Positions 1-64,000 of a DNA stretch of 64,000 nt are shown here, one piece after another (within the stretch, counting starts at the first letter, position 1; each line of letters opens with the position of its first letter). The notes under the pieces are model-generated. The model was not told the DNA's origin. It saw nothing but the letters and a program-made list of their open reading frames with translations, and did no database searches. The stretch lies in IMG/VR virus record IMGVR_UViG_3300028045_000001, positions 62,001 to 126,000 of that record; one strand, written 5' to 3'. Both the position numbers and the translations under genes were made by a program.

Positions 1-80
1 GACATTACTGCAGTATTCGAAAGACTCATCGGCGTATTGCACGCAGACAACATTTAAATGTTGTGCTATTAAACTTACCT

Positions 81-114
81 ACTGACACGAGTCTCATATG
101 AGACTCGTGTCAGT
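81..114. repeat. Perfect 34-bp loopless palindrome (centre CATATG); likely terminator/cruciform
   Basis: ACTGACACGAGTCTCAT|ATGAGACTCGTGTCAGT, checked base by base; intergenic, 20 nt upstream of a TTATATATTAC motif. Confidence 0.9.
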
Positions 115-134
115 GCAGGTCATCATCATTTCAT

Positions 135-145
135 TTATATATTAC
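135..145 (+). promoter_or_regulatory. Putative early (virion RNAP) promoter motif TTATATATTAC
   Basis: One of 8 exact intergenic + strand copies; resembles the phiKZ early promoter core TATATTAC; upstream of AAGGAG + ATG 195. Confidence 0.7.
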
Positions 146-194
146 TATTATGTATATACGTCACTTATATTAATTTTAACATAAGGAGAAAATT

Positions 195-548
195 ATGGAT
201 AAACTTGCAAAAGCTATCGTAGAAAGCACTAACGAACTATTTGGTCCAATGGCCGCTTTAGATAGAATGATGATGCTGGAGATAGCCACTTTAGAGACGA
301 TAAAGGACACTCACATTAAGGGGGGCAGAGGATATGCGGGCGTAATTATGCCTACAAATGAATTCGGCGAGACAGCAGATATCATACTCGACCGCTCGGA
401 CGCGCTTCTAAATAGTGAATATTGTCTTAAACTAAGTAGATTAAAACAAAAAGCTGTGTTGGATTTTTTGCCAAAGATACAAGCTTTTCTTGATGAGGCT
501 GCGACACTATCTGATGAGGTAGAGAATCTTTTAAACAAGTTTAAATAA
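195..548 (+). CDS. Hypothetical protein (117 aa)
   Basis: ORF with AAGGAG RBS directly behind promoter motif; no family recognised. Confidence 0.75.
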   Translation: MDKLAKAIVESTNELFGPMAALDRMMMLEIATLETIKDTHIKGGRGYAGVIMPTNEFGETADIILDRSDALLNSEYCLKLSRLKQKAVLDFLPKIQAFLDEAATLSDEVENLLNKFK

Positions 549-578
549 AGGGTGCGAATAGATCACAAGGAATGAGTA

Positions 579-836
579 ATGGGAATCGTAAAGGAAAGTA
601 AAGCACTTCTATTTAAGTTAGATGATAATGCGATAAAGATCAGAGATATATTAATGCGGGTCTGTAAGGATAAAGAACAGTATCCGGACTCTTGTAAGGT
701 ACAATCCGAACTCGAAGAGATATATAGGCAAATCGCAATAGAGAGAGATGATCTACTGGACTTACAGCGTGAGATATCTGAAAGACTGACTACCTTAGTA
801 CAGTGGCATAGATATGGATTTTCAAAGTACGAATAA
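579..836 (+). CDS. Hypothetical helical protein (85 aa)
   Basis: Co-oriented ORF in same apparent operon; no family recognised. Confidence 0.6.
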   Translation: MGIVKESKALLFKLDDNAIKIRDILMRVCKDKEQYPDSCKVQSELEEIYRQIAIERDDLLDLQREISERLTTLVQWHRYGFSKYE

Positions 837-863
837 AATGAATTAGCTGAGGAGGGAGGTGCC

Positions 864-1955
864 ATGAAAACAGACACTAACGCGTTCATAACAAAGTGGG
901 AAGGCGAACAGATCGAACTGCCGTTAGATCCAGATGGAACATATGACTTCACAGTAGATTGGGGAGATGGTACATCGAACCGCATAACCGAGCATGATCA
1001 AAAAGAAATTATACATGGTTATGAGGATGGCCAGGTAGCGCATGAAGTAGTTATATCGGGAGTTATAGAAGGGTTTGGGTATAGGGGTCTCCATATGCAC
1101 GATTACGAGTTAACTAAAGGCATATTACTCGATGTCCTACAGTGGGGAGATGTTAAGTTACATAATAGAGGGAGTCAGTTTGACCATTGCACAGAACTAA
1201 AAGGCTTCAGCGCTAAGGATGTTCCAGATTTATCTAATGTCACTAATATGGGTGGGATGTTCTATGGAGCTTCATCATTCAACCAAGACATCTCTAACTG
1301 GGACGTAAGTAATGTAACTGATATGATAGGCATGTTCGGTTACGCCACATCATTCAATCAAGACATCTCTAACTGGGATGTGAGTAGCGTAACTGACATG
1401 GGTGCGATGTTCTCTGACACTTTACGCTTCAACCAAGATATCTCCGATTGGGATGTTAGTAACGTTATTGGCATGCACAGTATGTTCCATAACGCTACCT
1501 CCTTCAACCAAAATTTATCTAATTGGGATGTGAGTAATGTGGGTGATATGGGATTTATGTTCTATGGAGCTACATCCTTCGATCAGGACATATCTAACTG
1601 GGATGTGAGTAAGGTTACTTATATGGGATTTATGTTCCATGGAGCTACCTCGTTCAACCAAGATATCTCTAAGTGGAATGTTGGCAATGTCACTAATGTA
1701 GACTGCATGTTTCTCAAAGCTTCATCCTTCAACCAATCCATCTCTAACTGGGATGTGAGTAATGTTACTAGTATGTCGGGTATGTTCGCTAAAGCTTCAT
1801 CCTTCAACCAAGATATCTCCAACTGGGATGTTGGAAATGTTACTAATATGGAGGGCATGTTCGGTGAGGCTTCATCCTTCAACCAAGACATCTCTAAATG
1901 GAACATCAGTGATGCTGCTGCTGACACATGTAATATATATGGCGATAAATCATAA
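864..1955 (+). CDS. BspA-like / DUF285 leucine-rich repeat protein with N-terminal PKD-like domain
   Basis: About 9 tandem 25-aa repeats of type FNQDISNWDVSNVTxMxxMFxxAxS; N-terminal FTVDWGDG motif; GGAGG RBS; no signal peptide evident. Confidence 0.9.
   Translation: MKTDTNAFITKWEGEQIELPLDPDGTYDFTVDWGDGTSNRITEHDQKEIIHGYEDGQVAHEVVISGVIEGFGYRGLHMHDYELTKGILLDVLQWGDVKLHNRGSQFDHCTELKGFSAKDVPDLSNVTNMGGMFYGASSFNQDISNWDVSNVTDMIGMFGYATSFNQDISNWDVSSVTDMGAMFSDTLRFNQDISDWDVSNVIGMHSMFHNATSFNQNLSNWDVSNVGDMGFMFYGATSFDQDISNWDVSKVTYMGFMFHGATSFNQDISKWNVGNVTNVDCMFLKASSFNQSISNWDVSNVTSMSGMFAKASSFNQDISNWDVGNVTNMEGMFGEASSFNQDISKWNISDAAADTCNIYGDKS
1265..1905 (+). repeat. 75-nt period tandem coding repeat (DUF285 units)
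   Basis: Recurrent TTCAACCAAGAxATCTCTAACTGGGAxGTxAGTAA units at 75-nt spacing; boundaries approximate. Confidence 0.85.
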
Positions 1956-1958
1956 CAT

Positions 1959-1990
1959 CATAGAGACGGCATTAGACTGCCGTCTCTATG
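1959..1990. terminator. 13-bp stem hairpin after DUF285 gene
   Basis: CATAGAGACGGCA-ttagac-TGCCGTCTCTATG just after the stop at 1955. Confidence 0.7.
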
Positions 1991-2009
1991 AAACCCAGTA
2001 TTTTTTTAT

Positions 2010-2020
2010 TTATATATTAC
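2010..2020 (+). promoter_or_regulatory. Putative early promoter TTATATATTAC upstream of gyrB-like gene
   Basis: Exact motif copy, intergenic. Confidence 0.7.
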
Positions 2021-2133
2021 TTACATGAACCCAAAGGATAGAGGGTAGCACTCTTAATTTTTATGTAGTAATTACATTATATATGTATTGAGGTAATATT
2101 TAGTATTTTAAACGGCACGCATTGGAGAACAAA

Positions 2134-4563
2134 ATGGCAAATAATGAGATAGCAGATTACGGGATGGATGACATTGCGGACTACTCTGACAATAACTTAC
2201 TCGGGATAAGGGTATCGCCGACATCTGTTCTTGGAGAGCTTGGTCCAAAGGGACAGGTATTATGTGCCCGAGAAGTGATTGATAACAGTGTGGATGAGCA
2301 CGTGAAAGCAAAGGTCGCTGTCCCTATAAAAGTATGGATACACGAGTATCGTGGTGGGTATGAGATCAAAGTACTGGACTTTGGTAGGGGCATACCTCCT
2401 GAGGGACTTGAGATAGTAGCAACTAAATTATACACCTCTGCTAAGCAGGGTGGCACTGCTTACGGAGGTGCTACAGCCGGTACATTTGGTATAGGTCTTG
2501 TTGCATCGGCAGCCGCATCCAGATTGTTTTATTGTATTGCTATGAGAGAGGGGGAGTATGCCAAGATAGCGATTGAAGAAGGCAATACCAAAGAGTACAT
2601 CCATGATACGAAAATGGGATTTACACAAAGTGGCACTTACACCTTCATACAGTCGGATCCAAAAATATTTGAGGACTGTGATGAGTTTATTGGTGGTGAG
2701 GGCGAGAAAAGATTAATGGAGTTCTTACACTTCATTTCTGCAGTGTCTCCAAAACACCTACAAATAGAAGTTTATAAATCAAAAGGTAGGCGGACAACCA
2801 TAAAAGACTTACTTGCAGATACTTCAGATGTATTGCGCCAATTCGAAATACCTCCAAGAGCACAAATAATATTTAAAACCAACCCAGACGATACAATGAA
2901 GGAGTATGTCCAACAATATTATGGGATCAGGCCAGAGAATACACTTTTCGATATAACTGAATTGAAAAGGGAGCTTACAGATACTGGCGACATGGGATTC
3001 AATGTAAGTTTTGTAGTAGCCAATAATATGCGGGCCCCAGTACAAGTAATGTCGGCAGTCAACCGTGTATTCATGCGACTCCAAACCTCGGATCACATAA
3101 CTGTATTTTTAAGTACGATCAAAGAAATGGTACTACCCTATATAGACGATGAGGACATTGGAATATTCTTTAGGTCACAATATAGACTACCCATATACCC
3201 ATCAATACTTGTTAATTTAAGGGAGGTCAAATTTGTAGGAGCCTCAAAAGAAGGATTCAAAAGTAATAAATTTAGGGACCGTTACAGGAATGCATTGATA
3301 GAGTGTTTCAATACCCTTCCTGAAAAATGGGAAGAGCTGCATGAAGTATTAAAGGACGACATAGACACTAAGTATAAAGCATTCAGTAAAACAATAGTTC
3401 GCCACAAAGGTTTGAATAATGTATTTGAACATTTGAATAAGCCAAAGAACTATAAGGGTTGTCGAAGTAAAGACAGTCGAATTATAGAATTATTTCTTAC
3501 TGAAGGAAACTCTGCCGGTGATGCATTAAAGACATCACGGGATTCCACCACACAGGCACTGTATTATTTAATGGGGAAACCTGTAAATGCCCTGCAGAAA
3601 AGTAAATACGATGCCGATGAGATATATCAAGATCTTAAGCAGCTAATAGGTGTCGAATCGCATGACGCTACACTTGACAATATGTCGTTTAATAAGGTGC
3701 TCATACTGGCAGATGCCGATGCTGATGGACTGCACATCACAACGTTACTCATAAGTATTTTTTACAAGATCAATCCATTGATTATATCTGAGGGAAGGGT
3801 AGCTATCTGTAACCCGCCATTGTATTCGTTCTCGGTTGGCAACAAGACTTTATTTATGAGGGATGAAAACGCTAGACGCGACATGTTGATAAAGTTAGTG
3901 TATGCTCCGGCGCTGGATATTTTTATACAGACTGGGGATACGGTCATTAAGTTAGAAGGAGACAGCTACAGAGACCTATGCTACATGGTATTGAACGTCG
4001 GCACACGTATAGAGAATGCTGCTAAGATAGTGACTATGGACCCATCTTTGATGGAGCTATTCGCACCAGTAGTAGAGTTACTGAACCCAGATAAGATAGA
4101 CATAAAGGGACTCCAGGAGTATATTGAACTGCCTCTCAGTTATAACGAGATTGATAAAGCTATCATCATAGATATGCAGGATGGCTCCGAAAAAACAATA
4201 CCAATTAATAATTTATACGCTCAATTAAAGGAGGAAGTTTGTCCAGTATTGGATTCAATAAATGCAAAGTACTTTAATTTGTCTGTAACTACAAAGCAGA
4301 CCGATTACTACGAGGATCAACAGGTGACCTTTGTGTATCTACTCGGGCTATTTAAGTTGCTCGATAAGCAGGCAATTATATCTAGATTCAAAGGGATAGG
4401 GCAATTGAATCCCGATCAAATCGGACACACTTGTGTATCTCCAGCGACGCGATCCATAATAAATATATATGCTATAGGGGATGTGGAAAAGATAATGGCA
4501 TATCTTGGAGAAGACCCTTCTATTAGAAAATCAATAATAGAAAATGTTGATGCAATAATTTAG
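2134..4563 (+). CDS. gyrB: Type IIA topoisomerase subunit B (GyrB/ParE-like)
   Basis: GHKL motifs EVIDNSVDE, DFGRGIP, GTFGIG; TOPRIM EGNSAG, GKPVN, DADADG; C-terminal RFKGIG; ATG 2134 follows GGAGAA (ORF track starts at TTG 2122). Confidence 0.9.
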   Translation: MANNEIADYGMDDIADYSDNNLLGIRVSPTSVLGELGPKGQVLCAREVIDNSVDEHVKAKVAVPIKVWIHEYRGGYEIKVLDFGRGIPPEGLEIVATKLYTSAKQGGTAYGGATAGTFGIGLVASAAASRLFYCIAMREGEYAKIAIEEGNTKEYIHDTKMGFTQSGTYTFIQSDPKIFEDCDEFIGGEGEKRLMEFLHFISAVSPKHLQIEVYKSKGRRTTIKDLLADTSDVLRQFEIPPRAQIIFKTNPDDTMKEYVQQYYGIRPENTLFDITELKRELTDTGDMGFNVSFVVANNMRAPVQVMSAVNRVFMRLQTSDHITVFLSTIKEMVLPYIDDEDIGIFFRSQYRLPIYPSILVNLREVKFVGASKEGFKSNKFRDRYRNALIECFNTLPEKWEELHEVLKDDIDTKYKAFSKTIVRHKGLNNVFEHLNKPKNYKGCRSKDSRIIELFLTEGNSAGDALKTSRDSTTQALYYLMGKPVNALQKSKYDADEIYQDLKQLIGVESHDATLDNMSFNKVLILADADADGLHITTLLISIFYKINPLIISEGRVAICNPPLYSFSVGNKTLFMRDENARRDMLIKLVYAPALDIFIQTGDTVIKLEGDSYRDLCYMVLNVGTRIENAAKIVTMDPSLMELFAPVVELLNPDKIDIKGLQEYIELPLSYNEIDKAIIIDMQDGSEKTIPINNLYAQLKEEVCPVLDSINAKYFNLSVTTKQTDYYEDQQVTFVYLLGLFKLLDKQAIISRFKGIGQLNPDQIGHTCVSPATRSIINIYAIGDVEKIMAYLGEDPSIRKSIIENVDAII

Positions 4564-4602
4564 TTACGTTATCGGAATATAGGTTTCTCAATATTACAAT
4601 AG

Positions 4603-4613
4603 TTATATATTAC
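4603..4613 (+). promoter_or_regulatory. Putative early promoter TTATATATTAC
   Basis: Exact motif copy between gyrB stop and next ORF. Confidence 0.65.
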
Positions 4614-4662
4614 TATATAGATGTATCATGGCATACTTTTTAGAGAGAAAGGTGGTATAATT

Positions 4663-5052
4663 ATGGAACCAGAGTCGGCAGCGGAGTTAAGGAAGCGGGT
4701 CGCTATATTGGAGCGATCTACAGGACCTCAAATTATACAAAACATTGGACAGTGTCTCACCGGCAATACGTTGAAACAGTTGGCGGTATCTATTCTAGAA
4801 CGAAATAAAATAGGGGTGACTTACTTTAGATCAAAGTGCGATGAGTTATTTAGACAAGAAGGAATACGGAACAATAGAAGACGGAGTAGTCTAATATATA
4901 ACTATATAGATATGCTCAAAACTAAGCCAAACATCACTTGGCCAAAGTTCATACATTTGTTGATGTATTTGGATTTTAAATTACTGAAGGTTACAATCGA
5001 GATAGAAGTAGATGGAGAGGCGCAGACCCATGTAGTTGAGTCAGACGAATAG
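4663..5052 (+). CDS. Hypothetical basic protein between topoisomerase subunits
   Basis: ORF track 4621..5052; ATG 4663 preceded by AAAGGTGG; C-terminal ITWPKFIHLLMYL segment reminiscent of a phiKZ-like hypothetical family (recall only). Confidence 0.7.
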   Translation: MEPESAAELRKRVAILERSTGPQIIQNIGQCLTGNTLKQLAVSILERNKIGVTYFRSKCDELFRQEGIRNNRRRSSLIYNYIDMLKTKPNITWPKFIHLLMYLDFKLLKVTIEIEVDGEAQTHVVESDE

Positions 5053-5068
5053 TTATTAGGCGGATGCA

Positions 5069-5108
5069 TCAGACAGCGCCTTGATTCATCCATCAAGGCG
5101 CTGTCTGA
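5069..5108. terminator. 17-bp stem hairpin
   Basis: TCAGACAGCGCCTTGAT-tcatcc-ATCAAGGCGCTGTCTGA, 16 nt after the stop at 5052. Confidence 0.7.
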
Positions 5109-5209
5109 AGGCTATAGAAATTAAGAAGCATCGCCTTGTATCCCGGCAAGATGTCACTCTAAAATTAAAAAAAATAAATATTGTTTGATTCAAACTTGGA
5201 GACACTCGT

Positions 5210-7435
5210 ATGAAAAAAGAAGGACATGGATTTTTAGGACTAACTGACGATGCGACGTCATCTGACGTAATAGAACAATTCAGCATCGAGTATATGTTGT
5301 CCCTATTGCAACAGCGAGCCAGACATGGGATCGATGGCCTGTCAAAGGTTCTAAGAAGGATAATATATGTTGTTCACGCAGTCAATAAAAAGAAGAAAGT
5401 CTATAATCATACTGGCATGGTCATGGATTATCACCCATCAGGTGACAGTAGCATAAGTGACGCTATGACCAGCCTCATGCAGCCATGGGTAAATGCTATC
5501 CCATTGTTGGACAATCAAGGCGGTATAGGTAGCTACAGTGGAAGCAGGGCTGCTGCAAGTAGGTACCTAGAGGGCATGGTATCCCAATTCACAAGGGACG
5601 TATTCATAACCCCATCCTTTAATAAAACATTGACTATGATACCGGTATCTGGAGAAAAGCTATATGAACCAGAATACTTTATACCGAAAATTCCAACTGC
5701 ATTTATAATGGGGTCTAATGTAACTGCAAAAGGATTTCGAACTAAATCGCCTCAGTATAATTTTAACGACGTGTGCGAATTAGTTAAATATTTATCAGAG
5801 CATATATTGGAAAAACAGACCGATCTAACGGATGAGCATCTTGATGAGATGGCTAAGTACCTTATCCCAGACCCACCGTCGCACGCCCATCTAAGGAATA
5901 GGCGGCAATTATTGGCAGGTATAAAGGAGCGAAGGTTTGATATCCCATTGGCATTCGATGGGCATTTGGACATAAGTAGGTCCTCTGTGATCGTCAAGAG
6001 CATACCGCCTGGATACTCCTTCGTTAAAAATGTCGATGACAAACTCAAAGACCTTATCAGAGATAAGAAATCCTGGCTATGGCCGATACAAGAAAACTAC
6101 AATGATGAGACCGATCAGAGGTCCTCTGTTATGTGGGCAAAAGCCCGGATAGAATTAAAGAGATCGGCGGATGTGTTTGAGCATTTGCATTCATTCAAAT
6201 CAGCCGTAGGGTTCTCTCAAAATAATGTTTATAATTATAAATGGCTATATAGAGGACAACTTAGGGTTCTTAATCCAATAGAAATGCTAACGCTCTGGGC
6301 TAAAGAACGAATGAGCAACATTGGCTCGGAGTACACTCATTCAATAAAAACAAAGATTGAGGAGAACAGACGGTTAAAGGCACTGATAAAAATACAAGGC
6401 CACACCAAGGAAGTTATTAGAATCATTGAGGATAGCGAGGACACAGTTGACGCAAACAAAGCGCTAGCTAATAAATTCGAGATATCTGTGTATCAGGCGT
6501 CCGCTATAACTGCGATGCGAACTGGGCAACTAACCAAACGAAGTAAGGCAGTGCTCATGGAAGATGAGAAACAATCCGTGCGCTCTATAAAAGAACTAAA
6601 TAATGCATTCAAACAAATACCAGAACGGATGTTCCAGGAAGCGGACCAATTGCAAAATAAGTATAGTGGGAGAGCGGGCAGAAGGACCAGTTTTTCTAAT
6701 TTCAGTATGTATGTACAAATATTCAATAGAACGAGTACAGGATTCATCCAGTTGTACAGCATGGATGAATTAAAAAAGAAGTTTGTTGATTTCAAGGGAG
6801 TGCCTATGAATATAGGTAGTTTTTCAAAAGGTCGAGATTATAAGTACATTCTGGTAGACGGATCAGTTATAACTGAAGTTAAAAAAGACTTGCCGAAAGA
6901 ATCAACTGGCGTGCTGGTAACCAGTCCCAATAAACTTATGTATACGGTTAAGCTGAGTGATGGTACTATATGTTATTTAAATAAACTATATGCTATTGAA
7001 AATGGAACGTTGGTTTCTGACAAAGTATTATTGGTAACCAGAAAGGGAACCCTAACTGAGACAGCCACTACTTCGCTCCCTCTTAGGAAAAGTGCAAAAG
7101 CAGTCGGCAATATGACCGATGTCAAGCATGTTGCCAATGTCCCAGGAAAACAATATTATGTCGTTTATGTTGACCCAAAAGAAAAGAATGTAATACGGGC
7201 CACTATGGTGACGACACCACAGGGCAGTATAAAGCAAGTTTCAGTACGAACAAAAATACTGGCTGTGAATAAAATGACTCAACCATTGATGGTGACACTG
7301 CCATCAGACGTGATAAATAGACTCAGTACAAACCACATCTATATAAGTGACATGCGCCCAAGATTTGATAAGTCTGCCCACATCGTAATCGATGTTAAAA
7401 AATTAAAGAAGAAAAGATCACTATTGATTGGTTAG
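5210..7435 (+). CDS. gyrA: Type IIA topoisomerase subunit A (GyrA/ParC-like)
   Basis: DGLSKVLRRI (canonical DGLKPVxRR), YHPSGDSSI (YHPHGDxxI), catalytic AAASRYLE (AAAMRYTE), coiled-coil QAxAI..MR, ~240-aa beta-rich C-terminal region. Confidence 0.88.
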   Translation: MKKEGHGFLGLTDDATSSDVIEQFSIEYMLSLLQQRARHGIDGLSKVLRRIIYVVHAVNKKKKVYNHTGMVMDYHPSGDSSISDAMTSLMQPWVNAIPLLDNQGGIGSYSGSRAAASRYLEGMVSQFTRDVFITPSFNKTLTMIPVSGEKLYEPEYFIPKIPTAFIMGSNVTAKGFRTKSPQYNFNDVCELVKYLSEHILEKQTDLTDEHLDEMAKYLIPDPPSHAHLRNRRQLLAGIKERRFDIPLAFDGHLDISRSSVIVKSIPPGYSFVKNVDDKLKDLIRDKKSWLWPIQENYNDETDQRSSVMWAKARIELKRSADVFEHLHSFKSAVGFSQNNVYNYKWLYRGQLRVLNPIEMLTLWAKERMSNIGSEYTHSIKTKIEENRRLKALIKIQGHTKEVIRIIEDSEDTVDANKALANKFEISVYQASAITAMRTGQLTKRSKAVLMEDEKQSVRSIKELNNAFKQIPERMFQEADQLQNKYSGRAGRRTSFSNFSMYVQIFNRTSTGFIQLYSMDELKKKFVDFKGVPMNIGSFSKGRDYKYILVDGSVITEVKKDLPKESTGVLVTSPNKLMYTVKLSDGTICYLNKLYAIENGTLVSDKVLLVTRKGTLTETATTSLPLRKSAKAVGNMTDVKHVANVPGKQYYVVYVDPKEKNVIRATMVTTPQGSIKQVSVRTKILAVNKMTQPLMVTLPSDVINRLSTNHIYISDMRPRFDKSAHIVIDVKKLKKKRSLLIG

Positions 7436-7441
7436 TAAGTT

Positions 7442-7470
7442 ATGTTTGGTCTCTACACGAGACCAAACAT
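7442..7470. terminator. 12-bp stem hairpin after gyrA
   Basis: ATGTTTGGTCTC-tacac-GAGACCAAACAT. Confidence 0.65.
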
Positions 7471-7504
7471 GATATACAGTTAATTTTTTACATGGAGCTA
7501 CTAT

Positions 7505-8170
7505 ATGACTTCCAAACAAAAGAAAATGATAGATTTTTTATACAAGGAATATCTTAAGGTTGACCCAAGTGGTGCTAATGCTAAGAGAATAAAAGCTAAG
7601 CTATCCGCTATGGATAACTCACAACTTGAGAAGTTTATGAATGGTCTAAAAAATAAAACGGAGATGCTCGATCTTGAATGTCCAAACATGAAAGTCAATC
7701 TACAAATAAGTGACCTATTAAATGGAATAGAGTCATTAGGGGTTGAGTTATTTTCAAGGCTTCAATTAACAGACCCCATAGCGAATAGACCATACCTAAC
7801 GAACGAGAAATTTATGGTGCTAACTGTTCCAGTTAGACGAGCTGGCATGCAGAGCCTCCGATTAAAAATGAACTTATCTGAAAATGACAGACATGTCGAT
7901 CAGGCAACTGGACAAGTTATAGGTGATGATAAGGCGGCTAAGGTGTCGTTTCCTGAGGCACATGCTCTGAACGCCAAGGGCCTCGGGGTTGTATTAAAAG
8001 AAGTAATGAATGTTAGGGGTGGAAATTTCCACTCTTGGGCACAAATGAAAACACTATTAGAAGAGACTGGAGAGTGCAACCTTAGTGAGATAGTCCCAGT
8101 ATCCAGAACTCGAAGTGTCGTAACAACTAAAAATCTTATGCTTGGTTTACACTACGACGTTAACCTATAG
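7505..8170 (+). CDS. Virion RNA polymerase beta C-terminal subunit (phiKZ gp149-like)
   Basis: DQATGQVIGDDKAAKVSFPEAHALNAKGL aligns to the RpoB C-terminal SLVTQQP..GQRFGEMEVWALEAYG region; RGGN motif; size typical of gp149. Confidence 0.75.
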   Translation: MTSKQKKMIDFLYKEYLKVDPSGANAKRIKAKLSAMDNSQLEKFMNGLKNKTEMLDLECPNMKVNLQISDLLNGIESLGVELFSRLQLTDPIANRPYLTNEKFMVLTVPVRRAGMQSLRLKMNLSENDRHVDQATGQVIGDDKAAKVSFPEAHALNAKGLGVVLKEVMNVRGGNFHSWAQMKTLLEETGECNLSEIVPVSRTRSVVTTKNLMLGLHYDVNL

Positions 8171-8181
8171 GGGAGGTCGCT

Positions 8182-9081
8182 ATGTCTGCATTATTTACGA
8201 CGTCTACTACTAAGTCTGTATCTAAAGAGATACCGGATACCTCATTTGGAGGTGCTGCTTCAAAAAAAACAGTAGATGAAAAGGGCCCGGCTTATGTCAA
8301 GGCCATGTCAGAGAAATCCGACACACCTATAAAATCCGATAAAGACATATCCGTGGCTAAGATTAAACTGGCCAAGGAATACGCGGATAACAAAATAACT
8401 TCAACTACAACCACTATATCCAGAAAAATAGATACGGTAAAGTCAAGTGTAAGCGATGGTGTGAGCGTCGTGATAGATGGCGAGCACAGTCCAATTAAGG
8501 CCGCGCTCGATTTAAAAAGGTCGCTGGTGTCAAACATACAGAGTGCTTGCGAGGGAGCCAACGATCTAATTGGAAATATGATCAATGGGATAAATACTAC
8601 TTTGAATCAGTTGCAGTTCGATGATATCTTTGATGACGTACTAAAAGATATTAATTTATCTGATCTATTGGAAGTTCTCTCAAAGTGTGTATTCTGGGCC
8701 AAGTCACACTCAGTAAAATTGGCCAGTAGTGCAGAGGAGTTCACTAAACTTGGAGATGTAGGTACATATAAAAACATACTAAAGGCAGGCGTTGTCCTTC
8801 CAAGTGGGATTGATCGAAAGTGTAAGAATAACGTGATCAATAAGCCAGCACCAGGAAGGACAAAATCTGAACACGTTGCGGATGTGGAATCGGCGTTCAC
8901 ATCGACAGGTGATACTACGTCCGAATTTTACAAGACAACGTCAGAAGGCATTAGCACAGTCCAAACTGATATCTCCTCCGATACATTCGATATGGACAAA
9001 ACGGACATAGACGTGGCCTTGCTGTTTGGGGATGAATCCACCATTAAAATGGCATCTGCTATAAAACAACAATACGTATAA
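8182..9081 (+). CDS. Hypothetical S/T/K-rich protein (299 aa)
   Basis: GGGGAGG RBS, 11 nt after RNAP subunit stop; no family recognised. Confidence 0.75.
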   Translation: MSALFTTSTTKSVSKEIPDTSFGGAASKKTVDEKGPAYVKAMSEKSDTPIKSDKDISVAKIKLAKEYADNKITSTTTTISRKIDTVKSSVSDGVSVVIDGEHSPIKAALDLKRSLVSNIQSACEGANDLIGNMINGINTTLNQLQFDDIFDDVLKDINLSDLLEVLSKCVFWAKSHSVKLASSAEEFTKLGDVGTYKNILKAGVVLPSGIDRKCKNNVINKPAPGRTKSEHVADVESAFTSTGDTTSEFYKTTSEGISTVQTDISSDTFDMDKTDIDVALLFGDESTIKMASAIKQQYV

Positions 9082-9085
9082 CTGA

Positions 9086-9120
9086 ACCACTATCCCTCTC
9101 CAACGGAGAGGGATAGTGGT
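9086..9120. terminator. 16-bp stem hairpin
   Basis: ACCACTATCCCTCTCC-aac-GGAGAGGGATAGTGGT. Confidence 0.75.
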
Positions 9121-9141
9121 GTATTCTCAGTTATGTTTTAT

Positions 9142-9152
9142 TTATATATTAC
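9142..9152 (+). promoter_or_regulatory. Putative early promoter TTATATATTAC
   Basis: Exact motif copy upstream of AAGGAG + ATG 9211. Confidence 0.7.
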
Positions 9153-9210
9153 AATTATGAAAAGCACGTATTGATTACTAATCACACCTTTACAAAAAAG
9201 GAGAACTGCT

Positions 9211-10428
9211 ATGTATGATGATCTTTGCACTACGTCCACACAAGGGACACCAGATGAAAAGCATGCTAGCGTTTATTTGCAAAAATTACTAAATTCTGGT
9301 TGGACGCAGGTAAAAGAGTCAGAGGTACAGAAACATTATGTGCAGAGTAAGTGGATCTGCGGCGTACTGGTAGTGAATACTTCAATGACCCCAATTTTAA
9401 TAGTAGGTAAAGATGGGGATAAAAGGATAGTATCCCCTTACTACGATAAAGCACGCAATGTGGTCGATATATACAAACCGATAGGTGAAGCAAGTGGATC
9501 CTTTTGGAAAGAGAAATTTGGTATCTCACATAATCCCGCCTACCCAAAATACAATACCTGTGTCACATGGTTAAAGAAAACAATACCGGTGCACAGTATC
9601 AAACTAAGTGTAAATAAAAATAATTTTTATTTATGTAATGACCAAGGCTTGCCATCGATGATCATTGCAACTGATACATCGGAGGAAAACTTCAATACTC
9701 TAACTTATCCAGAAAAAGGGATGGATATAGATACTATTGTGAAGCACTGCGGCACTGAATTAAATGCGTTATTCAAGAATAGATTACCAAAAATAGTCGT
9801 AAATGATCCATGTAGTAAATTAAAGAATATAGACGTATATTTTGCATTGGACACATTCATACTTCCTGTAGAGGTTGTATGTAACATAGGACAAATCGAG
9901 TCCATAACATTGGTTGGAGTTGGACACTGTGGTGCAGTTAAGATCTTATTCAAGGCAGAGGACACTGATGTTTTAGAAAGACTTTATAATGAACGACATG
10001 AAGCTATATTAGTACAGTCAGATATCGATGTGCCTCCAAGAGAAATACACATGTCTGGCAGCGTAGTCGCATTGGAGCAAGTTATAGAGGATAATCGACG
10101 CGCATTAAATACTGCGGATGTGGTGACCGAAGAACTACAAAAAATAAAAATGGAGAACGATGAGCTGGTAGGGGAAAAAGAAAAATTAAACGATCAATAT
10201 GTAAAAGTTAAAATAGAAAATAGGAGTATGAAAGATAAACTCAGTGTCGAAGCTGAGAAAGAAGCCAAGGCTAAACGAGAATATGAAAGAAGATCCAGAG
10301 AAGAGACTTTGAAAGGAGAAAAAATAAAACATAAGACGTCAATAATGGGAATGATAAAAACTATAGTTGGTGCCATACTAACACTGGCGTCATCCATATT
10401 GTTGTGGAAAGTAAAATATGGCAAATGA
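9211..10428 (+). CDS. Hypothetical protein with C-terminal coiled coil and hydrophobic tail (405 aa)
   Basis: AAGGAG RBS; E/K-rich heptads then IVGAILTLASSILLW at the C-terminus. Confidence 0.8.
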   Translation: MYDDLCTTSTQGTPDEKHASVYLQKLLNSGWTQVKESEVQKHYVQSKWICGVLVVNTSMTPILIVGKDGDKRIVSPYYDKARNVVDIYKPIGEASGSFWKEKFGISHNPAYPKYNTCVTWLKKTIPVHSIKLSVNKNNFYLCNDQGLPSMIIATDTSEENFNTLTYPEKGMDIDTIVKHCGTELNALFKNRLPKIVVNDPCSKLKNIDVYFALDTFILPVEVVCNIGQIESITLVGVGHCGAVKILFKAEDTDVLERLYNERHEAILVQSDIDVPPREIHMSGSVVALEQVIEDNRRALNTADVVTEELQKIKMENDELVGEKEKLNDQYVKVKIENRSMKDKLSVEAEKEAKAKREYERRSREETLKGEKIKHKTSIMGMIKTIVGAILTLASSILLWKVKYGK

Positions 10429-10616
10429 TTAACGACACAGCGATGTGTTTAGACGACCCGTCATTATAAAATATGTAGTCACACTCATTGTATGGGCTCT
10501 ATCCGCTTCTTTGGAGATGAGAGCTGCTTTACTTGATCACTCGGTAGTTGCGATACAAGAGAGGAGAGGGTGCGTAGGGTATAATAGCACGGTTAGCTAA
10601 AGGAGGCACGAAAAAT

Positions 10617-12128
10617 ATGGCAAAGTGGGATGTGGTTTTTAGTAACGTGTCAGACAAGTTACCTAAATTTAATGACAAGCTATTGTTAGATTTTAGGAAT
10701 GACTCTGTCGATCAGGCTATAAATTATTTGGAATATTTATTCCAAGAAAGCTTGAAGACATTCGAAGGAAGAGTGACGTTTAAACAGCATTATATTCTAA
10801 GTCCAGAAGAGCAAGTCAAGCATGAATTCAAAACCAAACCTCCATGGAAAATAGAGGTGAAGCCCTCCGAATGGAGACTAGTCAGGTTTGATTTTGAATT
10901 CAACTCGGAGATATACTCTTCGTACCTATATGTGCCACATTTAGTCAATGGGAAGCATTTCGTACTTAATGGCTTGGAATTATATCCTATATTTGGATTA
11001 ATAGAAAAAGGCATACACAGGGCACCGAAGGGAATTGTTATCAAAGTTCTTAGGGCATGGATATCTGCTAACAGATCGGCACACATAAAGTTAGTGGATA
11101 TGTTCGAAAAACATGTTAGTCTTGAGAACAGCGTAGTCTGTAAAGTTCACCATAGGAAGAAGATGGATCCACCACCGATATTCCTGTTTCATTTAATTCG
11201 ACAGGGGTTCTACGGGGCCTTTCAAAGGGTGGGATTTGAAACTGGACAGATAGATGTTGTTGATGTCGCAGTAGAAAATGATGATGAATTTTTGTACTTT
11301 CTACTAAGAAAGGATGTCTATTTAAAAGTTCATAAATCATTTAAAACTAACCTTCGATTAAAGAGATCTGTGGTAGCATTTATTGAGATAACAAAGAGAG
11401 GAAAGAAGCGATTTCTAATTGAGGACTTACTACATCCACATGGTGATTATTACAAAGTATGTATGGGGAGGTATATATTCAAAGTGGGCAGTGAGCCATT
11501 ATTGTGTAGCAATATAATAGACCACATGAGCAGCTTGGAGCAATTTATTGATCCGAAAGCAATAATGCAATTGTCTAAAGTAGATATATATGCAAAGGAT
11601 ATATATGAGTTGTTTGAAATCATCGAGTTAAAGATAGATGAGTGGCTGGTACACTATAAGCCAACAGATATGTTTCAAAAGCGATTGGGCGCAATGGATG
11701 AGTTACAAACGTCATTCATCCAGGAGATTTTTAATAGTGCGTATGATATCGGAAATAAGAAAAATAGAGTACTGACCCCCGACGTAGTTAAAGCATTCAC
11801 GAAGAAGATTCCATCCGGGAGTATAGTGCATCATATGCGCGGCAATAAGATGTTACAAATGCCACAAAAATATAACTCTAACTGGCTCATTACCATAGGG
11901 GCAAAGCAAATAAGATCTATTGATAACATAGAGAAGCGATCGGCTCCGAATAAGTCCAGAAGAATATCGGACTACCTTGTTCTCGCAGATGAAAGTGTCC
12001 CAGTTGTTGAGACAATGTTGACTTACCCTACATCAGCCCCATGTACGTCCGGAAATATAAATCCATTTATAGAAGTGGATTCTACCGGTGGTATAATTGA
12101 ACCGGATTATGCAAAAGTAGACAAGTGA
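10617..12128 (+). CDS. Non-virion RNA polymerase beta N-terminal subunit (phiKZ gp123-like)
   Basis: LPKFNDKLL..YLEYLFQ, FEFNSEIYSSYLYVP, C-terminal NPFIEVDSTG pattern and ~500-aa length as in the gp123 family; AAGGAGG RBS. Confidence 0.72.
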   Translation: MAKWDVVFSNVSDKLPKFNDKLLLDFRNDSVDQAINYLEYLFQESLKTFEGRVTFKQHYILSPEEQVKHEFKTKPPWKIEVKPSEWRLVRFDFEFNSEIYSSYLYVPHLVNGKHFVLNGLELYPIFGLIEKGIHRAPKGIVIKVLRAWISANRSAHIKLVDMFEKHVSLENSVVCKVHHRKKMDPPPIFLFHLIRQGFYGAFQRVGFETGQIDVVDVAVENDDEFLYFLLRKDVYLKVHKSFKTNLRLKRSVVAFIEITKRGKKRFLIEDLLHPHGDYYKVCMGRYIFKVGSEPLLCSNIIDHMSSLEQFIDPKAIMQLSKVDIYAKDIYELFEIIELKIDEWLVHYKPTDMFQKRLGAMDELQTSFIQEIFNSAYDIGNKKNRVLTPDVVKAFTKKIPSGSIVHHMRGNKMLQMPQKYNSNWLITIGAKQIRSIDNIEKRSAPNKSRRISDYLVLADESVPVVETMLTYPTSAPCTSGNINPFIEVDSTGGIIEPDYAKVDK

Positions 12129-12138
12129 GGTGAACCAC

Positions 12139-14025
12139 ATGATAGGCACGCATAACGCATACAATCAAGCGCAACAAATTACTACAATACAGGCTATACA
12201 TGGGGATGAGCGGGTAACGCTTCCAAATGGCAGTATTATTACAATCCCATACGGGTATGAGTTGTTACTTTCAAATGAAAGGCCCATTTTAAATACTGCT
12301 GGCAATCCAACCATACAGCCGATCAGTACTAATAATTTTCATACCAACACGTCCAACTGGCAGCCACGTAATGGAGGAATGGTGCACCGGCATAACCAAG
12401 ATGTTTATTATAGTGCCATGCAATCCTTATGTAATGCAATAAGAACGGATGGCGACATTAGTGAGGATGAGTACAAGTTCTTTTGTGAGAATATGAACGT
12501 TATCGCAAGGAAGTATCATATGTGGGTAGAGCAATTCCCACAAGCAGCCGAGAATCATCTCATACAAGCAAGGTTGAAGATAGTTGAAAATATATTGGCG
12601 CAGTATCGCGAACAACGAAATAGAAACGGACTTGGTTCAGGCATAACATTGGAGGATTTCGAAGTAGAGGTTTACGATCGAGATATGTATGTTATAGAAA
12701 GTAATGTATCCTTTGCGAGTCCGAAGTCAAGCAAACCTACTGTTCGTAGGCCAAGTAGTTTATCCGACGCCGGTTTGCTTGCGGCTCCGGAGTATACACG
12801 CAAGTCATTATTAAGTACCCCGGAATCACCTGAAGTCGACAACGTTTTTGGATATGGGAATGCATGTAAGGTAATAGAAAGGCAGGAATCGATTATTGAT
12901 GAGGCTGATGCGTTCAGGTATTACTCTGGAGACGAGCCGCTTGCGTTTGATAATCCGTTCAAGCCAAAAATAGAAGTGGAATTAGATCAAGGTAATATTA
13001 AACAAGAAGACGACTCACTTCATTTCAATCTAAGTTATAAATTAGTAGGGAGGAAGGATACAATGAACAGTATGGCAGATGCACTGAAAAAGGCCATGGA
13101 AGAGAAAGTAGAATCCCCTGAGATAGCCCCATTATCTTGGGACAAAGTGACAGGTGAGATGATCGAGCAGGATACAATCCGTTTCGAAAAACTCCGAGAA
13201 TCTAACGACATCTCTACATTCTTAGCGAAGAGTCACAGTCGTGTCCAATCAATAGAAAGTATTAATGAGTTAATTAAGGTACCTCCGTTTTATGATGCAC
13301 ATGGATTTGTAAACGAAGCATCCGGATACATCATTGAATGCACGTCCGAAAAAGTGAAGCGCTTACCCATCCCATATTCAGCGTTTCGTGATTTTAAGGA
13401 GTCCAACGAGGCATTTATGTCTGATGGGTTTCTTAAAGCATGGGATGCGTATATAGTTAATAGAGGCAATGAGCTCCTATATCATTTGACACTTGGTGAC
13501 ACGTTTCCTTCAGCGGAAAGCTCAGTGGATTTTGTAGATTTTGCTAAGGAACACAAGGATTGGCTAGTAAAACATAAAGCTAACGCGAGGTATTACGATA
13601 TACTAAGCCAAATTAGGGACATTCCGAATTTTGTTGTCACCGACCCAGAAGAAATAGTAATGTCAGACATTATGTGTCCATCTGGTGTGGCGTGGTCGTT
13701 TGGAGAGTTTATAAAACCCGATGGGGATAAGGAGAAGCAAGGAGAGACTATTCTTAGAGCCATATGTAAAAATAATATATTTGTAAAAGAACCATGCGTT
13801 TATATAAATACCAATTTGTTGTTTGAAGGTATGACGCAATACGGAGAGTTTTCTGTTACTCAAATACAAGATGAGTTATTTGATGTCATCAGTAACAGCA
13901 TGACAATGAAGTGTCCTCTGATACTTATAACCTTTCCAAGAAAGTCAGGATGTAAGCGGTATAAGGTAACTATCCCACTTAGTGCTACATTTCGCAATAA
14001 AATAAAATTTATTCCAGATGTATAG
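12139..14025 (+). CDS. Hypothetical protein (~628 aa) coupled to nvRNAP subunit gene
   Basis: ORF track 12130..14025; GAGGTG RBS overlapping upstream stop then ATG 12139. Confidence 0.8.
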   Translation: MIGTHNAYNQAQQITTIQAIHGDERVTLPNGSIITIPYGYELLLSNERPILNTAGNPTIQPISTNNFHTNTSNWQPRNGGMVHRHNQDVYYSAMQSLCNAIRTDGDISEDEYKFFCENMNVIARKYHMWVEQFPQAAENHLIQARLKIVENILAQYREQRNRNGLGSGITLEDFEVEVYDRDMYVIESNVSFASPKSSKPTVRRPSSLSDAGLLAAPEYTRKSLLSTPESPEVDNVFGYGNACKVIERQESIIDEADAFRYYSGDEPLAFDNPFKPKIEVELDQGNIKQEDDSLHFNLSYKLVGRKDTMNSMADALKKAMEEKVESPEIAPLSWDKVTGEMIEQDTIRFEKLRESNDISTFLAKSHSRVQSIESINELIKVPPFYDAHGFVNEASGYIIECTSEKVKRLPIPYSAFRDFKESNEAFMSDGFLKAWDAYIVNRGNELLYHLTLGDTFPSAESSVDFVDFAKEHKDWLVKHKANARYYDILSQIRDIPNFVVTDPEEIVMSDIMCPSGVAWSFGEFIKPDGDKEKQGETILRAICKNNIFVKEPCVYINTNLLFEGMTQYGEFSVTQIQDELFDVISNSMTMKCPLILITFPRKSGCKRYKVTIPLSATFRNKIKFIPDV

Positions 14026-14031
14026 GTGAGT

Positions 14032-14065
14032 TTTACAAGGGTCGACATATGTCGACCCTTGTAAA
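14032..14065. terminator. Perfect 34-bp loopless palindrome (centre CATATG) between convergent genes
   Basis: TTTACAAGGGTCGACAT|ATGTCGACCCTTGTAAA followed by a T-rich tract on +. Confidence 0.85.
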
Positions 14066-14082
14066 TTTATTTTTTTTTACTA

Positions 14083-14907
14083 TCATCCAATTATTAATGA
14101 CTTATGGCTACCTATGCTAACCTTCCTTGCTTCTACAGCCTCCATAGTATTTAGTGGTATGCTCTGACAACAAGTTTTATTGACTAACTTAGTATCTAAC
14201 AATTCTGTGTATTCTATAGTCGAGGGGGTGGCAGTAAGGCCAATTACTGTTTTTTCTATACCCGAGTATATTCCGAACTCAGATATTTTGCATTTTCTGA
14301 GATCATTGAACATTATGTTTATAACCTCCAGTACCTCCGCCCCGGTAACCCTAAGGATGCAATCAAACTTAGCATTGATTGTTTCCGTCAGAGCAACGCC
14401 ACCTGAGGAGGGGGCCTTGGTTGGCTCAGGGTATAACTGTACTGGATCAATAGTGAACGGTACCGTTGATCCATCTGAAGTTGTTTTTGAAAGAGTCACA
14501 ACATTACTCTTCTCTATAAGTTTCAGCCAATAAAGAAAGTATTCGATCCCGTTAATATTGCGCTTTTCCCTTAGACGATACATGGCCCGTTCGCTTGAAA
14601 TGAGGTCCTCATCAACTGGAACAATCCTGAATGGTATGGGGGTATATAGATCAAGCTCATCCGCACTTGGATCGTACGCTTCGCTTCCTTGATCAGTGTC
14701 AATATTATACTCACCTTCGATGCCTATACCAAAGGCGTGTATAGTTGGATAACCAACAGGAACTTCCTCATCTTCAGCAATCGAATACTTTTTATTTAAA
14801 GTTATATTAGGATTTGGGATGTACGTCATACCAAGTTGATTGAATAATGAATCTTTAAGCCCGGCTATTGTATTGACACTCCTTGATACTTTTAATAAAT
14901 TGTTCAT
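14083..14907 (-). CDS. phiKZ-like virion structural protein (274 aa)
   Basis: FGIGIEG...IPFRIVP.DEDL...ER..YRLR..RNINGIEYFLYWLK pattern recalled from phiKZ-like structural genes next to the portal. Confidence 0.6.
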   Translation of the reverse strand: MNNLLKVSRSVNTIAGLKDSLFNQLGMTYIPNPNITLNKKYSIAEDEEVPVGYPTIHAFGIGIEGEYNIDTDQGSEAYDPSADELDLYTPIPFRIVPVDEDLISSERAMYRLREKRNINGIEYFLYWLKLIEKSNVVTLSKTTSDGSTVPFTIDPVQLYPEPTKAPSSGGVALTETINAKFDCILRVTGAEVLEVINIMFNDLRKCKISEFGIYSGIEKTVIGLTATPSTIEYTELLDTKLVNKTCCQSIPLNTMEAVEARKVSIGSHKSLIIG

Positions 14908-14917
14908 CTTGTTCTCC

Positions 14918-17083
14918 TCAAGTTAAATCCGAAAAGTCGTAAGTGAATTTCATGTCTAACTCGTAATTAATATTAGTTTGATTATCAACTGCAGAGCTTA
15001 TTGTTAGCTCTTCAGATAAGTCTACTTTGCCCTCAGACGCATGTTTCACACAGCTCACAATGTCGATGTTCAAGCTTACTGGCTTTTGTCTGTCAGTGCG
15101 ACTTACATCTGAATCTATCTTTAACATAGATTGTATTAGATTGGCATTAGATGAATGGTTGACTCCTTTATTGGTATATTTTTTATTAAGTAATGTTAGC
15201 CAACGGCTCTCATTGTACGGCCTATCTAAAATACAAATATTATAGCTACTAAGATAGGTTAGTAATTCTTTAAGGCCCACTAAATTAATGGACTGATCTT
15301 CATTTATGTTCCCATACTTTGCAAACAATCTCGGATCTAAACTAAATGAGGATTGACTTATAGCTGATGCCAACAGGGACCATTTAGTATGCTCATTTAC
15401 ATTTGAGCTATCAACCGCAGTGACTAATTTAAAAATATTGTCACGTAATATGAACCATTCGTTATATGTAGTGTACCCTGGAATAAGCTCAACTACGCTG
15501 TACTCATTATTAAATAATTGCTCGAACAAACGATTGGCCGCTTCTACGGCGATGCCATCGGCAGTTTTACAGATGAAGTTAAAGTACCCATGTAGCACGC
15601 TTACTTGACACAGCATCAATTCTTCAAAATCTTCATTAGTCTCACATACTTGTGATACTGTGGATAACTTAGATAATATAGATTCAACATCAATATAGTC
15701 TGTTATTTTGTATGCGGCACCGTCGTAATCAAAATTCAAATTTATATCTGCAACTAAGGTTGGAAGAGGAATTTTGAATACGCGCGGGCTACTATATACA
15801 GTCGGTATAGTGGTCGGTTCTTCTATGCCATCCATCCTCCGCATACAGTAATGTAGCAACGCCAACGATTCGGAACTACTTAATACTATATCCGCTACAT
15901 ATGTATTCTCCAATACAGATATTTTATTGGCTTCCGCCTTGCTCACTAGATATAAGTATGAGCTAATTATGAATGTCCTCATGATCTCATTAAAATCATT
16001 CGTAACATTCTCATTGGACAATTCTATAAACTTAGTTGGTATACAAGCAGTAGGTTGAATCGATAACAATTCAGTTTGCTTATTAATGAATTGAGCATCG
16101 ACTATTGGCTCTGTATTCGGATGACTACTGAGAAAGTATTCGAACGTTTTAAGAGAAGAGATTTTACCTGGTTCAATATGTGTGTTCTGCATAGTTGAAT
16201 CACTGTAGTGCTCGGTCACAATTTTCGGAGTTAGCCGTAGCGTCTCAGTAGAATTTTCTTTGCTTAGATAGATAGTTTTATTATCTATAGCCCCACCTAT
16301 CTCGGTAAATAATCTACTAATTAGGGTATCAAAATTAGATTGCTTCCCTCTGTTCTTTAAAAGGTAATCAATATTTTGATACAGGAATAAGGATTGTTTG
16401 TGGGTTAAAGCGGAAGTATATTTGCCCAATCCTTTGGAAGAAAGATATTCGAAAATATGGTACGAATGAACCTCACTGGTTCTTATGTTCCTATTACGTT
16501 GTAGCAACAGTGAAAGACTTAGATGATACCAAGTAGTTGCCCAGAACACGATTGGGTAGAATGCCTCATAGTTAAACTCCTTCAAGTACCACCGCTCTTT
16601 AAGCATCGATAGGGTATCTTTCATGCATTTAACAAGGCTATCCACTTCCTGCGATTCGAGTATGGTTGAGTCATAATTTAATACTTCAAAATCATCCGCA
16701 TCTATTGCACGATCAATGGACTTGACTGGGTAGCGTATGGACTTTATAAGATCGATTTGATCCGGATAAGCTAAACATAATTTTTTATAAAAATCACTAG
16801 TGATATTATAAGCTGTCCTTGTTTTATTATGTATGGATAGGTTTTCTTTAGAGTACAATATCCTCGCATGCGTATCTAAAGAGGTTATATACATTGGCTC
16901 ATCTAATAAAGAATATTCTCCTATAAGATTTAAATAGTAAGGGTTTTCTTTATCCTGCAGACTCCCAACATTTAATTCTGTTGAGGTGTTGTCCCTAATG
17001 AGCTCAGCAAAAGTAGTATTTTTTATAGTAACCGTTTGTAAAAAATCGGAGATTTCTTTCAAATAAATACTTGTCCGAATCAT
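14918..17083 (-). CDS. phiKZ-like virion structural protein (gp128-like, ~720 aa)
   Basis: VHSYHIFEYLSSKGLGKY...LTHKQSLFLYQNIDYL..NRGK motif; divergent from portal as in phiKZ; likely start ATG 17083 (ORF track 17134). Confidence 0.65.
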   Translation of the reverse strand: MIRTSIYLKEISDFLQTVTIKNTTFAELIRDNTSTELNVGSLQDKENPYYLNLIGEYSLLDEPMYITSLDTHARILYSKENLSIHNKTRTAYNITSDFYKKLCLAYPDQIDLIKSIRYPVKSIDRAIDADDFEVLNYDSTILESQEVDSLVKCMKDTLSMLKERWYLKEFNYEAFYPIVFWATTWYHLSLSLLLQRNRNIRTSEVHSYHIFEYLSSKGLGKYTSALTHKQSLFLYQNIDYLLKNRGKQSNFDTLISRLFTEIGGAIDNKTIYLSKENSTETLRLTPKIVTEHYSDSTMQNTHIEPGKISSLKTFEYFLSSHPNTEPIVDAQFINKQTELLSIQPTACIPTKFIELSNENVTNDFNEIMRTFIISSYLYLVSKAEANKISVLENTYVADIVLSSSESLALLHYCMRRMDGIEEPTTIPTVYSSPRVFKIPLPTLVADINLNFDYDGAAYKITDYIDVESILSKLSTVSQVCETNEDFEELMLCQVSVLHGYFNFICKTADGIAVEAANRLFEQLFNNEYSVVELIPGYTTYNEWFILRDNIFKLVTAVDSSNVNEHTKWSLLASAISQSSFSLDPRLFAKYGNINEDQSINLVGLKELLTYLSSYNICILDRPYNESRWLTLLNKKYTNKGVNHSSNANLIQSMLKIDSDVSRTDRQKPVSLNIDIVSCVKHASEGKVDLSEELTISSAVDNQTNINYELDMKFTYDFSDLT

Positions 17084-17121
17084 AATTTTAACCCTTTGTG
17101 ATAGTAAGGAGAATTTTAATA

Positions 17122-19704
17122 ATGTCTGATACAAAAAATAATGAGCCTCTCTACATCAAGACACAAAGATTTCTGACAGAGATCTTTGGAGGAAGCGGGA
17201 CTGTGAGCGTCCCAAACAAGCATAGCGATCTAATAAATAGGGATCTACTTTACGGAGCTAGCCTGCATACGAAGGAAGAAATGCTCAGGATCTTGGATCC
17301 AGGTGGACAGGTGGAAAAGAGCGATCATACTGCTAATGATATAACCTCCCTTGTGTCAGATATATTGACATCAAACAGGTCTGTTACAGAAACAAATGAA
17401 GAATTGATTTCTTTATCGCCTGAATTAAAGCAGGCTGGAAAATTGCTTATATCGTCTATATTATCTCCAGATGACTTACAAAATAATTCGTTATCGTTTA
17501 CTCAAGATCACCCACTCCTAACACAGGAGACCAATAACGCTATCTCTGAACTTATATCGGAACACATGTGTAAGACTCGCAATCTTCATAAACTGTTACC
17601 TAAGTGGTTATATAATATTTTACTTGGCTCAGGTGCCACCCCGATAATGGTGTTACCTAATAGTAACAATAGGATATTGGATGACTTGGCCAAGCAGATA
17701 GACATAGTACGAAACAACAACATAGATACTCCGGTGGAGTACAGGGTCAGAGATAGTGTGCTTAGAGATGAGTTGGATTTCAAAAAGAGTTTTTTTCAAG
17801 AGAGTCCAAGTCCATCATTGCGTAGTTTCGGCGGCATCTCATCTCTCCCGAAGCTTGAAGATGCGTATAAAGCCGATATTATAGAAACATTTAAAGATGA
17901 GAAATTATGGGAGGACGCAAATAAAAATATAGTTCCATTATTGAGTGCCCTCGACGATAACGAAGTAGTCATTGTGTCCGATAACTTTCCTGCGATAGGT
18001 AAGGGCAGGAAGAATGTAATCAAAGCTGAAAAAAGAATCAGCGATATTGTAAAGCAACGATTCATCAGTAAGGCTAGAGATATTTATAAGATAGATGATA
18101 ACCTTATGTTGGCCGAAGGCGATCATCCGACCATGCTTCCACTGGATTCGAATACTGTTATACCTGTCGGGGTTCCAGGATCCTCATCGGAGCATGTTGG
18201 CTATTTTGTTACAGTAGATGAGTTGGGTTCTCCTATGGGCGCTTCTGATACAGACAGACGCGGGGCAACAGTGCCAGAACTGAGTAAGACCACCTTTGAC
18301 GTAATGTTCGACGGATCTAAAAGCCTTGCCAAACTATCTGCAGATGATAAAGTAAAATACTCTAAGACAATATTTAATATTGCACTGAAACAAATGATAG
18401 AGAGTAAGCTTACTGACATTGGATTAGCTGGAAGTAAGTTAGAAACTTTTAATAACGTGGCGGGGTTTATTTTTAATAACTTCATTAAAAAGAATAAAGT
18501 TCGATTGGTATTTGTTCCGGCAGAATTGATGGTATATATTGCACTTGATCATCGTCAGGACGGTACAGGTAAGAGCAGGCTGGAGGATGGTGCATCTCTC
18601 ATATTAGCTTTGAAAAATACACTAATCGTTTCAAACATCATGCGAGCTATGTCGAATGCCATGCCACAAAAAACTATATCAGTGGATGTGCCGGATGACG
18701 TAATTAACATCCCTGCCTTATTTGAAGATATATACAATATACATTCACAGAAGAAGACATTCAATGGCGTCACTAATCCGATAGCGATCTCCAAAGGAAT
18801 AGTGGACCAGCACCTGACTATAGTCCCTAAGAACCTCAAAGGGCTAGAGGGTCTGGAGAATATGGAGGAGGCAATGAAGTCCACCTCGAGTGGCGACGAC
18901 AACGATAATCTAATTGAGAGGTTCGATAGGCAGTCCTGTATTAGCATAGGGCTACCGCATCACACACTGGGTAAATTAAACGAGTCTGATTTTGCGACAT
19001 CGATCACCTCTAACAATCTATTATTCTCAGCCTCAGTTAGGACTGATCAAAAGACAGTGACAGATCACCTTACACGGCTGGCTCAATTGGAGCTCACTTA
19101 TTCTGAACCACTACAGCGCAATATCGTCAGTATAATCAAAAAGGATAGTAAGTTTGTAAAGGATTTGGCGAAAGAAGGTAAGAAGACGTTGAAGCAAGAT
19201 GAAGAGTCGGCCGACAAGGGAATATATGGCCTCTCTAATCTGGCAAATGACAATGGGTCTATGGAAGGAGTTCCAGATAAGATCATTACCATATTGAAAT
19301 CAATCATAAGTGGCCTATACGCTACATTACCGGCACCAAATAATGTAGTCGACAATGCCCGATTTGAAGAGCTCCAGAAATTTATCGATATTGCTGATAA
19401 ATTGGCAGATAAGATATGTAGCCCAGAATTATTGGCCAAGGAAGATCGAGAGGACGAGCGGGTCTTGATGGCGGCAAAGGCGCAGATCGTTAAAAATATT
19501 GTACAAAAATTTATAGCAGAGCAAGGTTTCGGTGGAGTATTCGAGGCAGATATCAAACGTGACTTTGATGTCACCGATGTAGCATCGTTGGCACTATTCG
19601 TTAAGAATGTCAGGGCTTCAGTCGATGATCCTGCTAGGATAATAGCCGAGAAGCGTAAAGCTGCTGGAGGAGACGAAGGTGGTGGTGGAGGCAATAACTG
19701 GTAA
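17122..19704 (+). CDS. Portal protein (phiKZ gp129-like)
   Basis: ~860 aa; QAGKLLISSILSPDDL, VIPVGVPG...HVGYFVTVDELG, FVPAELMVYIA.D...DGTGKS.LE patterns; AAGGAG RBS before ATG 17122. Confidence 0.75.
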   Translation: MSDTKNNEPLYIKTQRFLTEIFGGSGTVSVPNKHSDLINRDLLYGASLHTKEEMLRILDPGGQVEKSDHTANDITSLVSDILTSNRSVTETNEELISLSPELKQAGKLLISSILSPDDLQNNSLSFTQDHPLLTQETNNAISELISEHMCKTRNLHKLLPKWLYNILLGSGATPIMVLPNSNNRILDDLAKQIDIVRNNNIDTPVEYRVRDSVLRDELDFKKSFFQESPSPSLRSFGGISSLPKLEDAYKADIIETFKDEKLWEDANKNIVPLLSALDDNEVVIVSDNFPAIGKGRKNVIKAEKRISDIVKQRFISKARDIYKIDDNLMLAEGDHPTMLPLDSNTVIPVGVPGSSSEHVGYFVTVDELGSPMGASDTDRRGATVPELSKTTFDVMFDGSKSLAKLSADDKVKYSKTIFNIALKQMIESKLTDIGLAGSKLETFNNVAGFIFNNFIKKNKVRLVFVPAELMVYIALDHRQDGTGKSRLEDGASLILALKNTLIVSNIMRAMSNAMPQKTISVDVPDDVINIPALFEDIYNIHSQKKTFNGVTNPIAISKGIVDQHLTIVPKNLKGLEGLENMEEAMKSTSSGDDNDNLIERFDRQSCISIGLPHHTLGKLNESDFATSITSNNLLFSASVRTDQKTVTDHLTRLAQLELTYSEPLQRNIVSIIKKDSKFVKDLAKEGKKTLKQDEESADKGIYGLSNLANDNGSMEGVPDKIITILKSIISGLYATLPAPNNVVDNARFEELQKFIDIADKLADKICSPELLAKEDREDERVLMAAKAQIVKNIVQKFIAEQGFGGVFEADIKRDFDVTDVASLALFVKNVRASVDDPARIIAEKRKAAGGDEGGGGGNNW

Positions 19705-19714
19705 AATGTAATAC

Positions 19715-19748
19715 ATACATACCTCTCCTACGTAGGAGAGGTATGTAT
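19715..19748. terminator. Perfect 34-bp loopless palindrome (centre TACGTA) between convergent portal and tail tube genes
   Basis: ATACATACCTCTCCTAC|GTAGGAGAGGTATGTAT. Confidence 0.85.
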
Positions 19749-19760
19749 AAAATTTACAAT

Positions 19761-20615
19761 TTATCCATTGACATGCTTAGGTAAGTTCGATAGCTCTTTA
19801 GAGATTCCACTTGATTTAATGGCGTCACTTACTTGGGAATAAGTTGGTGGAAGAAGGTTCAGATCAACTTTATGGAGTTGTAGTTCTGTAGCTATCGCTT
19901 TTCCAATATTTCGTACAGCTTGATTGTGCTGCAACATTCCGGAAAAAGCGATCGTTCGATCTGGACTCTTACTGGTAGCTATGTTCTTTTCCATACCTAT
20001 CGCCCCGCCAGGATCTTTCGGGAACATATTCGTAACGAAACCAACATCGATGATATTTTCCGGTCGATGGCTTGGATCAAACTGTATGAACATAATCGAC
20101 ATACTGTACGAAGATGGGATGTATGGAGGTGGATTCTCAAACCGTGAGAATGCGATGCCACTATCTGGATGCTTCGTATCCCAGGCCCATTGGGTGAAAA
20201 TATTCCATACCGGATTACCAAAAATCTCTGGTATTACAAATGATGGGGATATCGGAGATCGCTTTGTTTGGATTGGAACTTCCATTTGTTGCCCGTCATT
20301 ACCAGCGGGTCTAGCGGCCACATCCATAGTGTATTGGATATCGATGCCGGAGATTGTGGTAACGCGGGTTTCAATTAAATTCTTAATAGCCCCCTGTAGT
20401 AACGGATATGGGTTGTACATGTCAGGAAGTTTGATGACTATAGGTACCACCGGCTCAAGTACTAATGGTGCGGATGCATCAATGTACCTTGTCTGGGTCG
20501 CCGTCCCATACATACCGGGCCTGCCAATATTGGCAATGAAGTCGTTCTTTCCAATACTGATAATTTCCGATGCATCGGCTACAATGTTTTCTAAACCGTC
20601 CAATTTATTCGGCAT
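19761..20615 (-). CDS. Tail tube protein (phiKZ gp30-like)
   Basis: 284 aa directly downstream of sheath; NLIET..TTISGID, IPEIFGNPVWNIFTQW, FIQFDP, TNMFPK patterns. Confidence 0.75.
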   Translation of the reverse strand: MPNKLDGLENIVADASEIISIGKNDFIANIGRPGMYGTATQTRYIDASAPLVLEPVVPIVIKLPDMYNPYPLLQGAIKNLIETRVTTISGIDIQYTMDVAARPAGNDGQQMEVPIQTKRSPISPSFVIPEIFGNPVWNIFTQWAWDTKHPDSGIAFSRFENPPPYIPSSYSMSIMFIQFDPSHRPENIIDVGFVTNMFPKDPGGAIGMEKNIATSKSPDRTIAFSGMLQHNQAVRNIGKAIATELQLHKVDLNLLPPTYSQVSDAIKSSGISKELSNLPKHVNG

Positions 20616-20642
20616 ATTTATAAATCCTCTTCATTATTTATA

Positions 20643-20685
20643 ATACTCGGGAATTATACCTATAGAAGGTATACTTCCCGAGTAT
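20643..20685. terminator. Imperfect hairpin between sheath and tube genes
   Basis: ATACTCGGGAA-T-TATACCT-ataga-AGGTATA-C-TTCCCGAGTAT (one mismatch). Confidence 0.55.
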
Positions 20686-20696
20686 ACAAGTTAAAC

Positions 20697-22787
20697 TTAT
20701 TCTGGCGTAAAGCCTTCACGACTACAGTTGATATCAACATTCCAAACTCGGTTGGTTGCAGGTGCTTGGATATCGACTGCAACATGCGTCTCATACCCAC
20801 GTTTCTGTTCTTCAGCAGTTTGATACACCCTCACACTGAATACATATTTTCCATTGTAGGTAGTCGCAAGCTTGTTGGTGAGGTCATCTGTAATCTGCTG
20901 CTGCAAAATATCAAATGGTATGTCCATTCCAGAGAAAAGCGTCCAGCTTTTTCCAATAAGTTGTTTTGTATACGTGAGCGTATCCACAAAATACAGGCTA
21001 CTTAAGACTGAAGTTTCATGACGATACCCAGTTCGAAGGGCTGCGTAGAAGAGGCCAACTCTATCGAAGTAACTTAAATAGTTACCACCTGCCGCCCAGA
21101 GGCGTCCCTTAGAGTCTTCGCTGGATGGCGTGTAGTTAACCGATTCAAATAGGTTACACTCGCTATTAGGTCTTCCCCCAAACGATCCCTGTAAAATCTC
21201 TGTCCCCATGTACTCAGATCGCATCTGGGCAATCCTCAGCGAGCAGGGCACCAGTTCATTTGAGGGCAGCGTTCCAACCTGCATCCCAATACTGAACCTA
21301 CAAGCTCCTGTGCCCTTATCTATTGATTCTGGAAACAACAAACCGTATGCCCGTAAAGAGATAGCAACACTCTCATCCTGATACTCGTTATTGATGGGAG
21401 GTCGTAAACCATTGGTTGGGTTGGCCGACCCAGACTCGTATACTGGAGTCTCTCCATCCTTATAGTGCACGGATAGGTCTTGAGTAGCGACCGTCACTAT
21501 CAAATCGTCCCGAAGCGTCATAGCCTCAAGCAATGCTTTCTTCGTATCCAAGGAACACCCCATGTCATACACGTGGGTCATAGGGTATCGAAGTTTATCC
21601 ACGATAGTTGGGGCAAGCGTACCACTGCAAAATTTAATAAGCTCACCTTCGATTGTGACATCATCTAATACACCGTCGGTCCCATTTGTAGCATAGATAT
21701 TGTTTGCCGAATTAAAATTTAATCCAGCCTCTACATTAAGTCCAGATAGTTCTGTTTCAGATGTGACTACCCACAATCCCGGATACGGATCATTTTTAAA
21801 GTCCTTGCCGGTAAAGATATCCACCATCATTCCATTGTCCGTAATGACGATGCCCTCATCATCATAACTTCCGGATTGAACATCAGTGAGCCATGCTTGA
21901 CCAATGGCGTTGATGTTTTCATGATAGATTGCAAATGAAGCTGGGAGGTCGGAGTATCTGGTTGGAAAGTGATCTCCGAAATACATCTTAGCAGTCGTAA
22001 CTGGATCCTTCGCGTCTGGTAAGAATGAAAATTGATTAGACACATTTCCATTCTCGTCAAGAACGTTAGCAACAGAAACGTTCCCATACAGCTTTTTCTT
22101 CGGGGCCATTGTATAAATCTGACTTCCGATATTTTGTATCATCAGAGCGTCGAGATTTGCAAAATCGCGGTATAGTGAAAAACATCTGTCGCTACCGAGT
22201 GCGCCTGGATATGCATCCAATTCAACCATGATAGGATAGGTGATCTCGTCCCCATTTGTAGAAGGGGAAATGTTCCCTATCCCATTTTCCAACTCAGTGT
22301 CCAGTAATGCTCTTGTTCTCCACACAATGGACATACCTGTCTGAGTTACAATGGCGGGTGGAGTCGCGGTGTCCATTTCGGGTACTGGCTTTCCAAGAAC
22401 AGTGTTGACTATGCCGTCGGAGTCGCGCGACCATGTAGGGCAATCTGTATCTTTTGTAACAACGGCTTCAAGTACCACATTTGCAGACGTAGCAGTATCG
22501 TCAGCCAAGCGAATAATCCAAACCCCATGCCTTTCAAACATGGTCTTAGCCAGCTTCGCCTGTAGAGAATAATATAATTTATTATCCTCATTGAATGTTT
22601 CGCTTCCATATACAGTCTTAGCGAATTTGAAATCTGGGCACCAAACCAGTTCGCCCACTGGACCACTCTGGGCCTTCATTGGACAAATCAATTTATGCAA
22701 GGGCAGACTCTCGTCTTCGATTGGTCGATAAATACTGTTATCAACTACGTTGATTTTCCAATGCGGGTGAGGTTGTATGCTAGCCAT
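20697..22787 (-). CDS. Tail sheath protein (phiKZ gp29-like)
   Basis: ~696 aa; LPLHKLICPMKAQSGP, YGSETFN, LRYPMTHVYDMG, FPES...GTGACR patterns; AAGGAG RBS before ATG 22787 (ORF track 22985). Confidence 0.8.
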   Translation of the reverse strand: MASIQPHPHWKINVVDNSIYRPIEDESLPLHKLICPMKAQSGPVGELVWCPDFKFAKTVYGSETFNEDNKLYYSLQAKLAKTMFERHGVWIIRLADDTATSANVVLEAVVTKDTDCPTWSRDSDGIVNTVLGKPVPEMDTATPPAIVTQTGMSIVWRTRALLDTELENGIGNISPSTNGDEITYPIMVELDAYPGALGSDRCFSLYRDFANLDALMIQNIGSQIYTMAPKKKLYGNVSVANVLDENGNVSNQFSFLPDAKDPVTTAKMYFGDHFPTRYSDLPASFAIYHENINAIGQAWLTDVQSGSYDDEGIVITDNGMMVDIFTGKDFKNDPYPGLWVVTSETELSGLNVEAGLNFNSANNIYATNGTDGVLDDVTIEGELIKFCSGTLAPTIVDKLRYPMTHVYDMGCSLDTKKALLEAMTLRDDLIVTVATQDLSVHYKDGETPVYESGSANPTNGLRPPINNEYQDESVAISLRAYGLLFPESIDKGTGACRFSIGMQVGTLPSNELVPCSLRIAQMRSEYMGTEILQGSFGGRPNSECNLFESVNYTPSSEDSKGRLWAAGGNYLSYFDRVGLFYAALRTGYRHETSVLSSLYFVDTLTYTKQLIGKSWTLFSGMDIPFDILQQQITDDLTNKLATTYNGKYVFSVRVYQTAEEQKRGYETHVAVDIQAPATNRVWNVDINCSREGFTPE

Positions 22788-22857
22788 AGGTAAACTCTCC
22801 TTCTGAAATAAATGATATAATTTTATAAACCAAAGAAAACATTTAGGAGTTAATGAG

Positions 22858-23871
22858 ATGAACTTTAGAATACTGAACAACTCGTTCGTGCGAATGCACA
22901 ACTTCCAGCTCCAAGTGGCAGAGGCCGTTAAATTTTTAAATAAAAATCCACAATGTATAATAGATAATATTAACAAGCAGCACATCTTAAACCAAAAGAC
23001 GTTGATAAACAGTCCAATAGAGACTATCTATACTTCTATCAGAGATTTGGGTCTCGATGAAAAGTTCGCCCTAGTTGATTTTACACATGTGGTCAGCGGT
23101 TCCGCCCCTGACATATTTAATTTAACAATCGTGCCAATCTTTATAAACGATCATCAACTCGTGGTGAACATAACGCCGTTTATCAAAAGAAGAAGATTTG
23201 CCGAAGACAGAATCATCCTATCCGATATTGGGCTGTTCCATAGCCTCATCGTACGGGGTATGCTAATGACCTCGTACGAACAATTCCTTGCCGATAATAC
23301 AAAAAATGATGTGTGGATAGGTCATAATATTGTAATACCATTGGCTATATCTTATAGTATGATTATGACATACCTAATCCCAATGTCGCAGGATATGAAA
23401 GATGTGGAGACGGTCAAAACTATCTTCGTGTGGTTCTTTATGGCCCGCGTACAAAAAACAGACAAGCTGCAAGAACTCAGTAACCCACCATTACTATATC
23501 AGTGTAAAATAAATCTATCGAAGATGGAGATCGACAATGTATTACATGAATTTCTAAAGGACTTCGATTTAAACAGCGAGATGTCACTCAGGGAATTGTC
23601 ACATAGGATAAAAAAGGTCGTACCAACTGTCCCAAAGAACTTTGATGATGCGTGGCTATTGAGGCGATTTACGGGCGGCCATAAGAATGTAAATGAGCTC
23701 ATGGTCGGTATATCTTACCCACCATACTGGCTCTTCCATATCCTCACTATAGTGTCAGGCGCAAAGGACCCACACACGACCCTATTAAAAAAGTTTAGAT
23801 TGTACGATCAAATGTTGATTATGACATCAAGGCTTTTAAAGTCTAAAGGATTCTTAACTAAAATAAAATGA
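22858..23871 (+). CDS. Putative virion protein (phiKZ gp28-like by synteny)
   Basis: Divergent from sheath; AGGAG RBS; YPPYW motif. Confidence 0.55.
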   Translation: MNFRILNNSFVRMHNFQLQVAEAVKFLNKNPQCIIDNINKQHILNQKTLINSPIETIYTSIRDLGLDEKFALVDFTHVVSGSAPDIFNLTIVPIFINDHQLVVNITPFIKRRRFAEDRIILSDIGLFHSLIVRGMLMTSYEQFLADNTKNDVWIGHNIVIPLAISYSMIMTYLIPMSQDMKDVETVKTIFVWFFMARVQKTDKLQELSNPPLLYQCKINLSKMEIDNVLHEFLKDFDLNSEMSLRELSHRIKKVVPTVPKNFDDAWLLRRFTGGHKNVNELMVGISYPPYWLFHILTIVSGAKDPHTTLLKKFRLYDQMLIMTSRLLKSKGFLTKIK

Positions 23872-23878
23872 GATAACG

Positions 23879-26464
23879 GTGAATGATATGGTAACGAACG
23901 GGGCTATAGCTGCACTACATTCCTACGTGATAGAGAACATATGGAATGAACCGCACAAAGAATCTAGAACAAATATTAAACCGGTTAAGGTATATACTGA
24001 ATCGCGGATTAATGCCATGTTCATAAATGACACCCAAGTACAATTGCCTACTAATGAGCCATATTTTATTATGTATATAAATAAGGGCGATTTACCTGGA
24101 CCGGCAATTGCAGATGGCTGGACGTCTGGGACGGAACTCATTATAAAATATCGAAGAATAGTGGAAATATTTTCTGAGAAAGGATGCATGTTTCCAAAAA
24201 ACTCATTCTATTTATTGTTCGATCTGACTATAGATACGATCATTATAGCTGTAAAAAAATCTATGTTCATCCAGTTAGGTGTCATTGGGCAAGATACGTA
24301 CGTCTCGACCTGGTCCGACTCCACGATAGAAGATAATTATACTGTAACTTCCAGCCGCATAAGTAATGAGATAGATCAATCCAATATGTTCGATTTAAGT
24401 TATGACGGGACATTGTATGTAAATGGAAGAATCTCTTCTCCGATAGCTCCTGCACAAATTCCAATCGGATCCTATGTGGAACATGTCAAAGATGACGATG
24501 TGAAAATAAAATTTCGTATCGACTTAGATGATCCATATGAGAACAGAATGTATCTTGACGCCTCTGGGGTACAACGACAAATAATCCATACGCCAAAGGC
24601 ATTAAATCCAGATGGACTGATACTTACTTTAAATACTGTCAAGGTTTATGCTAGAAAAAAGATCGGAGACCTATCTGGAATTCTTGTAAGTGATGCAACC
24701 TACAACCATAACTTTTCACAAATTACACACGCCGATTTCGGAATACCAAGGTACATAATAGAGGATGCCCAGAGTATACTTGGGGTGGACAACATATATC
24801 TTGAAGTACATATCAGCATGTATGGTAATGATAATGTTGTCACGCAAGATAATAATTACATTAATCAATTATACGGCCTGAGCGATGTCGAAATAGTTAG
24901 GATATTATCCGGAGAGGAGGCCACCCTCCCATTCTGGTCGGCCGAAGTGTTGCAAGAGACCCCATATCTAAAAGCTTTCTACGAAGTAGAGGAGAATCCA
25001 AGCTGGGGATACTTTACAAGTATACTTGGCTGCTACTATGCGACTTCTTTGTTATCCAAGGTTATGTTCTCCTTTGATTTAGGGGATGTGGCAACTGACG
25101 TAATAACGATAAGTAAGGATTACATTGCCTCCGATTCCTCCCAAGTCATACTGTTTGAAGATGGGCTAAAGATAAGTGACGAGTATTTCATATCCAACGA
25201 TCTTGGGAACGCGGTATCATTCGAGTTCAATAGTGCGTTCACACCAAAGAATGATTCTGCATACAACGGTCGTATAATTGAAAGAATCCAAACTGATAAG
25301 TTCCATAAGTATACGTCGACGAGTGGAGACGAAGAACTAACCTTTAATTTTAAACCTATGGTGTACCTACAGGGCGAGTTCACTGCTATAAAACTATCAG
25401 ACATGTTGATGGAAGACAGGTCCATTTATTGGCAATCATTGACTCAGACGAATGTTTACAATTCATCTGTAGATAATAATGATGGGACATGGACGCTGGC
25501 CTTCACTCCATTGGCGATAGATCGAACATTCATTATAGCAGAAGACTTGCCTGAAAACTTGATTACTCCAACTTATCATAAGTATGACCTATCCGAATTG
25601 AAAACAAATAATAAACCATTTGTGTTTGATCTGATATGTAAAGATATAAATGATGTGGATGTTCCGATATTAAAATTGAATAGTCTGCTGATCTATCTTA
25701 ATGGTAAAAAATTAACTATGGGAATTGATTACAAGATAGCTACCATAGCGTATGATGAGCGGATTGTTGCACATCAAATTTGCATAACTTCATTATCTTA
25801 CATACGACGAGTTGGCAGCAATGCGTGTGAGGTGTACACTAATAATGAATATGAACTATTTAATCATCTTGGGTTCGCTGCATATACGGACCTTGGTGTA
25901 CTACCTATGAAGGGATCGTATTTTAAAGATTTATCCGAGCTCACCGTATTAGGTCGGTTGATCACAAACCCAAGGGTAGTTGCGGATAGCTTGCATGTGG
26001 ATGATCCAACGTACATGGCTTGCTCGCCGTACAGTATAAATACCCGCATACCCGAGGCAGCAAATAAAAGTATAGAGGGGTATTTAAAAATTGCCCAGAA
26101 CAAAAAGATAGCTACGATCCAGGACTATGTCAGTAACCTCGATACGCATCAGTTAGGGGCATTTGTCACACCACCGTTCTTTTATAGGCTTTACTCTATC
26201 TATACCCAGGTATTGTGCAAGGACATCTTGTTGGGGAAGATAACTGCAATACCCAATGATCCAGATGGAATAGATGATACTGCGACATTCTCAAAGTATC
26301 AATTGCTCAAAGAACATGATATCGTATATGGCACCGATGTTAATTGGGACTACATTGATGCGGATGTAATGCACTCAGATGTAGTGACTTCTCCAAGCAA
26401 ATACGCTATGATAAATACTATAAGGGGCCTGTTGCCAAAAGACAACATAAAGGATGATAATTAA
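23879..26464 (+). CDS. Virion structural protein (phiKZ gp27-like, 861 aa)
   Basis: IENIWNEP..E.R.NI motif, YNHNFSQITHADFGIP; synteny with the sheath cluster. Confidence 0.65.
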   Translation: MNDMVTNGAIAALHSYVIENIWNEPHKESRTNIKPVKVYTESRINAMFINDTQVQLPTNEPYFIMYINKGDLPGPAIADGWTSGTELIIKYRRIVEIFSEKGCMFPKNSFYLLFDLTIDTIIIAVKKSMFIQLGVIGQDTYVSTWSDSTIEDNYTVTSSRISNEIDQSNMFDLSYDGTLYVNGRISSPIAPAQIPIGSYVEHVKDDDVKIKFRIDLDDPYENRMYLDASGVQRQIIHTPKALNPDGLILTLNTVKVYARKKIGDLSGILVSDATYNHNFSQITHADFGIPRYIIEDAQSILGVDNIYLEVHISMYGNDNVVTQDNNYINQLYGLSDVEIVRILSGEEATLPFWSAEVLQETPYLKAFYEVEENPSWGYFTSILGCYYATSLLSKVMFSFDLGDVATDVITISKDYIASDSSQVILFEDGLKISDEYFISNDLGNAVSFEFNSAFTPKNDSAYNGRIIERIQTDKFHKYTSTSGDEELTFNFKPMVYLQGEFTAIKLSDMLMEDRSIYWQSLTQTNVYNSSVDNNDGTWTLAFTPLAIDRTFIIAEDLPENLITPTYHKYDLSELKTNNKPFVFDLICKDINDVDVPILKLNSLLIYLNGKKLTMGIDYKIATIAYDERIVAHQICITSLSYIRRVGSNACEVYTNNEYELFNHLGFAAYTDLGVLPMKGSYFKDLSELTVLGRLITNPRVVADSLHVDDPTYMACSPYSINTRIPEAANKSIEGYLKIAQNKKIATIQDYVSNLDTHQLGAFVTPPFFYRLYSIYTQVLCKDILLGKITAIPNDPDGIDDTATFSKYQLLKEHDIVYGTDVNWDYIDADVMHSDVVTSPSKYAMINTIRGLLPKDNIKDDN

Positions 26465-28064
26465 TATGAATGATCAAGTAATAGCTATAGGTGATCAACG
26501 GCCAGAGGTATACTCTGAGTCCACTATATATGATCCCGATATTCACGGCTCCGATACATCAGTTTTGGGGGGACTCGGTGGACCTTACGTCCCGCAACTC
26601 GATGCTCTTGTAATGGATATGAAAGGAAGGCTTAAGCGGGTAGTGTCAGTGGATCCAGATACCTACAAAGTGACTTATGCCAGGATCCATACAGACTCGG
26701 ATGGAAAAGAAGATTCATTGATAAATTATGGCAATGAAATTTATTGCATCTACTACGATAACGCCATCAATCCGAATAAACTAATTATCGATGCGAAGGT
26801 TGCTATATTTGGAACAAATGCATACGAGTATAGATTGATGAAAGTAATAGAGGGGGCTCCGATCTCGATAGGCTTGTACATCGATATCCACGGCACTGTG
26901 CAAGGGGATCGTATACCAATGATTGAATCGGGCGTCAGCAGCGTTAAGACCTGCGCAAATGCATACACTAATATTGTATTACATCCAAATGAACTTGTGA
27001 ACATGGAGATCTATGACAGCAACGGAGAGATGCTGAGTGAGATAAAGTTAATCTCTTGTAAAGCAAATGCTATAAGTCAATTGCCAGTCATAACTAACCC
27101 AATAGTGGACTTTGTCATACATAGCTCACAAGAGCGAGGCAATGAGATAATCTGCTATTCCGATCAGGATGTAACTGAGATAGGGTTATATCCAACGATT
27201 GTATATTCTGATGGTTCGACCCAGAGCATAGCAATTGATGGGCAGGACTGCATTATGTATGGTCTGGAGCACATAGTGCAACCGTACATTGGGACACGCT
27301 TCAAACTCATTTGTAAGTACTACCCTGGAGTGACTACAGATGTTGCAGATGGAGCAATAGCCCCCGGACTGAATCACCTAATTGCTGAAAAATATGTAGT
27401 GATAGAAGAACGTGAAGAGCATCAAATCGCCAAAGTTTCCTTACTTCCGGTATGGGACAGCAACATGACTGGTTGGAAAATACGAGCGAGGGCATATAAA
27501 TTTGATAGAAGCTCCCCAGAGGACGTCACTGCACAGATACATTGGATAAATGGGATTAACACTGCCCTATACAACTCAGAGCAATTATATAATCTTGAAA
27601 TTAGGGATGGTGATATTGTGCTGCACTCGCAGATAGGGAGCGTAACACTCAGGCAACCTACTCATGCTATCCCATGGATAATTGATACATACGGCGGAGA
27701 CTCCCCATTATCTCCAAGACCTTTCATATCCTGCGTCGAGGATGTTTATTTCATAGATGCCAATAAGTTCCCAGATGTGGGTTTATTTTTACAATCTTTC
27801 TTTATGAACGCGGTTCCACCGTATAACGTCCCAGGAGGTGAAACAGAAACCCCAACTCCTACACATTTCGTTATCCGGGATATTGAGTTCGGACAAATGA
27901 TAGTGCCCGAAGTACTTCCAATCGATGACTACAGCTTTATACTAAACATCATAGAGGATAGTTCGAGTTTGTATAAGGATACAAATGTAATAATTGAGTT
28001 CTTGATTGAAGTTGGATCGGCTGCGTTTTCAACTATTTATGGAGTGCCAGTTGAAATAAAATAA
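26454..28064 (+). CDS. Virion structural protein (phiKZ gp26-like, 536 aa)
   Basis: IYDPD......YVPQLDALV, YCIYYD...NP..L.IDAK patterns; overlaps upstream stop. Confidence 0.65.
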   Translation: MIINMNDQVIAIGDQRPEVYSESTIYDPDIHGSDTSVLGGLGGPYVPQLDALVMDMKGRLKRVVSVDPDTYKVTYARIHTDSDGKEDSLINYGNEIYCIYYDNAINPNKLIIDAKVAIFGTNAYEYRLMKVIEGAPISIGLYIDIHGTVQGDRIPMIESGVSSVKTCANAYTNIVLHPNELVNMEIYDSNGEMLSEIKLISCKANAISQLPVITNPIVDFVIHSSQERGNEIICYSDQDVTEIGLYPTIVYSDGSTQSIAIDGQDCIMYGLEHIVQPYIGTRFKLICKYYPGVTTDVADGAIAPGLNHLIAEKYVVIEEREEHQIAKVSLLPVWDSNMTGWKIRARAYKFDRSSPEDVTAQIHWINGINTALYNSEQLYNLEIRDGDIVLHSQIGSVTLRQPTHAIPWIIDTYGGDSPLSPRPFISCVEDVYFIDANKFPDVGLFLQSFFMNAVPPYNVPGGETETPTPTHFVIRDIEFGQMIVPEVLPIDDYSFILNIIEDSSSLYKDTNVIIEFLIEVGSAAFSTIYGVPVEIK

Positions 28065-28071
28065 TAATAGC

Positions 28072-28103
28072 CTGCCCATGCTAACAATTGTTAGCATGGG
28101 CAG
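28072..28103. terminator. Perfect 32-bp loopless palindrome (centre CAATTG)
   Basis: CTGCCCATGCTAACAA|TTGTTAGCATGGGCAG; no U-tract. Confidence 0.8.
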
Positions 28104-28122
28104 CACATAAGGATGTTGGACT

Positions 28123-29421
28123 ATGGAAATAAAAGCCATAACAATAAAAACAGGACACGAGGTACATTCCCAGTGTAAGAATACCCATACCTATAAAGAA
28201 CTACTTAACTCCATAGATATTGATGTAGAGATAGCAGTACATTTTATCGATGTATATGGGAATATATACAATGTGGATATAAATAAACTACATCTGAACT
28301 TACCCGAGTTGGGTGACACTTGGGAAGAGTTTGAATATAATGTAACATTACAATTGGCTATGACTGGATATATGTCAGATCTTAGAGTGGAGAATGTCAT
28401 CAGTACCATCGGAGAGGATGGTCGCACTGACTATGTTTATTCGGAGGAAGATATGTATCAGGAAGATCGTATAAGGATAGTGCCCACTGAAGCGCTACAA
28501 AGTATCGACATCAAGCGAGGTAGTATACAAATCCCAGACGATATAGACAATTCATTATTGAACCTTAAAAATAATGATCTAAGAATTAAAATATCCGATT
28601 CCGATGCTGGAATAATAAATTTAGAGAATAGTATCTGTGTAATAAATGGAAAGGCGTTCTATCCATTAATGTTTGAGGGAGACATGTGGGTGACTCAGTG
28701 TGTTGATACATTGTCCCAGACTTCGGGTGATGCCTTTTTTATAGATTTCACAAACGTAGGTGGACACACCTTATATAAATTCTCAGAACTTAATTATGAA
28801 TTATTGAATAATGTCCTCCTCGATGATCAAAAATGCAGTGGGACGGTCTCTCTAAGTTTACCGACCGATGTCACTATGTACAATAAAACTCCATTGTTAG
28901 TTATAGAAGGTAGGATATTTTTCCCGAATGAGTTTAACTACACTAACAGTAGGGTAACGTTCGATCTAACTAAATTTCCAATAGAGGCAATGCTTGTGTC
29001 CGACTATGGAAAAGATATAAAGACTACTAAGTCATCTGGTACAGACACAGAGATAGCCCTTAAGGATGTAATAGAAAAAAAATGGGCGGATGTCAACTAT
29101 ACTGGATCATTTTTAATACTGGTTAATTCAGAATTATTAATCCATCAAAGAACATTGTATAATACGTTTATAGAGTCGGCTGTATTCGATCAAGCGTTCA
29201 CAAATCAATCCTTACTTGTAAAACAAAGTACAAGAGAGTTCGTGAATTACGTGCAGGATGAGACAGAGTATAGGTACTTATTATCATTTAAACCATCCAA
29301 GGACCAAATGCTACTATCAAGGGACATGTCTACCTTGGCGACATATGGTAAATCGGATCCACGAATGGGATTAAATCTAAAACATGGGTACTACACAGTA
29401 CTTAATATAAAAAAGAGGTAG
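28123..29421 (+). CDS. Putative virion protein (432 aa)
   Basis: Long ORF upstream of the gp176/gp175-like pair; function by context only. Confidence 0.55.
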   Translation: MEIKAITIKTGHEVHSQCKNTHTYKELLNSIDIDVEIAVHFIDVYGNIYNVDINKLHLNLPELGDTWEEFEYNVTLQLAMTGYMSDLRVENVISTIGEDGRTDYVYSEEDMYQEDRIRIVPTEALQSIDIKRGSIQIPDDIDNSLLNLKNNDLRIKISDSDAGIINLENSICVINGKAFYPLMFEGDMWVTQCVDTLSQTSGDAFFIDFTNVGGHTLYKFSELNYELLNNVLLDDQKCSGTVSLSLPTDVTMYNKTPLLVIEGRIFFPNEFNYTNSRVTFDLTKFPIEAMLVSDYGKDIKTTKSSGTDTEIALKDVIEKKWADVNYTGSFLILVNSELLIHQRTLYNTFIESAVFDQAFTNQSLLVKQSTREFVNYVQDETEYRYLLSFKPSKDQMLLSRDMSTLATYGKSDPRMGLNLKHGYYTVLNIKKR

Positions 29422-29424
29422 CGT

Positions 29425-30108
29425 ATGAAATTCCAACCCGATCACTTCTTTAAAAGATCGAAAGGACAGGTTATATTCACCGGTAAGATAATGACGATCG
29501 ATATCCCAGACAGGTATGGAAAATTAGGTTGGCTGAACTGGGGCGAACAAATGGAAGTCATAGGTATATTCACTATGGTTATCAATGAGGATATATCTGT
29601 TGGATATAATTGTCAGGCACTGATAACGACCATGCCTTCATCCACGGAAAGAATAAACATCGACGGCTCCGCGTATGTCAGGCTAATATACAACAAGAAT
29701 GATGTCTTCTTGGTATCTGAAGATATTATAAAACAAAATAGTATACCGTACAACATACTCAATGAATTTATTTTCTTGGGTAACCTCCCAGCGTGGATGA
29801 ACTATAAAAATTCATATGAACTATTTGAAAACACCTCTGCATTAACTGGGGTAAATTTTTCAGCAGACAGGGTTTACTTTCATGTAATGCTGTCCCACTG
29901 TTGGAGGGATAGGGACAATGTGATGAAGATGTATAGGAATACGGGAATGCATGCTCCTGGTATCTTTATACCGATGAGGTCAACGCCGTATTCCGCACTA
30001 ACTACTATGGCTCGCACAATAGGTTCTTTTGATAGTGATGGGATCACATCCGCTATCGTAAGCCCTACCGAAGAGGTTTCTGACTTAGAAAACATTATGA
30101 GGGATTAA
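29425..30108 (+). CDS. Virion RNAP beta' C-terminal subunit (phiKZ gp176 / SPN3US gp244-like)
   Basis: DRVYFHVMLSHCWRD and TTMARTIGSFDSDGITSAIVSPTEEVSDLENIMR resemble the RpoC C-terminal KHIEVIVRQM and SFISAASFQ..VLTEAA....LKENVI segments; adjacent to prohead protease as in phiKZ/SPN3US. Confidence 0.6.
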   Translation: MKFQPDHFFKRSKGQVIFTGKIMTIDIPDRYGKLGWLNWGEQMEVIGIFTMVINEDISVGYNCQALITTMPSSTERINIDGSAYVRLIYNKNDVFLVSEDIIKQNSIPYNILNEFIFLGNLPAWMNYKNSYELFENTSALTGVNFSADRVYFHVMLSHCWRDRDNVMKMYRNTGMHAPGIFIPMRSTPYSALTTMARTIGSFDSDGITSAIVSPTEEVSDLENIMRD

Positions 30109-30112
30109 TAAA

Positions 30113-30979
30113 ATGAAATCAAAACAATTAGCTAAGCGAGTATTTCAGGCTATAGGTATAGCCAGGGAACTCAATGGGTATGTACTATCCGCGTCAAGGC
30201 CAGATGAGAAAGGGTATTTCAGATCACCGGTCATACAACTTGATACAGAGTGGCGAGGTGGAGTACCGGGGCAGTATGATACGGATTCGTTGTTGGATGC
30301 CATAGAAAATCCAATAAAGTCGTTTAACATCGCACTTCGAAGTGGGAATTGTTACGGAGAATACTACCATCCTATATACTCAGGTCAGCCACTTGGAGCA
30401 TGGGTGAAACGATGCATGACCATAGATGGATCATGTGAAAGTCATTTCATATCACACATTGAACCTGGCCCCGACATTAATGATAAGCCGGTCCTTGTTA
30501 TGGTGCATAAACCATCCGGACCATATGCAGAGCAATTGGACGGATCACTAAGGGACCCGGATAAAAATACTTCCTATTCCATTAGGTGTCTTGTCAATAA
30601 GCGCAGAACCCAATCTGGCAAGCTACACGTAGACGTCGTTAAGACATTTGACCACTGCGACTGTCCGGGGTTTGAAGTTGCCGGTACAAGATATCAGCCA
30701 CACATACATCGAGTAGCATCGAACAACATGGGGCCAATCGATGGTCATGATTTGGATGTTAGTATGGTAATGGCGGATCTTATGCGCGATCATGAATCCG
30801 ACAGGGTCAGACTACATAGTGACATTATAAATGATTTGAAACTAATCTTGGATGACGATGCAATGCGAATGCCGGATATGGTACAATTCATTGATAAGGT
30901 GAATAAAAAAGCAGTGTTCACAGACGGCACTGAAAAATCTGCATTCGAGTGCTTCTTTATCGGAGGTGGTCATGACTAA
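30113..30979 (+). CDS. Prohead (head maturation) serine protease, phiKZ gp175 / T4 gp21 family
   Basis: GEYYHP (His), YSIRC (Ser), TFDHCDCPG (Asp) in family order. Confidence 0.8.
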   Translation: MKSKQLAKRVFQAIGIARELNGYVLSASRPDEKGYFRSPVIQLDTEWRGGVPGQYDTDSLLDAIENPIKSFNIALRSGNCYGEYYHPIYSGQPLGAWVKRCMTIDGSCESHFISHIEPGPDINDKPVLVMVHKPSGPYAEQLDGSLRDPDKNTSYSIRCLVNKRRTQSGKLHVDVVKTFDHCDCPGFEVAGTRYQPHIHRVASNNMGPIDGHDLDVSMVMADLMRDHESDRVRLHSDIINDLKLILDDDAMRMPDMVQFIDKVNKKAVFTDGTEKSAFECFFIGGGHD

Positions 30980-31766
30980 TATCATTAAACGATTGTTGGA
31001 TCCAACTCCCGCTTGCAATTTTACTCCTGTGAGTCTAAAGGCAGATTGGAAATTGCCAAAGACACCCAGGACTACTCGTCCCGACAGTGCAGTAGATATG
31101 AAAGGTTTATCTCTAAATGATGCGCAGGGCGGTGAAAGTGACGGTATAGTTACCATTGATACGTTTCTTGAAGGCGGAGCCAAAGATGCCGCTACAGAAT
31201 GCAATGGTGAATCCACTGTAACGGATCTCCCTTTCTCATTAAAATTAGAGAAAGTATTGGATGGGTCGTTGCATCTAACGGTGATCATAATGGGATACAT
31301 TGATCAGCCATTCTCATGGATACAATTAGAGAAGGTACTGATGCGATTATCGGAGTCAGATAGTGTTACTATGTACATTATCTCTGGCGGTGGCAGCATT
31401 GCGGGTGGCATGTGCGTAGTGTCTGCTATGAAAAAATGTAAGGCGAGGATAACGACTGTTGGCATGGGAGTAATTGGATCAATGGGGTCTGCTATTTGGA
31501 TGTACGGGGATGAGTTGATCGCTATGCCGATGTGTGAGATAATGTACCATATGTCTGCTGGAATGTCATTTGGAAACTCCCTTGCTGCGAAAGAGGACGC
31601 CGAAAACATTGTGGATTATATTAACAGCATTTTTTTACGGAAGGCTGTGGAGTTAAATATCATTACTCCAGAAGAAGCTGAAATGATAAATAAGAATAAA
31701 CAGGATGTTTACATAACAGCTGAGGAGTACAATGCTCGACAGGGGGGAAGTAGAGATGATCAATAA
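30972..31766 (+). CDS. clpP: ClpP-like serine protease with intact triad and ~90-aa N-terminal extension
   Basis: MYIISGGGS (INSPGG), IGSMGS (Ser), IMYH (His), QDVYITAEE (Asp); GGAGGTGG RBS, ATG 30972 overlaps protease stop. Confidence 0.8.
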   Translation: MTNIIKRLLDPTPACNFTPVSLKADWKLPKTPRTTRPDSAVDMKGLSLNDAQGGESDGIVTIDTFLEGGAKDAATECNGESTVTDLPFSLKLEKVLDGSLHLTVIIMGYIDQPFSWIQLEKVLMRLSESDSVTMYIISGGGSIAGGMCVVSAMKKCKARITTVGMGVIGSMGSAIWMYGDELIAMPMCEIMYHMSAGMSFGNSLAAKEDAENIVDYINSIFLRKAVELNIITPEEAEMINKNKQDVYITAEEYNARQGGSRDDQ

Positions 31767-32445
31767 AGGCGCTGCAAGCGTAGGGATGATCGACAGTATT
31801 GTCTCTATGAACGATATGGAGGATATAGAACATATCTCTAAGATAGTCGTAGGGGAGGCTCCTGTCAAGGAGAGTAAAGGGGATGACGAGGATAGCCCTG
31901 GTAAATGCTTCGACGTCGTCTATGATGCACATGGACAAAGGACAATTGTTTCTTACATCGAGGATTTATGTGAATGGGACACCACAACATTTACATTACT
32001 ATCTATTTTGTTATCTGAACCTGAAGATACGACTATAGTCATAAATGCGGGTAGTATGTATGCCCAGCCACATACACTTATTGCTACCATGAATGCAATA
32101 GCTAATTCAAACGCAAAGGTTATAGTTGATATCAGATGGGGAAACGCAGCTACGTATTTATTAGCTGCTGTTGCGGATGAGGTTACTGTCAATGAGACAT
32201 CGTGCGTGGTGTTCAATCAGTTTAGAGCCTATGGGTCTGGTACAGTAGAACAGGCCAGACAGAGGACAACGGTAGCATCAAAAAGAATCAGTGCGCTCTA
32301 CGAAATATTAAGATCAACTGGGCTATTGACAGATGACGAAATTAATAAACTATCCACTGAACATACTACTTCTATTTGGTTATATGGCGATGAGCTAATG
32401 GAACGAATAGCAAAGAAGAACTCGATGTCAGTTAGCAAAGTATAA
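31756..32445 (+). CDS. ClpP-fold protein lacking catalytic triad (ClpR-like)
   Basis: Collinear with upstream ClpP: GNAATYLL (Ser->Asn), VVFNQ (His->Asn), TSIWLYGDE (Asp->Ser); ATG 31756 overlaps the end of clpP (ORF track 31732). Confidence 0.65.
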   Translation: MINKGAASVGMIDSIVSMNDMEDIEHISKIVVGEAPVKESKGDDEDSPGKCFDVVYDAHGQRTIVSYIEDLCEWDTTTFTLLSILLSEPEDTTIVINAGSMYAQPHTLIATMNAIANSNAKVIVDIRWGNAATYLLAAVADEVTVNETSCVVFNQFRAYGSGTVEQARQRTTVASKRISALYEILRSTGLLTDDEINKLSTEHTTSIWLYGDELMERIAKKNSMSVSKV

Positions 32446-32462
32446 CATTTTCGATAACCCAC

Positions 32463-32496
32463 CACATCGCGTGTTTTAATAGAAACACGCGATGTG
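32463..32496. terminator. 14-bp stem hairpin ending the protease cluster
   Basis: CACATCGCGTGTTT-taatag-AAACACGCGATGTG. Confidence 0.7.
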
Positions 32497-32519
32497 ATTA
32501 CATATATGAGGTATATGAA

Positions 32520-33782
32520 ATGCACAATATATTTGTTCAATTTAATGAGTCCAACAAAAAACTTACAGATATGGATATATTGGAATCAACTATGAAGTTC
32601 TTTGAAGAGTTTGAAGAAGTAGATGAGTTATTCCGAGAGCTCGATTCTGAGTTGAACAGGTGCAGTAATGCACAACTTATTTGTGCTACAGTGAGCGAGT
32701 TCGGGCTTACTCCCGCCGTAGCCAAAGTTACAAGTGACCATGACTTAACAATGGCACTTGGTGAGCAAACCGCGTCATTGCAGCAATTTATAGATGGAAC
32801 TTCTGAAAAGGCCATTGAAGTAGAAGTCGTAATGAATGAAATGAAAAAATTCATTCAGGACAGTATGAATACTCTAGTAAAGATAGTGCTCACAGTAGTT
32901 AAAAAACTCATAGAGCTTAGTGGGAAAGTAGTGACCTACATAATCCGTGCGCTTAATCACAATAAAGACGAGGTTCGTGAATTACGGGAAACCATGGATG
33001 AGACCATCAAAGAAGTTACGGAGGTGTCAACCAAAGATATCAGTTCAAGAAACCCAATGTATACAGATGAATATGTCATGAATGTAGAATTATGGCATGC
33101 TGGGAAACATCCAAAGCAAGCGGAAATCGAATTGACTCCTACTACTAACTATGCTGCGTTTGTTAAAATTCGTGAGACACTGGCGAATAAGGCAAGCATG
33201 CTGCAGGATACTGACGCTTTGATCCAAGACTTCGTCGGTAATTTAGATACGGAATACTACAATACGTTCCAAGAAATTTTAAAGGGATTGCATTTCGATT
33301 TCTATTGGGATAAGAAGAACCTAAGTCTAAATAGATTATCATTAGATAAATCTAAAATTGGAAAGAAGGGCGGCGCTAAGGGAATAGACAATAAGACGAA
33401 GAAGCCTCATTTCGAGGCTAAGTTAAATGAGCTGCTAACTGGGCAATTAGATAATCAAATGGCACCAGTACTCGTTATGATTAATGCACAAAATGGATTG
33501 ATCAAAGATACGAAGAAGTATCTTACCGAATTAATTAAATCATTTGATGGAACTAATATACAGCCCAATGATAAACATTATCAAGTGGCCTCACAATTGG
33601 AAGAACGATATGGCTCTACTGGTAGAAGCGATGACGGTAAGGGTGGGATCCATGAGCTGAGTAAGGCGGTTCTCGCATACAGAAGATCTATAATGGAACG
33701 ATGCCTGTATGTAAGTAATACGCATACAAAAATGATTAGCATTATATGCAAAACTATGGCTTCGACCATACCAAAAAAATAA
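32520..33782 (+). CDS. Putative internal head (ejection/inner body) protein, paralog 1
   Basis: Acidic N-terminal propeptide-like region, SLQQFID...EVVMN motif, then amphipathic helix, as in phiKZ internal head paralogs. Confidence 0.6.
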   Translation: MHNIFVQFNESNKKLTDMDILESTMKFFEEFEEVDELFRELDSELNRCSNAQLICATVSEFGLTPAVAKVTSDHDLTMALGEQTASLQQFIDGTSEKAIEVEVVMNEMKKFIQDSMNTLVKIVLTVVKKLIELSGKVVTYIIRALNHNKDEVRELRETMDETIKEVTEVSTKDISSRNPMYTDEYVMNVELWHAGKHPKQAEIELTPTTNYAAFVKIRETLANKASMLQDTDALIQDFVGNLDTEYYNTFQEILKGLHFDFYWDKKNLSLNRLSLDKSKIGKKGGAKGIDNKTKKPHFEAKLNELLTGQLDNQMAPVLVMINAQNGLIKDTKKYLTELIKSFDGTNIQPNDKHYQVASQLEERYGSTGRSDDGKGGIHELSKAVLAYRRSIMERCLYVSNTHTKMISIICKTMASTIPKK

Positions 33783-33791
33783 TGCTTTATG

Positions 33792-33821
33792 ATAGCAGCT
33801 CCAAACATTTGGAGCTGCTAT
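33792..33821. terminator. 14-bp stem inverted repeat with 2-nt centre
   Basis: ATAGCAGCTCCAAA-ca-TTTGGAGCTGCTAT. Confidence 0.7.
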
Positions 33822-33841
33822 AAGTAAGAGGGCGACGATAA

Positions 33842-35962
33842 ATGGATACTGTGTTGTTATATTTCAAAGATTACTTGGCTAAGTGTGCGGTTATTTATGA
33901 TGCAGAGACGCCCAATAAATCCTTTATTAAACTGAGTACCATTTATAAAAAAAAGGGGATAGAGAACAATAAATGGATGTTAGCTCTGTGCCAAAAAGAT
34001 CTAATAGGGGTTGATCCACATAGTAGTGAATTATCGTATGATCAGAAATTAAAAATAGGACTCGAGTGCAAGATAAACCCCATATATTTTTTTAGAGAAG
34101 TTTGTCGTGTGCCAGTGACGGGATCTAACCCAGTTCCTTTTTTGGCGGACCAAGCTAACCTACCTGTACTGTGGCTGTTTCTTAGTAGTATAAACTTGTT
34201 CGAAGTCATAGCAAGACAAATTGGTAAGACTGTATGTATGTTAGCAATATATGAGTATATAACGTATATAGGCTACTACAACTCCTCATCGAGTATGGTA
34301 ACACAGACAGACAAACTCCGCGTTGAAAATATCTCTAGGCTAAAGGTAATGCGCGATGCCCTTCCTAAATGGATGCTGCATAAATCCATAAGGGACAGTG
34401 ATAACAAAGAGGAGCTGTACTACGAAGCGTTGGGCAATAAGCTACTCACCTTTGTTGGGTCGGCGGATCGAAATGCAGCGGATGGTAAGGTACGTGGCCT
34501 TACTGTACCAACTCTAGGCTGGGACGAGTTCCCGTACATCAAAAATAATGAGGTCATGTATAAAGCTGCCACTGCCACCATGTCTACTGCAATTGAACAA
34601 GCGCGGGAAGCTGGAGTGCCCTCAGCCAATATGATATTCACAACGGCAGGGGATCTCACCACAAGGGATGGTAAGTTTGCTTACTCGCTTGTACTTGGCG
34701 CGATGTCATGGCAGGATATACTATTTGATAGCATTGATATGAGTAGCCTAAAGAAAACTGTCAATGCAAACAGCGTTAATGATATGGTTTATATCACCAA
34801 ATCCTATCTGCAATTGGGGAAGACTAAGGAGTGGTTAGAAGAGCGTAGAAGAAAGAACTCGTTGTCTGAAGCAGAGTTAGATAAAGATTTTAGATGCATT
34901 TGGTCAACGGGGAACAGGGAAACTTCAGTGGTTGATCCTACGATACTCAAACTATTAAACGAGTATCAAAGGGATCCCGAGTATATACAACAATATGACA
35001 ATACTCATATATGTTGGTTTAAAAGTAAGGCTGACATTGATAGGATTGCTCCAACAATATCGTGTGTTATGGGGGCTGACGGCAGTGAGGCCATAGGAGC
35101 TGATTTCACGACATTCGTTATAACTGACTCCTCTGATCTTTCTGTGCTCGGCACATGTAAATGCAATATATCCAACTTGTTACAATTATCAGAGATGATA
35201 TTTGAACTGCTGATGAAATTTAAACGCATGATCTTCGTGCCAGAACGCAATAGCACAGGGGCGGCCATAGTAGACAACATATTGATATTCTTTTCACGTG
35301 CGAATGTCAATCCATATAAACGAATATTTAATACATTTGTTGATACAGGGGATAATTTAGCAGTTAGTAAAATAAACCAACTTATAAGTCCACTTGGCTC
35401 AGATAAAAAACGATTTGGATTTAGGACTACGGGAAGATCAAGAGATCTACTATACAATACTGTATTACACGACAGTATATCCGAATGTAAAACCAAACTA
35501 TATGATCAAAGACTTATAGAAGAGATACAAGGGTTGGAGAAAAGGAATGGTAGGATTGATCACTCTGAGGCCGGACACGATGATTTACTTGTGGCTTGGC
35601 TACTGTGTCTGTGGTTCATAAAGTACGCCAGGAATACACATCTTTACGATATAGATAGTTCTAAATTTATGGTCAACCATATAGATCCACACGCCAAGTA
35701 TACCAAGCAAGAAATAGAGCAACAAATGCAGCTTAGAGTACGCCGAGAAGGATTGGTGGAACTTATAAAAATATCATTCTCCAATTCTATGGGCGAGGTA
35801 TATAAACGAGAACTGAGGCTCATTGAATCGGCTATCAATGAAGATATTAAAGTTCCCGTTAAAACCGCCAGTGACGTTGAAGAATCTGTCCGCAAAAAAA
35901 GAGATAATAGAAAGAGGGATTTGCCAGCAACGTTACGACGCTTTTACCCACCGGCAGTATAA
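33842..35962 (+). CDS. terL: Terminase large subunit (phiKZ gp25-like)
   Basis: Walker A ARQIGKT, Walker B LGWDEF, coupling motif TTAG, nuclease MGADGSE and RIDH...GHDDLLVAWL. Confidence 0.92.
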   Translation: MDTVLLYFKDYLAKCAVIYDAETPNKSFIKLSTIYKKKGIENNKWMLALCQKDLIGVDPHSSELSYDQKLKIGLECKINPIYFFREVCRVPVTGSNPVPFLADQANLPVLWLFLSSINLFEVIARQIGKTVCMLAIYEYITYIGYYNSSSSMVTQTDKLRVENISRLKVMRDALPKWMLHKSIRDSDNKEELYYEALGNKLLTFVGSADRNAADGKVRGLTVPTLGWDEFPYIKNNEVMYKAATATMSTAIEQAREAGVPSANMIFTTAGDLTTRDGKFAYSLVLGAMSWQDILFDSIDMSSLKKTVNANSVNDMVYITKSYLQLGKTKEWLEERRRKNSLSEAELDKDFRCIWSTGNRETSVVDPTILKLLNEYQRDPEYIQQYDNTHICWFKSKADIDRIAPTISCVMGADGSEAIGADFTTFVITDSSDLSVLGTCKCNISNLLQLSEMIFELLMKFKRMIFVPERNSTGAAIVDNILIFFSRANVNPYKRIFNTFVDTGDNLAVSKINQLISPLGSDKKRFGFRTTGRSRDLLYNTVLHDSISECKTKLYDQRLIEEIQGLEKRNGRIDHSEAGHDDLLVAWLLCLWFIKYARNTHLYDIDSSKFMVNHIDPHAKYTKQEIEQQMQLRVRREGLVELIKISFSNSMGEVYKRELRLIESAINEDIKVPVKTASDVEESVRKKRDNRKRDLPATLRRFYPPAV

Positions 35963-35995
35963 AATATTAAATTGTTGGGATAAGGATATATTAAA

Positions 35996-37243
35996 ATGTA
36001 TAAGAATCTGAAAGAGGCGTTCAATAAAAACTTTGAAGTTATAATAACCCCAGCCATTATAAATCATATAGAAAATTATTGTATCCAATGGGAGCTACAT
36101 AAGAAACATCCTTTGACATTAAACAGCGTATACATAGGAATCCACAAATTAAGTTTTTTAAACAGTGAGGATGGCCAATACCTACTTGGGTTATTCGATA
36201 CAACCATTAAAGAAGTAGCTGCTGTGTTAAAGAAGACAGAGGGTGTAGAGTTCAAGCACAACGTAGCATCCCACCCTTACAATCTTTTTGCTTTGTGGGT
36301 GTACTACAAAATAGTTCATTCCAATGTATCGGCTAAACAGAAGCATACTGCGTGCTTTTGTTTGTTGAAGATGCTGCAGTATAAATTTTTTTCTGGGAGA
36401 ATACGGATACATTTTAAGCATCCTCCAGATCAAGCAACTATGGATTATACATTAAATGAACTGGATAACAAATTCGATATCGTTAAGTATGGGACATGGA
36501 AGAAGGTAATAGAGGCTGCATCACTCGATATCATGGACAAGAAGTCCATTCACTATAATGCACTACGGACATTTGCAACAGATAAGGACGTAAGAGATGT
36601 GGTGGTCAATACGTTCAATAAAGTCTCAAGTAGGGTTAAGATTATAGCGCAAGCATGGTACCGTAACAAAGCACATGATAGGGTCATCACCTCGTCTGCG
36701 TTGACTACGGAATTTGAAGGGAAAAAGATAATAAAGAATATAAGTGGGATTGAGAACATGCTGTCCTCCATACATTCGCAAATAATATCTGGTCCAGCAT
36801 TTATAGATCATAACGATATGGAGATAGTGGTATCTATAACTAGAAAAATTAGCTCCGAGATGCTGCAGCGAACACTTATGCAACTATCAGATGTAGCATT
36901 GCAACAGGCCCGTATGGATAAGCACGAAGCTATTACAAAAATTAAGGGGTATGAGACAATAGTAAGTATGAGGATGTTAGTTAATGAATTACTACTAGTT
37001 GTTTACAATGCATGCCTTTTAGAAAAAGTTAATACAAAGAACCCACTTAGGATAATAGAGAAGGCATCCAACTTAATGCAGTCGTCACAGATAAAAGACC
37101 TGCGTGTACTAAGAGTTAAACGATCATTGGATCACTTCATAACTGAACTCGGCATTAGTCGACGCCACGCTACGATAGTGTCACTTAGATCGGCAGTTGT
37201 AATATATCTCTTATTGAGGTCATTTAAATACATGGCGAATTAA
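35996..37243 (+). CDS. phiKZ-like conserved virion/head protein (415 aa)
   Basis: HNVASHPYNLF, LQYKFFSG, L.NKFDIVKYGTWKKVI patterns recalled from the phiKZ gp32-like family. Confidence 0.55.
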   Translation: MYKNLKEAFNKNFEVIITPAIINHIENYCIQWELHKKHPLTLNSVYIGIHKLSFLNSEDGQYLLGLFDTTIKEVAAVLKKTEGVEFKHNVASHPYNLFALWVYYKIVHSNVSAKQKHTACFCLLKMLQYKFFSGRIRIHFKHPPDQATMDYTLNELDNKFDIVKYGTWKKVIEAASLDIMDKKSIHYNALRTFATDKDVRDVVVNTFNKVSSRVKIIAQAWYRNKAHDRVITSSALTTEFEGKKIIKNISGIENMLSSIHSQIISGPAFIDHNDMEIVVSITRKISSEMLQRTLMQLSDVALQQARMDKHEAITKIKGYETIVSMRMLVNELLLVVYNACLLEKVNTKNPLRIIEKASNLMQSSQIKDLRVLRVKRSLDHFITELGISRRHATIVSLRSAVVIYLLLRSFKYMAN

Positions 37244-37244
37244 C

Positions 37245-37288
37245 TATGTGACATACGAACGCCTTGCAAGGCGTTCGTATGTCACATA
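37245..37288. terminator. Perfect 44-bp loopless palindrome (centre TTGCAA) between convergent genes
   Basis: TATGTGACATACGAACGCCTTG|CAAGGCGTTCGTATGTCACATA. Confidence 0.88.
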
Positions 37289-37293
37289 TGTAC

Positions 37294-38508
37294 TTACCTT
37301 AAAGAATCTAATTCCTTTTTAACGTATTTTTCTGTAGCTATCGATATAGTGGAAATATCTCCTATAAAGCTATACGCCATCTTAGTTATTTCATGTAATA
37401 ATTTTGACCCACATGTTATGGCGGCGGCAGAGTGTTTCTGAACTTTTCGGTACTCAGTTGGGTCCCCTTTTGTTTCAGTTAGGAGTTTGCTGTATTCGTT
37501 TAGTTCTTTCGTTATTAACTGACCCGCCTTGGTTATAGCAACACCCCCACCCTCGACTGCAGTATCAATAGTAAATAAATAATCTGTGTCTAAGAATAGC
37601 TGGAAAATAAAGTATGCTTTCGTTAAATTATCAACGGTGCCGAATCGAAATTCGCCGGCAGTCATGGTTACCACTTCATATTTCATTTCTGGAGAAATAG
37701 CAACGTTGATGCCAAGCAGTCTAAATGCTTCAAATAGCTCAGTTGAGAGTGCTTCAGAATAATCTGGATCAGAATCATACCCTTTTCTTAAACTTTTTAT
37801 TTTTGTTTCCCAGGGAGTTATTAGTGACCCAAGTTGAGCGTACTTAAGTTTTTTAATTATTTTAATCTTTTCAACTATATCCTGAACTTTAGTTTTTATA
37901 ACAACTCTTTCTTTGAGTAGGTTGTTCTTGCTTTTTTTTGTGAACCACTCATGTGTAGCATCAATGACTTCTTTTTTGTTTGGGACTCTTTCTCCTCCGA
38001 GTGTACGTATAGCCAATTGGCGCAGTAGGTGATCTAATGTTGTCTCTTTCTTTTTTAGATCGGATTTAGATATCTTAGAAAATAGCTTAAATTTTCTAAG
38101 CAGCTTAATAAACATCTGGCGTAGTAGGGCTAAGAGTTTAACGAACTTATCATATCCAGTTTTAATAAGCTTAGTGATGCTATTCATCATGACTTCTTGC
38201 ACGATATCGACATCGTCAATATCATCCATATATCCTTGTAGAGATACATCCGATTCGATGAACAGCTCGTTGTAGTTCCGCTTTATGGCCAACTGAGCCA
38301 TCCCTTTATTTAGCCCATTCTCCGAGATTACTTCTGCAAATTGAGATACAGTCCCTATGTCATTAATGAGGGTGTCCATTTCAAAAACTACAGTATCTAT
38401 CTCATTGAATATCTCATTGATATCAATCCTTGCAGCAATAATATCAGAAGAAGTAGCCTCCTCAGTTCCCATTTCAAATAAAACTTCAATTTTATTTTTA
38501 TTTTTCAT
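37294..38508 (-). CDS. Putative internal head protein, paralog 2
   Basis: SLQGYMDD...QEVMMN motif; N-terminal similarity to 32520..33782 and 38540..39871. Confidence 0.6.
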   Translation of the reverse strand: MKNKNKIEVLFEMGTEEATSSDIIAARIDINEIFNEIDTVVFEMDTLINDIGTVSQFAEVISENGLNKGMAQLAIKRNYNELFIESDVSLQGYMDDIDDVDIVQEVMMNSITKLIKTGYDKFVKLLALLRQMFIKLLRKFKLFSKISKSDLKKKETTLDHLLRQLAIRTLGGERVPNKKEVIDATHEWFTKKSKNNLLKERVVIKTKVQDIVEKIKIIKKLKYAQLGSLITPWETKIKSLRKGYDSDPDYSEALSTELFEAFRLLGINVAISPEMKYEVVTMTAGEFRFGTVDNLTKAYFIFQLFLDTDYLFTIDTAVEGGGVAITKAGQLITKELNEYSKLLTETKGDPTEYRKVQKHSAAAITCGSKLLHEITKMAYSFIGDISTISIATEKYVKKELDSLR

Positions 38509-38539
38509 AGTTTTAATTTACATCTCCTCTTTTTATGCA

Positions 38540-39871
38540 TTACTCATGTTCTTTTTTAAGTTGCGTTAATAGTAATCCCAATTGATAGTTTACAGCGTTC
38601 CCGATTTTAATGAGTTCGGTCGTGTGTGCTGCCGTTGTTTTTAAAAGCTCCATGAGTATTTTGGAAGCTACCCCAACATTGATGCGTGACCTTTTTACCA
38701 CATAAGGAGTAGCAGTGCCGTTCTGCATATCCTCGGATTTAAACCTTTCGGCTTTCAATCTCAGAACCGTTTGATCCCACCAACGTAAAAAGAATTTATC
38801 TATAGATCTCAGTTCATCAGTGGATAATTTCTTCCAACTAAGGTATGCCTTTTTTGCCAACTCATCTGCAGTAGCTAACATCCGAGCTGGAGTGTGGCGG
38901 TAAATTTTACCATCGTTCATATATGCTATCGGCATATGATATTGTCTATATATGGTCAATAATTCATACAGGTCAGTAACTTTGTGTTTTACGCTGACGG
39001 GTTTTTTAGAAACTTTAAGTCCGTTGGAATTTAGTGGCCCTACTGCCACACCAAGTTTACTCAGATCCTCTATGACATCACTGGAGGATAGAAGTGTTGT
39101 ATAAAATGGAGTTGGAATAGGGATGGTGTTCTTTTTAAATGCATCCATCTCTTGTACAGATGCATCATGAAAGCTATTGATGGCATTGTAATCTATTGTA
39201 TTGAGTATCTCAATTGATTTAAACAACGAGGTAGGGGAATCACTAAGGTGTATGTTGGGCATTGTAACATTATGATCGCTGATTACTTCGAACACCCGAG
39301 AGTCGTCCACCCATTCGACTGTGCCGTCGCGCTTGAGCCTATCGGGTCCCTCATACATATCTATTATACCCCGAATGCGTTCAATAACGTCTTCGATCGA
39401 AATGTTATTTTTTTTTACTTTCACATCGGACTTAAACAAGAATGAAAAAACTTTTTTAGCTATCTTAATAAATAAGTCCCTAATATGATGCATGGCTTTG
39501 ACAATATTATCGTACCCCTTTTTAATGGTATCCGCAAGCCCATTCATCATAACTTCTTGAACAATAACTGAATCACACTGGTCGTCTATATATCCTTGAA
39601 GCGATGTATGCGAGTGCTTAAAAAAAGTATCGAGGTTATATTTAATTCCAAGGGTAGCCATCCCCTTGTCCAGTCCAGTTTCTTCAAGTGTAGTTTTAAA
39701 AATATCCATAGATTCTAACCTTCTATTATCGGAATCCATTTCATCTATGCTAACTGCAATTGTATCAAATAAATTATTTAGTTCGATCACGTCGTCAAGA
39801 TAATCTATCTCATTGTGGATAGGGATATTGCGTGATGGGTCAACATCCATATTTGCAAATAGGTCCTTCAT
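38540..39871 (-). CDS. Putative internal head protein, paralog 3
   Basis: SLQGYIDD...QEVMMN motif; AAGGAGAG RBS before ATG 39871 (ORF track 39937). Confidence 0.6.
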   Translation of the reverse strand: MKDLFANMDVDPSRNIPIHNEIDYLDDVIELNNLFDTIAVSIDEMDSDNRRLESMDIFKTTLEETGLDKGMATLGIKYNLDTFFKHSHTSLQGYIDDQCDSVIVQEVMMNGLADTIKKGYDNIVKAMHHIRDLFIKIAKKVFSFLFKSDVKVKKNNISIEDVIERIRGIIDMYEGPDRLKRDGTVEWVDDSRVFEVISDHNVTMPNIHLSDSPTSLFKSIEILNTIDYNAINSFHDASVQEMDAFKKNTIPIPTPFYTTLLSSSDVIEDLSKLGVAVGPLNSNGLKVSKKPVSVKHKVTDLYELLTIYRQYHMPIAYMNDGKIYRHTPARMLATADELAKKAYLSWKKLSTDELRSIDKFFLRWWDQTVLRLKAERFKSEDMQNGTATPYVVKRSRINVGVASKILMELLKTTAAHTTELIKIGNAVNYQLGLLLTQLKKEHE

Positions 39872-39890
39872 GTTGCTCTCCTTTGTATGA

Positions 39891-40730
39891 CTACACGATG
39901 TAATAAAGTAATCTGTTGAACTCCCTTTTATCGGCAATGATACTGGACCTTGAGAATTTTCTTAATTTTTCATTATATTCTGCTTCTTGATTTTCCCAGC
40001 TCCTGACTTTTTCAGCAAATGCCCCTATCTCAAATCCTCCTTCAATTCTTCCTTTATCCAATGACAATATTAGCTTATTATAAATATGCGCCTTTACTGC
40101 ACATACAGCTAAATCAACAAAAGATTGATACGCTGCCTCGCCAAGATTGTTTAAGTCCTTGTCATAATTAATCTTGAACGTTAGTACATAATTTAAGTGA
40201 GACTGAGTGGCTGGTATCAATTGGATTATGTTGGTACCAACTACTTCGGCTATTTGTGAGACACTTTCAGTTGCACCGGAGATCATTTCTATAACTCTTC
40301 CTCCAGCACCTGCCATTGTGTTAGTACCTCCAAGTCTAGAAAGCGAAAGGATTCCCGTCGCGTCACCAGTGGCGTTATCGAACACGGATGGGTAATTAAT
40401 AGATGTGACCGATGTTATATCGCCACCCTCTAATAGTTCTTTCGGTATTCTATAGATAGAGTATCGTCCTGAGGACCTTCGTTTATCGTTGTCATTTAAC
40501 TCTGGCATCACCGCCATTTCTTCCCTTAACATTATATCCTTGGTTCGAGCGCCCCTTAGATTTATATCTGGTAGTACCCAGGTGCCAAGGACTTGTTCCC
40601 TTATTACATTGTCTACATTGATCCTATTATCTCTCTTAGGATTAAATACCACATCAAGTATCTCTTTTGGCACAGTATTTGATAATCTCACAAAAAAAGT
40701 CTCTATTGGGTTGAATGAGCCACCAGGCAT
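39891..40730 (-). CDS. phiKZ-like conserved virion protein (~279 aa)
   Basis: NPI......VPKEIL..VF.....VDNVIREQVL..WVLPDINL.G pattern; GGAGG RBS before ATG 40730 (ORF track 40922). Confidence 0.6.
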   Translation of the reverse strand: MPGGSFNPIETFFVRLSNTVPKEILDVVFNPKRDNRINVDNVIREQVLGTWVLPDINLRGARTKDIMLREEMAVMPELNDNDKRRSSGRYSIYRIPKELLEGGDITSVTSINYPSVFDNATGDATGILSLSRLGGTNTMAGAGGRVIEMISGATESVSQIAEVVGTNIIQLIPATQSHLNYVLTFKINYDKDLNNLGEAAYQSFVDLAVCAVKAHIYNKLILSLDKGRIEGGFEIGAFAEKVRSWENQEAEYNEKLRKFSRSSIIADKREFNRLLYYIV

Positions 40731-40842
40731 AATTTGACCTCCTAAACTAGCCGTTAAAAGTGTACTGTAAGCAGTTATATAATAATCTAAAATTGATAAA
40801 TATTTTATACCCAATACAAGAATATTTATTAGGAGAACAGTT

Positions 40843-41076
40843 ATGGACAAAACAAAGCAGCCTCTTTCAAAGGTATTGTCAATGAAGCCAACAGAAGCTG
40901 ATCTTGGCTCCAGTGAGTTCAAAGAATTATGGAACTACATTAAGTCTTGGGAGATAAAAGTTCCCGGAGATACTGTCCACGATAGGGGGAGACCAGCAGG
41001 TCAGCATGTAATGGATATTCTGGTAGCAGTCGGCCTAAGGAACTCAGCCGATTATTTTAAATCAGATACAGAGTAA
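40843..41076 (+). CDS. Small hypothetical protein (77 aa)
   Basis: AGGAGA RBS; divergent from 40730. Confidence 0.65.
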   Translation: MDKTKQPLSKVLSMKPTEADLGSSEFKELWNYIKSWEIKVPGDTVHDRGRPAGQHVMDILVAVGLRNSADYFKSDTE

Positions 41077-41198
41077 TTCAGTCTAATATAAAAAAAGGGG
41101 GGGAGTCCCAATGTTTTATTTACTGACCGATCTTCAAAGTCTAAGAGTATAATAGACGTACTTTAAATGACTTTATTAAAATTATAAGATAGATAATC

Positions 41199-41232
41199 CA
41201 CAGGGCTGTGAGCATATGCTCACAGCCCTGTG
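41199..41232. terminator. Perfect 34-bp loopless palindrome (centre CATATG)
   Basis: CACAGGGCTGTGAGCAT|ATGCTCACAGCCCTGTG. Confidence 0.85.
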
Positions 41233-41263
41233 AGTAAATTGAATGTCTTTTAATTTTTTTCAT

Positions 41264-41274
41264 TTATATATTAC
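41264..41274 (+). promoter_or_regulatory. Putative early promoter TTATATATTAC with no downstream CDS
   Basis: Exact motif copy followed by ~600 nt without an ORF of 60 aa or more. Confidence 0.65.
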
Positions 41275-41900
41275 TATAATGAACATAGAAATTGTGACTT
41301 TACTTTTCCAAGTATAGTTATGGTTACTATGCTCTACTTTACTCCGATATCGGCATTCATATAAATGTGATTGAAACTTGTAGTTGGAAGGAGGTGAAGT
41401 CTAAAGTGGTAGATCTAGTGACACTAAATTAAAATAATTTGGAGTCCCTGATCGCCAGTGCTTATTGATTCATGTGTAGGAGAGTTCTCCTAACCTACGC
41501 AAATTGCATTAGAGTACTTGGAGAGGATGATCTTACGCATATGATGTGGGGATGCGGTCGTAACTAGTGTTATGGTTTAAGATTTTTAAAAATTAATAAT
41601 ACTATTCTTGGGACAATGACTAGAGTGGGGTAGCGTTGTTTTACATTTAATTGAAGTTTAATTTCAGGAAATGGAGATCAAAGATATGTGGGATAGATTT
41701 GATGTTTTAAGAATGTAACGATATAATTGAACGATAAGTTTTTTAAAATAATAAACTTTCGCTTTAGGTTAGTATGTGAACTGTATATACATTTCTCTTC
41801 ATAAGCATATTGACCTATGCCGACTATCGGTATATATGTATTGATGGCGTTCAAAAGGTTGATTTGATAATGGCGATGTTTTGACTATTATCAAATCAAC
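41275..41900 (+). ncRNA. Candidate early non-coding transcript (or decayed gene)
   Basis: Bracketed by promoter motif and hairpin 41858..41900; no ORF of 60 aa or more before 41881; no RNA family recognised. Confidence 0.25.
41858..41900. terminator. 14-bp stem hairpin downstream of sbcC stop
   Basis: GTTGATTTGATAAT...ATTATCAAATCAAC with 15-nt spacer. Confidence 0.55.
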
Positions 41901-41941
41901 TACCTTGATGATCTCAATTAGTTACCGTGTTTCTTTTTTAT

Positions 41942-44479
41942 TTAAAGTATACGTACGTGCTCATTGTAAATTTCCGGCAGGATCATACTCCCAGGGTCAG
42001 AGCTCAGGCAGATCACATCACTATTTGGCATGTTCATCAGCGATGCTTGATGATCGATTAAAAACATATGTGTTATTTTTTTATCCTTTAACAACGATAT
42101 TAGTAACTCCAATACTTTCTGTTGATGGACCTCTGTCATATTGGCAGATATCTCATCAAAGAAAATTGGGAACCTATTGTTCCAACCAGTCACTGTATAT
42201 ATTCCCAACTGAAATGCTAAGTTAATGGCATTCTTTTGTCCATCACTACACTCTTTTATTTCTGGGACAATGTGGTCTCCAACAGTGACTTTAAAATCAA
42301 ATGTTATCTCTGACCCTTTGTTGTATTTATGTATCTTTAACGGCTCAATCCACATGACCTTTAAGTATGAGTTGGCTTTGGCTATAACTCTGTTTGTAAA
42401 TGATCGTATATGTGTGTGAGGAATGGCATCGGGTGACAACTGCTCAGTTACCAATTCGTACTCATATATTTTTTCTTCGATCTCCTTTATATTTGGTAGA
42501 ATTTCTCCTTCTAGTCTAGTAATATAACTATCTTGTTCTTTAAGTATGGATGAGACCTGGATCAATCTATCAGTAGCCGATGCTTTAGCGGCATTGAGCT
42601 CTATTAAGTTTTCCCTGTAGAAGGTAATGGCTCCATTGGAAATAATCCACTCTATCACGTTATTAAAGGCTTCTTTGATGTCGGCTACCACGTCCAATTT
42701 TTTTTTATATTCTGTCGCCGATTTGAGGTCCGTGGTATGTATGTTCAGTGAACGTTTTATGGATGCTATTTCGAGGTTTAATTTCGATAGCTCGACTTCT
42801 TTGCTTATAATTGTCTTAGTTGTAAATTGGATAGTTTTATCCTTTGATTCCTGCAAGGTCTTTAACTTAAAACGATGCGTTGATAGCACTATGGATAATG
42901 CATCACGTTGTGCTCGCTTAGTTGAATTGGATACAAGTTTTCGAATGCGATTTAGTATGATGGATGGGTTGCTCGACAACACCTCATTGAGCGAGGACCC
43001 ATCCAATATATATTCGTTCATTTGCAACGAATCTAAAAATGATCTTAACTCAGTCAACGCCGACCTAATGCTATTTGTAAAGGGCTCTATTTTTGACATA
43101 GTTTCGTGCAATGAACTAACCGCACTTTGAATCTTCGCGTCTTGTACTTCAACAAGTCGTTCTAACTCTGTCACCTTGGCGGATAGTTTCTTTTCTTTAC
43201 CAACCATATCAGTTCGCAATGAACATTCGGTAGTACAGTCCATAGGGTATACAACTAATCTATGCTCATCGAGGTACTTGTGGGCCTGGTCTAAGTTATC
43301 AGTTACCATGGACAAGGTGCTTTGATATTCTGAGATTTTAGACCTAAGTATTTGGCAGGTATGTTCCATACTCTCTATCTCAGGCATTGGTAGTATCTTA
43401 GTACCACAGTCCCGTATAGTGTTTAGCAATGAATCAAGTTTATCAGTATTGTTTGATATATGTTCCATCTTTTCTCTATCAATAATTGGCAGAGAGTCGT
43501 CGAGTGTCAGCTTAGATAGCATATCTTCGTGTCCAGCTATTTTTGTTTCGTATCCACGCATAGTTTCATTTATGTCTATGTATCTAAGCTTACTATGCAT
43601 GTCCAATTCTTCTTTGATAGTTATCGCTTGATCAACTTGGCGTTCTTTCATGAAATTTAATTTATCAAGAACATTAGTTATAATTTGTATTGTATTAGCC
43701 ACCTCATATATTGGAGTAGTCATCGCTATGTCGGACAGTAACTCCTTGGCATTACGCACCATCTGCATGGACGACTCACTTGGTTTCTCCGGCATTCGAT
43801 TGCTGATGTCAGTTACTTTCTGTTCGAACACAACTATCAATTTATCCATAATATTAATCTGGGAGGTTAAGATGTCTGATTCTTTCCGGACATCCTTTAG
43901 GTTACTCTCTGGCAGGATTTGATCAAGTAGTGATAATTTTCGTGTAGTAAGTAGCTTTAGTTGACTCTTAGCTGCCCTCAATTCTCGGTGTATTTTTTTG
44001 TAGTGTTCTAACACAAACCCTATATCAACTGGGTTTGCTTTTATAAATAATTCCCGCCTTTCTATTTTGCTCATTTCACATAGTTTATATTCTCCGTGCA
44101 CTAGTTTGTTCACGACTGGCGTCCAATTTAGATATTCGATCATTAATTCTTGTTGGACGGTAGCCGTCCCAGACACATTCAAATCATCTGTATCATTTTT
44201 TATGAAGCTATGATTCTTACCCCCCTTAGAAAAGTCGCTAGTTATTTCATATACGTCTCCTGTGATAGTATCTTCTAAAATAAGTTTACACGACCCCTTC
44301 TTAAATTCAGGCTTGGTCTTTGGGGCAGGGGACATTAATTTGAACAAGCTACTTTTACCAACCCCGTTGGCCCCGGTAACTATATTACAGTTGTTGTATA
44401 CCTGGATGCTTAATTGCATTATGCCTCCAGTGATAAAAGGTATATGCCCAACTACATCTATACTCTTGATATTTAACAT
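41942..44479 (-). CDS. sbcC: SbcC/Rad50-like SMC ATPase
   Basis: Walker A GANGVGKS, long coiled coil, signature CSDGQ, Walker B FFDE, H-loop IDHQ. Confidence 0.9.
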   Translation of the reverse strand: MLNIKSIDVVGHIPFITGGIMQLSIQVYNNCNIVTGANGVGKSSLFKLMSPAPKTKPEFKKGSCKLILEDTITGDVYEITSDFSKGGKNHSFIKNDTDDLNVSGTATVQQELMIEYLNWTPVVNKLVHGEYKLCEMSKIERRELFIKANPVDIGFVLEHYKKIHRELRAAKSQLKLLTTRKLSLLDQILPESNLKDVRKESDILTSQINIMDKLIVVFEQKVTDISNRMPEKPSESSMQMVRNAKELLSDIAMTTPIYEVANTIQIITNVLDKLNFMKERQVDQAITIKEELDMHSKLRYIDINETMRGYETKIAGHEDMLSKLTLDDSLPIIDREKMEHISNNTDKLDSLLNTIRDCGTKILPMPEIESMEHTCQILRSKISEYQSTLSMVTDNLDQAHKYLDEHRLVVYPMDCTTECSLRTDMVGKEKKLSAKVTELERLVEVQDAKIQSAVSSLHETMSKIEPFTNSIRSALTELRSFLDSLQMNEYILDGSSLNEVLSSNPSIILNRIRKLVSNSTKRAQRDALSIVLSTHRFKLKTLQESKDKTIQFTTKTIISKEVELSKLNLEIASIKRSLNIHTTDLKSATEYKKKLDVVADIKEAFNNVIEWIISNGAITFYRENLIELNAAKASATDRLIQVSSILKEQDSYITRLEGEILPNIKEIEEKIYEYELVTEQLSPDAIPHTHIRSFTNRVIAKANSYLKVMWIEPLKIHKYNKGSEITFDFKVTVGDHIVPEIKECSDGQKNAINLAFQLGIYTVTGWNNRFPIFFDEISANMTEVHQQKVLELLISLLKDKKITHMFLIDHQASLMNMPNSDVICLSSDPGSMILPEIYNEHVRIL

Positions 44480-44563
44480 GTGCGACCTCCTTTACCTATG
44501 GTATACAATATGAGCAAGCTGTAAGAAACAATGTAGTTTTGACATAACTCAGTAAATTTTGAA

Positions 44564-44574
44564 TTATATATTAC
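44564..44574 (+). promoter_or_regulatory. Putative early promoter TTATATATTAC (tandem copy 1)
   Basis: Exact motif copy. Confidence 0.7.
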
Positions 44575-44634
44575 CGATATAGACGAGTCCACATTGGAAT
44601 GAAGAATCGAATAAATATTTCAGTGACATTTTAG

Positions 44635-44645
44635 TTATATATTAC
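44635..44645 (+). promoter_or_regulatory. Putative early promoter TTATATATTAC (tandem copy 2)
   Basis: Exact motif copy 71 nt after copy 1. Confidence 0.7.
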
Positions 44646-44794
44646 ATACATGGTATTACAATAACACAAACGGCTATGAATAAAAATATATGGGCAAGGA
44701 AAGGCATATTTTTTTAAGGTGGGTGTAACATGCTATGTCTAAGCACAGTAGTTACATTGAACTTGTTATTTTAATTTATTTTTAAAAGGAGAAA

Positions 44795-45241
44795 ATGAAA
44801 ATGGATCTTTTTACAAAACTTGATTACTCTTTTGGTGCAAGCGAAAAACATGGGACACCTGCACACAGAGCCAAGCCAGACAAAGCTAAACTCAGTAAAT
44901 TTTATACTGATGAGGGCATTACAGACGAAGAGTACAAGAAGTTTTCTGTAGCCACCGAAAAGATGATCGAGGGGGCTATGGTGCAGGTTGCTAAAGATGG
45001 GATCGCAGCAGGCGAAGCACGAGTTATCTCAGTACCAATGGGCGTAGGGGATACGTTTGAAGTCTCGTACCACCCAGAAAAACTCCAGCCAAATCCTCAG
45101 ACAGGCATTCCAACTCTTAAGAAGCACGCCGTCGGGGCTAAGCGAAAATACAGTATGACAACAAAGCAGAGAAGCTTGGCAGTTTCAATTTCAGAGAGTG
45201 CCATAGCTGCAGAGGGCTCTTCTAAGAAGAAGGCAGCGTAA
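44795..45241 (+). CDS. HU/IHF-like DNA-bending protein (divergent)
   Basis: TFEVSYHPEKLQPNPQTG aligns gap-free with HU TFKVNHRAERTGRNPQTG; AAGGAG RBS; Lys-rich C-tail. Confidence 0.68.
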   Translation: MKMDLFTKLDYSFGASEKHGTPAHRAKPDKAKLSKFYTDEGITDEEYKKFSVATEKMIEGAMVQVAKDGIAAGEARVISVPMGVGDTFEVSYHPEKLQPNPQTGIPTLKKHAVGAKRKYSMTTKQRSLAVSISESAIAAEGSSKKKAA

Positions 45242-45249
45242 AGCATGCG

Positions 45250-45285
45250 CTCATATACACTTACCGAATGGTAAGTGTATATGAG
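45250..45285. terminator. 16-bp stem hairpin between convergent HU-like and ruvC genes
   Basis: CTCATATACACTTACC-gaat-GGTAAGTGTATATGAG. Confidence 0.8.
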
Positions 45286-45299
45286 TAGTATTATATATT

Positions 45300-45875
45300 T
45301 CATCTAATGTGGACAAAGTCTGTATCTATAAATGTACACGCTACCGCAATCGCATCATACTCGTGCTCAGAAATTTTTTCTTTGTCAACCAAGCTTTGTT
45401 GTTTGAAAACAATTTCATTTGAGTTTAGCGTAGTAGATTTAATTAGCGCTTTACTCGCATTCCCATTTCCCGCAAATATGCTCTTTATTCGTCTGGGTGC
45501 ATACTTGTACAATGGGCTCTCGTATTTTCTAAACAACAACCTCTCTATGCATTGTATACACAGCAATAATGCAGGGAATGCGTTTGGGAACTTTCTATTC
45601 ATAAATGCATCTTCGGAGGCATGATAATCAGGAGAGAACGTCTCACATAGATCAGACAATACTTCTTCTATAATTTCCAGTGCTATCAGCCTTGAATAGA
45701 ATTTTTCGATAAGTCCTTTTCTTTTACTTGCTCTGTATGTGCCCTTCACGACGCCAGTTCTCATAACTGTACGGAGATTTGTTTTTACACTATAGTCAAT
45801 AATACACCAACCAAGTTTAGTTGTACCGGGATCTATCCCTATGATACGCACACAATCTTTTGTCTTTTTCATCAA
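45300..45875 (-). CDS. ruvC: RuvC-like Holliday junction resolvase
   Basis: IIGIDPGTTKLGW (Asp), ASED (Glu), GNGNASK, HEYDAIAVA (Asp). Confidence 0.88.
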   Translation of the reverse strand: MMKKTKDCVRIIGIDPGTTKLGWCIIDYSVKTNLRTVMRTGVVKGTYRASKRKGLIEKFYSRLIALEIIEEVLSDLCETFSPDYHASEDAFMNRKFPNAFPALLLCIQCIERLLFRKYESPLYKYAPRRIKSIFAGNGNASKALIKSTTLNSNEIVFKQQSLVDKEKISEHEYDAIAVACTFIDTDFVHIR

Positions 45876-46015
45876 TCCCCTCGCCCCACATTTATTTATT
45901 AATTTATGTACCGTTATGATTTAATTAGAGATATTAAAGTCGTGTATCACAATGGAAGGATGATACAAACGTTTTTATAACATAACGCTTAACTTTTATT
46001 TCAACGCCATATCGT

Positions 46016-46026
46016 TTATATATTAC
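46016..46026 (+). promoter_or_regulatory. Putative early promoter TTATATATTAC
   Basis: Exact motif copy upstream of AGGAG + ATG 46077. Confidence 0.7.
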
Positions 46027-46076
46027 TGTAATGAATTCAATAAAATAATTATAATTATTAACTAGGAGCAGTTACA

Positions 46077-46523
46077 ATGCCAAATAACAAAGATGCAACC
46101 ACTCTCATTGGTGAACTCACCAAGGACCTGGATATCGCTAAGGAACATGTCGAGATAGTTCTTGCACAATACAACTATCTATATTCACAAGTACAAAAGA
46201 TAGCCGACTCCATAGGTGCGGGAGATATACGCGCTATACCGTCAGCTATGCCGACACTTGGACCCGGCGGCTCTTCCGGCCCTTCCGGCTCTGGAGCACC
46301 GTTAGCGCCTCAGTTTGCTTCTGCTCCATTGACACAGCGGACTAGTTTGGCACCTCAGCAAGTACCGCAGCAGGTGTATTCAGACGGTCGGGGCGGGTTC
46401 TGTATAATGGATCAATATGGTAGACCGATCCCATGTGATCATAATGGCTATCCAATCCCAGGCAGGAATATCGGCCACGCCTCTTTTGCCCCGTCACCCA
46501 TGCTTAAGAAAACGGCTATATGA
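46077..46523 (+). CDS. Hypothetical protein: N-terminal coiled coil, G/S/P/Q-rich linker, repeated DxxGxPIP motif
   Basis: AGGAG RBS; composition read from translation. Confidence 0.75.
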   Translation: MPNNKDATTLIGELTKDLDIAKEHVEIVLAQYNYLYSQVQKIADSIGAGDIRAIPSAMPTLGPGGSSGPSGSGAPLAPQFASAPLTQRTSLAPQQVPQQVYSDGRGGFCIMDQYGRPIPCDHNGYPIPGRNIGHASFAPSPMLKKTAI

Positions 46524-46542
46524 TGTAAGTATATATGTGACA

Positions 46543-46580
46543 CACCCATGCTCCCTCTGTGCACAGAGGGAGCATGGGTG
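46543..46580. terminator. Perfect 38-bp loopless palindrome (centre GTGCAC) between convergent genes
   Basis: CACCCATGCTCCCTCTGTG|CACAGAGGGAGCATGGGTG. Confidence 0.88.
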
Positions 46581-46583
46581 GCG

Positions 46584-47933
46584 TTACCTTTTATTTTTTG
46601 TCTTGTCAGTGTACAATGATACCATACACTCAGTCCCATATACTTTATCGTGCCCTTGCTGTCCAATGACGCTTATGCTGAATACCAGTTCACGGCAAGT
46701 TGCAGGAACTATCTCGTATCCATTCTCCCCATCGAAATGATAAAACCACTGCGAGCCAGGCTTAATGTCTACAGCAAACGGATTTGCCATGTTCCAATTG
46801 AAGCTGGTCATAACACTTTTCATTCTGTTTAATTCCGTCATTATCGGATAAGGATTACCATAGGAGATCCCGTACCTTACCGATAGAGTATCTGACGTCA
46901 TGGTTTCAATATCGCCTATCTCTAGCACCCGTATTCTTTCTGCTAAGTCAACAGATACCTTATCTTGGTTTAATTGGTCACTATTACTTAGCAGTTCATC
47001 TCTAAAGTCTACTAATATCGTGTTGGCCACCTCCTCTGCATATATGGCCTGTCCGTCATGGTCTATGACTTTGCTATTCGAAACGATATGTAATTCATCA
47101 TCAATGATTTTGTGAAAACATTGCGAGCTAGTATATGCACTTGGATCCACGTTGTAGACATGTACTGTATCTGTATTCCAAACTCTACTCATGTCAACTT
47201 CGTAGTTTGGGTATATATACATGATCTTATTGTGTACATAGTAGCATACGCCCTTCTCGTATATGCCATAACGTTCTTGTAAATATCCAAATAGATTGGA
47301 TATATTTTTTAATGGCTCTATTAAAAAATTAGTGTAGGATTTTGTATTGTTCGGCTCTGCAACTTTGACTCCAGTTATGCCAAATTGATGTACGTACAAT
47401 TTTAAAGCTTCTATCAGTGTAATGTTCTCGTGTATCCCATTACATCGCATCTTTCTAAATTGATATTCTATTGGGTCCAATAATTGCCCTGTCACAGCCA
47501 ATCTTGCGGACATATGTCGTTCTTGTGGAAGCTCACCAGTGACGGGTAGAATTTTATCTTTTGGTAGCACTTTAAATAAATCAAGCTTCTCTTTAAAGAC
47601 TATGCGATTATCCATAGTGTGTAATGGGTCGTCCAGTTTTTTAATGGCGACGTCAGTCTTAAAGAAATTTATAACGCATCGAAGATCTTTATAGTGCTCC
47701 ATGGCTTGTATATATTCAGCTGGTGACAGATCGAACTCCACTTCAATATAATCTGAAAAAGATTTTTCAAAATTTCTAACAATATCTAATCTATCCGGGG
47801 ATCCAATTTCTATATGCATAGATTTGTCGTCAGAGATTAGAAACATTTTCATAAGTAGTATGTTATTGTCTTGATCGCTCATGACCTTATGTACACTATC
47901 GGCCAAAGCTTGACTCATAGATATGTGTGCCAT
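46584..47933 (-). CDS. Putative virion (baseplate hub/tail) protein, 449 aa
   Basis: EPNNTKSYTNFLIEP...LFGYLQERYGIYEKG..YY pattern recalled from phiKZ-like structural proteins. Confidence 0.5.
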   Translation of the reverse strand: MAHISMSQALADSVHKVMSDQDNNILLMKMFLISDDKSMHIEIGSPDRLDIVRNFEKSFSDYIEVEFDLSPAEYIQAMEHYKDLRCVINFFKTDVAIKKLDDPLHTMDNRIVFKEKLDLFKVLPKDKILPVTGELPQERHMSARLAVTGQLLDPIEYQFRKMRCNGIHENITLIEALKLYVHQFGITGVKVAEPNNTKSYTNFLIEPLKNISNLFGYLQERYGIYEKGVCYYVHNKIMYIYPNYEVDMSRVWNTDTVHVYNVDPSAYTSSQCFHKIIDDELHIVSNSKVIDHDGQAIYAEEVANTILVDFRDELLSNSDQLNQDKVSVDLAERIRVLEIGDIETMTSDTLSVRYGISYGNPYPIMTELNRMKSVMTSFNWNMANPFAVDIKPGSQWFYHFDGENGYEIVPATCRELVFSISVIGQQGHDKVYGTECMVSLYTDKTKNKR

Positions 47934-47944
47934 ATGTTAACCTT

Positions 47945-48406
47945 CTATATTTTCATAAGACGTTTTAATTTTGCAAACGGCGTATCCGCTTTCTGCAGCC
48001 TCAGATCAATCTGCATTCTCGAATCAATAAATTCTTGTAATTGTCCAATCAACATAATAGTTCCCTGCCTGTTCAGTTGTACCTTAGGATCATTCATATG
48101 CTGATTCCTTTCTTGCCAACTAAGCCATTCATTCAGTACGTGTATCATGTCTGGGATATGCTCTACGTTAGTTATTGAAAAGTACCTCTCAGCTAAAGTG
48201 AATTCTACTAAATGCATCAGTGAGACCTTGCCTTTATGCTGAAGTGGTGGTCCATCGTGTCCTGGTGGATCAATCCCCCTCTCAAGATATCTTGGATGGA
48301 TTGGATGCGTATTGATTGGACCCAATGTTTTAATCCAATGTAGGTTAGCATCCATAAGTTCGCTTACAGAGTTAATTGTTTTATTATAGTTAAACATTAC
48401 ACACAA
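47945..48406 (-). CDS. Hypothetical protein (153 aa)
   Basis: In-operon ORF. Confidence 0.7.
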   Translation of the reverse strand: MCVMFNYNKTINSVSELMDANLHWIKTLGPINTHPIHPRYLERGIDPPGHDGPPLQHKGKVSLMHLVEFTLAERYFSITNVEHIPDMIHVLNEWLSWQERNQHMNDPKVQLNRQGTIMLIGQLQEFIDSRMQIDLRLQKADTPFAKLKRLMKI

Positions 48407-48430
48407 TTCCCTTTATAGTAGAAGGTCAAA

Positions 48431-49855
48431 CTAGTTAGTTAGATTGAATACATATTCCTTTAGTATGTAAATTAGCATTGGAATATAATAAAATTGCTCT
48501 TTATCATTTAAACTTTTATAGGCCGTAGCATAAGTTACAACACTATCGTAATTTATTTCCTTGTTTATATAACTTACTACAATTGCCTCCATGGCACTTA
48601 GTGCAACCGAAGGATCCACGGGGGTATGTCCGATGCAGTCGGATGGATCGGCCAGATAACAACAAGGATCTGGTTCTATTTGTGAATCAGTGGCCTCGTA
48701 GAAATTTTGTGAGAAGATGTATAACTCAGAGGTACACGTGACCGAGACTTCATCTACCACTGTAGACTTATGATGCTTCTGGCAGGTTGGCACATTAGCA
48801 GCTCTTGTATCAGAGTAACCATATGGACATAGTGGCGCGTGCCGTATGTATAATTTTTCTATCAAATTATTTAGATTAACATCATTGGGAGAATACATAT
48901 GCTGCTCTATGTATAGCCACGGTAGTAACTCTTCAATTTCAAGATCCACGTCCCGTTCAAATATGCCCCATATAGTGCGGTCATAATGCAACGAGTCCAT
49001 GTACTTTCTTGGCATGTATCCGCACTCGGAGGTGCTTAAAAATTTAGATAAAAATTTCACGATGTATGGATCAAACACACCATCCCTTCTAATGACTGTC
49101 TTTATTCCATTGTCGTAGAATTTTGTAAAGTAATACCTGACCAGTTTAGTCACTAACCCTTTAGCACTTGTGTACGCTCGGTATTCCGAGGTCTCGAGCA
49201 TATTGTTGGATCCAGACAGAAAGGTGTCCTTTTCAAAATACAATTCTTTAACAACCGACTTTTGAAAATTATCAACATCTTGCCCAGTAGCGAACTTATG
49301 TAGTTCGAAGTTAATGCTAAATACAGTTAATTTACTGACCGACATACGTGTAATATTGGTTAGTTTGAAGATGCCTATTTGATTAGTAGCGATAGGGTAC
49401 AAGAACATATCGCCCTTAGTTGGTTTGAATCCAGGGTACGTATGTCCAGATCCAAGTATCCCACTTATATTACTATCATTGTCATATGTATAGTCGAACG
49501 ATTCATTTAATCGTATAGAGAAATTGTGAATACATACAAGATCCGTATCGAGTGGGTCAGTTGTGTGTGGGACATCATGTTGGCTTGTCTGGGATAAGAT
49601 ACTGTCCTTCAACCGTTGGTAGTATGCGACTTTTATATCTGTACCATTGATTGCTCCTATGATGCTGGAAATAACATCCTTGTCGGAATCCATATTGTAG
49701 GTAGTACGGACAGTTGAAATGTCGGCTATAGTGGCCATCTTTTGAATAGTGTCATAGGTGCTGTCGTCTGGACCTTGATCTGCTCGCTCTTCTATGATCT
49801 CTTCTACGAGGGTTACCTCGTCCTCGCTCAGTCCTTTTGTATTTATAAAGCCCAT
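48431..49855 (-). CDS. phiKZ-like virion structural protein (474 aa)
   Basis: VAYYQRL, YPGFKPTKGDMFLY..ATNQIGIFKLTNITR, FDPYIVKF patterns. Confidence 0.6.
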   Translation of the reverse strand: MGFINTKGLSEDEVTLVEEIIEERADQGPDDSTYDTIQKMATIADISTVRTTYNMDSDKDVISSIIGAINGTDIKVAYYQRLKDSILSQTSQHDVPHTTDPLDTDLVCIHNFSIRLNESFDYTYDNDSNISGILGSGHTYPGFKPTKGDMFLYPIATNQIGIFKLTNITRMSVSKLTVFSINFELHKFATGQDVDNFQKSVVKELYFEKDTFLSGSNNMLETSEYRAYTSAKGLVTKLVRYYFTKFYDNGIKTVIRRDGVFDPYIVKFLSKFLSTSECGYMPRKYMDSLHYDRTIWGIFERDVDLEIEELLPWLYIEQHMYSPNDVNLNNLIEKLYIRHAPLCPYGYSDTRAANVPTCQKHHKSTVVDEVSVTCTSELYIFSQNFYEATDSQIEPDPCCYLADPSDCIGHTPVDPSVALSAMEAIVVSYINKEINYDSVVTYATAYKSLNDKEQFYYIPMLIYILKEYVFNLTN

Positions 49856-49860
49856 TGTGT

Positions 49861-51345
49861 TTATTTCCCCCCTTGTTTATAATAAGAACTCATGTCACTA
49901 CCATCTGTGTAGTTTTCTCGGTACACATTAATGTCAACGTTCCATACAGTCAAAAACATTCCAGGCGACTCTTCTTTTATGTTCTTACTAAGAACTATCC
50001 TATATGAGTTCTTATTTATTCCAGCATTGAGTGCCACTTCGGTTCCGGATATGGATAAGTTCTCGTTCGCTACTTCAACATCATTAGAAAATATATTGAT
50101 TAATATCTTTGGCTCCGCGTATGGATTAAAACACTTAGCCTTGTCGTTAAGAATATGATCTATTGAATACTGGGTTAAAGTTATACCGTTGATGCTACCT
50201 GCTAAATCCAAGATGGTTGGCATCGGATCATCTATTGTGAATATCGAACTAAAGAACGGCATGTAATATTCATTTGTGTGTACAAAACTACTACTTGGTA
50301 CAGTCCACTTATCGAACCATGGTTCTTGTATCATGAGTCGCTCCGTATAAGGATGCTCGGTGACCGCATCAAGATATTTTTTAGAATACGCAACTGTGTT
50401 ATCCCAGTTATTTTTACTCTGCCATTCTCTTATGGCAAGGTACTCTTGGAATACCCTAACCGGATGATGGTCGTGTATATTCTTAGAGTTAAGTATTGGC
50501 TCCGGTGGGTGAAGGTCGTTTGGAATTAACATATTGTTTATTGTCTCGGAGTACTGCACGAATACCGCGTGGGAGTGTGTTATTATGGCGGACAATTTAA
50601 TATCAACAGAATAACTCTTACTCACCATATTGCTTACTTCTGGGTCAGAGCGCTCTTGGTCAAATTCTATTTTGACGTTGACCTTCGTTTGGCCATTCCG
50701 TATGACTAATTTTTTTCTATCCTCAAGAAAATCCGAATTGAAGGAGATAGATGTTTCGGATTTATCATATAGGTACTTATAAAAATTATTGGTGTCGGAG
50801 TCTAATAGCTTATATAAAGAGAACAGGACTAACTGCACCTTTTTTGGAATGGGGGTATCAAACGATATTGCCTGCACACTGTTAGTTAAGTTACTTCCAT
50901 ACACTGAATATAATCTAGCCATGAAATTGGCGGCTTCATTGTAGTCTACAAAAGTTATCTTATTTTGAAGCTCAACTCGAATTGGAACTAAGTGGCTTGA
51001 TAAGTATATTCTATTTTCATCATCTCTCAATATAGGGGCCTTTTCACCTAATCTATAAAAAGGGATACTATAGTTGGACATGTGCTCGGGGGTTAATAGT
51101 CCTTCTCGTTGACGTGGGTTAAGGGAATCCATAATTTCACACGTTATTCGGTTGTCAGTTAGTTTTGCATTATCATTTGAATCGTTTGTTTCTGAGCCCC
51201 CAGTCGTTGTAGATTTATAGTTGATGTTCCCTACAAAAAAATCAATGTACCCTAATTCCTTAAGTACTGTAGTCAGAATTTGTTGTGAGACAGGCTTTGT
51301 AAAATTAATAAAGGTGTCTCTTAAAGTCTCATAAAAAATCTGCAA
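49861..51345 (-). CDS. phiKZ-like virion structural protein (494 aa, TTG start)
   Basis: AAGGAGA RBS before TTG; FTKPVSQQIL, PILRDDENRI, PWFDKW.VP patterns. Confidence 0.6.
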   Translation of the reverse strand: MQIFYETLRDTFINFTKPVSQQILTTVLKELGYIDFFVGNINYKSTTTGGSETNDSNDNAKLTDNRITCEIMDSLNPRQREGLLTPEHMSNYSIPFYRLGEKAPILRDDENRIYLSSHLVPIRVELQNKITFVDYNEAANFMARLYSVYGSNLTNSVQAISFDTPIPKKVQLVLFSLYKLLDSDTNNFYKYLYDKSETSISFNSDFLEDRKKLVIRNGQTKVNVKIEFDQERSDPEVSNMVSKSYSVDIKLSAIITHSHAVFVQYSETINNMLIPNDLHPPEPILNSKNIHDHHPVRVFQEYLAIREWQSKNNWDNTVAYSKKYLDAVTEHPYTERLMIQEPWFDKWTVPSSSFVHTNEYYMPFFSSIFTIDDPMPTILDLAGSINGITLTQYSIDHILNDKAKCFNPYAEPKILINIFSNDVEVANENLSISGTEVALNAGINKNSYRIVLSKNIKEESPGMFLTVWNVDINVYRENYTDGSDMSSYYKQGGK

Positions 51346-51422
51346 TTTTAGTATCTCCTTTTTTATAATGAATCTCTGCCATTGTATAAAATAACCAGTA
51401 CGATAAAAGCGAGGGTAAATTT

Positions 51423-52814
51423 ATGTTATTCAGCGACAATAAAATAGCTAAGCAAATAGTACACTTTAATACCGATACTATATTTGATTTAGCTGTAGGT
51501 AAGTATATTAGGGGCCACAATGGGAAATGGCTACTCGATGGAGGAATATCTACATTAATGACGGCAGTTACTGGCCGACAACAGTGTTACAAATCCACTC
51601 TATCCCAATCATTGATGACCCGTACAATGCTATTATACGATTCGATTGAAGGTATGATATATGATAGTGAGACTTCTTTGTTGGACCCATACGCAAGATT
51701 TTCTTTTTTTTACGGTGATGCTGCCGCAACAGAATTAATGAAACGAATGAAAGTGTACAATAAAACAACTCACGCCATGGGAGACATGTTCGATCTTGTT
51801 ATGCGTACGGCCAAACAAAAGAGGAACTCCATCAAAGACTTTACTGTAGAGTCACCGTTCGTGGATGTTGAAACCGGAAAAAAATTAAAAGTAACGATAC
51901 CCTCGATAGTTTTATTTGATAGCTACACATACATGATGTCTATAGTGGAACTTGAAAAATATGAGGAAGTCTCAATAGAAGATTCCACTACAAATACACT
52001 AGCCATGACCGATGCCCGCAGTAAATCCAAATTCACTAGAGCTGCATCGGACTTTTGTCCAAATTCAGGCATTGCATTGATGTCCACTGCACACGTAGGT
52101 AGTAAGGTAGAGATAAGCAAGTATGCTATTTCGCCAAAACAACTCCAGTTTCAAAAAACTGGAGATACCATTAAATCTGTTGGGACTGGGTACAGCTTTT
52201 TAAACAGTATCTTAATTCAAACAGGATCCCCCAAGGTTATGGTAGCCAGTAGTAAAAAAGATGAGTGCATGTATCCTATCGATGGCGGAACAGGTGCGGA
52301 AGTTATAGAGACGCAGGTAGTGATTCAGAGATGTAAAAACAATTCCTCCGGTGACGTTCTATCTTTTATATTTTCCCAACATGAAGGTTTTTTATCGGAA
52401 GTAACAAACTATCACTTACTAAAATCTAATAAATATTATGGCCTGGATGGAAGTAAGATATCACACCACCTATCCTTATACCCAGATGTAAAACTATCCC
52501 GTACCAATATACGAGAAAAAATTAAACATGATTACAAGCTGGTGCGAGCACTGCAGTTAACTGCTGAATTGTGTTTCATTCAAACGTATTGGCACACTGC
52601 CAATATACCATTTGACATCGACATATCTCCAATTAAATTAAAAGAGGCTATAGAGGACCATCCAAAATTAACTATGGATGAGGTGCTCGAATCCAGGGGA
52701 TATTGGTCATTAGATGACAAGAAGGAAGCCCGTAAATATTTATCAATCATGGATATCTTAGAGATGATATCTCAAACACAGTCAAATGCCAAGGATAAGG
52801 TGAAGAAGCAATGA
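51423..52814 (+). CDS. recA: RecA/UvsX-like recombinase (phiKZ gp152-like)
   Basis: Walker A GRQQCYKST, IYDSETS, Walker B VLFDSYT, MSTAHVG, RCKNNSSG. Confidence 0.8.
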   Translation: MLFSDNKIAKQIVHFNTDTIFDLAVGKYIRGHNGKWLLDGGISTLMTAVTGRQQCYKSTLSQSLMTRTMLLYDSIEGMIYDSETSLLDPYARFSFFYGDAAATELMKRMKVYNKTTHAMGDMFDLVMRTAKQKRNSIKDFTVESPFVDVETGKKLKVTIPSIVLFDSYTYMMSIVELEKYEEVSIEDSTTNTLAMTDARSKSKFTRAASDFCPNSGIALMSTAHVGSKVEISKYAISPKQLQFQKTGDTIKSVGTGYSFLNSILIQTGSPKVMVASSKKDECMYPIDGGTGAEVIETQVVIQRCKNNSSGDVLSFIFSQHEGFLSEVTNYHLLKSNKYYGLDGSKISHHLSLYPDVKLSRTNIREKIKHDYKLVRALQLTAELCFIQTYWHTANIPFDIDISPIKLKEAIEDHPKLTMDEVLESRGYWSLDDKKEARKYLSIMDILEMISQTQSNAKDKVKKQ

Positions 52815-54289
52815 AAGACGCTATCGCAGGAATACACAACGAAGATCCCAATTTTATTGAGAGGGCAATTGCAGTAGGTTCAGAAGTCAGAAGTGGTGCT
52901 ATACAAAAAATTAATGAAATTTTTAACGACCCAACTATGTCGGAACTGTCTACAAGGGGACTGGATCTTTATGACACTATGAGGTTGGTTACCTTCACGA
53001 AAGAAAAAATGAACTCTCTTGTGAAAGATATGCCGGAGCAAAATAGAGCGCAAAACGCTCTCGGTAGATCAAAGAGCCAAATAGACAATCGACTTATGAC
53101 TGCGACACTTACTTCTGGTACTTCTCCAGCGGAAGTCATAAAGCAATGCCTTGCACAGATTGAATCTAAACGACAAGCATTGGCTGAGAACCAAGATAGA
53201 ATAAATAAATCCAATCTGTGGCTGTCCAGAATGGATAAAGAAATATATAGCTATAAAGATATTCTAGAAGTAAGAAAACGGCAATTGTTAAGAATAACTA
53301 AGGACATAGAGGAGACAGAACGTCACATTGAAGGCATGAAGGTAGAGCTTGTACGTAAAGAGCAACATACAAACGTTGCTACTGTAGAACGTGCAGAGAT
53401 AAGATTAGATGAAGTTATTGAAAAGCGAGCTAACAAAAAAATAGAGATAGCTAAGCTTGAAAATAAAATACGCACTATAGCAAACGAAATGATTAAGAGA
53501 GCAACTGGCATAGGATCCTCCATCGTATATGTGGAAGGATGCATTAAAGAAATAGCATCATTTAATGAGCTATACAAAAATGTATGTCGGAAGTATGGTT
53601 GGAAAATAGGAGAATGGGACGAAGAAGATCTTATGAATGCCGAGATACATAGTAAGTTGCGTTTAGCATTCACCCACGCTAAGCACGACATTCACGCAAA
53701 TGGTGTCGTTGGAAATGGTACACAATTTTGGATAGAGGGTCTTGGTATCCCTGTAACTACAGTGGCGCAGTTGACTCAAGAACACCTAATGGAAGAGCAT
53801 GAACTTTATAAGCAGTTGAATCGAAAATTACCTGCGGCTGTCGACCCAGACATGGAGTTGTATCTCAAAAATACAAACGATAATCCGCCTATCATAGTAA
53901 ATGGATTTATTTTAACCCATCCAGATGCTATCGGAGTTCGCGTTGGATTTAAAGGTAAGGATGGGTTCATAAACGGCATACTTAGGGACATACAACCGGA
54001 CTATCAGGATTCCGGAAATTCAATCCTACGATTAGTACTTGGGGATGGGAGCGGTGTTATATCAGTTGCCGTCAATGATATTGATATCGAGTCCTTTGGT
54101 TACGTTACACGTGACATATCAATTGAGTTTCAAGAGCAATGGCTCGACAGAATGTATGAAAGATTCAAGTATTCTTGGAGACCTGTAGCAGAACGATTGG
54201 GATTGACTTCACTGGTCAATAACGAATTCGCATACATCAATGAAAATAAAGCCCAATTAGATACGCCAAAGATTGATTTTTCTTGTTGA
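52811..54289 (+). CDS. Hypothetical long coiled-coil protein (492 aa) coupled to recA
   Basis: ATGA overlap with recA stop; central E/K/R heptads; WDEED...AF..A..DI...G..G.G...WIEGLGI segment. Confidence 0.8.
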   Translation: MKDAIAGIHNEDPNFIERAIAVGSEVRSGAIQKINEIFNDPTMSELSTRGLDLYDTMRLVTFTKEKMNSLVKDMPEQNRAQNALGRSKSQIDNRLMTATLTSGTSPAEVIKQCLAQIESKRQALAENQDRINKSNLWLSRMDKEIYSYKDILEVRKRQLLRITKDIEETERHIEGMKVELVRKEQHTNVATVERAEIRLDEVIEKRANKKIEIAKLENKIRTIANEMIKRATGIGSSIVYVEGCIKEIASFNELYKNVCRKYGWKIGEWDEEDLMNAEIHSKLRLAFTHAKHDIHANGVVGNGTQFWIEGLGIPVTTVAQLTQEHLMEEHELYKQLNRKLPAAVDPDMELYLKNTNDNPPIIVNGFILTHPDAIGVRVGFKGKDGFINGILRDIQPDYQDSGNSILRLVLGDGSGVISVAVNDIDIESFGYVTRDISIEFQEQWLDRMYERFKYSWRPVAERLGLTSLVNNEFAYINENKAQLDTPKIDFSC

Positions 54290-54308
54290 ACAAATCAATA
54301 GTCCTACG

Positions 54309-54338
54309 GTTCACTATGCCTGCGAGGGCATAGTGAAC
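54309..54338. terminator. 12-bp stem hairpin with possible GCGA tetraloop
   Basis: GTTCACTATGCC-tgcgag-GGCATAGTGAAC. Confidence 0.7.
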
Positions 54339-54391
54339 GTACATTTTATAAAGGGGTAACTTTATAATTTAAATAGAGGGGGAACATTAAC

Positions 54392-54475
54392 ATGGCAAAT
54401 ATTGTCTATACTTCGAAGGCCACGCAACAAAGACATGTGTTGGATGGCTTGGTGATTAAAAAAGACGTTCGTTGA
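54392..54475 (+). CDS. Candidate 27-aa small ORF (MANIVYTSKATQQRHVLDGLVIKKDVR)
   Basis: GAGGGGGAA RBS-like element upstream of ATG; below ORF-track cutoff. Confidence 0.3.
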   Translation: MANIVYTSKATQQRHVLDGLVIKKDVR

Positions 54476-54544
54476 TTTGGCAGCAGCCCTATGAAAATTA
54501 AAAAGAATAATTAAAGATCGGCGGACAATGAATAGGAGTCAGTA

Positions 54545-55444
54545 ATGATTGATTTGATGGAATATAAACATTTGTTATCGAATAAAGAAACTCATGATAT
54601 AGGGCAATCTATACGGGAGCTGGATGCGTTAATAATCATGTTGGATGATCAAGTTAGCCTGCAAGCTTTTTCTGCAATTGGACTTATCAAAGTAGTCTTT
54701 GATAAGTTCTCCGCATTGCTGCGTAACATGGCGTACACTATCACTAGGGCAACAAAGGACTTAACACAAAGTGAATTTATGTTGTTCTTTAATGGTAATA
54801 ATAGTAAAGTAAAAAGAGTCTTGGCATTGCCTTATGAGGTCGTTAAAGGTGTAACTATTGATACGCCAGCAGGACTAACTACGACATACGAAAAAGTAAC
54901 CAGTGATGTTGTCGTGACGTATAACGTGCTATCTATGTTGGAAACATCTACCAACGCACTTAGACTTTTTAATGCTGTGTTAACAGATACAACAGATAGT
55001 GCAGTGGAACGTAATTTGACGCAGGTAGTAAAAAAATCAATCAGCAACAGAATAAAGAATTCCGCCAAGCTCGTAAAAACAAACTTCGCCAAAGGAACTA
55101 CTGTACGAGCACCCTTCAATAGAGTTTTCGAATACGAAGATTCCCTTGGTAACACTGTCACTAATTTACGTTCGTTGGAAAACAGGCTACTGAACGTATC
55201 ATCTATACATAAAAACATGAAGGAGAGTGAAAGTATATGTGATACTCTAATCTCAAATCTGACTAGCGGCGACGGCGACGTGGTTGAATTATCGAACGGT
55301 TCATTGAAGACACTCAGTGAGTACGTTCGCAATATCGCAGGTATCTTTGAAAACTATGCTCTGACGCTCACGGTACACCAAGTGATAGAGCACAATATGC
55401 AATATGTTATCAAAGAGCTTGGGGCTAGTCACAAGATTTTTTAA
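54545..55444 (+). CDS. Putative internal head protein (299 aa)
   Basis: AGGAG RBS; short acidic N-terminus ending in VSLQAF; V..P.GL...Y pattern as in phiKZ-like head proteins. Confidence 0.5.
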   Translation: MIDLMEYKHLLSNKETHDIGQSIRELDALIIMLDDQVSLQAFSAIGLIKVVFDKFSALLRNMAYTITRATKDLTQSEFMLFFNGNNSKVKRVLALPYEVVKGVTIDTPAGLTTTYEKVTSDVVVTYNVLSMLETSTNALRLFNAVLTDTTDSAVERNLTQVVKKSISNRIKNSAKLVKTNFAKGTTVRAPFNRVFEYEDSLGNTVTNLRSLENRLLNVSSIHKNMKESESICDTLISNLTSGDGDVVELSNGSLKTLSEYVRNIAGIFENYALTLTVHQVIEHNMQYVIKELGASHKIF

Positions 55445-55457
55445 TGAGGTCCAAATT

Positions 55458-55991
55458 ATGACCGGAGAAGCGATTGAATCGGCTATAACAAAAGAGCAAT
55501 TGCAAGTAGCATTACAAAACAAAGATATCGAATACATTAAACACGAAATAACAGTTATCTCTGACAGCGTTAAAGAAGTGGCCTCCAATACCGTCGAAGC
55601 CATCAAAACCTATTCCATAGAGCTCACGGAAATAAGTAATAACATAGCCTCAATGTATGAAATAATGGTTTCTCTGAAAGAAGCGGATGTAAAGATAAAT
55701 AGTCGTATAGATAAGTCCGATGCCGTCCTTGATGACACAGCGGTAGAGATTAAAAATCTAATGATAGGGGCAAATATATACAAAGAAAAGATTTCAGAGT
55801 TAACCAAGCAACTATCAGATGTTAAAAAAGAAATCGACGACATTCGAAAAGATATAAAAGCGGTCAGTGCTTCGACCAATACGTTTTTCGGAAAATTGGT
55901 TGTAACAAAGAGTATCCTTACAACAATAGTGGCAGTGGCGTTGTTATTTGCTAAAGATATTTTTAAATGGCTACGCACCTTCTTTATTTAG
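55458..55991 (+). CDS. Coiled-coil protein with single C-terminal TM helix (holin-like candidate)
   Basis: Heptad-rich; ILTTIVAVALLFA then KDIFKWLRTFFI; GAGG RBS before ATG 55458 (ORF track 55404). Confidence 0.55.
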   Translation: MTGEAIESAITKEQLQVALQNKDIEYIKHEITVISDSVKEVASNTVEAIKTYSIELTEISNNIASMYEIMVSLKEADVKINSRIDKSDAVLDDTAVEIKNLMIGANIYKEKISELTKQLSDVKKEIDDIRKDIKAVSASTNTFFGKLVVTKSILTTIVAVALLFAKDIFKWLRTFFI

Positions 55992-56010
55992 TTGGAGTAG
56001 TTCTATTTTG

Positions 56011-56044
56011 ACATATAGGGGTCTCCATGGAGACCCCTATATGT
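56011..56044. terminator. Perfect 34-bp loopless palindrome (centre CCATGG) between convergent genes
   Basis: ACATATAGGGGTCTCCA|TGGAGACCCCTATATGT. Confidence 0.88.
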
Positions 56045-57550
56045 TTAAAACAAATCAGTTGTTGTCGAGTTATCTTTTTCGTCGTCCGCATACTCTGCGT
56101 ATATATCTTTTACTGCCTTAGACTCCGAAGCATAATCATCCATTATGCCGTTACTGTTAAATTTATATGCAAAAGATTTATCTTTAGCTGGTGTGTTATC
56201 TACGTATCTATGCTTACCTCTTAGGGCCGTAAGATATGGGTTGCCTAAATGATTTTCTTCTATGTGTGTGTACATTGTCAGGTCAAACTCATGTTCGAGT
56301 CCTTTACATACGGCTATACAACTAGGACTAAAGCGTTTAACAATATTGGCGGAGTCCGATGATATTGTTAGGGCTGTATGGTTTAGTTGGTTGGCTGTGA
56401 TATAGGCATAGCCGTGGTATCGTGCATGGTTGACAACATCCGTGGCCAACTTACTTAGTCCTCTTTCTGAATTTTCATTATTAAGTTGCATCTTTGCAAG
56501 GTAATCTTTTATGACAGCAAAGATCTCGTACCCTTCTTGTTTATATTGTTCAAATAAATCTAGATATGATTGGTAATCGAATGTGTCTCCAAGTCTTCTT
56601 ACAATTTTAAAATGCCATCCGTTCTTAGCGAACTCTTTATGTACAAAAGCCACTATATCCCTATCTGTGAAATCTTCTGGTGGGGCAGTATTGAATAGAT
56701 TGAGGTACAACTCTATAAACCATTTCCTGGTATTTTTCATTGCCTCGTTTTCAAGTGATATGAATAGGGCCAATGGCTTTAAATCAGTTTTAGGTGGCTT
56801 ATTTAGTGTCGTTATCCACCTTCCGATTTTTAGTAACCACCCAGACTTAAAGTGATGGGATAGTCCATATATCATCATGGTTTCGCCATAGCAAATACCT
56901 GCGTTTTCCCCCATCATTGCGTTCAGTCCCTGAAGGCCCATCTTGAGGACATTGGTCGATGCGGTTCTTTTTGAATCAGCAGCGAATGCACGCTCCATAG
57001 AATCAGTATCATTGAAATCTATCTCATCTACCCTATCAGTTGTTTGGATGGCCAACTTAGGTGGACTAAATGATCGGGCTGTCTGCAGTACACTATCCAG
57101 TAGTTCATCTTGTTTTGCTGGATTGGACGTGTACTTACATTTCCTTACCCTACTTATCATGGCACATACATGAGCATCGTACGAGTACCAAGTTATGCTC
57201 TTGTATAATTTAGATCGTATGCGCCTACACTTTTCAGGATTGATTGTATTGTCGATTATACACTTTATTGACTCTAATATTTCTGGATCGCCATCTATCT
57301 GCTTAGAATGCTGTAACTTGAGCAGTACATCATGAGCCCTCCCATCAGTTATATTCCCTGACTCATGCAGCATGGAATTTATTATTCCAACCAACAATAC
57401 GTTTATGTCAGAGTTTAGTTCATCGTCACGGTCAACCTCTTTTTCGAATACCTCCAGCACAGATCTAACTAATTCTTTGTCATCCGCCTCATCGCTATGG
57501 GTAATTAAGTAAACAATATCAATTAATAATTCATGATCGATGGTAATCAT
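56045..57550 (-). CDS. dnaB: DnaB-like replicative helicase (phiKZ gp118-like)
   Basis: GLQGLNAMMG..GICYGE, degenerate Walker A GLSHHFKSG, FISLENE, DYL, TANQL, RGKHR. Confidence 0.8.
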   Translation of the reverse strand: MITIDHELLIDIVYLITHSDEADDKELVRSVLEVFEKEVDRDDELNSDINVLLVGIINSMLHESGNITDGRAHDVLLKLQHSKQIDGDPEILESIKCIIDNTINPEKCRRIRSKLYKSITWYSYDAHVCAMISRVRKCKYTSNPAKQDELLDSVLQTARSFSPPKLAIQTTDRVDEIDFNDTDSMERAFAADSKRTASTNVLKMGLQGLNAMMGENAGICYGETMMIYGLSHHFKSGWLLKIGRWITTLNKPPKTDLKPLALFISLENEAMKNTRKWFIELYLNLFNTAPPEDFTDRDIVAFVHKEFAKNGWHFKIVRRLGDTFDYQSYLDLFEQYKQEGYEIFAVIKDYLAKMQLNNENSERGLSKLATDVVNHARYHGYAYITANQLNHTALTISSDSANIVKRFSPSCIAVCKGLEHEFDLTMYTHIEENHLGNPYLTALRGKHRYVDNTPAKDKSFAYKFNSNGIMDDYASESKAVKDIYAEYADDEKDNSTTTDLF

Positions 57551-57610
57551 TATTTATATTCCTAATTATTTTATATAAGTATGGAAATTCTCATAGGAGG
57601 TCTTTAAAAC

Positions 57611-59161
57611 ATGTCACATCTCTTTCACACATACATGGCACGTAGAACTAAAACTGAGTCTACGAAAGATATGCCATTTAGTGAACAAGTCTGGATAAAC
57701 AATGCAACCTCAGCTTACGATGCCTTATCATTGCGACACAAAATTATACATTGTGTCAGGCAACGTTTTATACATTCATATTTTAAGCATGTTTGTGATA
57801 TATATCATGTCGATGGCCCATCTATTTTTACGGACATGGAAGCCGAATTTAATCGAAGGGAGAAGCGGATTGATGACGAGATCAATTATGCTAACGTAGG
57901 AGACTATGACGATGCTTGGTCCATAGCTAAGTCATTCATCACCCGTTGCAGATACATTAAGGGATACATGCCACCGAACGAAGCTCGTGAATTGGTCAGG
58001 CCAGATATTAATGATATCATGGGATTTTTTATAGATCAGAATACAGAAGAAAATTTTGTACCGAGTGTAGGTGGGCTTGATGCAATTAAAGGGATAGTTG
58101 CCTTCATTTTATATGCGGTAAAGCAACATGTTCCGATAACTGAAATGGATACCTTTATTCCGGATCCTTGTGTCCTATATCCAATGTATTCTGGGAATGG
58201 AGTTGTCTGGGTGAATAAAGTCCAAGTAGCCGAGCCGGGCTACTTACCCGAACGCAAGCTTCGGGAAGACTATAAATTTCATGATCATATATTAAGCTAT
58301 TTGAACATGCTGAACTTATCCGGCCAAGATTTTAACGCCATCATGCTATCCCTTTCATGCTTAGCGGTTGTAAATGACTCCCGCTCTGCGACAGGCTTTC
58401 AAAGATTATGTAATGTTGTAAACAATTATTATCTTAGCGGACAAAGACTCTCCAATAAATGGGAGGCTAAACTACCAGCACCTATATTCTTAGCAACAAT
58501 GAGATTTATGAGTGCACTGGTGACCGAGAATAATGTAAAAGTAGACAATCTTCACCTGTTGCATTTCATCTATGATCATGCACCTCCAATATATGCAAAT
58601 CTTGGCGATGTTGTCAAAAAGGCAATTGGAGGCCGGTATGTAAACCAGCATGAGGTGGCTATGCTAAAGAAATATGGCATTTCTAAAATAGTGCCAATGA
58701 AACGTAGCTATGATCTTTATAATCATATAAGGATGAATGCGGCTGACGATGATTTAGGTGAAGATGAATCAGTTACTGAAAATGATACAGGTGAGGGCGA
58801 CGGAGAAGAGGTTACTGGCGATAAGAACGTTGATGCCGGTGACGCGGATTCTGATACTAACATTTCAGATCCAGATGCAGACGGATCTGCCGAAGGGGAG
58901 GAGGAACCTGAAGAAACCCATATCGTAAAGATTGATGACGCTGGTATAGAATTTGAATTAAGTAGCGGTAATCTCTCATTTGCTGAATATATTTTGAGAG
59001 AAAGAATTATAAAACGATTGAATACAATATTGGCCAACCCAGGTAATCTTTCGGCAGAGAAAGTTGAATACTTAAAGTATTTCAGAAATCACTGGATTTA
59101 CTTGGTCAGTATAAACACTCTGTTGGCAATAACAAAAAATCTCAATATTGAAGGAGTTTGA
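57611..59161 (+). CDS. Conserved protein between helicase and capsid gene (phiKZ gp119 position), acidic C-terminal linker
   Basis: AGGAGG RBS; D/E-rich low-complexity stretch then YILRERI...LKYFRNHWIYLVS; ATGA-type overlap with capsid gene. Confidence 0.65.
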   Translation: MSHLFHTYMARRTKTESTKDMPFSEQVWINNATSAYDALSLRHKIIHCVRQRFIHSYFKHVCDIYHVDGPSIFTDMEAEFNRREKRIDDEINYANVGDYDDAWSIAKSFITRCRYIKGYMPPNEARELVRPDINDIMGFFIDQNTEENFVPSVGGLDAIKGIVAFILYAVKQHVPITEMDTFIPDPCVLYPMYSGNGVVWVNKVQVAEPGYLPERKLREDYKFHDHILSYLNMLNLSGQDFNAIMLSLSCLAVVNDSRSATGFQRLCNVVNNYYLSGQRLSNKWEAKLPAPIFLATMRFMSALVTENNVKVDNLHLLHFIYDHAPPIYANLGDVVKKAIGGRYVNQHEVAMLKKYGISKIVPMKRSYDLYNHIRMNAADDDLGEDESVTENDTGEGDGEEVTGDKNVDAGDADSDTNISDPDADGSAEGEEEPEETHIVKIDDAGIEFELSSGNLSFAEYILRERIIKRLNTILANPGNLSAEKVEYLKYFRNHWIYLVSINTLLAITKNLNIEGV

Positions 59162-61254
59162 ACATGTTTCTAAATGAAATACTTTCTAGTATCGATGACA
59201 ACCATGATAATAAGGGCGATCTTGCTGCTGCCGGTGCGACAGCTATTGGGCGCAAGATCACAAAAACGGTAAATCAATGGACTGCCCACAACAACCTTGA
59301 CGGGACAGTAGGGACGTATCAAGTACCAGCTGTAAACTCTGCACTTGATGAGCACACACTCGAATCAATAGGGGTCGAAGCCATAGATGCGCTTGTAAAA
59401 TCCTGTGATATCACATCTGGTTCCCTCCAGGCAAAGAAACTTGTTGCTATCGATATTGCAAAGAATGCTGTCTGTTCTGGACCGGACATCATGTCTCTCC
59501 AAAATATGATGGACCCTATGAACTCGGAAGTTCAGTTTACTGATCCTGGGACACTATCATTCTTCCCAAGCTCTGTCCCCGATGCACATGCATTTGGTTC
59601 GGATATCGATAAGGTATCATCCGATTTACGTCTCACACTTTCAGTGGACATTATGTCATTTCATAATCGAATTGCCCACAGGTTGATGCACGTTAAACCA
59701 ACTCCAGATGCAATCATTCGCTATCGAAAAGTGAAAGCAGTGGTCTTCAACAACCAGGATATGGATGCTGCCACGATGGAGCTTGTGGATCTGTATGAAG
59801 ATGCATCGATCGTTAGTCCTACGCTTCCCAAAGTTATTCCACGGACAGCGAATGGTGCTCCAGAAGAGGGATACATAGAGCCAGGTTCAGATGATCTGTT
59901 TAAACTATCGATTGATGCTTCCAAGCCAGGGTACTCCTCTTACAATCGACAGGACACTATTGCTGATGGTGCCTTCATTGATAAGGTCAAGTGGGAAATT
60001 GGCCCAGATGCCGCTGGTCGATCTGATATGATCTATACCGTGGGTAAAGCGCGGGGCAAGCTTGGATTTACCACAAACTCCGAAGCATCTATGCGTACGC
60101 TATTCTTTGAGACCGACATCATTGTCGACAAAACAACAGAAGATGCCAGTGGTACTGCTGCTGCAGCTTTTGCTGGCATCCATGCGGATGACCAACTGGT
60201 AATTAAGTTGACACTCACTGTGAGACTTCACCTTCGCACCGGCGACATAAATACTACCGGAAGCGTTGCTGCAGTTAAAGTGGAAAAGAAGGGTGGGGGC
60301 ATAGCACAGCCGAGTTCTACTACCGCTCTAGAGGCTATCCAAACAGGCGTGGCGTTTACGAAAATATCTTCATATGCGATTGATGCAAGATTCTCAGAAG
60401 AAAATCTTCGAAAATCTTCTATTGAGATTGAAGCGATCCATTCCGAACTTGCTTACAACCTTCCAACTGGAGTTAACTACTTTTACAGCGAACCACTCAT
60501 GGGGAAAAAGAAAGATGACCGAGCGGTTGAGCTGCTGACTTCAATCATTGGGATCGGCCAGGATAAGAAAGTTGCAGGCGAGATCGAGCAGGTACTTAAT
60601 GATATCACGTCCGCTATTACTGTTACAGACGATAGTTACTCACACAATGGTGCTGGTACAAGCTATGCAGCCGGATCACTGGTACGGCCATTTGTATATA
60701 CTGGAAATATTGACTGTAACGATTTCAAAACACATGAAATCTCAAATCTGCCATATGATGTTAAACAATTTGTTATGACAACAATTGGAAATGTTCTGGA
60801 CAGAATTCATGCGACCAGTTTCTTTCCGCAACAGCTGGCAGGAAGAGCTCCCACATATAAGGTGCTAACTTCCGGGGACATCATCTCCAAGCTTTTCTCT
60901 CAGCCACGGATGGCAATTGCAGGACAACCGGACAAGTCCACCACTCTTGAGGGTGGATCTTCGTACAGACTGGAACTTCCAAATGGAGCCATCATTGAAC
61001 TTCATGCATCTACCCAGGCAGAGCATGCAGATAAAATTATCGGTATCCCATATGTGAGCGATCCAAATTCTGAACTTAACTTCGGAGCAAATTGGACATT
61101 CGGCATTGCAGTGGCCCATTATGTAAAGACTGGCGCGGCTGTTGCAAAACGCATTGTTGCTAACTCAAGGGAGGCATTCATTCCTACGAACCCACTTGGA
61201 TTCCTATTGAGTGTACGTAACCTTGATGATATTCTAAGTAACTACAAGGACTAG
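59158..61254 (+). CDS. Major capsid protein (phiKZ gp120/EL-type)
   Basis: 698 aa; position after helicase + gp119-like gene; AFG..DK...DLRLTL.V.IM.FH, DARFSEENLRK, C-terminal ELNFG...F...VAHY......RIVAN.RE..IPTNPLG..L.V patterns. Confidence 0.78.
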   Translation: MNMFLNEILSSIDDNHDNKGDLAAAGATAIGRKITKTVNQWTAHNNLDGTVGTYQVPAVNSALDEHTLESIGVEAIDALVKSCDITSGSLQAKKLVAIDIAKNAVCSGPDIMSLQNMMDPMNSEVQFTDPGTLSFFPSSVPDAHAFGSDIDKVSSDLRLTLSVDIMSFHNRIAHRLMHVKPTPDAIIRYRKVKAVVFNNQDMDAATMELVDLYEDASIVSPTLPKVIPRTANGAPEEGYIEPGSDDLFKLSIDASKPGYSSYNRQDTIADGAFIDKVKWEIGPDAAGRSDMIYTVGKARGKLGFTTNSEASMRTLFFETDIIVDKTTEDASGTAAAAFAGIHADDQLVIKLTLTVRLHLRTGDINTTGSVAAVKVEKKGGGIAQPSSTTALEAIQTGVAFTKISSYAIDARFSEENLRKSSIEIEAIHSELAYNLPTGVNYFYSEPLMGKKKDDRAVELLTSIIGIGQDKKVAGEIEQVLNDITSAITVTDDSYSHNGAGTSYAAGSLVRPFVYTGNIDCNDFKTHEISNLPYDVKQFVMTTIGNVLDRIHATSFFPQQLAGRAPTYKVLTSGDIISKLFSQPRMAIAGQPDKSTTLEGGSSYRLELPNGAIIELHASTQAEHADKIIGIPYVSDPNSELNFGANWTFGIAVAHYVKTGAAVAKRIVANSREAFIPTNPLGFLLSVRNLDDILSNYKD

Positions 61255-61296
61255 TGACAAGGTCACAGCATAAAGAAATGATGCATGTTTATTGAT

Positions 61297-61334
61297 GAGA
61301 CAACCAGCTTCCCATATGGGAAGCTGGTTGTCTC
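61297..61334 (+). terminator. Perfect 38-bp loopless palindrome (centre CATATG) after capsid gene, followed by T-tract
   Basis: GAGACAACCAGCTTCCCAT|ATGGGAAGCTGGTTGTCTC then CCTTTTTT. Confidence 0.88.
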
Positions 61335-61414
61335 CCTTTTTTATTATAGGTACCGCATCTGGTGAAATCCAGCTACTGCCCGTTGAGTTTCTTTTGTTCT
61401 TCAATAATTTTTGG

Positions 61415-61425
61415 TTATATATAAC
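61415..61425 (+). promoter_or_regulatory. One-mismatch promoter variant TTATATATAAC upstream of SDR pair
   Basis: 10/11 match to the 8-copy motif, at similar distance from an AGGAGG RBS. Confidence 0.45.
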
Positions 61426-61474
61426 TAACACGAGTAGTATTATTTATTAATCCAACTTATTAGGAGGTATCACC

Positions 61475-62188
61475 ATGAACAAAAAGAAAGTAGCTATTGT
61501 CGCAGGGACAGAAAAGTATGGGGCACATACTATCGGCAATGCCATAAGGGAAGCACTGTCGTTTAAATACGATGTGATAACGGTTGGCCGCTATGGTGGG
61601 GATATTGAGGTAGAAATATCAAGGGGAAATTATTTGAAATTACTGGATGCCATCGTCGATAAGTTAGATGGCAGGCATGTGGCGCTGTTAGTTAACTCAA
61701 TGGCTACAAACGAAGATGACTTATTAATCGAGGAGAATCTATTCCCCTATACAATACTGTACGATGTGCTGACAGACAATGGATTGTTCGGGAACAATAT
61801 AGTGGGCTTCCAGGAGTCCACTGAACCTAAGGCACACAGTGTGATTAACATTGGGGGCCTTAGTGCATATATGGTGGGTAGAGGGAAAAGGAACCACACC
61901 ATACTAAAGGCAGCTATTGATGGGTTTACCAAAAGTATAGCTGCACAGGGGGTGCGATGTAACACTATATCTCCGGATCGCGTTATGGCTCATTACGAAA
62001 TAACGGAGGGATCGGAAAAAGAGTTCGTGGAGAACTATCCAAAAGCGAGTGCCTGGAATCCTTTGGGCAAAGTACTTATGGCAAAGGACGTTGCAGAAGT
62101 GGTCGTCATGGTGGACAATTGCGCAGCTATCAATGGGCAAAATATATTGGTAGATTATGGACACTCTATCGTGCAGAAAGAATTTTAA
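61475..62188 (+). CDS. Short-chain dehydrogenase/reductase-fold protein 1 (catalytic Tyr replaced)
   Basis: KVAIVAG...IG, LLVNS, VINIG, HTILKAAIDGFTKSIAAQGVRCNTISP, DVAEVV...INGQNILVDYG. Confidence 0.8.
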   Translation: MNKKKVAIVAGTEKYGAHTIGNAIREALSFKYDVITVGRYGGDIEVEISRGNYLKLLDAIVDKLDGRHVALLVNSMATNEDDLLIEENLFPYTILYDVLTDNGLFGNNIVGFQESTEPKAHSVINIGGLSAYMVGRGKRNHTILKAAIDGFTKSIAAQGVRCNTISPDRVMAHYEITEGSEKEFVENYPKASAWNPLGKVLMAKDVAEVVVMVDNCAAINGQNILVDYGHSIVQKEF

Positions 62189-62257
62189 AGTTAGAAGCGC
62201 CCATAGTCATGCTGTACTCTGTTATTAACTTTTTTCGTATAAGGAGTAAAAAGGACC

Positions 62258-62974
62258 ATGCTAAACAAAAAGGTAGCTATAGTTACCGGTGCCTCAAAGA
62301 TGCGACCGAATATTATAAACAATGCCATAGGTAGGGCGTTGTCTGACAGGTACGATATAATAACGATAGATAAACATAGTGGAGATATTCAAATAGAGAT
62401 ATCCAGGGAGAATCAATTTGAGTTGTTGAATGCGATCAATGACAAATTGAAGGGTAGGCCAGTCTGGCTGCTAGTTAATGCAAACGCCATCCTTACATGC
62501 GACGAAAAACATCCGCCACATAATAAGTTATTTCCAAATCATAGCTTCCCTTACCTCATAATGTATGATATATTAATGAATAATGGATTATTCGTTAAAG
62601 CGGGATTTAAGCCGATACATAGTGTGATCAATATTAGAAGTGCATTTGCTGACGCCATTCAGAAAACCACTCATAATGACACTATGGTAAAGGCGGTAAT
62701 AAATGGGTTCACATATAAATTGGCAGCTGAGGGGGTGCGGTGCAATACTGTATCTATAGGGCCGGTTTTAATGAGGACTACTTCACAAAAATTGACGGAT
62801 GAAGAAATTAAAATGCTTTATCTTCAAATTAAAACATGTCCTCTAGATAGAACACTTATGCCGGAGGACGTTGGAGATGTGGTAGCTATGATAGATGCAT
62901 GTAAAGCTATCAGCGGGCAAAATATACGTGCCGATTATGGCCAACATGTATCCAACAATAACTTACATAGATAG
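62258..62974 (+). CDS. Short-chain dehydrogenase/reductase-fold protein 2 (catalytic Tyr replaced)
   Basis: KVAIVTGAS, LLVNANA, VINIRS, DTMVKAVINGFT..LAAEGVRCNTVSIG, PEDVGDVV...ISGQNIRADYG; tandem paralog. Confidence 0.8.
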   Translation: MLNKKVAIVTGASKMRPNIINNAIGRALSDRYDIITIDKHSGDIQIEISRENQFELLNAINDKLKGRPVWLLVNANAILTCDEKHPPHNKLFPNHSFPYLIMYDILMNNGLFVKAGFKPIHSVINIRSAFADAIQKTTHNDTMVKAVINGFTYKLAAEGVRCNTVSIGPVLMRTTSQKLTDEEIKMLYLQIKTCPLDRTLMPEDVGDVVAMIDACKAISGQNIRADYGQHVSNNNLHR

Positions 62975-63060
62975 AGAACTCGTACCTATGTATCGCCATA
63001 ATGGCGTAACGGAATCTGATATTAATTTACCACAGGTTGATAAAATAAGAGGTGAATACT

Positions 63061-63483
63061 GTGAAAGGAATTAAGCACAAGCATGACGACATTCGATTTC
63101 TAAAGGCAATCATAGAAGAAAATGCAATAGAAGAACATTGGTCATTTATTGATAAGTTGTTTTCTGAAATCATCAATAAGCGGCACGAGCTATTCTATGC
63201 GAAAAAGGCAGACCCAATTGAGTTTAACGTCACTATGTATTCTTCGGGCACGGATGGCTTTTTAGAATTATCATGTAAAATAATAGGGGTGCTGTATGAT
63301 AGCGAGTACAATAGCTCCAAATTATGTGTGGACATAGATGGGATTGTTTCGAGCTTGGACACAACTATGATCCTTTCTATAGATGGCACCCCATTCCATA
63401 AATGGCTTGGACAATGTCATTTAAAATTAATAGAAAGCATGAGAGCACAGTTGGACGAAGAAGTAGTTAACTTTTTTATATAA
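63061..63483 (+). CDS. Hypothetical protein (~140 aa)
   Basis: AGAGGTG RBS before GTG 63061 (ORF track 63052). Confidence 0.7.
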   Translation: MKGIKHKHDDIRFLKAIIEENAIEEHWSFIDKLFSEIINKRHELFYAKKADPIEFNVTMYSSGTDGFLELSCKIIGVLYDSEYNSSKLCVDIDGIVSSLDTTMILSIDGTPFHKWLGQCHLKLIESMRAQLDEEVVNFFI

Positions 63484-63520
63484 TTTAAAATCCATCTATT
63501 TAGTATAAAGGAGACTTGTT

Positions 63521-64000
63521 ATGAAGGACTTTACATCATTGGAGAATGAGCTACGCAGATCGGAAGAAGTAGTCTCAGAACATAAAGCTCAATTACTTGT
63601 GGCAGAAGAAGCACAGGTAATACTATTTGGACAGTTTAAGCTTCGGGAATATAAGTTATTTCGTGGTATCGTCAAATATTTTCTACTTAACGAATTTATT
63701 CGCGAGTGGACAATTACCACAAAGGTAAATGGCATTTATAAAACTATATCTGGGATAATGCTTGGTACAAGTACCGCAAATGAGTTGTATGTTCGCAATA
63801 CCGATGTCGCATGCACTTTCCCAACTTGGATACCGATGCACTCGATAACCACAATATCAGGATATAAGATACTCGATTGGATTAAACGATACTGTGAAGA
63901 AATCGAAATCCACAAAATGGCTCGAGCGATAGCGAACCGCCCCGTTCCAATTGGAACTAAGATCGCATATTGTTCAGGTAAGGATAAATTAAAATTCGTG
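63521..64000 (+). CDS. Hypothetical protein, truncated by window end (MKDFTSLENELRRSEE...)
   Basis: AAGGAG RBS, ATG 63521, open to the end of the window. Confidence 0.75.
   Translation, partial: MKDFTSLENELRRSEEVVSEHKAQLLVAEEAQVILFGQFKLREYKLFRGIVKYFLLNEFIREWTITTKVNGIYKTISGIMLGTSTANELYVRNTDVACTFPTWIPMHSITTISGYKILDWIKRYCEEIEIHKMARAIANRPVPIGTKIAYCSGKDKLKFV

Follow-up and report, generated by a model that had tools for sequence, protein, structure and literature searches.

Glutamine or histidine in place of glutamate at predicted head maturation sites of an uncultured phiKZ-like jumbo phage and its few relatives

In an uncultured giant phage and its few relatives, the positions at which phiKZ-type phages are cut after glutamate during head maturation were found to carry glutamine or histidine instead, which suggests that the head protease and its targets changed cutting rule together. 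The analysis concerned a window of 64,000 nucleotides (positions 62,001 to 126,000 of IMG/VR record IMGVR_UViG_3300028045_000001), to which the coordinates below refer unless marked as genome coordinates. The window belongs to a complete 239,960-bp genome of a very divergent phiKZ-like jumbo phage, from source sample JGI Ga0233414. Relatives lie in JGI Ga0310149_000083, in NCBI JAAEOX010000219.1 and in runs SRR28147566 and SRR11567031. Searches of GenBank phages by tblastn with the capsid protein, by megablast with 24 kb of sequence and by tblastn with a distant family member (P0018) returned nothing, and a search for related loci with the capsid protein alone found no relatives. A move of the P1 residue away from Glu is well supported by sequence comparison, but the new P1 looks like Gln or His and not Gln alone.

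SLQ tripeptides in putative head proteins

An earlier note, made from the sequence alone, had reported that S-L-Q replaces the canonical S/A/G-x-E motif at the end of acidic N-terminal segments in four putative head proteins and twice in the capsid N-terminus. This observation was confirmed, as all six tripeptides are present, at 32775-32783 (+), 38236-38244 (-), 39596-39604 (-), 54656-54664 (+), 59422-59430 (+) and 59494-59502 (+). The two further motifs of the note are also present, with PDAHAFG forming residues 141-147 of the capsid ORF (59578-59598) and the portal SLRSF lying within PSLRSFG at residues 239-245. The segments upstream of each SLQ are acidic, with a net charge of -4 to -16, like known propeptides, while the rest of each protein is neutral to basic.

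Genome-wide, SLQ occurs 25 times against 12.9 expected from composition, whereas SLE occurs 18 times against 27.9 expected. However, eight of the 25 lie in one nine-member paralog family at a single alignment column and are not independent. The 17 SLQ outside the family are at about the background level, although twelve of them lie in the first 150 residues (binomial P = 0.025). The presence of two SLQ in the first 145 residues of the capsid protein has a P of about 3e-4 to 6e-4. SLH is not enriched (14 against about 10 expected). The SLQ in the gp128 homolog (14918-17134) and in the tail sheath (20697-22985) were judged to be due to chance, as there is no canonical site in phiKZ gp128 at that place and the sheath is not a head protein. 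The protein upstream of the capsid gene (57611-59161) shows no informative site. An alternative genetic code was rejected, as Gln codons align with invariant Gln in capsid relatives.

The prohead protease and neighboring genes

The ORF at 30113-30979 (+) encodes a 288-aa protein of the Peptidase S80 (phiKZ gp175-like) family of prohead proteases, as indicated by matches to Pfam PF20034 (69.8 bits against a cut-off of 23.4) and to the PHROG head maturation protease phrog_3014 (E 4.5e-19). Its predicted catalytic residues His86 (30368-30370), Ser156 (30578-30580) and Asp180 (30650-30652) are invariant in alignments of 60 and 109 family members. An AlphaFold2 model (pLDDT 76, pTM 0.74) has residues 186-203 disordered, and the top three Foldseek hits of the model are T4 gp21 (5JBL, E 1.3e-4, probability 1.00), consistent with a predicted herpesvirus/T4 gp21-type protease fold. 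The S80 profile found no solved structure by sequence, and the Pfam S77 (T4 gp21) model had no match in the genome. A complex prediction with protease residues 1-200 and capsid residues 100-165 gave a score of 0.00, which counts neither for nor against binding.

In 106 other S80 enzymes, the self-cleavage motifs S-P-[ASG]-L-E (phiKZ ALE-210) and G-x-E↓[SC] (the arrow marks a known, inferred or candidate cut) have Glu in 104 of 106 at both columns. At the sequence level these [SAG]-x-Glu motifs are absent here, the inferred self-cleavage motifs being QPHIH199↓RV (30695-30715) and VRLH235↓SD (30806-30823). In this phage and in the relatives at 76% and 60% identity they read H-I/L-H and R/H-L-H, while the 41% relative has R-M-H at the second motif. 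HIH199 lies in the only long disordered stretch of the model. Many basic residues conserved in Glu-type enzymes are lost in this clade, namely K30, K80, R110, R116, H120 and K182 in phiKZ numbering. K88, next to the catalytic His, is lost in three of the four members, the 41% relative keeping Arg there. From these changed columns, K88, R110, R116, H120 and K182 are candidates for S1 residues.

Immediately upstream, as in phiKZ, lies a homolog of the virion structural protein gp176 (29425-30108, +; phmmer E 7e-27; phrog_2926). Downstream, the ORF at 30966-31766 (+) encodes a 266-aa ClpP-like protein (PF00574, 55.9 bits against a cut-off of 20.2) in which the Ser (GSMGS) and His (MYHMS) motifs are present on alignment to solved ClpP structures, and whose N-terminal extension of about 100 aa holds VSLK25↓A and GSLH103↓L. 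It is followed by a second, very divergent ClpP-like protein of 237 aa (31732-32445, +; phrog_1827, E 3.4e-8), which had no match to solved structures and by eye lacks the catalytic Ser and His. The same pair follows the S80 gene in a relative (L018).

Substitutions in the predicted substrates

The phiKZ-type major capsid protein is encoded at 59158-61254 (+) (PF25620, E 3.7e-14, 52.2 bits against a cut-off of 27) and aligns over its full length with 25 relatives. All 25, including phiKZ and SPN3US with experimentally mapped sites, have [SAG]-x-E↓[AS]FG (or GLE↓N, ATE↓Y) at the maturation column. Phage phiKZ is cut at Glu163↓Asn164 (PMC11297242) and SPN3US after residue 130 (PMC5694885; checked against the sequence). 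The known sites were taken from later papers that cite the primary phiKZ and 201phi2-1 work (PMC3323674, PMC3719823, PMC2871425). The present phage instead reads PDAH144↓AFG (59578-59598), with the following AFG kept, and its closest relative (35% identity) has NNQ↓SFG. The SLQ of the capsid protein lie upstream at residues 89-91 (59422-59430) and 113-115 (59494-59502).

Three of the SLQ-bearing proteins in the earlier note belong to a putative gp86/gp47-like inner-head family. These are encoded at 32520-33782 (+), with site 1 TASLQ88↓QFIDG (32775-32783) and site 2 EVE↓VVMN (32817-32837), at 37294-38508 (-), with site 1 DVSLQ91↓GYMDD (38236-38244) and site 2 IVQE↓VMMN (38182-38202), and at 38540-39937 (-), with site 1 HTSLQ114↓GYIDD (39596-39604) and site 2 IVQE↓VMMN (39542-39562). 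The likely true start of the last is the ATG at 39871 (the database version has 443 aa). Six further paralogs lie outside the window, at genome positions 2336-3355, 3378-4550, 35714-36727, 38822-39868, 234874-235863 and 238702-239814, of which that at 3378-4550 has SLK instead of SLQ. A profile-profile alignment (hhalign) of the Gln clade against the Glu clade (probability 99.1%, E 6.6e-19) puts V-S-L-Q↓G over p-a-x-E↓S, so that SLQ aligns column for column with the [SAG]-x-E of the distant homologs. Glu is present (x-x-E) in 16 of 16 distant homologs, while Gln is present in 8 of 9 paralogs and in three homologs from two related phages. The paralog profile matched phiKZ gp86 with an E of 1.2e-5 in an hmmsearch against phiKZ ORFs only, over about 55 residues, and had no significant hit to SPN3US gp47.

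The gp89/gp50 homolog, at genome positions 33539-34597, reads V-S-L-Q122↓A, where two relatives have V-D-L-H↓A and V-S-F-Q↓G. This motif sits in an otherwise unconserved linker, five alignment columns from the proven SPN3US gp50 site VATE↓S. The support is weaker for the 299-aa protein of unknown family at 54545-55444 (+), with DDQVSLQ40↓AFS (54656-54664), as it rests on a single homolog, from a relative with canonical Glu sites (locus L014, 5538-6503), which reads DVSEE↓SLA at the aligned place.

The portal protein (17098-19704, +; phmmer E 1.2e-37 to phiKZ gp129) contains PSLR243↓SFG (17812-17832), GASLH57↓T and TPVE↓Y (17728-17742). In the alignment phiKZ ISME↓G and SPN3US GVE↓S lie over SLR, and SPN3US VATE161↓S lies over PVE, although the assignment of these sites is uncertain. 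By comparison of sequences, 7 of 9 homologous positions have lost Glu.

A change of P1 specificity and alternative explanations

The earlier note had inferred that the maturation protease (gp175-like or ClpP) switched its P1 specificity to Gln, and this interpretation is partly supported. A gp175-like protease exists and the canonical Glu is missing at positions homologous to known or near-universal cleavage sites, but the replacement residue is Gln or His. The main capsid cut is therefore more likely at His144↓Ala145 than at either SLQ, and the two SLQ would then be extra cuts inside the propeptide. The explanation considered more likely than not is that the S80 protease of this lineage no longer uses Glu at P1 and cuts after Gln or His, usually with Leu, Ile or Ala at P2, often Ser at P3 and Val at P4, and a small residue at P1', and that its substrates changed with it. 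In this view, the protease would be built into the prohead, free itself at HIH199↓R and RLH235↓S, remove the acidic capsid propeptide at DAH144↓AFG and chop it further at SLQ91↓A and SLQ115↓N. It would also remove the acidic N-terminal targeting segments (about 40-120 aa) of the nine inner-head paralogs at V-S-L-Q↓G-(F/Y)-I-D, and cut the gp89/gp50 homolog (SLQ122↓A) and the 299-aa protein (SLQ40↓A). While the sequences, the homologies and the column-for-column replacement of Glu are established by the analysis, that these positions are cut, and that it is the S80 enzyme which cuts them, is inferred from sequence alone. Val at P4 and a small P1' match the extended preference reported for SPN3US gp245 (PMC10052503). 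Canonical enzymes do not accept Gln, as T4 gp21 fails on a target whose Glu residues were changed to Gln (PMC12991175), and SLQ therefore cannot be a site for an unchanged enzyme. However, one paralog and one relative have SLK, and the portal has SLR where canonical phages have S-M-E or G-V-E, so that either P1 is broader than Gln/His or those sites are dead. The eight SLQ of the paralogs can also descend from one ancestral change.

It remains possible, although less likely, that the protease still cuts after Glu with a relaxed P3 requirement, as in the alternative of the earlier note, which placed cleavage at a downstream (Q/V)E-V(M/V)MN site in three paralogs. This alternative is not excluded. 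The cuts would be at x-x-E↓V/I in the nine paralogs, NSE124↓V in the capsid protein and EYE↓V just before SLQ in the gp89 homolog, SLQ would be a conserved structural or capsid-targeting element inherited from the ancestor of the family, and the old canonical sites would simply be lost. Site 2, 14-20 residues downstream of site 1, keeps Glu in 9 of 9 paralogs (allowing a two-residue shift in two of them) and aligns residue for residue with phiKZ gp86 ISQE122↓AVMATI, a maturation site shown by mass spectrometry, and E↓V recurs near three candidate sites. Some Glu-type homologs have AAQ at site 2, which shows that Gln can mark a disused site and that exchange of Glu and Gln at such positions also happens without a change of enzyme. 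However, this explanation requires the simultaneous loss of the most conserved Glu sites known for this phage group, in the capsid and in both protease motifs, with His or Gln as the replacement in every case rather than a random residue (His makes up 2.2% and Gln 2.8% of the proteome). P3 at site 2 is T, V, T, S, A, T, E, V and V, mostly not the small residue the family needs, and P1' is a bulky Val or Ile. In addition, the close ortholog of the gp89 homolog has no Glu near the site (VTSVRVDLH↓ASHQGGGG) and NSE is not conserved in capsid relatives.

It is doubtful that the ClpP-like protein, perhaps working with its inactive-looking partner, has taken over part or all of head maturation and recognizes the SL(Q/H/K) sites, with the S80 enzyme reduced to another role. 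Two ClpP-like genes follow the S80 gene here and in the 41%-identity relative, while no ClpP is annotated in the roughly 200 kb of phiKZ examined. ClpP-type head maturation proteases exist in other phages (PHROG hits), and the N-terminal extension with VSLK↓A and GSLH↓L appears as if the protein were itself loaded into proheads and processed. However, the S80 triad is fully conserved, and the changed residues sit exactly in the self-cleavage motifs of the S80 enzyme, which points to that enzyme itself. Sequence-specific cleavage by ClpP is not known. It is very unlikely that the motif is coincidental and that the lineage has given up proteolytic head maturation at these sites. The background frequency of SLQ outside the paralog family and the lack of SLH enrichment would fit this, but an intact protease gene is kept in four clade members, the acidic N-terminal segments are retained, V-[SD]-[LF]-[QH]↓[AG] is conserved at one position inside a variable linker across three phages, and two SLQ in the capsid propeptide are improbable by chance (P of about 5e-4).

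Cutting after Glu has been treated as a fixed trait of the T4 and phiKZ head proteases, and the S/A/G-x-E rule is used to predict mature virion proteins in new jumbo phages. If this lineage cuts after Gln or His, motif-based annotation fails for it, and it offers a natural pair of related enzymes for finding what determines P1 choice in this fold as well as a clear case of a protease and at least five or six substrates changing together. A broader and unlikely scenario is that a whole lineage of uncultured jumbo phages has re-coded its head maturation system, with every core substrate following the S80 protease from Glu to Gln/His, and that at about the same time it gained a ClpP-like pair that is itself loaded and processed through SL(K/H) sites. 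It is speculative that such a change was driven by escape from host sensors tripped by Glu-directed prohead proteases, such as the CBASS activation loops described in PMC12991175.

Comparison with known systems

The protease shares its Pfam family, catalytic His, Ser and Asp, and gene neighborhood (a gp176 homolog upstream) with the prohead proteases of phiKZ (gp175), SPN3US (gp245) and 201phi2-1. The same set of predicted core substrates is present, namely the capsid protein, the portal, the protease itself, and gp86/gp47-like and gp89/gp50-like inner-head proteins with long acidic N-terminal propeptides. The known enzymes cut after Glu in S/A/G-x-E (A-x-E in SPN3US), whereas here the homologous positions carry Gln or His, P3 is not always small (Ser, but also Asp, His and Arg), and sequence identity to gp175 is about 18%. 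T4 gp21 (Peptidase S77) has the same predicted fold and the same role, including self-inactivation by autoproteolysis, but cuts after Glu in L/I-x-E. The picornavirus 3C and coronavirus 3CL (Mpro) proteases offer only a working resemblance, with Gln at P1, occasional acceptance of His and a small residue after the cut. They have an unrelated chymotrypsin-like fold, a cysteine nucleophile and a role in polyprotein processing, and this is not a family relationship. With respect to the phiKZ gp86 and SPN3US gp47 inner-head (ejection or vertex-complex) proteins, IVQE↓VMMNSI of the paralogs aligns with ISQE122↓AVMATI of gp86, which also has VASLE↓QYAS where this phage has VSLQ↓GYMD, and SPN3US gp47 likewise has two proven sites, AVE-75 (given as AVE-79 in the earlier paper) and ALE-111. 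The present phage differs from these in having nine paralogs instead of one, a first site that reads SLQ, and C-terminal parts that are unrelated between paralogs.

Genome Context and Divergence

The window (bases 62001-126000) was found to derive from a 239,960-bp virus record with direct terminal repeats and a G+C content of 39.1%, corresponding to JGI contig Ga0233414_10000002. The ORF at 59158-61254 matches the phiKZ major capsid protein family (PF25620, E 3.7e-14), and other phiKZ core genes are also present, namely those for terminase, a DnaB-like helicase, homologs of gp176, gp87-89, gp128 and the portal gp129, and virion RNA polymerase subunits. As listed, the capsid ORF starts at a TTG which overlaps the upstream gene, whereas the database version starts two codons later (696 aa), suggesting a probable correction of the start codon (59158-59166). 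However, the phage is very divergent. No capsid hit was obtained among GenBank phages by tblastn, and among 5.8 billion proteins only two capsid relatives were identified, both at 29% identity.

Occurrence of the SLQ Motif

An earlier note had reported six SLQ tripeptides within this region, as well as PDAHAFG in the capsid protein and SLRSF in the portal, and this observation was confirmed, with each of these motifs being present where it had been placed. The segments preceding each SLQ are acidic (net charge of -4 to -16), while the remainder of each protein is neutral or basic. Genome-wide, SLQ is twice as common as predicted from composition, with 25 copies compared with 12.9 expected, while SLE has 18 copies compared with 27.9 expected. 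This excess comes from one family of nine gp86-like paralogs, three within the window (32520-33782, 37294-38508, and 38540-39937) and six elsewhere in the genome (2336-3355, 3378-4550, 35714-36727, 38822-39868, 234874-235863, and 238702-239814). The ORF at 38540-39937 probably starts at the ATG at 39871 (443 aa in the database), which would exclude 39872-39937. The paralogs share only an N-terminal domain of about 150 residues with the motif F-x-x-x-(V/I/T)-S-L-Q-G-(F/Y)-(I/L/M)-D, and their C-terminal parts are unrelated. Eight have SLQ and one has SLK. The gp86-like protein is single-copy in phiKZ, and its expansion here to nine paralogs with only the N-terminal domain in common suggests a common capsid-targeting module fused to diverse cargo. 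The SLQ copies of the paralogs are not independent, and the chance-corrected signals are therefore the two SLQ within the first 145 residues of the capsid protein (P about 3e-4 to 6e-4) and the bias of the other SLQ copies toward N-termini (12 of 17, P = 0.025).

The S80 Protease and Adjacent ClpP-Like Genes

The ORF at 30113-30979 was identified as a Peptidase S80 (gp175-like) enzyme (PF20034, 69.8 bits) and lies next to a gp176 homolog, as in phiKZ. Residues His86, Ser156, and Asp180 are invariant across the family, and its AlphaFold2 model (pLDDT 76) is most similar to T4 gp21 (5JBL). It is directly followed by two ClpP-like genes (30966-31766 and 31732-32445), with the same pair being present at 10881-12274 of L018, the relative whose protease is 41% identical. 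The first has the catalytic Ser and His motifs and an N-terminal extension of about 100 aa with VSLK25↓A, and with GSLH103↓L exactly where the ClpP core begins (arrows here and below follow the residue at P1 or its equivalent position). The second is very divergent and seems to lack both catalytic residues, which recalls ClpP/ClpR pairs.

Comparison with Canonical Maturation Sites

The core of the argument rests on the comparison of homologous sites. For the capsid protein, 21 additional relatives were collected from IMG/VR, JGI metagenomes, and one metagenome-assembled genome, and were aligned with P0007, P0008 (two further relatives), phiKZ, and SPN3US. All 25 have [SAG]-x-E immediately before (A/S)-F-G, with phiKZ having GLE↓N and SPN3US ATE↓Y. 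These are mapped sites, as phiKZ is cut at Glu163↓Asn164 (PMC11297242) and SPN3US loses 130 residues (PMC5694885), the latter being checked in the sequence. This phage alone reads P-D-A-H↓A-F-G. By walking along the contig of the closest relative, whose protease is 41% identical, a capsid protein was found which is 35% identical and the nearest known, and which reads K-P-N-N-Q↓S-F-G at that column. So inside this clade the invariant Glu has become His in one member and Gln in another. Capsid relatives with canonical Glu sites also occur on a contig binned with a Clostridia genome from sheep colon (L026, JAFVPU010000041.1) and in human-gut assemblies (L032, a human gut metagenome contig), and the wider group may therefore infect gut anaerobes.

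A similar replacement was observed in the protease itself. In 106 other S80 enzymes the C-terminal motifs S-P-[ASG]-L-E (phiKZ ALE-210, seen in the sequence) and G-x-E↓[SC] have Glu in 104 of 106. This phage and its relatives at 76% and 60% identity read Q-P-H-I/L-H↓R-V and (R/H)-L-H↓S, while the 41% relative reads Q-M-I-E↓N at the first motif and R-M-H↓S at the second. HIH199 lies in the only long low-confidence stretch of the model (residues 186-203). All four members of the clade also have Gln four residues before the canonical self-cleavage Glu column (R-Y/F-Q; 30695-30706 in this phage), where 97 of 106 other enzymes have Ser, and in the 41% relative this gives RFQ↓M as an alternative self-cleavage candidate.

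For the gp86/gp47-like family, a profile of the paralog N-domain was searched against 1.8 billion representative proteins, and four non-self proteins from two related phages were found to share the motif, of which three (P0016, P0017, P0019) keep SLQ and one (P0021) has SLK. The same search found 16 distant homologs. A profile-profile alignment of the two groups (probability 99.1%, E 6.6e-19) places V-S-L-Q↓G-y-I-D over p-a-x-E↓S-(gap)-l-d, with all 16 distant homologs having Glu there and 14 of 16 having S, A, or G at P3. At the corresponding place phiKZ gp86 reads VASLE↓QYAS.

In the homolog of gp89/SPN3US gp50 (genome 33539-34597) this phage has EVSLQ↓AD, a close ortholog has RVDLH↓AS, and the 221-kb relative has DVSFQ↓GN, which represents a conserved V-[SD]-[LF]-[QH]↓[AG] inside an otherwise variable linker, five alignment columns from the proven SPN3US site VATE↓SS (listed as ATE-127 in PMC10052503). 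In the 299-aa protein at 54545, QVSLQ↓AFS aligns with DVSEE↓SLA in a Glu-type relative, although this rests on a single homolog. The portal (17098-19704) is ambiguous. PSLR↓SFG lies over phiKZ ISME↓G and SPN3US GVE↓S, while TPVE↓Y lies over the known SPN3US site VATE-161↓S, and GASLH57↓T is also present. A basic residue at the P1-equivalent position, as in the S-L-R of the portal and the S-L-K of one paralog and one relative, is not explained by a Gln/His rule. In total, seven of nine homologous positions have lost Glu, of which six carry Gln or His and the seventh, the portal position, carries Arg. As His makes up 2.2% and Gln 2.8% of the proteome, this pattern is not what random loss of sites would give.

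Evidence for Retained Glutamate Sites

However, other observations argue in the opposite direction. The paralog profile also hits phiKZ gp86 (E 1.2e-5 against phiKZ ORFs only, over about 55 residues), aligning gp86 T-I-S-Q-E↓A-V-M-A-T-I with a second motif, I-V-Q-E↓V-M-M-N-S-I. Processing of gp86 occurs at SQE-122 and that of its 201phi2-1 homolog at SQE-113 (PMC5694885), and the N-terminus of the gp86 cryo-EM model lies near that cut (PMC11297242). In this phage the second site keeps Glu in all nine paralogs, if a two-residue shift is allowed in two of them, although its P3 is mostly Thr or Val and its P1' is Val or Ile. E↓V also occurs at NSE124↓V in the capsid protein and at EYE↓V before the SLQ of the gp89 homolog. 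Furthermore, in several Glu-type distant homologs (P0018, P0020, P0024-P0026, P0028, P0034) the second site reads A-A-Q↓V instead of x-x-E, the mirror image of the situation in this phage, so a Gln can mark a disused site. The alternative put forward in the earlier note, of cleavage at the downstream Glu site, therefore remains a live rival, and a protease that accepts Glu as well as Gln and His is also possible.

Proposed Mechanism and Relationship to Known Proteases

The earlier note had interpreted the motif as a switch of the maturation protease to Gln at P1, a reading which is partly supported, as the comparison points to Gln or His. It is proposed that the S80 enzyme of this clade recognizes Gln or His at P1, with P2 usually being Leu, Ile, or Ala, P3 often Ser, P4 often Val, and P1' small. 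This extended pattern matches the Val at P4 and Ser at P1' reported for SPN3US gp245 (PMC10052503). In this view, the enzyme would self-process at HIH199 and RLH235, would mature the capsid protein at His144↓Ala145 with further cuts at the two SLQ, and would strip the acidic targeting segments from the inner-head proteins. While the sequences and their alignments were observed directly, everything said here of function, including cleavage itself and the enzyme responsible, is inferred from sequence comparison. The enzymes of the clade have lost many basic residues that are conserved in Glu-type enzymes, namely (in phiKZ numbering) K30, K80, R110, R116, H120, and K182, while K88, the residue next to the catalytic His, is lost in three of the four members, with the 41% relative keeping Arg there. 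On sequence alone, this fits the loss of an acid-binding pocket.

A canonical enzyme does not tolerate Gln, as T4 gp21 no longer responds to a target loop whose Glu residues were changed to Gln (PMC12991175). In the literature searched, no report was found of an S80 or S77 prohead protease with a P1 other than Glu. By profile, catalytic residues, fold (as modeled), and synteny the enzyme is a member of the known family Peptidase S80, but it differs from that family in failing its sequence-level hallmark of [SAG]-x-Glu self-cleavage and capsid sites.

What the first reader, a model, noticed from the sequence alone, without database searches (positions are those of the whole stretch)
41264..41900. 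~600-nt ORF-less unit bracketed by an early promoter motif and a hairpin: candidate phage ncRNA or origin
Seen: the largest non-coding gap in an otherwise dense window. It has a perfect early motif at its 5' end and a 14-bp stem at 41858-41900. Inside are a strong Shine-Dalgarno (AAGGAGGTGA, 41388-41397) followed only by an 8-codon GTG ORF, small stems (AGGAGA-gt-TCTCCT ~41478-41491; CCGATATCGG ~41344-41353) and AT-rich tracts. Inference: an abundant early regulatory RNA (decoy, sponge or antisense to the convergent sbcC 3' end), a micropeptide locus, or a transcription-activated replication origin next to a cruciform.
Basis: partly seen in the sequence, partly recalled or inferred. Interest (0 to 1): 0.6.

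Follow-up and report, generated by a model that had tools for sequence, protein, structure and literature searches.

The report
ORF-less early transcription unit in jumbo phage
In an uncultured marine phiKZ-like jumbo phage, one of the strongest early promoters drives about 600 bases that encode no protein and end at a hairpin. This is most likely a structured non-coding early RNA, but there are no expression data and no relatives to test that.

Summary

**Setting.** The window is part of a 239,960-bp jumbo phage assembled from seawater metagenomes. The phage carries a phiKZ-type early promoter (T-run, TATATTAC, then ATG) at 46 sites, all on the + strand.

**What is unusual.**
- 45 of the 46 sites are followed by an ORF of at least 60 aa.
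- Only the site at 41267 is not, and it ranks third of the 32 strict-motif sites in motif score.
- The stretch 41077-41941 is the longest non-coding gap in the whole genome.
- Dicodon coding scores there are non-coding in all six frames (best frame 3.7 or below, against 9-24 in the flanking genes), and the three + frames hold 58 stops.
- The + strand RNA folds better than shuffled versions (z -3.9 for the body, -5.7 to -6.6 with the 3' hairpin). The - strand and ten other early mRNAs do not reach this.

**What is ordinary.** The upstream "cruciform" is the phage's usual terminator hairpin; there are about 85 like it genome-wide.

**What is missing.** There is no Rfam match, no homologue anywhere, no RNA-seq and no population variation.

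**Verdict.** This is a stand-alone early non-coding RNA candidate whose function is unresolved. Rivals are a decayed gene cassette, micropeptides, a transcript-primed replication origin, and antisense control of sbcC. Interest is modest.

The parts
40843..41076 (+). 77-aa ORF, the upstream neighbour and a separate unit that ends at the 41199-41232 hairpin
   Evidence: Positive dicodon coding score on the + strand across 40790-41060. No Pfam or PHROG match.
41199..41232 (.). Perfect 17+17 palindrome; the phage's standard terminator hairpin, closing the upstream unit
   Evidence: About 85 such hairpins occur genome-wide, and many lie about 35 nt upstream of an early promoter. Here there are 34 nt between the hairpin and TATATTAC.
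41239..41286 (+). phiKZ-type early (virion RNAP) promoter: T-run, TATATTAC at 41267-41274, conserved ATG at 41279-41281. The transcription start is inferred at about 41279, give or take 3.
   Evidence: rank 3 of 32, 41.8 bits; 46 sites on +, none on -. The motif equals the published phiKZ and 201phi2-1 early motif (PMC7058600; PMC11512511). The start position is inferred by analogy.
41279..41857 (+). ORF-less body of the predicted early RNA, folding into about 9 predicted stem-loop domains
   Evidence: No stop-free run longer than 44 codons. 21, 16 and 21 stops in the three + frames. No coding signal in any of the six frames. + strand MFE -149.6 with z -3.92 (0 of 100 shuffles as good), against - strand -96.5 with z -2.25.
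41281..41334 (+). Predicted 5'-terminal long hairpin
   Evidence: -16.6 kcal/mol, mean pair probability 0.73.
41388..41432 (+). Perfect 10-nt Shine-Dalgarno (41388-41397) and an 8-codon GTG ORF (41406-41432)
   Evidence: the 10-mer is unique in the genome. The SD is predicted to be paired within the 41335-41396 domain.
41472..41540 (+). Best strand-specific local structure in the body
   Evidence: -23.8 kcal/mol, pair probability 0.87; window 41400-41549 has z -4.1 on + and -0.2 on -.
41671..41718 (+). Mini-ORF of 10 codons (ATG 41686) or 15 codons (ATG 41671), with GGAG at 41673-41676
   Evidence: Read. Coding score is negative.
41727..41854 (+). Predicted 3' multi-hairpin domain
   Evidence: -34.4 kcal/mol, pair probability 0.85. 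It includes the hairpin at 41816-41834 flagged.
41858..41900 (.). 14-bp perfect stem with a 15-nt loop; a probable bidirectional terminator shared with the convergent sbcC-like gene
   Evidence: (-22 kcal/mol, pair probability 0.98). On the - strand it is followed by CUUUUG. One contig of run X5 shows A>G at 41908.
41942..44479 (-). Convergent SbcC/Rad50-like ATPase gene (context)
   Evidence: Weak Pfam SMC_N and AAA_23 matches. tblastn matches SbcC-like genes of phiKZ-like phages at 20-25% identity.

Best explanation
This is a stand-alone early transcription unit that makes a structured non-coding RNA of about 600-620 nt.

Proposed sequence of events:
1. On injection, the phage's virion RNA polymerase starts at the consensus early promoter (TATATTAC at 41267, start near 41279).
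2. It transcribes the ORF-less body.
3. It stops at, or the RNA is trimmed back to, the 41858-41900 hairpin.
4. The product begins with a long 5' hairpin and folds into a chain of stem-loops. It acts as RNA during the first minutes of infection, in regulation or host take-over, rather than as a message.

Shown here: the promoter class and its strength, the unit boundaries, the absence of coding capacity, and excess structure on the + strand.

Inferred: that it is transcribed, where its ends lie, and that the RNA itself is the functional product. Its target is unknown.
For: - Promoter: the same extended motif occurs at 46 sites, all on the + strand. 45 of them have an ORF of at least 60 aa downstream, and this one does not. 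It is the 3rd strongest of the 32 strict-motif sites.
- Motif identity: it equals the published phiKZ and 201phi2-1 early promoter.
- RNA polymerase: the genome encodes multisubunit RNAP beta-like and beta'-like genes. The beta-like ORF (about 705 aa) sits directly behind an early promoter, as in phiKZ.
- Format: the unit has the usual layout, with a terminator hairpin 34 nt upstream and another hairpin at its end.
- Non-coding: it is the longest gap in a genome that is about 92% coding. The dicodon score shows no coding signal in any of the six frames, while the flanking genes score clearly positive. There are 58 stops in the three + frames. There is no paralogue remnant in the genome and no similarity to the 276-aa gene that fills this slot in the nearest relative.
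- Structure: the body has z -3.92 on + and -2.25 on -. The full length has z -5.7 to -6.6. Over the first 400 nt, z is -2.3 with the lowest MFE, against z of -0.9 to +1.2 for ten other early transcripts.
- Precedent: the jumbo phage PA5oct has transcribed ORF-less regions of 236-619 nt (PMC7318152).
Against: - No RNA data: all five holder runs are DNA metagenomes.
- No homologue, so no covariation test. The phages collection, IMG/VR and JGI metagenomes gave nothing apart from the source contig itself.
- No Rfam family matches, even at E of 10 or less.
- The excess structure is moderate once the terminal hairpin is removed.
- Base composition resembles that of other early 5' UTRs, so composition by itself does not indicate a function.
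- The closest, still distant, relative has a protein gene in this slot, which fits gene decay.
- SD-like sites with mini-ORFs are present.
Confidence: 0.45

Rival explanations
1. Empty cassette. An early gene was lost or decayed, leaving its promoter and terminators around inert spacer DNA. Any RNA made has no function.
For: In the nearest syntenic relative (L009/L010) the slot between sbcC and the DUF7484 gene holds a 276-aa ORF in the same orientation. The slot is variable in other phiKZ-like phages. The composition matches ordinary early untranslated sequence.
Against: No residual coding signal in any frame. No similarity to the 276-aa protein or to any gene of the genome. The promoter is a near-perfect consensus, ranked 3 of 32. 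The + strand folds better than shuffled versions. A genome that is about 92% coding rarely keeps 600 nt of junk.
Confidence: 0.2
2. Micropeptide locus. The RNA is a message for one or more tiny peptides: 8 codons behind the perfect SD, or 10-15 codons behind GGAG.
For: AAGGAGGTGA is unique in the genome and lies 8 nt before a GTG. GGAG at 41673-41676 lies 9 nt before ATG 41686. GGAG occurs 5 times against 1.8 expected.
Against: The ORFs are 8-15 codons long and have negative coding scores. The strong SD is predicted to be sequestered in a helix. About 90% of the RNA would be untranslated.
Confidence: 0.12
3. Transcript-primed replication origin. The early transcript forms a persistent RNA:DNA hybrid that primes DNA synthesis, in the way of ColE1 RNA II or the T4 and T7 promoter-dependent origins.
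For: The unit is a strong promoter followed by an ORF-less transcribed stretch. Window 41501-41750 has the highest GC skew (+0.53) and the lowest C content (7.2%) of the genome. AT-rich tracts are present. No DnaG-type primase motif was found, and an RNase H gene is present. A recent preprint suggests that RNA:DNA hybrids may initiate replication in primase-less chimalliviruses (PMC13648698).
Against: G content is only 21-24%. The composition of the whole body is like that of other early 5' UTRs. There are no iterons. Cumulative GC skew is monotonic, with no turn at this locus. According to the review, the virion RNAP is excluded from the replication compartment in phiKZ. Chimallin was not detected in this genome, so nucleus-forming status is unproven.
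Confidence: 0.08
4. Cis control of the convergent sbcC-like gene, by read-through antisense RNA or by polymerase collision early in infection.
For: The arrangement is convergent, with only 42 nt between the hairpin and the sbcC stop codon. On the + strand the hairpin has no U-tract.
Against: U-less perfect hairpins are the general terminator type in this genome. The hairpin lies outside the sbcC ORF. A 580-nt structured body is not needed for interference.
Confidence: 0.08

Closest known systems
phiKZ / 201phi2-1 early (virion RNAP) promoters and their transcription units
   Same: The core motif TATATTAC with a T-rich upstream element and a conserved purine-TG a few bases downstream. There are dozens of copies, and they sit in front of early genes, including an RNAP subunit gene.
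   Different: In 201phi2-1 all early promoters are reported upstream of protein genes. This unit has none.
ncRNA candidates of phiKZ and 201phi2-1 found by ONT-cappable-seq and Grad-seq
   Same: Phage-encoded, structured RNAs delimited by a promoter and a terminator.
   Different: Those RNAs are 71-250 nt and mostly come from 5' UTRs by premature termination. The early-phase dRNA-seq study confirmed no phiKZ sRNA and suggested any would be expressed later. This one would be about 600 nt, stand-alone and early.
PA5oct ncRNA001-004 (jumbo phage, uses the host RNAP)
   Same: Transcribed ORF-less regions of 236-619 nt with no database similarity. Two of them are abundant from early infection.
   Different: They come from an unrelated phage, have no defined phage promoter, and are expression-proven. 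Here the promoter is defined but expression is unproven.
ColE1 RNA II and the T4 oriF/oriG and T7 primary origins (named from my own knowledge)
   Same: A promoter followed by an ORF-less, structured or AT-rich transcribed stretch.
   Different: No evidence here for a persistent hybrid, an RNase H processing site or a replication start.
phi29 pRNA (named from my own knowledge)
   Same: An ORF-less RNA transcribed from an early promoter of a lytic phage.
   Different: pRNA is 174 nt, sits at a genome end and belongs to an Rfam family. There is no Rfam match here.

Membership tests
phiKZ-type early transcription unit | Consensus TATATTAC with a T-rich upstream element | tested here: met
   against the published motifs.
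phiKZ-type early transcription unit | Many copies in front of genes, and a phage that encodes multisubunit RNAPs | tested here: met
   46 sites, all on the + strand, 45 of them with ORFs. RNAP beta-like and beta'-like ORFs are present.
phiKZ-type early transcription unit | Transcribed by the virion RNAP within minutes of infection | not testable with these tools
   No RNA run holds the phage.
phiKZ-type early transcription unit | Encodes an early protein | tested here: not met
Phage-encoded ncRNA | A discrete transcript is detected | not testable with these tools
   Only DNA metagenome contigs are available.
Phage-encoded ncRNA | No plausible ORF | tested here: met
   Only mini-ORFs of 8-15 codons lie behind SD-like sites; a 31-codon ATG ORF (41472-41567) has no SD and a negative coding score.
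Phage-encoded ncRNA | Structure beyond composition, specific to one strand | tested here: met
   z -3.92 on + against -2.25 on -.
Phage-encoded ncRNA | Conservation or covariation in relatives | tested here: inconclusive
   No relative holds the sequence. Population contigs are identical.
Any Rfam 15 family | Covariance-model match | tested here: not met
   No match at gathering score in the window. Only chance-level hairpin hits at E of 10 or less.
Transcript-primed origin (ColE1 / T4 / T7 type) | A promoter with an ORF-less transcribed region | tested here: met
Transcript-primed origin (ColE1 / T4 / T7 type) | A G-rich RNA segment able to form a persistent hybrid | tested here: inconclusive
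   GC skew peaks here, but G is only 21-24% and the composition is like other early UTRs.
Transcript-primed origin (ColE1 / T4 / T7 type) | A replication start or skew switch at the locus | tested here: not met
   Cumulative skew is monotonic. No iterons.
Decayed protein gene (pseudogene) | Residual similarity or coding signal | tested here: not met
   A wider translated search could not be run, because the tool refuses frames that contain stops.

The most novel reading that the evidence does not exclude
The unit is the transcript-primed replication origin of a primase-less phiKZ-like jumbo phage. The injected virion RNAP would lay down an R-loop on the most G-over-C-skewed stretch of the genome, and the phage's RNase H and DNA polymerase would convert it into the first primer.
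Probability: 0.07. Interest if true: 0.8.

Novelty: new member of a known kind. Interest (0 to 1): 0.38.

Why it matters
phiKZ-like jumbo phages run their first minutes of infection entirely on an injected RNA polymerase. Every early promoter described so far sits in front of a protein gene, and the known non-coding RNAs of these phages are short and mostly derived from 5' UTRs.

A top-ranked early promoter devoted to a 600-nt untranslated RNA would mean that an RNA, not a protein, is among the first products made. Such an RNA could take part in host take-over, counter-defence or, less probably, priming of replication, for which these phages have no known primase or origin.

The practical value is limited for now. 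The phage is uncultured, has no known host and has no close relatives.

Tried and rejected
- Rfam at gathering score and at E of 10 or less: nothing apart from chance hairpin hits.
- tRNA/tmRNA scan: none.
- blastn against 50,697 phage records: no match.
- Relatives through the sbcC-like neighbour: none in IMG/VR. The best of 5.8 billion proteins has 26% identity. Its contigs are syntenic but carry an unrelated 276-aa gene in this slot.
- Exact-word scans of IMG/VR and JGI metagenomes with two segments of the body: only the source contig was found.
- Sequencing runs: five seawater DNA runs hold the same phage and none is RNA. Laying the contigs showed identity apart from one SNP at 41908, so no variation analysis was possible.
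I did not work around this. Within-genome tblastn with X at the stops found only the promoter motif.
- Antisense targets: no complementarity of 14 nt or more to the rest of the genome beyond the hairpin's own arms.
- GGAGTCCC shared with the upstream spacer: not a recurring motif.
- CsrA-type sponge idea: GGA occurs 11 times against 8.3 expected, which is not enriched, and the sites are mostly paired.
- Origin signals: no iterons and no skew turn.
- 'Cruciform' as something special: rejected, since it is one of about 85 terminator-type hairpins.
- Chimallin: the 589-aa early ORF I tested has no Pfam or phage match, so nucleus formation is not shown.

Full report
**Context.** The window is bases 62001-126000 of a 239,960-bp virus record with direct terminal repeats. 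The record was assembled from a seawater metagenome. GC content is 39%.

The phage has phiKZ-like features. Its SbcC-like and DUF7484 proteins find their homologues mainly in phiKZ-related jumbo phages of Pseudomonas, Erwinia, Vibrio and others, at 20-28% identity. It also encodes multisubunit RNA polymerase beta-like and beta'-like ORFs.

It is an orphan. The best relative of the 845-aa SbcC-like protein among 5.8 billion proteins has 26% identity.

**Check of the observation.**
- TATATTAC at 41267-41274.
- AAGGAGGTGA at 41388-41397, followed by an 8-codon GTG ORF at 41406-41432.
- The two small stems.
- A perfect 14-bp inverted repeat at 41858-41871 / 41887-41900.

The promoter motif is real and highly non-random:
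- The extended pattern (TCA, about 8 nt, T-run, ATTTA, TATATTAC, tat-ATG-aa) occurs 32 times in strict form and 46 times at 18 bits or more.
- All copies are on the + strand and none is on the - strand.
- Its core is the published early-promoter motif of phiKZ and 201phi2-1 (PMC7058600; PMC11512511; PMC8244752).
- The site at 41267 scores 41.8 bits, third of the 32 strict-motif sites.

**What makes the locus unusual.** Of the 46 sites, 45 are followed by an ORF of at least 60 aa. Most of these start within 140 nt and all within 370 nt. The site at 41267 is the only exception.

With a crude ORF call, the gap around it is the longest in the whole genome, which is about 92% coding.

The stretch is truly non-coding:
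- The longest stop-free run on the + strand is 44 codons.
- The three + frames carry 21, 16 and 21 stops.
- A dicodon score trained on this genome's long ORFs shows no coding signal in any of the six frames from about 41000 to 41930 (best frame 3.7 or lower).
- The same score is clearly positive (9-24) in the DUF7484 gene, the 77-aa ORF at 40843-41076 and the sbcC-like gene.

It is not an assembly artefact. Independent contigs from other seawater runs cover it with no differences.

**Anatomy.** The genome contains about 85 long perfect hairpins (stems of 11-22 bp, loops mostly 0-6 nt) at intergenic sites. Many lie about 35 nt upstream of an early promoter. It lies 34 nt before TATATTAC and most simply terminates the upstream 77-aa unit.

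The unit therefore reads:
1. Terminator hairpin.
2. Early promoter.
3. A body of about 580 nt.
4. The 41858-41900 hairpin.
5. 42 nt further on, the stop codon of the convergent sbcC-like gene.

The second hairpin has a U-run only on the - strand side. U-less hairpins are the rule in this genome, however, so I read it as a bidirectional terminator (inference).

**RNA structure.**

| Sequence folded | Strand | MFE (kcal/mol) | z-score |
|---|---|---|---|
| 41278-41941, full length | + | -182.7 | -5.7 to -6.6 |
| 41278-41941, full length | - | -117 | -3.2 |
| 41279-41856, without terminal hairpin | + | -149.6 | -3.92 (0 of 100 shuffles as good) |
| 41279-41856, without terminal hairpin | - | -96.5 | -2.25 |
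| First 400 nt of this unit | + | -105.1 | -2.3 |
| First 400 nt of ten other early transcripts | + | -75.8 to -100.0 | -0.9 to +1.2 |

- Over the first 400 nt, this unit has the lowest free energy and the lowest z-score of the eleven early transcripts tested.
- The model has a 5'-terminal 54-nt hairpin and well-defined domains at 41397-41463, 41472-41540, 41609-41673 and 41727-41854.
- 45 of its 244 pairs are G-U, which explains the strand asymmetry.
- Local z-scores single out 41400-41549, at -4.1 on + and -0.2 on -.

This is moderate, not decisive, evidence for a structured RNA.

**Composition.** The 250-nt window 41501-41750 has the highest GC skew (+0.53) and the lowest C content (7.2%) in the genome. 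Over the whole body, however, C is 12.1% and skew is 0.28. That is close to the pooled 5' UTRs of the other early units (12.3% and 0.19). The composition therefore marks untranslated early-transcribed sequence rather than a special function.

**Comparative evidence.** There is none.
- Nothing in Rfam.
- No match in the phage collection, IMG/VR or JGI metagenomes apart from the source contig itself.
- No usable variation in the population contigs.

The nearest syntenic contigs (L009 and L010) have a 276-aa ORFan between sbcC and the DUF7484 gene, convergent with sbcC. It shows no similarity to this stretch. In Vibrio phage pTD1 and Pseudomonas phage PS119XW, the region after sbcC is filled with small co-directional genes. 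The slot is therefore variable, and the ORF-less unit is specific to this lineage.

**Interpretation.** The best-supported reading is a stand-alone early non-coding RNA of about 600-620 nt, with confidence 0.45. The unit structure and the lack of coding capacity are shown. Transcription, the RNA's ends and its function are inferred.

Rival readings:

| Rival | Confidence | Main points |
|---|---|---|
| Decayed gene cassette | 0.2 | Fits the variable slot. Argued against by the near-consensus promoter, the lack of any coding remnant and the excess structure. |
| Micropeptides | 0.12 | The genome's only perfect 10-nt SD precedes an 8-codon ORF, and GGAG precedes a 10-15-codon ORF. Coding scores are negative and the SD is predicted to be paired. 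|
| Transcript-primed origin | 0.08 | Attractive because chimalliviruses lack a primase, and RNA:DNA hybrids have been proposed as initiation sites (PMC13648698). This genome has an RNase H and no DnaG-type motif. Without positive support here. |
| Antisense control of sbcC | 0.08 | The hairpin lies outside the sbcC ORF. |

**Known parallels.**
- ORF-less transcribed regions of 236-619 nt are documented in jumbo phage PA5oct.
- Short ncRNAs, mostly derived from 5' UTRs, are documented in phiKZ and 201phi2-1.
- In 201phi2-1 all early promoters precede protein genes. The early-phase dRNA-seq study of phiKZ confirmed no phage sRNA and suggested any would be expressed later.

I therefore file this as a new member of the known kind 'phage-encoded ncRNA candidate', with an unusual size and an unusual early, stand-alone setting.

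**Limits.**
- Chimallin was not detected, so I do not claim that the phage forms a nucleus.

Noticed in passing
G000 57496-57780 (about 4.5 kb left of the window; L004 1514-1797): A second early promoter is followed by a leader of about 250 nt that is clearly GC-richer than the genome average of 39%. It starts with a hairpin plus U7 directly after the predicted start site, and has a second G5...U10 element before the SD and ATG. Fold z is -2.45 and there is no Rfam hit. It may be an attenuator or a 5'-UTR-derived ncRNA.
   Followed up: partly
Whole genome; in the window for example at 81-114, 1958-1991, 9086-9120, 37245-37288, 45250-45285, 46543-46580, 61297-61334: About 85 long perfect hairpins or palindromes (stems of 11-22 bp, loops mostly 0-6 nt, usually no U-tract) sit at intergenic sites, often about 35 nt upstream of early promoters. 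They appear to be this phage's terminator type. Several are preceded on the + strand by ATGTAATA.
   Followed up: partly
Whole genome, + strand only: All 46 early-promoter-like sites lie on the + strand, so all - strand genes must be middle or late. The purine-TG 4 nt after TATATTAC is conserved, as in 201phi2-1.
   Followed up: yes
window 4606-5052; also G000 10447, 14842 and 177716: Some early promoters have their ORF start at, or within 3 nt of, the conserved ATG of the motif (ORFs begin 8-15 nt after TATATTAC). This would give leaderless early mRNAs.
   Followed up: no
G000 144602, 170974, 171618 (window 82602, 108974, 109618; outside the window): Three early units share an identical start of the 5' UTR and encode ORFs of 124-136 aa. 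This looks like a paralogous early gene family.
   Followed up: no
window 44567 and 44638: Two tandem early promoters 71 nt apart lie in front of the same 148-aa ORF (44795-45241), in the 315-nt divergent region shared with the sbcC-like gene.
   Followed up: no
window 40760-40922: The TTG-extended DUF7484 ORF (- strand, to 40922) overlaps the 77-aa + ORF (from 40843). Coding scores suggest that the - gene starts near 40800-40850, which leaves a very short divergent promoter region.
   Followed up: partly
window 2122-4563 and 5210-7435: Type II DNA topoisomerase is encoded as two separate large ORFs, with a 143-aa early ORF between them.
   Followed up: no
G000 56064-56088 and 56144-56557 (left of the window): A (TA)12 microsatellite lies next to a stand-alone 154-aa RNase H gene on the - strand. 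No DnaG-type zinc-ribbon primase motif was found in the genome.
   Followed up: partly
window 41908: The only difference seen across four seawater runs is A>G in one low-depth contig of run X5, just downstream of the 3' hairpin. The phage is otherwise identical in samples from five studies dated 2018-2019.
   Followed up: yes

What the first reader, a model, noticed from the sequence alone, without database searches (positions are those of the whole stretch)
61415..62974. Tandem SDR paralogs that both lost the catalytic tyrosine: phage pseudo-enzymes
Seen: two ~238-aa paralogs with SDR architecture from beta1 (KVAIV.G) to the C-terminal GQ.I..DYG. The YxxxK Tyr is His (HTILK) in one and Asp (DTMVK) in the other, while the Lys is kept. 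The glycine-rich cofactor loop is distorted by insertions (AGTEKYGAHTIG; TGASKMRPNIINNAIG). A promoter variant lies upstream. Known: SDRs need Tyr/Lys for hydride transfer and form dimers/tetramers; NmrA-like atypical SDRs act as redox sensors; many anti-phage systems deplete NAD+ or use nucleotide signals. Inference: a hetero-oligomeric NAD(P)/nucleotide-binding sensor or sponge, or a dominant-negative mimic of host FabG/FabI.
Basis: partly seen in the sequence, partly recalled or inferred. Interest (0 to 1): 0.7.

Follow-up and report, generated by a model that had tools for sequence, protein, structure and literature searches.

The report
Two dead-site SDR paralogs in phage
A marine phiKZ-like jumbo phage carries two adjacent, selectively maintained copies of a FabG-like reductase fold that have both lost the residues such enzymes use for catalysis, so they probably do something other than ordinary redox chemistry, but what that is remains untested.

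Summary
Window 61475-62188 and 62258-62974 (+) encode paralogs of 237 and 238 aa (44% identity, E 2e-59). Both pass Pfam adh_short_C2. One was modelled and gives a confident classical-SDR fold (pLDDT 87).

Aligned with 111 SDR relatives, the Asn-Ser-Tyr-Lys tetrad reads Leu-Gly-His-Lys in A and Leu-Ser-Asp-Lys in B. The TGxxxGxG loop carries four extra residues, and B has lost two of its glycines. NNAG and PG are degenerate, and PF00106 finds neither gene.

The genes are not decaying: dN/dS is about 0.14-0.23, with dS saturated. Between the copies, core strands and helices are 50-86% identical, while the glycine, active-site and substrate loops are 10-22% identical.

A phage promoter motif of phiKZ type (61396-61426), set after a strong terminator, heads the pair.

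No relative closer than generic SDRs (E 2e-9) turned up in 1.84 billion representatives. Identical DNA occurs in four seawater metagenomes.

A heterodimer prediction gave only weak support. The sponge and FabG-mimic ideas remain untested.

Verdict: these are real pseudo-reductase-like SDR paralogs, a new variant of a known kind, with function unknown.

The parts
61297..61334 (+). Intrinsic terminator closing the major capsid gene (59158-61254). It is a perfect palindrome with 19-nt arms followed by CCTTTTTTAT. It separates the late capsid transcript from the SDR unit.
   Evidence: capsid assignment phrog_3231, E 1.6e-13
61396..61426 (+). Phage-specific promoter-like element: GTTCTTCAAT, a 9-nt spacer, then TTATATATAACT. 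This is the A-variant of the genome-wide motif tTCAAT-N9-TTATATATTACT. It ends 48 nt before the SDR-A start codon.
   Evidence: Motif enrichment: 13 observed against 3.0 expected, with 0 of 100 shuffles reaching 13. Genome-wide sites with the upstream box lie mostly 40-60 nt before SD+ATG. The motif resembles the published phiKZ TATATTAC and 201phi2-1 TTTRARR..TATATTAC promoters (PMC7058600 Table 2).
61462..61467 (+). Shine-Dalgarno site AGGAGG, 7 nt before the SDR-A ATG
61475..62188 (+). SDR-A (P0001, 237 aa), a FabG-like classical SDR fold. Tetrad positions are L99, G128, H141, K145. The Gly loop reads AGTEKYGAHTIG, with all three glycines kept but four residues inserted. G38-R39 follows beta2. 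The PG motif reads PD.
62241..62246 (+). Shine-Dalgarno-like AAGGAG, 11 nt before the SDR-B ATG. The 69-nt spacer between the genes has no terminator.
62258..62974 (+). SDR-B (P0002, 238 aa), paralog of SDR-A. Tetrad positions are L106, S128, D141, K145. The Gly loop reads TGASKMRPNIIN, with the second and third glycines replaced by Met and Asn. D38-K39 follows beta2. The PG motif reads IG.
63052..64000 (+). Two downstream ORFs of unknown function: 143 aa at 63052-63483, and 195 aa starting at 63521 and running past the window end. They lie on the same strand with no predicted terminator before the DNA polymerase gene, so they are probably in the same transcription unit.

Best explanation
The two genes encode tandemly duplicated, very divergent FabG-like classical-SDR-fold proteins that no longer have the canonical redox machinery. 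I call them pseudo-reductases. The phage keeps them for a role that depends on the fold and its oligomerisation surfaces rather than on Tyr-mediated hydride transfer.

Shown:
- the SDR fold (modelled for SDR-A only; SDR-B by homology)
- loss of Asn and Tyr in both copies, and of Ser in A
- an expanded, degenerate glycine loop
- purifying selection since the duplication
- conservation concentrated in the core strands and in helices alphaE and alphaF, with the cofactor, active-site and substrate loops diverged
- an own phage promoter motif following a terminator

Inferred:
- The ancestor was already non-canonical before the duplication, because the Asn-to-Leu change and the loop insertion are shared by both copies.
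- The pair is transcribed with the non-structural (early or middle) genes, not with the adjacent capsid gene.
- The proteins assemble as SDR-type dimers or tetramers, possibly mixed A/B.
- They act by binding something, either a partner protein or a ligand, rather than by turning a substrate over.

If any dinucleotide binding survives, copy A is the better candidate: it keeps its three glycines, Asp43, Lys145, and a Gly-Arg after beta2 of the NADP type.
For: - Family and fold. PF13561 is above cut-off for both proteins. PDB sequence hits to MupS and FabG reach E 3e-8. AF2 with a 113-row alignment gives pLDDT 87 and pTM 0.87. Foldseek against FabG and other SDR structures gives E 1e-12 and TM 0.62-0.78.
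- Lost motifs, in the alignment with 111 relatives. The tetrad reads L/G/H/K in A and L/S/D/K in B, where the family columns are N 80/109, S 106/111, Y 108/111 and K 109/111. Four residues are inserted in TGxxxGxG. B has Met and Asn where 99 and 106 relatives have Gly. PF00106 (adh_short), which models the cofactor and catalytic part, finds nothing in the genome at E <= 0.01, these two genes included.
- Selection. dN is 0.44-0.52, dS is 1.9-3.4 and omega is 0.14-0.23. Identity by codon position is 59%, 71% and 40%.
- Pattern of conservation between the copies. Well conserved: beta1 86%, beta5 75%, beta6 78%, beta7/C-terminus 67%, alphaF 53%, alphaE 52%. Poorly conserved: Gly loop 22%, beta5-alphaF loop 10%, substrate loop 11%. 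The best-conserved DNA stretch (77 nt, 70%) covers alphaF-beta6.
- Expression signals. There is a terminator at 61297-61334 and the enriched promoter motif at 61415-61426. In the window the same motif also lies shortly upstream of the topoisomerase II large-subunit ORF and of several small ORFs; no match was listed near the sheath, terminase or capsid genes.
- No catalytic partner in the genome. There is no third SDR and no ACP.
- Precedent. Inactive SDR subunits that serve assembly are documented in BbsCD and in petunia benzaldehyde synthase (PMC13418739).
Against: - No biochemical data exist. A missing Tyr does not prove inactivity. From my own knowledge, SDR-fold enzymes such as eugenol synthase use the Lys alone. 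Lys145 is kept in both copies, and His or Asp at position 141 could act as an acid or base.
- The heterodimer prediction was only a weak pass.
- No orthologues are known, so conservation across phages cannot be tested. The only evolutionary comparison is between the two copies, and its dS is saturated.
- No RNA data were available.
- The model's coordinates could not be inspected, so an alternative Tyr reaching the active site cannot be ruled out (Y132 in A; Y92 and Y96 in A, equivalent to Y99 and Y103 in B).
Confidence: 0.55

Rival explanations
1. They are still enzymes, working by non-canonical chemistry on the SDR scaffold. The mechanism could be Lys-centred, or use His141 in A or Ser128/Asp141 in B as proton donor or acceptor. 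The activity could be a reductase, epimerase, isomerase or dehydratase acting on a host metabolite, perhaps with a composite active site in a mixed oligomer.
For: - Lys145 is invariant in both copies, as are Asp43 (adenine-binding position), Asn74 and Asn163.
- Three of the 111 SDR relatives also carry His at the Tyr column, and two of them also keep the Lys.
- Purifying selection fits an enzyme as well as it fits a binder.
- The two copies keep complementary features: A keeps the glycines, B keeps the Ser.
Against: - Three of the four tetrad residues are gone in A and two of four in B.
- The pyrophosphate loop is lengthened and differs between the copies (22% identity).
- The PG-Thr nicotinamide contacts are lost.
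- The active-site and substrate loops are the least conserved parts.
- No pathway partner such as an ACP or another SDR is present in the genome.
Confidence: 0.3
2. One reading: a hetero-oligomer that binds NAD(P) or an NAD-derived or cyclic-nucleotide immune signal and so blunts host defence.
For: - The Rossmann-type fold is retained, along with Asp43 and Lys145.
- The promoter is of the class that lies upstream of non-structural genes, which would suit a counter-defence role.
Against: - The dinucleotide-binding loop is the part most altered and it is not conserved between the copies. B lacks two of its three glycines.
- Neither protein matches any PADLOC model, and the genome has no hit to the NAPRTase (PF04095) or CTP_transf_like/NMNAT (PF01467) families.
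- There are no relatives in other phages, whereas the known sponge families I am aware of are widespread.
Confidence: 0.07
3. One reading: the dead subunits mix into host FabG-type tetramers (or FabI) and disturb host fatty-acid synthesis.
For: - The best sequence and structure matches are FabG proteins.
- The interface helices alphaE and alphaF, and beta7, are among the conserved parts.
Against: - Identity to any FabG is only about 20-25%.
- alphaE carries its own paralog-specific sequence (FPYxIxYDxLxxNGLF) that differs from the SDR consensus.
- The host is unknown, so no host partner could be tested.
- The FabI-type Y-x6-K motif is absent: the residue seven positions before the Lys is Lys138 in A and Thr138 in B.
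Confidence: 0.05
4. They are relics of a once-active auxiliary metabolic gene and are now drifting neutrally.
For: Catalytic and cofactor motifs are lost, and no relatives are known.
Against: - Both frames are intact, with ribosome-binding sites and a promoter.
- omega is 0.14-0.23, and third codon positions (40% identical) have diverged far more than second positions (71%).
- The fold core is conserved.
- Codon usage is typical of the genome.
- The sequence is identical in four seawater samples.
Confidence: 0.03

Closest known systems
FabG / MupS-type 3-oxoacyl-ACP reductases (classical SDRs; Pfam PF13561 and PF00106)
   Same: Same fold and length class. They are the best sequence and structure matches (E 3e-8; Foldseek E 1e-12, TM 0.62-0.78). 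Shared features are the beta5 hSVINI, the alphaF Lys, GVRCNT in beta6 and the C-terminal GQxIxxDxG.
   Different: Here the Asn, the Tyr and (in A) the Ser of the tetrad are replaced. TGxxxGxG is lengthened by four residues. NNAG and PG are degenerate. The helix between beta2 and beta3 is missing. PF00106 does not detect them.
Heterotetrameric SDRs with an inactive subunit: BbsCD (Thauera), petunia benzaldehyde synthase alpha2beta2, and human HSD17B8/CBR4 (PMC13418739 and its references 29 and 30)
   Same: Two dedicated SDR paralogs, of which at least one has lost canonical catalytic residues yet is retained for assembly.
   Different: In the two complexes with a dead subunit (BbsCD, petunia BS), the other subunit keeps a full tetrad and does the chemistry. 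Here neither copy has Tyr or Asn, and the genome holds no third SDR. Assembly of this pair is only weakly predicted.
Lin1944-like short SDRs (PDB 3d7l; NCBIfam NF005754 / PRK07578)
   Same: This is the only PDB sequence match for the N-terminal half (residues 17-66, E 7e-5). It shares the very short beta2-beta3 connection: VITxGRxxGDxxVxIs.
   Different: The score is far below the family cut-off (33.5 against 167 bits) and the match covers only residues 19-62. The C-terminal half is FabG-like. Lin1944 has a plain GxxGxxG loop.
Structural (pseudo-)ketoreductase subdomains of type I PKS/FAS, and naturally Tyr-less SDRs such as HSDL1 (named from my own knowledge, not tested here)
   Same: SDR folds that have lost cofactor-binding or catalytic residues and serve as scaffolds.
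   Different: Those are domains of large synthases or eukaryotic proteins. There is no sequence relationship beyond the superfamily.
NmrA/HSCARG atypical SDR redox sensors
   Same: Rossmann-type proteins without the catalytic Tyr that bind dinucleotides as sensors.
   Different: Those are atypical or extended SDRs with GxxGxxG and an extra C-terminal domain. The phage proteins are classical-type, no NmrA family was hit, and their glycine loop is degenerate.

Membership tests
Classical SDR superfamily (FabG-like) | One-domain Rossmann-type alpha/beta fold of about 250 residues | tested here: met
   AF2 model of SDR-A: pLDDT 87, pTM 0.87. Foldseek against the PDB: FabG and other SDRs at E 1e-12, TM up to 0.78. 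The ESM Atlas structural neighbours are all SDRs, TM 0.77-0.82. SDR-B itself was not modelled.
Classical SDR superfamily (FabG-like) | Family HMM above the curated cut-off | tested here: inconclusive
   PF13561 is met, at 44.3 and 38.3 bits against 27, but only over the C-terminal half, residues about 120-230. PF00106 gives no match at E <= 0.01. All NCBIfam hits are far below their cut-offs.
Classical SDR superfamily (FabG-like) | Cofactor motif TGxxxGxG at beta1-alphaB | tested here: not met
   A reads AGTEKYGAHTIG, with four inserted residues. B reads TGASKMRPNIIN, with Met and Asn at columns that are Gly in 99/108 and 106/109 relatives.
Classical SDR superfamily (FabG-like) | [quoted passage not shown] | tested here: not met
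   A has L99, G128, H141, K145. B has L106, S128, D141, K145.
Classical SDR superfamily (FabG-like) | NNAG (beta4) and PG(xxxT) (after beta6) motifs | tested here: not met
   NNAG reads NSMA and NANA. PG(xxxT) reads PDRVMA and IGPVLM.
Classical SDR superfamily (FabG-like) | Binds NAD(P)(H) and catalyses hydride transfer | not testable with these tools
   This needs DSF or ITC and enzyme assays.
Heteromeric SDRs with a pseudoenzyme subunit (BbsCD, petunia BS) | One subunit with an intact tetrad that performs catalysis | tested here: not met
   Neither copy has Tyr or Asn, and there is no other SDR in the genome.
Heteromeric SDRs with a pseudoenzyme subunit (BbsCD, petunia BS) | The two paralogs assemble into one hetero-oligomer | tested here: inconclusive
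   Complex prediction returned 'weak support': ipSAE 0.37, best control 0.00. The full qualifiers are in the report.
FabI-type (divergent) enoyl reductases | Y-x6-K active-site motif | tested here: not met
   The residue seven positions before K145 is Lys138 in A and Thr138 in B (sequences). FabI models hit only the C-terminal 85 residues, far below cut-off.
Lin1944-like short SDRs (NF005754) | Full-length match above the 167-bit cut-off | tested here: not met
   33.5 bits, residues 19-62 only. PDB 3d7l matches residues 17-66.
NmrA-like atypical SDR sensors | NmrA-type architecture or family match | tested here: not met
   No NmrA hit in Pfam at E <= 1. All matches are classical FabG-like SDRs.
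Known phage anti-defence sponges or defence-system proteins | Homology to a described family | tested here: not met
   No PADLOC model matched at E <= 0.01. The only named PHROG hit is the weak FabG-like phrog_3142. Dedicated anti-defence libraries were not available.

The most novel reading that the evidence does not exclude
A jumbo phage has turned a duplicated reductase fold into a fully non-catalytic A/B hetero-oligomer, in which neither subunit is active. It is made with the early or replication genes and works by sequestration, either of a host SDR-type enzyme or of an NAD-derived small molecule. That would be a host-takeover or counter-defence factor of a kind not described before.
Probability: 0.1. 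Interest if true: 0.8.

Novelty: new variant of a known kind. Interest (0 to 1): 0.4.

Why it matters
SDRs are among the largest enzyme families. Subunits that are dead but retained are known only as helpers of an active partner. A pair in which both members have lost Tyr and Asn, yet both stay under purifying selection inside a streamlined viral operon, would be a clean natural example of an enzyme fold taking on a non-catalytic job. It could also point to a new way phages interfere with host metabolism or immunity.

The practical value is limited for now. The phage is uncultured and marine, has no known relatives, and no function can be assigned without biochemistry.

Tried and rejected
- **Searches for relatives.** All came back empty or generic.
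  - megablast and tblastn against GenBank phages gave no DNA match and only five weak FabG-like hits at 26-30% identity.
  - The word-indexed search of 5.8 billion clusters found only the query itself.
  - Exhaustive HMMER over 1.84 billion representatives gave generic SDRs, with the next best hit at E 2e-9.
  - IMG/VR scans with the single protein and with the pair alignment found nothing.
  - The capsid protein also has no relative in IMG/VR (close search) or in GenBank phages at E <= 1e-5. Synteny in related phages therefore could not be examined.
- **Structure prediction.** Single-sequence AF2 failed (pLDDT 38). The model built with the alignment was used instead.
- **Population variation for pN/pS.** Contigs from four seawater runs carry no differences at all in 61000-63600. 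The one low-identity piece, in X3, is a 34-nt chance overlap.
- **RNA evidence.** No RNA run was listed.
- **Heterodimer prediction.** The verdict was 'weak support'.
  - The score was 0.37 and the best of three controls was 0.00.
  - The mark was reached by 58 of 80 solved complexes and by 2 of 110 mismatched pairs. At a score of 0.60 or under, however, it was reached by only 7 of those 80 solved complexes and by both mismatches that passed.
  - The runs agree in at least 89% of their contacts, and the partner's pLDDT is at least 71.
  - My own alignments were used, so these counts hold only roughly.
  - SDR dimers are abundant among solved structures, so the pass may come from the model's memory.
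  - The test cannot tell hetero- from homo-oligomers. I do not rely on it.
- **Genome context.**
  - No ACP (PF00550), Nampt/NAPRTase (PF04095), NMNAT (PF01467) or other SDR (PF00106) is present.
  - No PADLOC model matched.
  - The two downstream ORFs have no family and are not paralogs of each other.
- **Rejected reading: a FabI-like enoyl reductase**, considered because the glycine loop is long. There is no Y-x6-K motif.
- **Rejected reading: recent horizontal acquisition.** Codon usage lies within one standard deviation of the genome's. Only SDR-A has a somewhat high GC3, at 0.46 against 0.38 +/- 0.04.
Full report
**What is there.** The window is bases 62001-126000 of a 239,960-bp virus record with direct terminal repeats. 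At 61475-62188 and 62258-62974, both on the + strand, lie two ORFs of 237 aa (SDR-A, P0001) and 238 aa (SDR-B, P0002). Each is preceded by a Shine-Dalgarno-like site. The two proteins are 44% identical over their whole length, E 2e-59. The ORFs on the opposite strand inside the two genes are short (52-86 aa), and I treat them as spurious.

**They are SDR-fold proteins.**
- Both pass the Pfam gathering score for adh_short_C2, at 44.3 and 38.3 bits against 27, although only over residues about 120-230.
- The best PDB sequence matches are MupS and FabG proteins, down to E 3e-8.
- A single-sequence AF2 run failed (pLDDT 38). With an alignment of 111 SDR relatives plus the two paralogs, SDR-A folds confidently (pLDDT 87, pTM 0.87) as beta-alpha-beta repeats.
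- Foldseek places that model among FabG and other classical SDRs, at E 1e-12 and TM up to 0.78. Viral FabG-like proteins come next.
- The ESM Atlas neighbours are all SDRs.

**The catalytic and cofactor motifs are gone.** I aligned both proteins with 111 relatives drawn from the exhaustive search. The tetrad columns compare as follows.

| Tetrad residue | Family column | SDR-A | SDR-B |
|---|---|---|---|
| Asn | 80 of 109 | L99 | L106 |
| Ser | 106 of 111 | G128 | S128 |
| Tyr | 108 of 111 | H141 | D141 |
| Lys | 109 of 111 | K145 | K145 |

- HMMER pairwise and profile alignments to solved FabG and MupS structures give the same Tyr and Lys register.
- The TGxxxGxG loop has four extra residues in both copies. 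SDR-B has Met and Asn where 99 and 106 relatives have Gly.
- NNAG reads NSMA and NANA. PG reads PD and IG. The following Thr is lost in both.
- The helix between beta2 and beta3 is absent. That gives a short hairpin whose only PDB sequence match is Lin1944 (3d7l).
- The adh_short model PF00106, which covers the cofactor and catalytic part, finds nothing in the genome at E <= 0.01, these two genes included.
- A FabI-type Y-x6-K is also absent: the residue seven positions before the Lys is Lys138 in A and Thr138 in B.
- Retained residues are Asp43 (adenine position), Asn74, Lys145, Asn163 and the C-terminal GQNIxxDYG.

**They are not decaying.**
- Over 229 aligned codons, dN is 0.44-0.52 and dS is 1.9-3.4 (saturated), giving omega of 0.14-0.23. 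Identity at codon positions 1, 2 and 3 is 59%, 71% and 40%.
- Because dS is saturated, the omega value is rough. The direction of the result is clear.
- The Tyr-site codons are CAC (A) and GAC (B). Each is one step from TAC and one step from the other, so the order of the changes cannot be told.
- The shared Leu at the Asn site and the shared loop insertion indicate that the ancestor was already non-canonical before the duplication (inference).
- Codon usage is typical of the genome.

**Where the copies agree and differ.**

| Element | Identity between copies |
|---|---|
| beta1 | 86% |
| beta6 | 78% |
| beta5 | 75% |
| beta7 / C-terminus | 67% |
| alphaB | 64% |
| alphaD | 60% |
| alphaF | 53% |
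| alphaE | 52% |
| glycine loop | 22% |
| substrate loop | 11% |
| beta5-alphaF loop | 10% |

- The best-conserved DNA stretch (77 nt, 70%) encodes alphaF-beta6.
- Selection has therefore kept the scaffold, together with the helices that form the usual SDR dimer interface (established knowledge of SDR quaternary structure). The surfaces that bind cofactor and substrate in real enzymes have drifted apart.
- This is the main reason I favour a non-catalytic role.
- It also argues against both copies binding the same nucleotide in the same way.

**Expression context.**
- The major capsid gene (59158-61254; phrog_3231) ends in a perfect 19+19-nt hairpin with a T-run at 61297-61334.
- Then comes GTTCTTCAAT-N9-TTATATATAACT at 61396-61426. 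The 12-mer TTATATATWACT, allowing one mismatch, occurs 13 times in the window against 3.0 +/- 2.1 expected; 0 of 100 shuffles reached 13.
- Genome-wide there are about two dozen sites that also carry the tTCAAT box nine or ten bases upstream. Most lie 40-60 nt before an SD plus start codon.
- The motif resembles the published promoters of phiKZ (TATATTAC) and 201phi2-1 (TTTRARR..TATATTAC) (PMC7058600).
- From my own knowledge, that phiKZ motif is the early class read by the virion RNA polymerase. The late class is TATG at the transcription start (PMC7618050).
- In this window the motif also lies shortly upstream of the topoisomerase II large-subunit ORF and of several small ORFs. No match was listed near the sheath, terminase or capsid genes.
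- No + strand terminator is predicted between SDR-B and the DNA polymerase gene downstream.
- I therefore infer that the pair is transcribed with the non-structural genes, despite sitting next to the capsid gene. No RNA data could be found to confirm this.

**The phage.**
- PHROG matches identify DnaB-like helicase, UvsX-like recombinase, split topoisomerase II, tail sheath, terminase, virion proteins, DNA polymerase and a split RNA polymerase beta' subunit. Together they mark a phiKZ-like jumbo phage.
- The helicase is only about 32% identical to its counterparts in Serratia, Klebsiella, Erwinia and Pseudomonas jumbo phages.
- The capsid protein has no tblastn match in GenBank phages.
- The SDR region occurs with zero differences in contigs of four seawater metagenome runs. 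Two hold it almost whole and two hold fragments. It is therefore a real circulating marine phage and not an assembly artefact.

**Uniqueness.** No relative of the pair closer than generic SDRs exists in any collection searched. The genome contains no further SDR, no ACP, no Nampt or NMNAT, and no PADLOC match.

**Oligomer test.** One heterodimer job gave 'weak support'.
- The score was 0.37, with the best of three controls at 0.00.
- The mark was reached by 58 of 80 solved complexes and by 2 of 110 mismatched pairs. At a score of 0.60 or under, it was reached by only 7 of those 80 and by both mismatches that passed.
- The runs agree in at least 89% of their contacts, and the partner's pLDDT is at least 71.
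- My own alignments were used, so the counts hold only roughly.
- Many SDR dimers are solved, so this may reflect the model's memory. It also cannot separate hetero- from homo-oligomers. I treat the hetero-oligomer as plausible but unproven.

**Comparison with known systems.** The closest functional analogy is the set of heterotetrameric SDRs with a dead subunit: BbsCD, petunia benzaldehyde synthase, and more loosely HSD17B8/CBR4 (PMC13418739). The difference is essential. In the two complexes with a dead subunit, the other subunit has a complete tetrad. Here neither copy does, and no third SDR is encoded. The NmrA analogy fails on architecture. The FabI and Lin1944 memberships fail their tests.

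**Verdict.** The 'pseudo-enzyme' reading is the best-supported one, at about 0.55. Non-canonical catalysis is the serious rival, at about 0.3. The sponge and dominant-negative ideas are untested speculation, and neutral decay is disfavoured. This is a new variant of a known kind, a dead-site SDR. It is interesting mainly because both copies are dead yet conserved, and because it sits in a viral non-structural operon. With no relatives, no host and no biochemistry, its interest is moderate.

Noticed in passing
window 135, 2010, 4603, 9142, 41264, 44564, 44635, 46016, 61415 (+ strand); genome-wide list: There is a phage-specific promoter-like motif, tTCAAT-N9-TTATATATTACT(AT), with about two dozen copies in the genome. 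Most lie 40-60 nt upstream of SD+ATG. It lies shortly upstream of small ORFs and of the topoisomerase II gene, and no match was listed near the capsid, sheath or terminase genes. It closely resembles the published phiKZ and 201phi2-1 promoters.
   Followed up: partly
window 61297-61334: A perfect 38-nt palindrome terminator follows the capsid gene. The Logan assemblies of two runs break exactly here, leaving a separate 34-nt piece at double depth. This is an assembly effect of the hairpin, not a biological junction.
   Followed up: partly
window 59158-61254: The major capsid protein (698 aa) is recognised only by the phiKZ-type PHROG profile (phrog_3231, E 1.6e-13). It has no tblastn match in 50,697 GenBank phage records at E <= 1e-5 and no close relative in IMG/VR, so this is a very divergent jumbo-phage lineage.
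   Followed up: partly
window 2122-4563 and 5210-7435: Topoisomerase II is encoded as two large separate genes (813 and 741 aa), with a 143-aa ORF between them.
   Followed up: no
L005:12097-13413 (genome 137096-138412, outside the window): A 438-aa protein has a C-terminal NUDIX domain just above the Pfam cut-off (21.6 against 21.1 bits) and an N-terminal part with no family. The genome has no NMNAT or Nampt, so this is not an obvious NAD-salvage module of the KVP40 type.
   Followed up: no
L005:6090-7547 (genome 131089-132546): A split multisubunit RNA polymerase beta' piece (phrog_2987, E 1e-80; Pfam RNA_pol_Rpb1_2) lies about 7 kb downstream of the SDR pair, as in phiKZ-like phages.
   Followed up: no
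window 61000-63600 in runs X1-X4: The region is found without a single nucleotide difference in seawater metagenomes from four different studies (2018-2019). That points to a widespread, clonal marine phage population.
   Followed up: partly
proteins P0006, P0123, P0148 (metagenomic SDR relatives): A few natural SDRs carry His at the catalytic Tyr column. P0006 has Cys at the Ser column, then His and Lys. P0123 is a 58-member Chloroflexota cluster. There may be unrecognised His-type SDR subfamilies, or these may be local misalignments.
   Followed up: no
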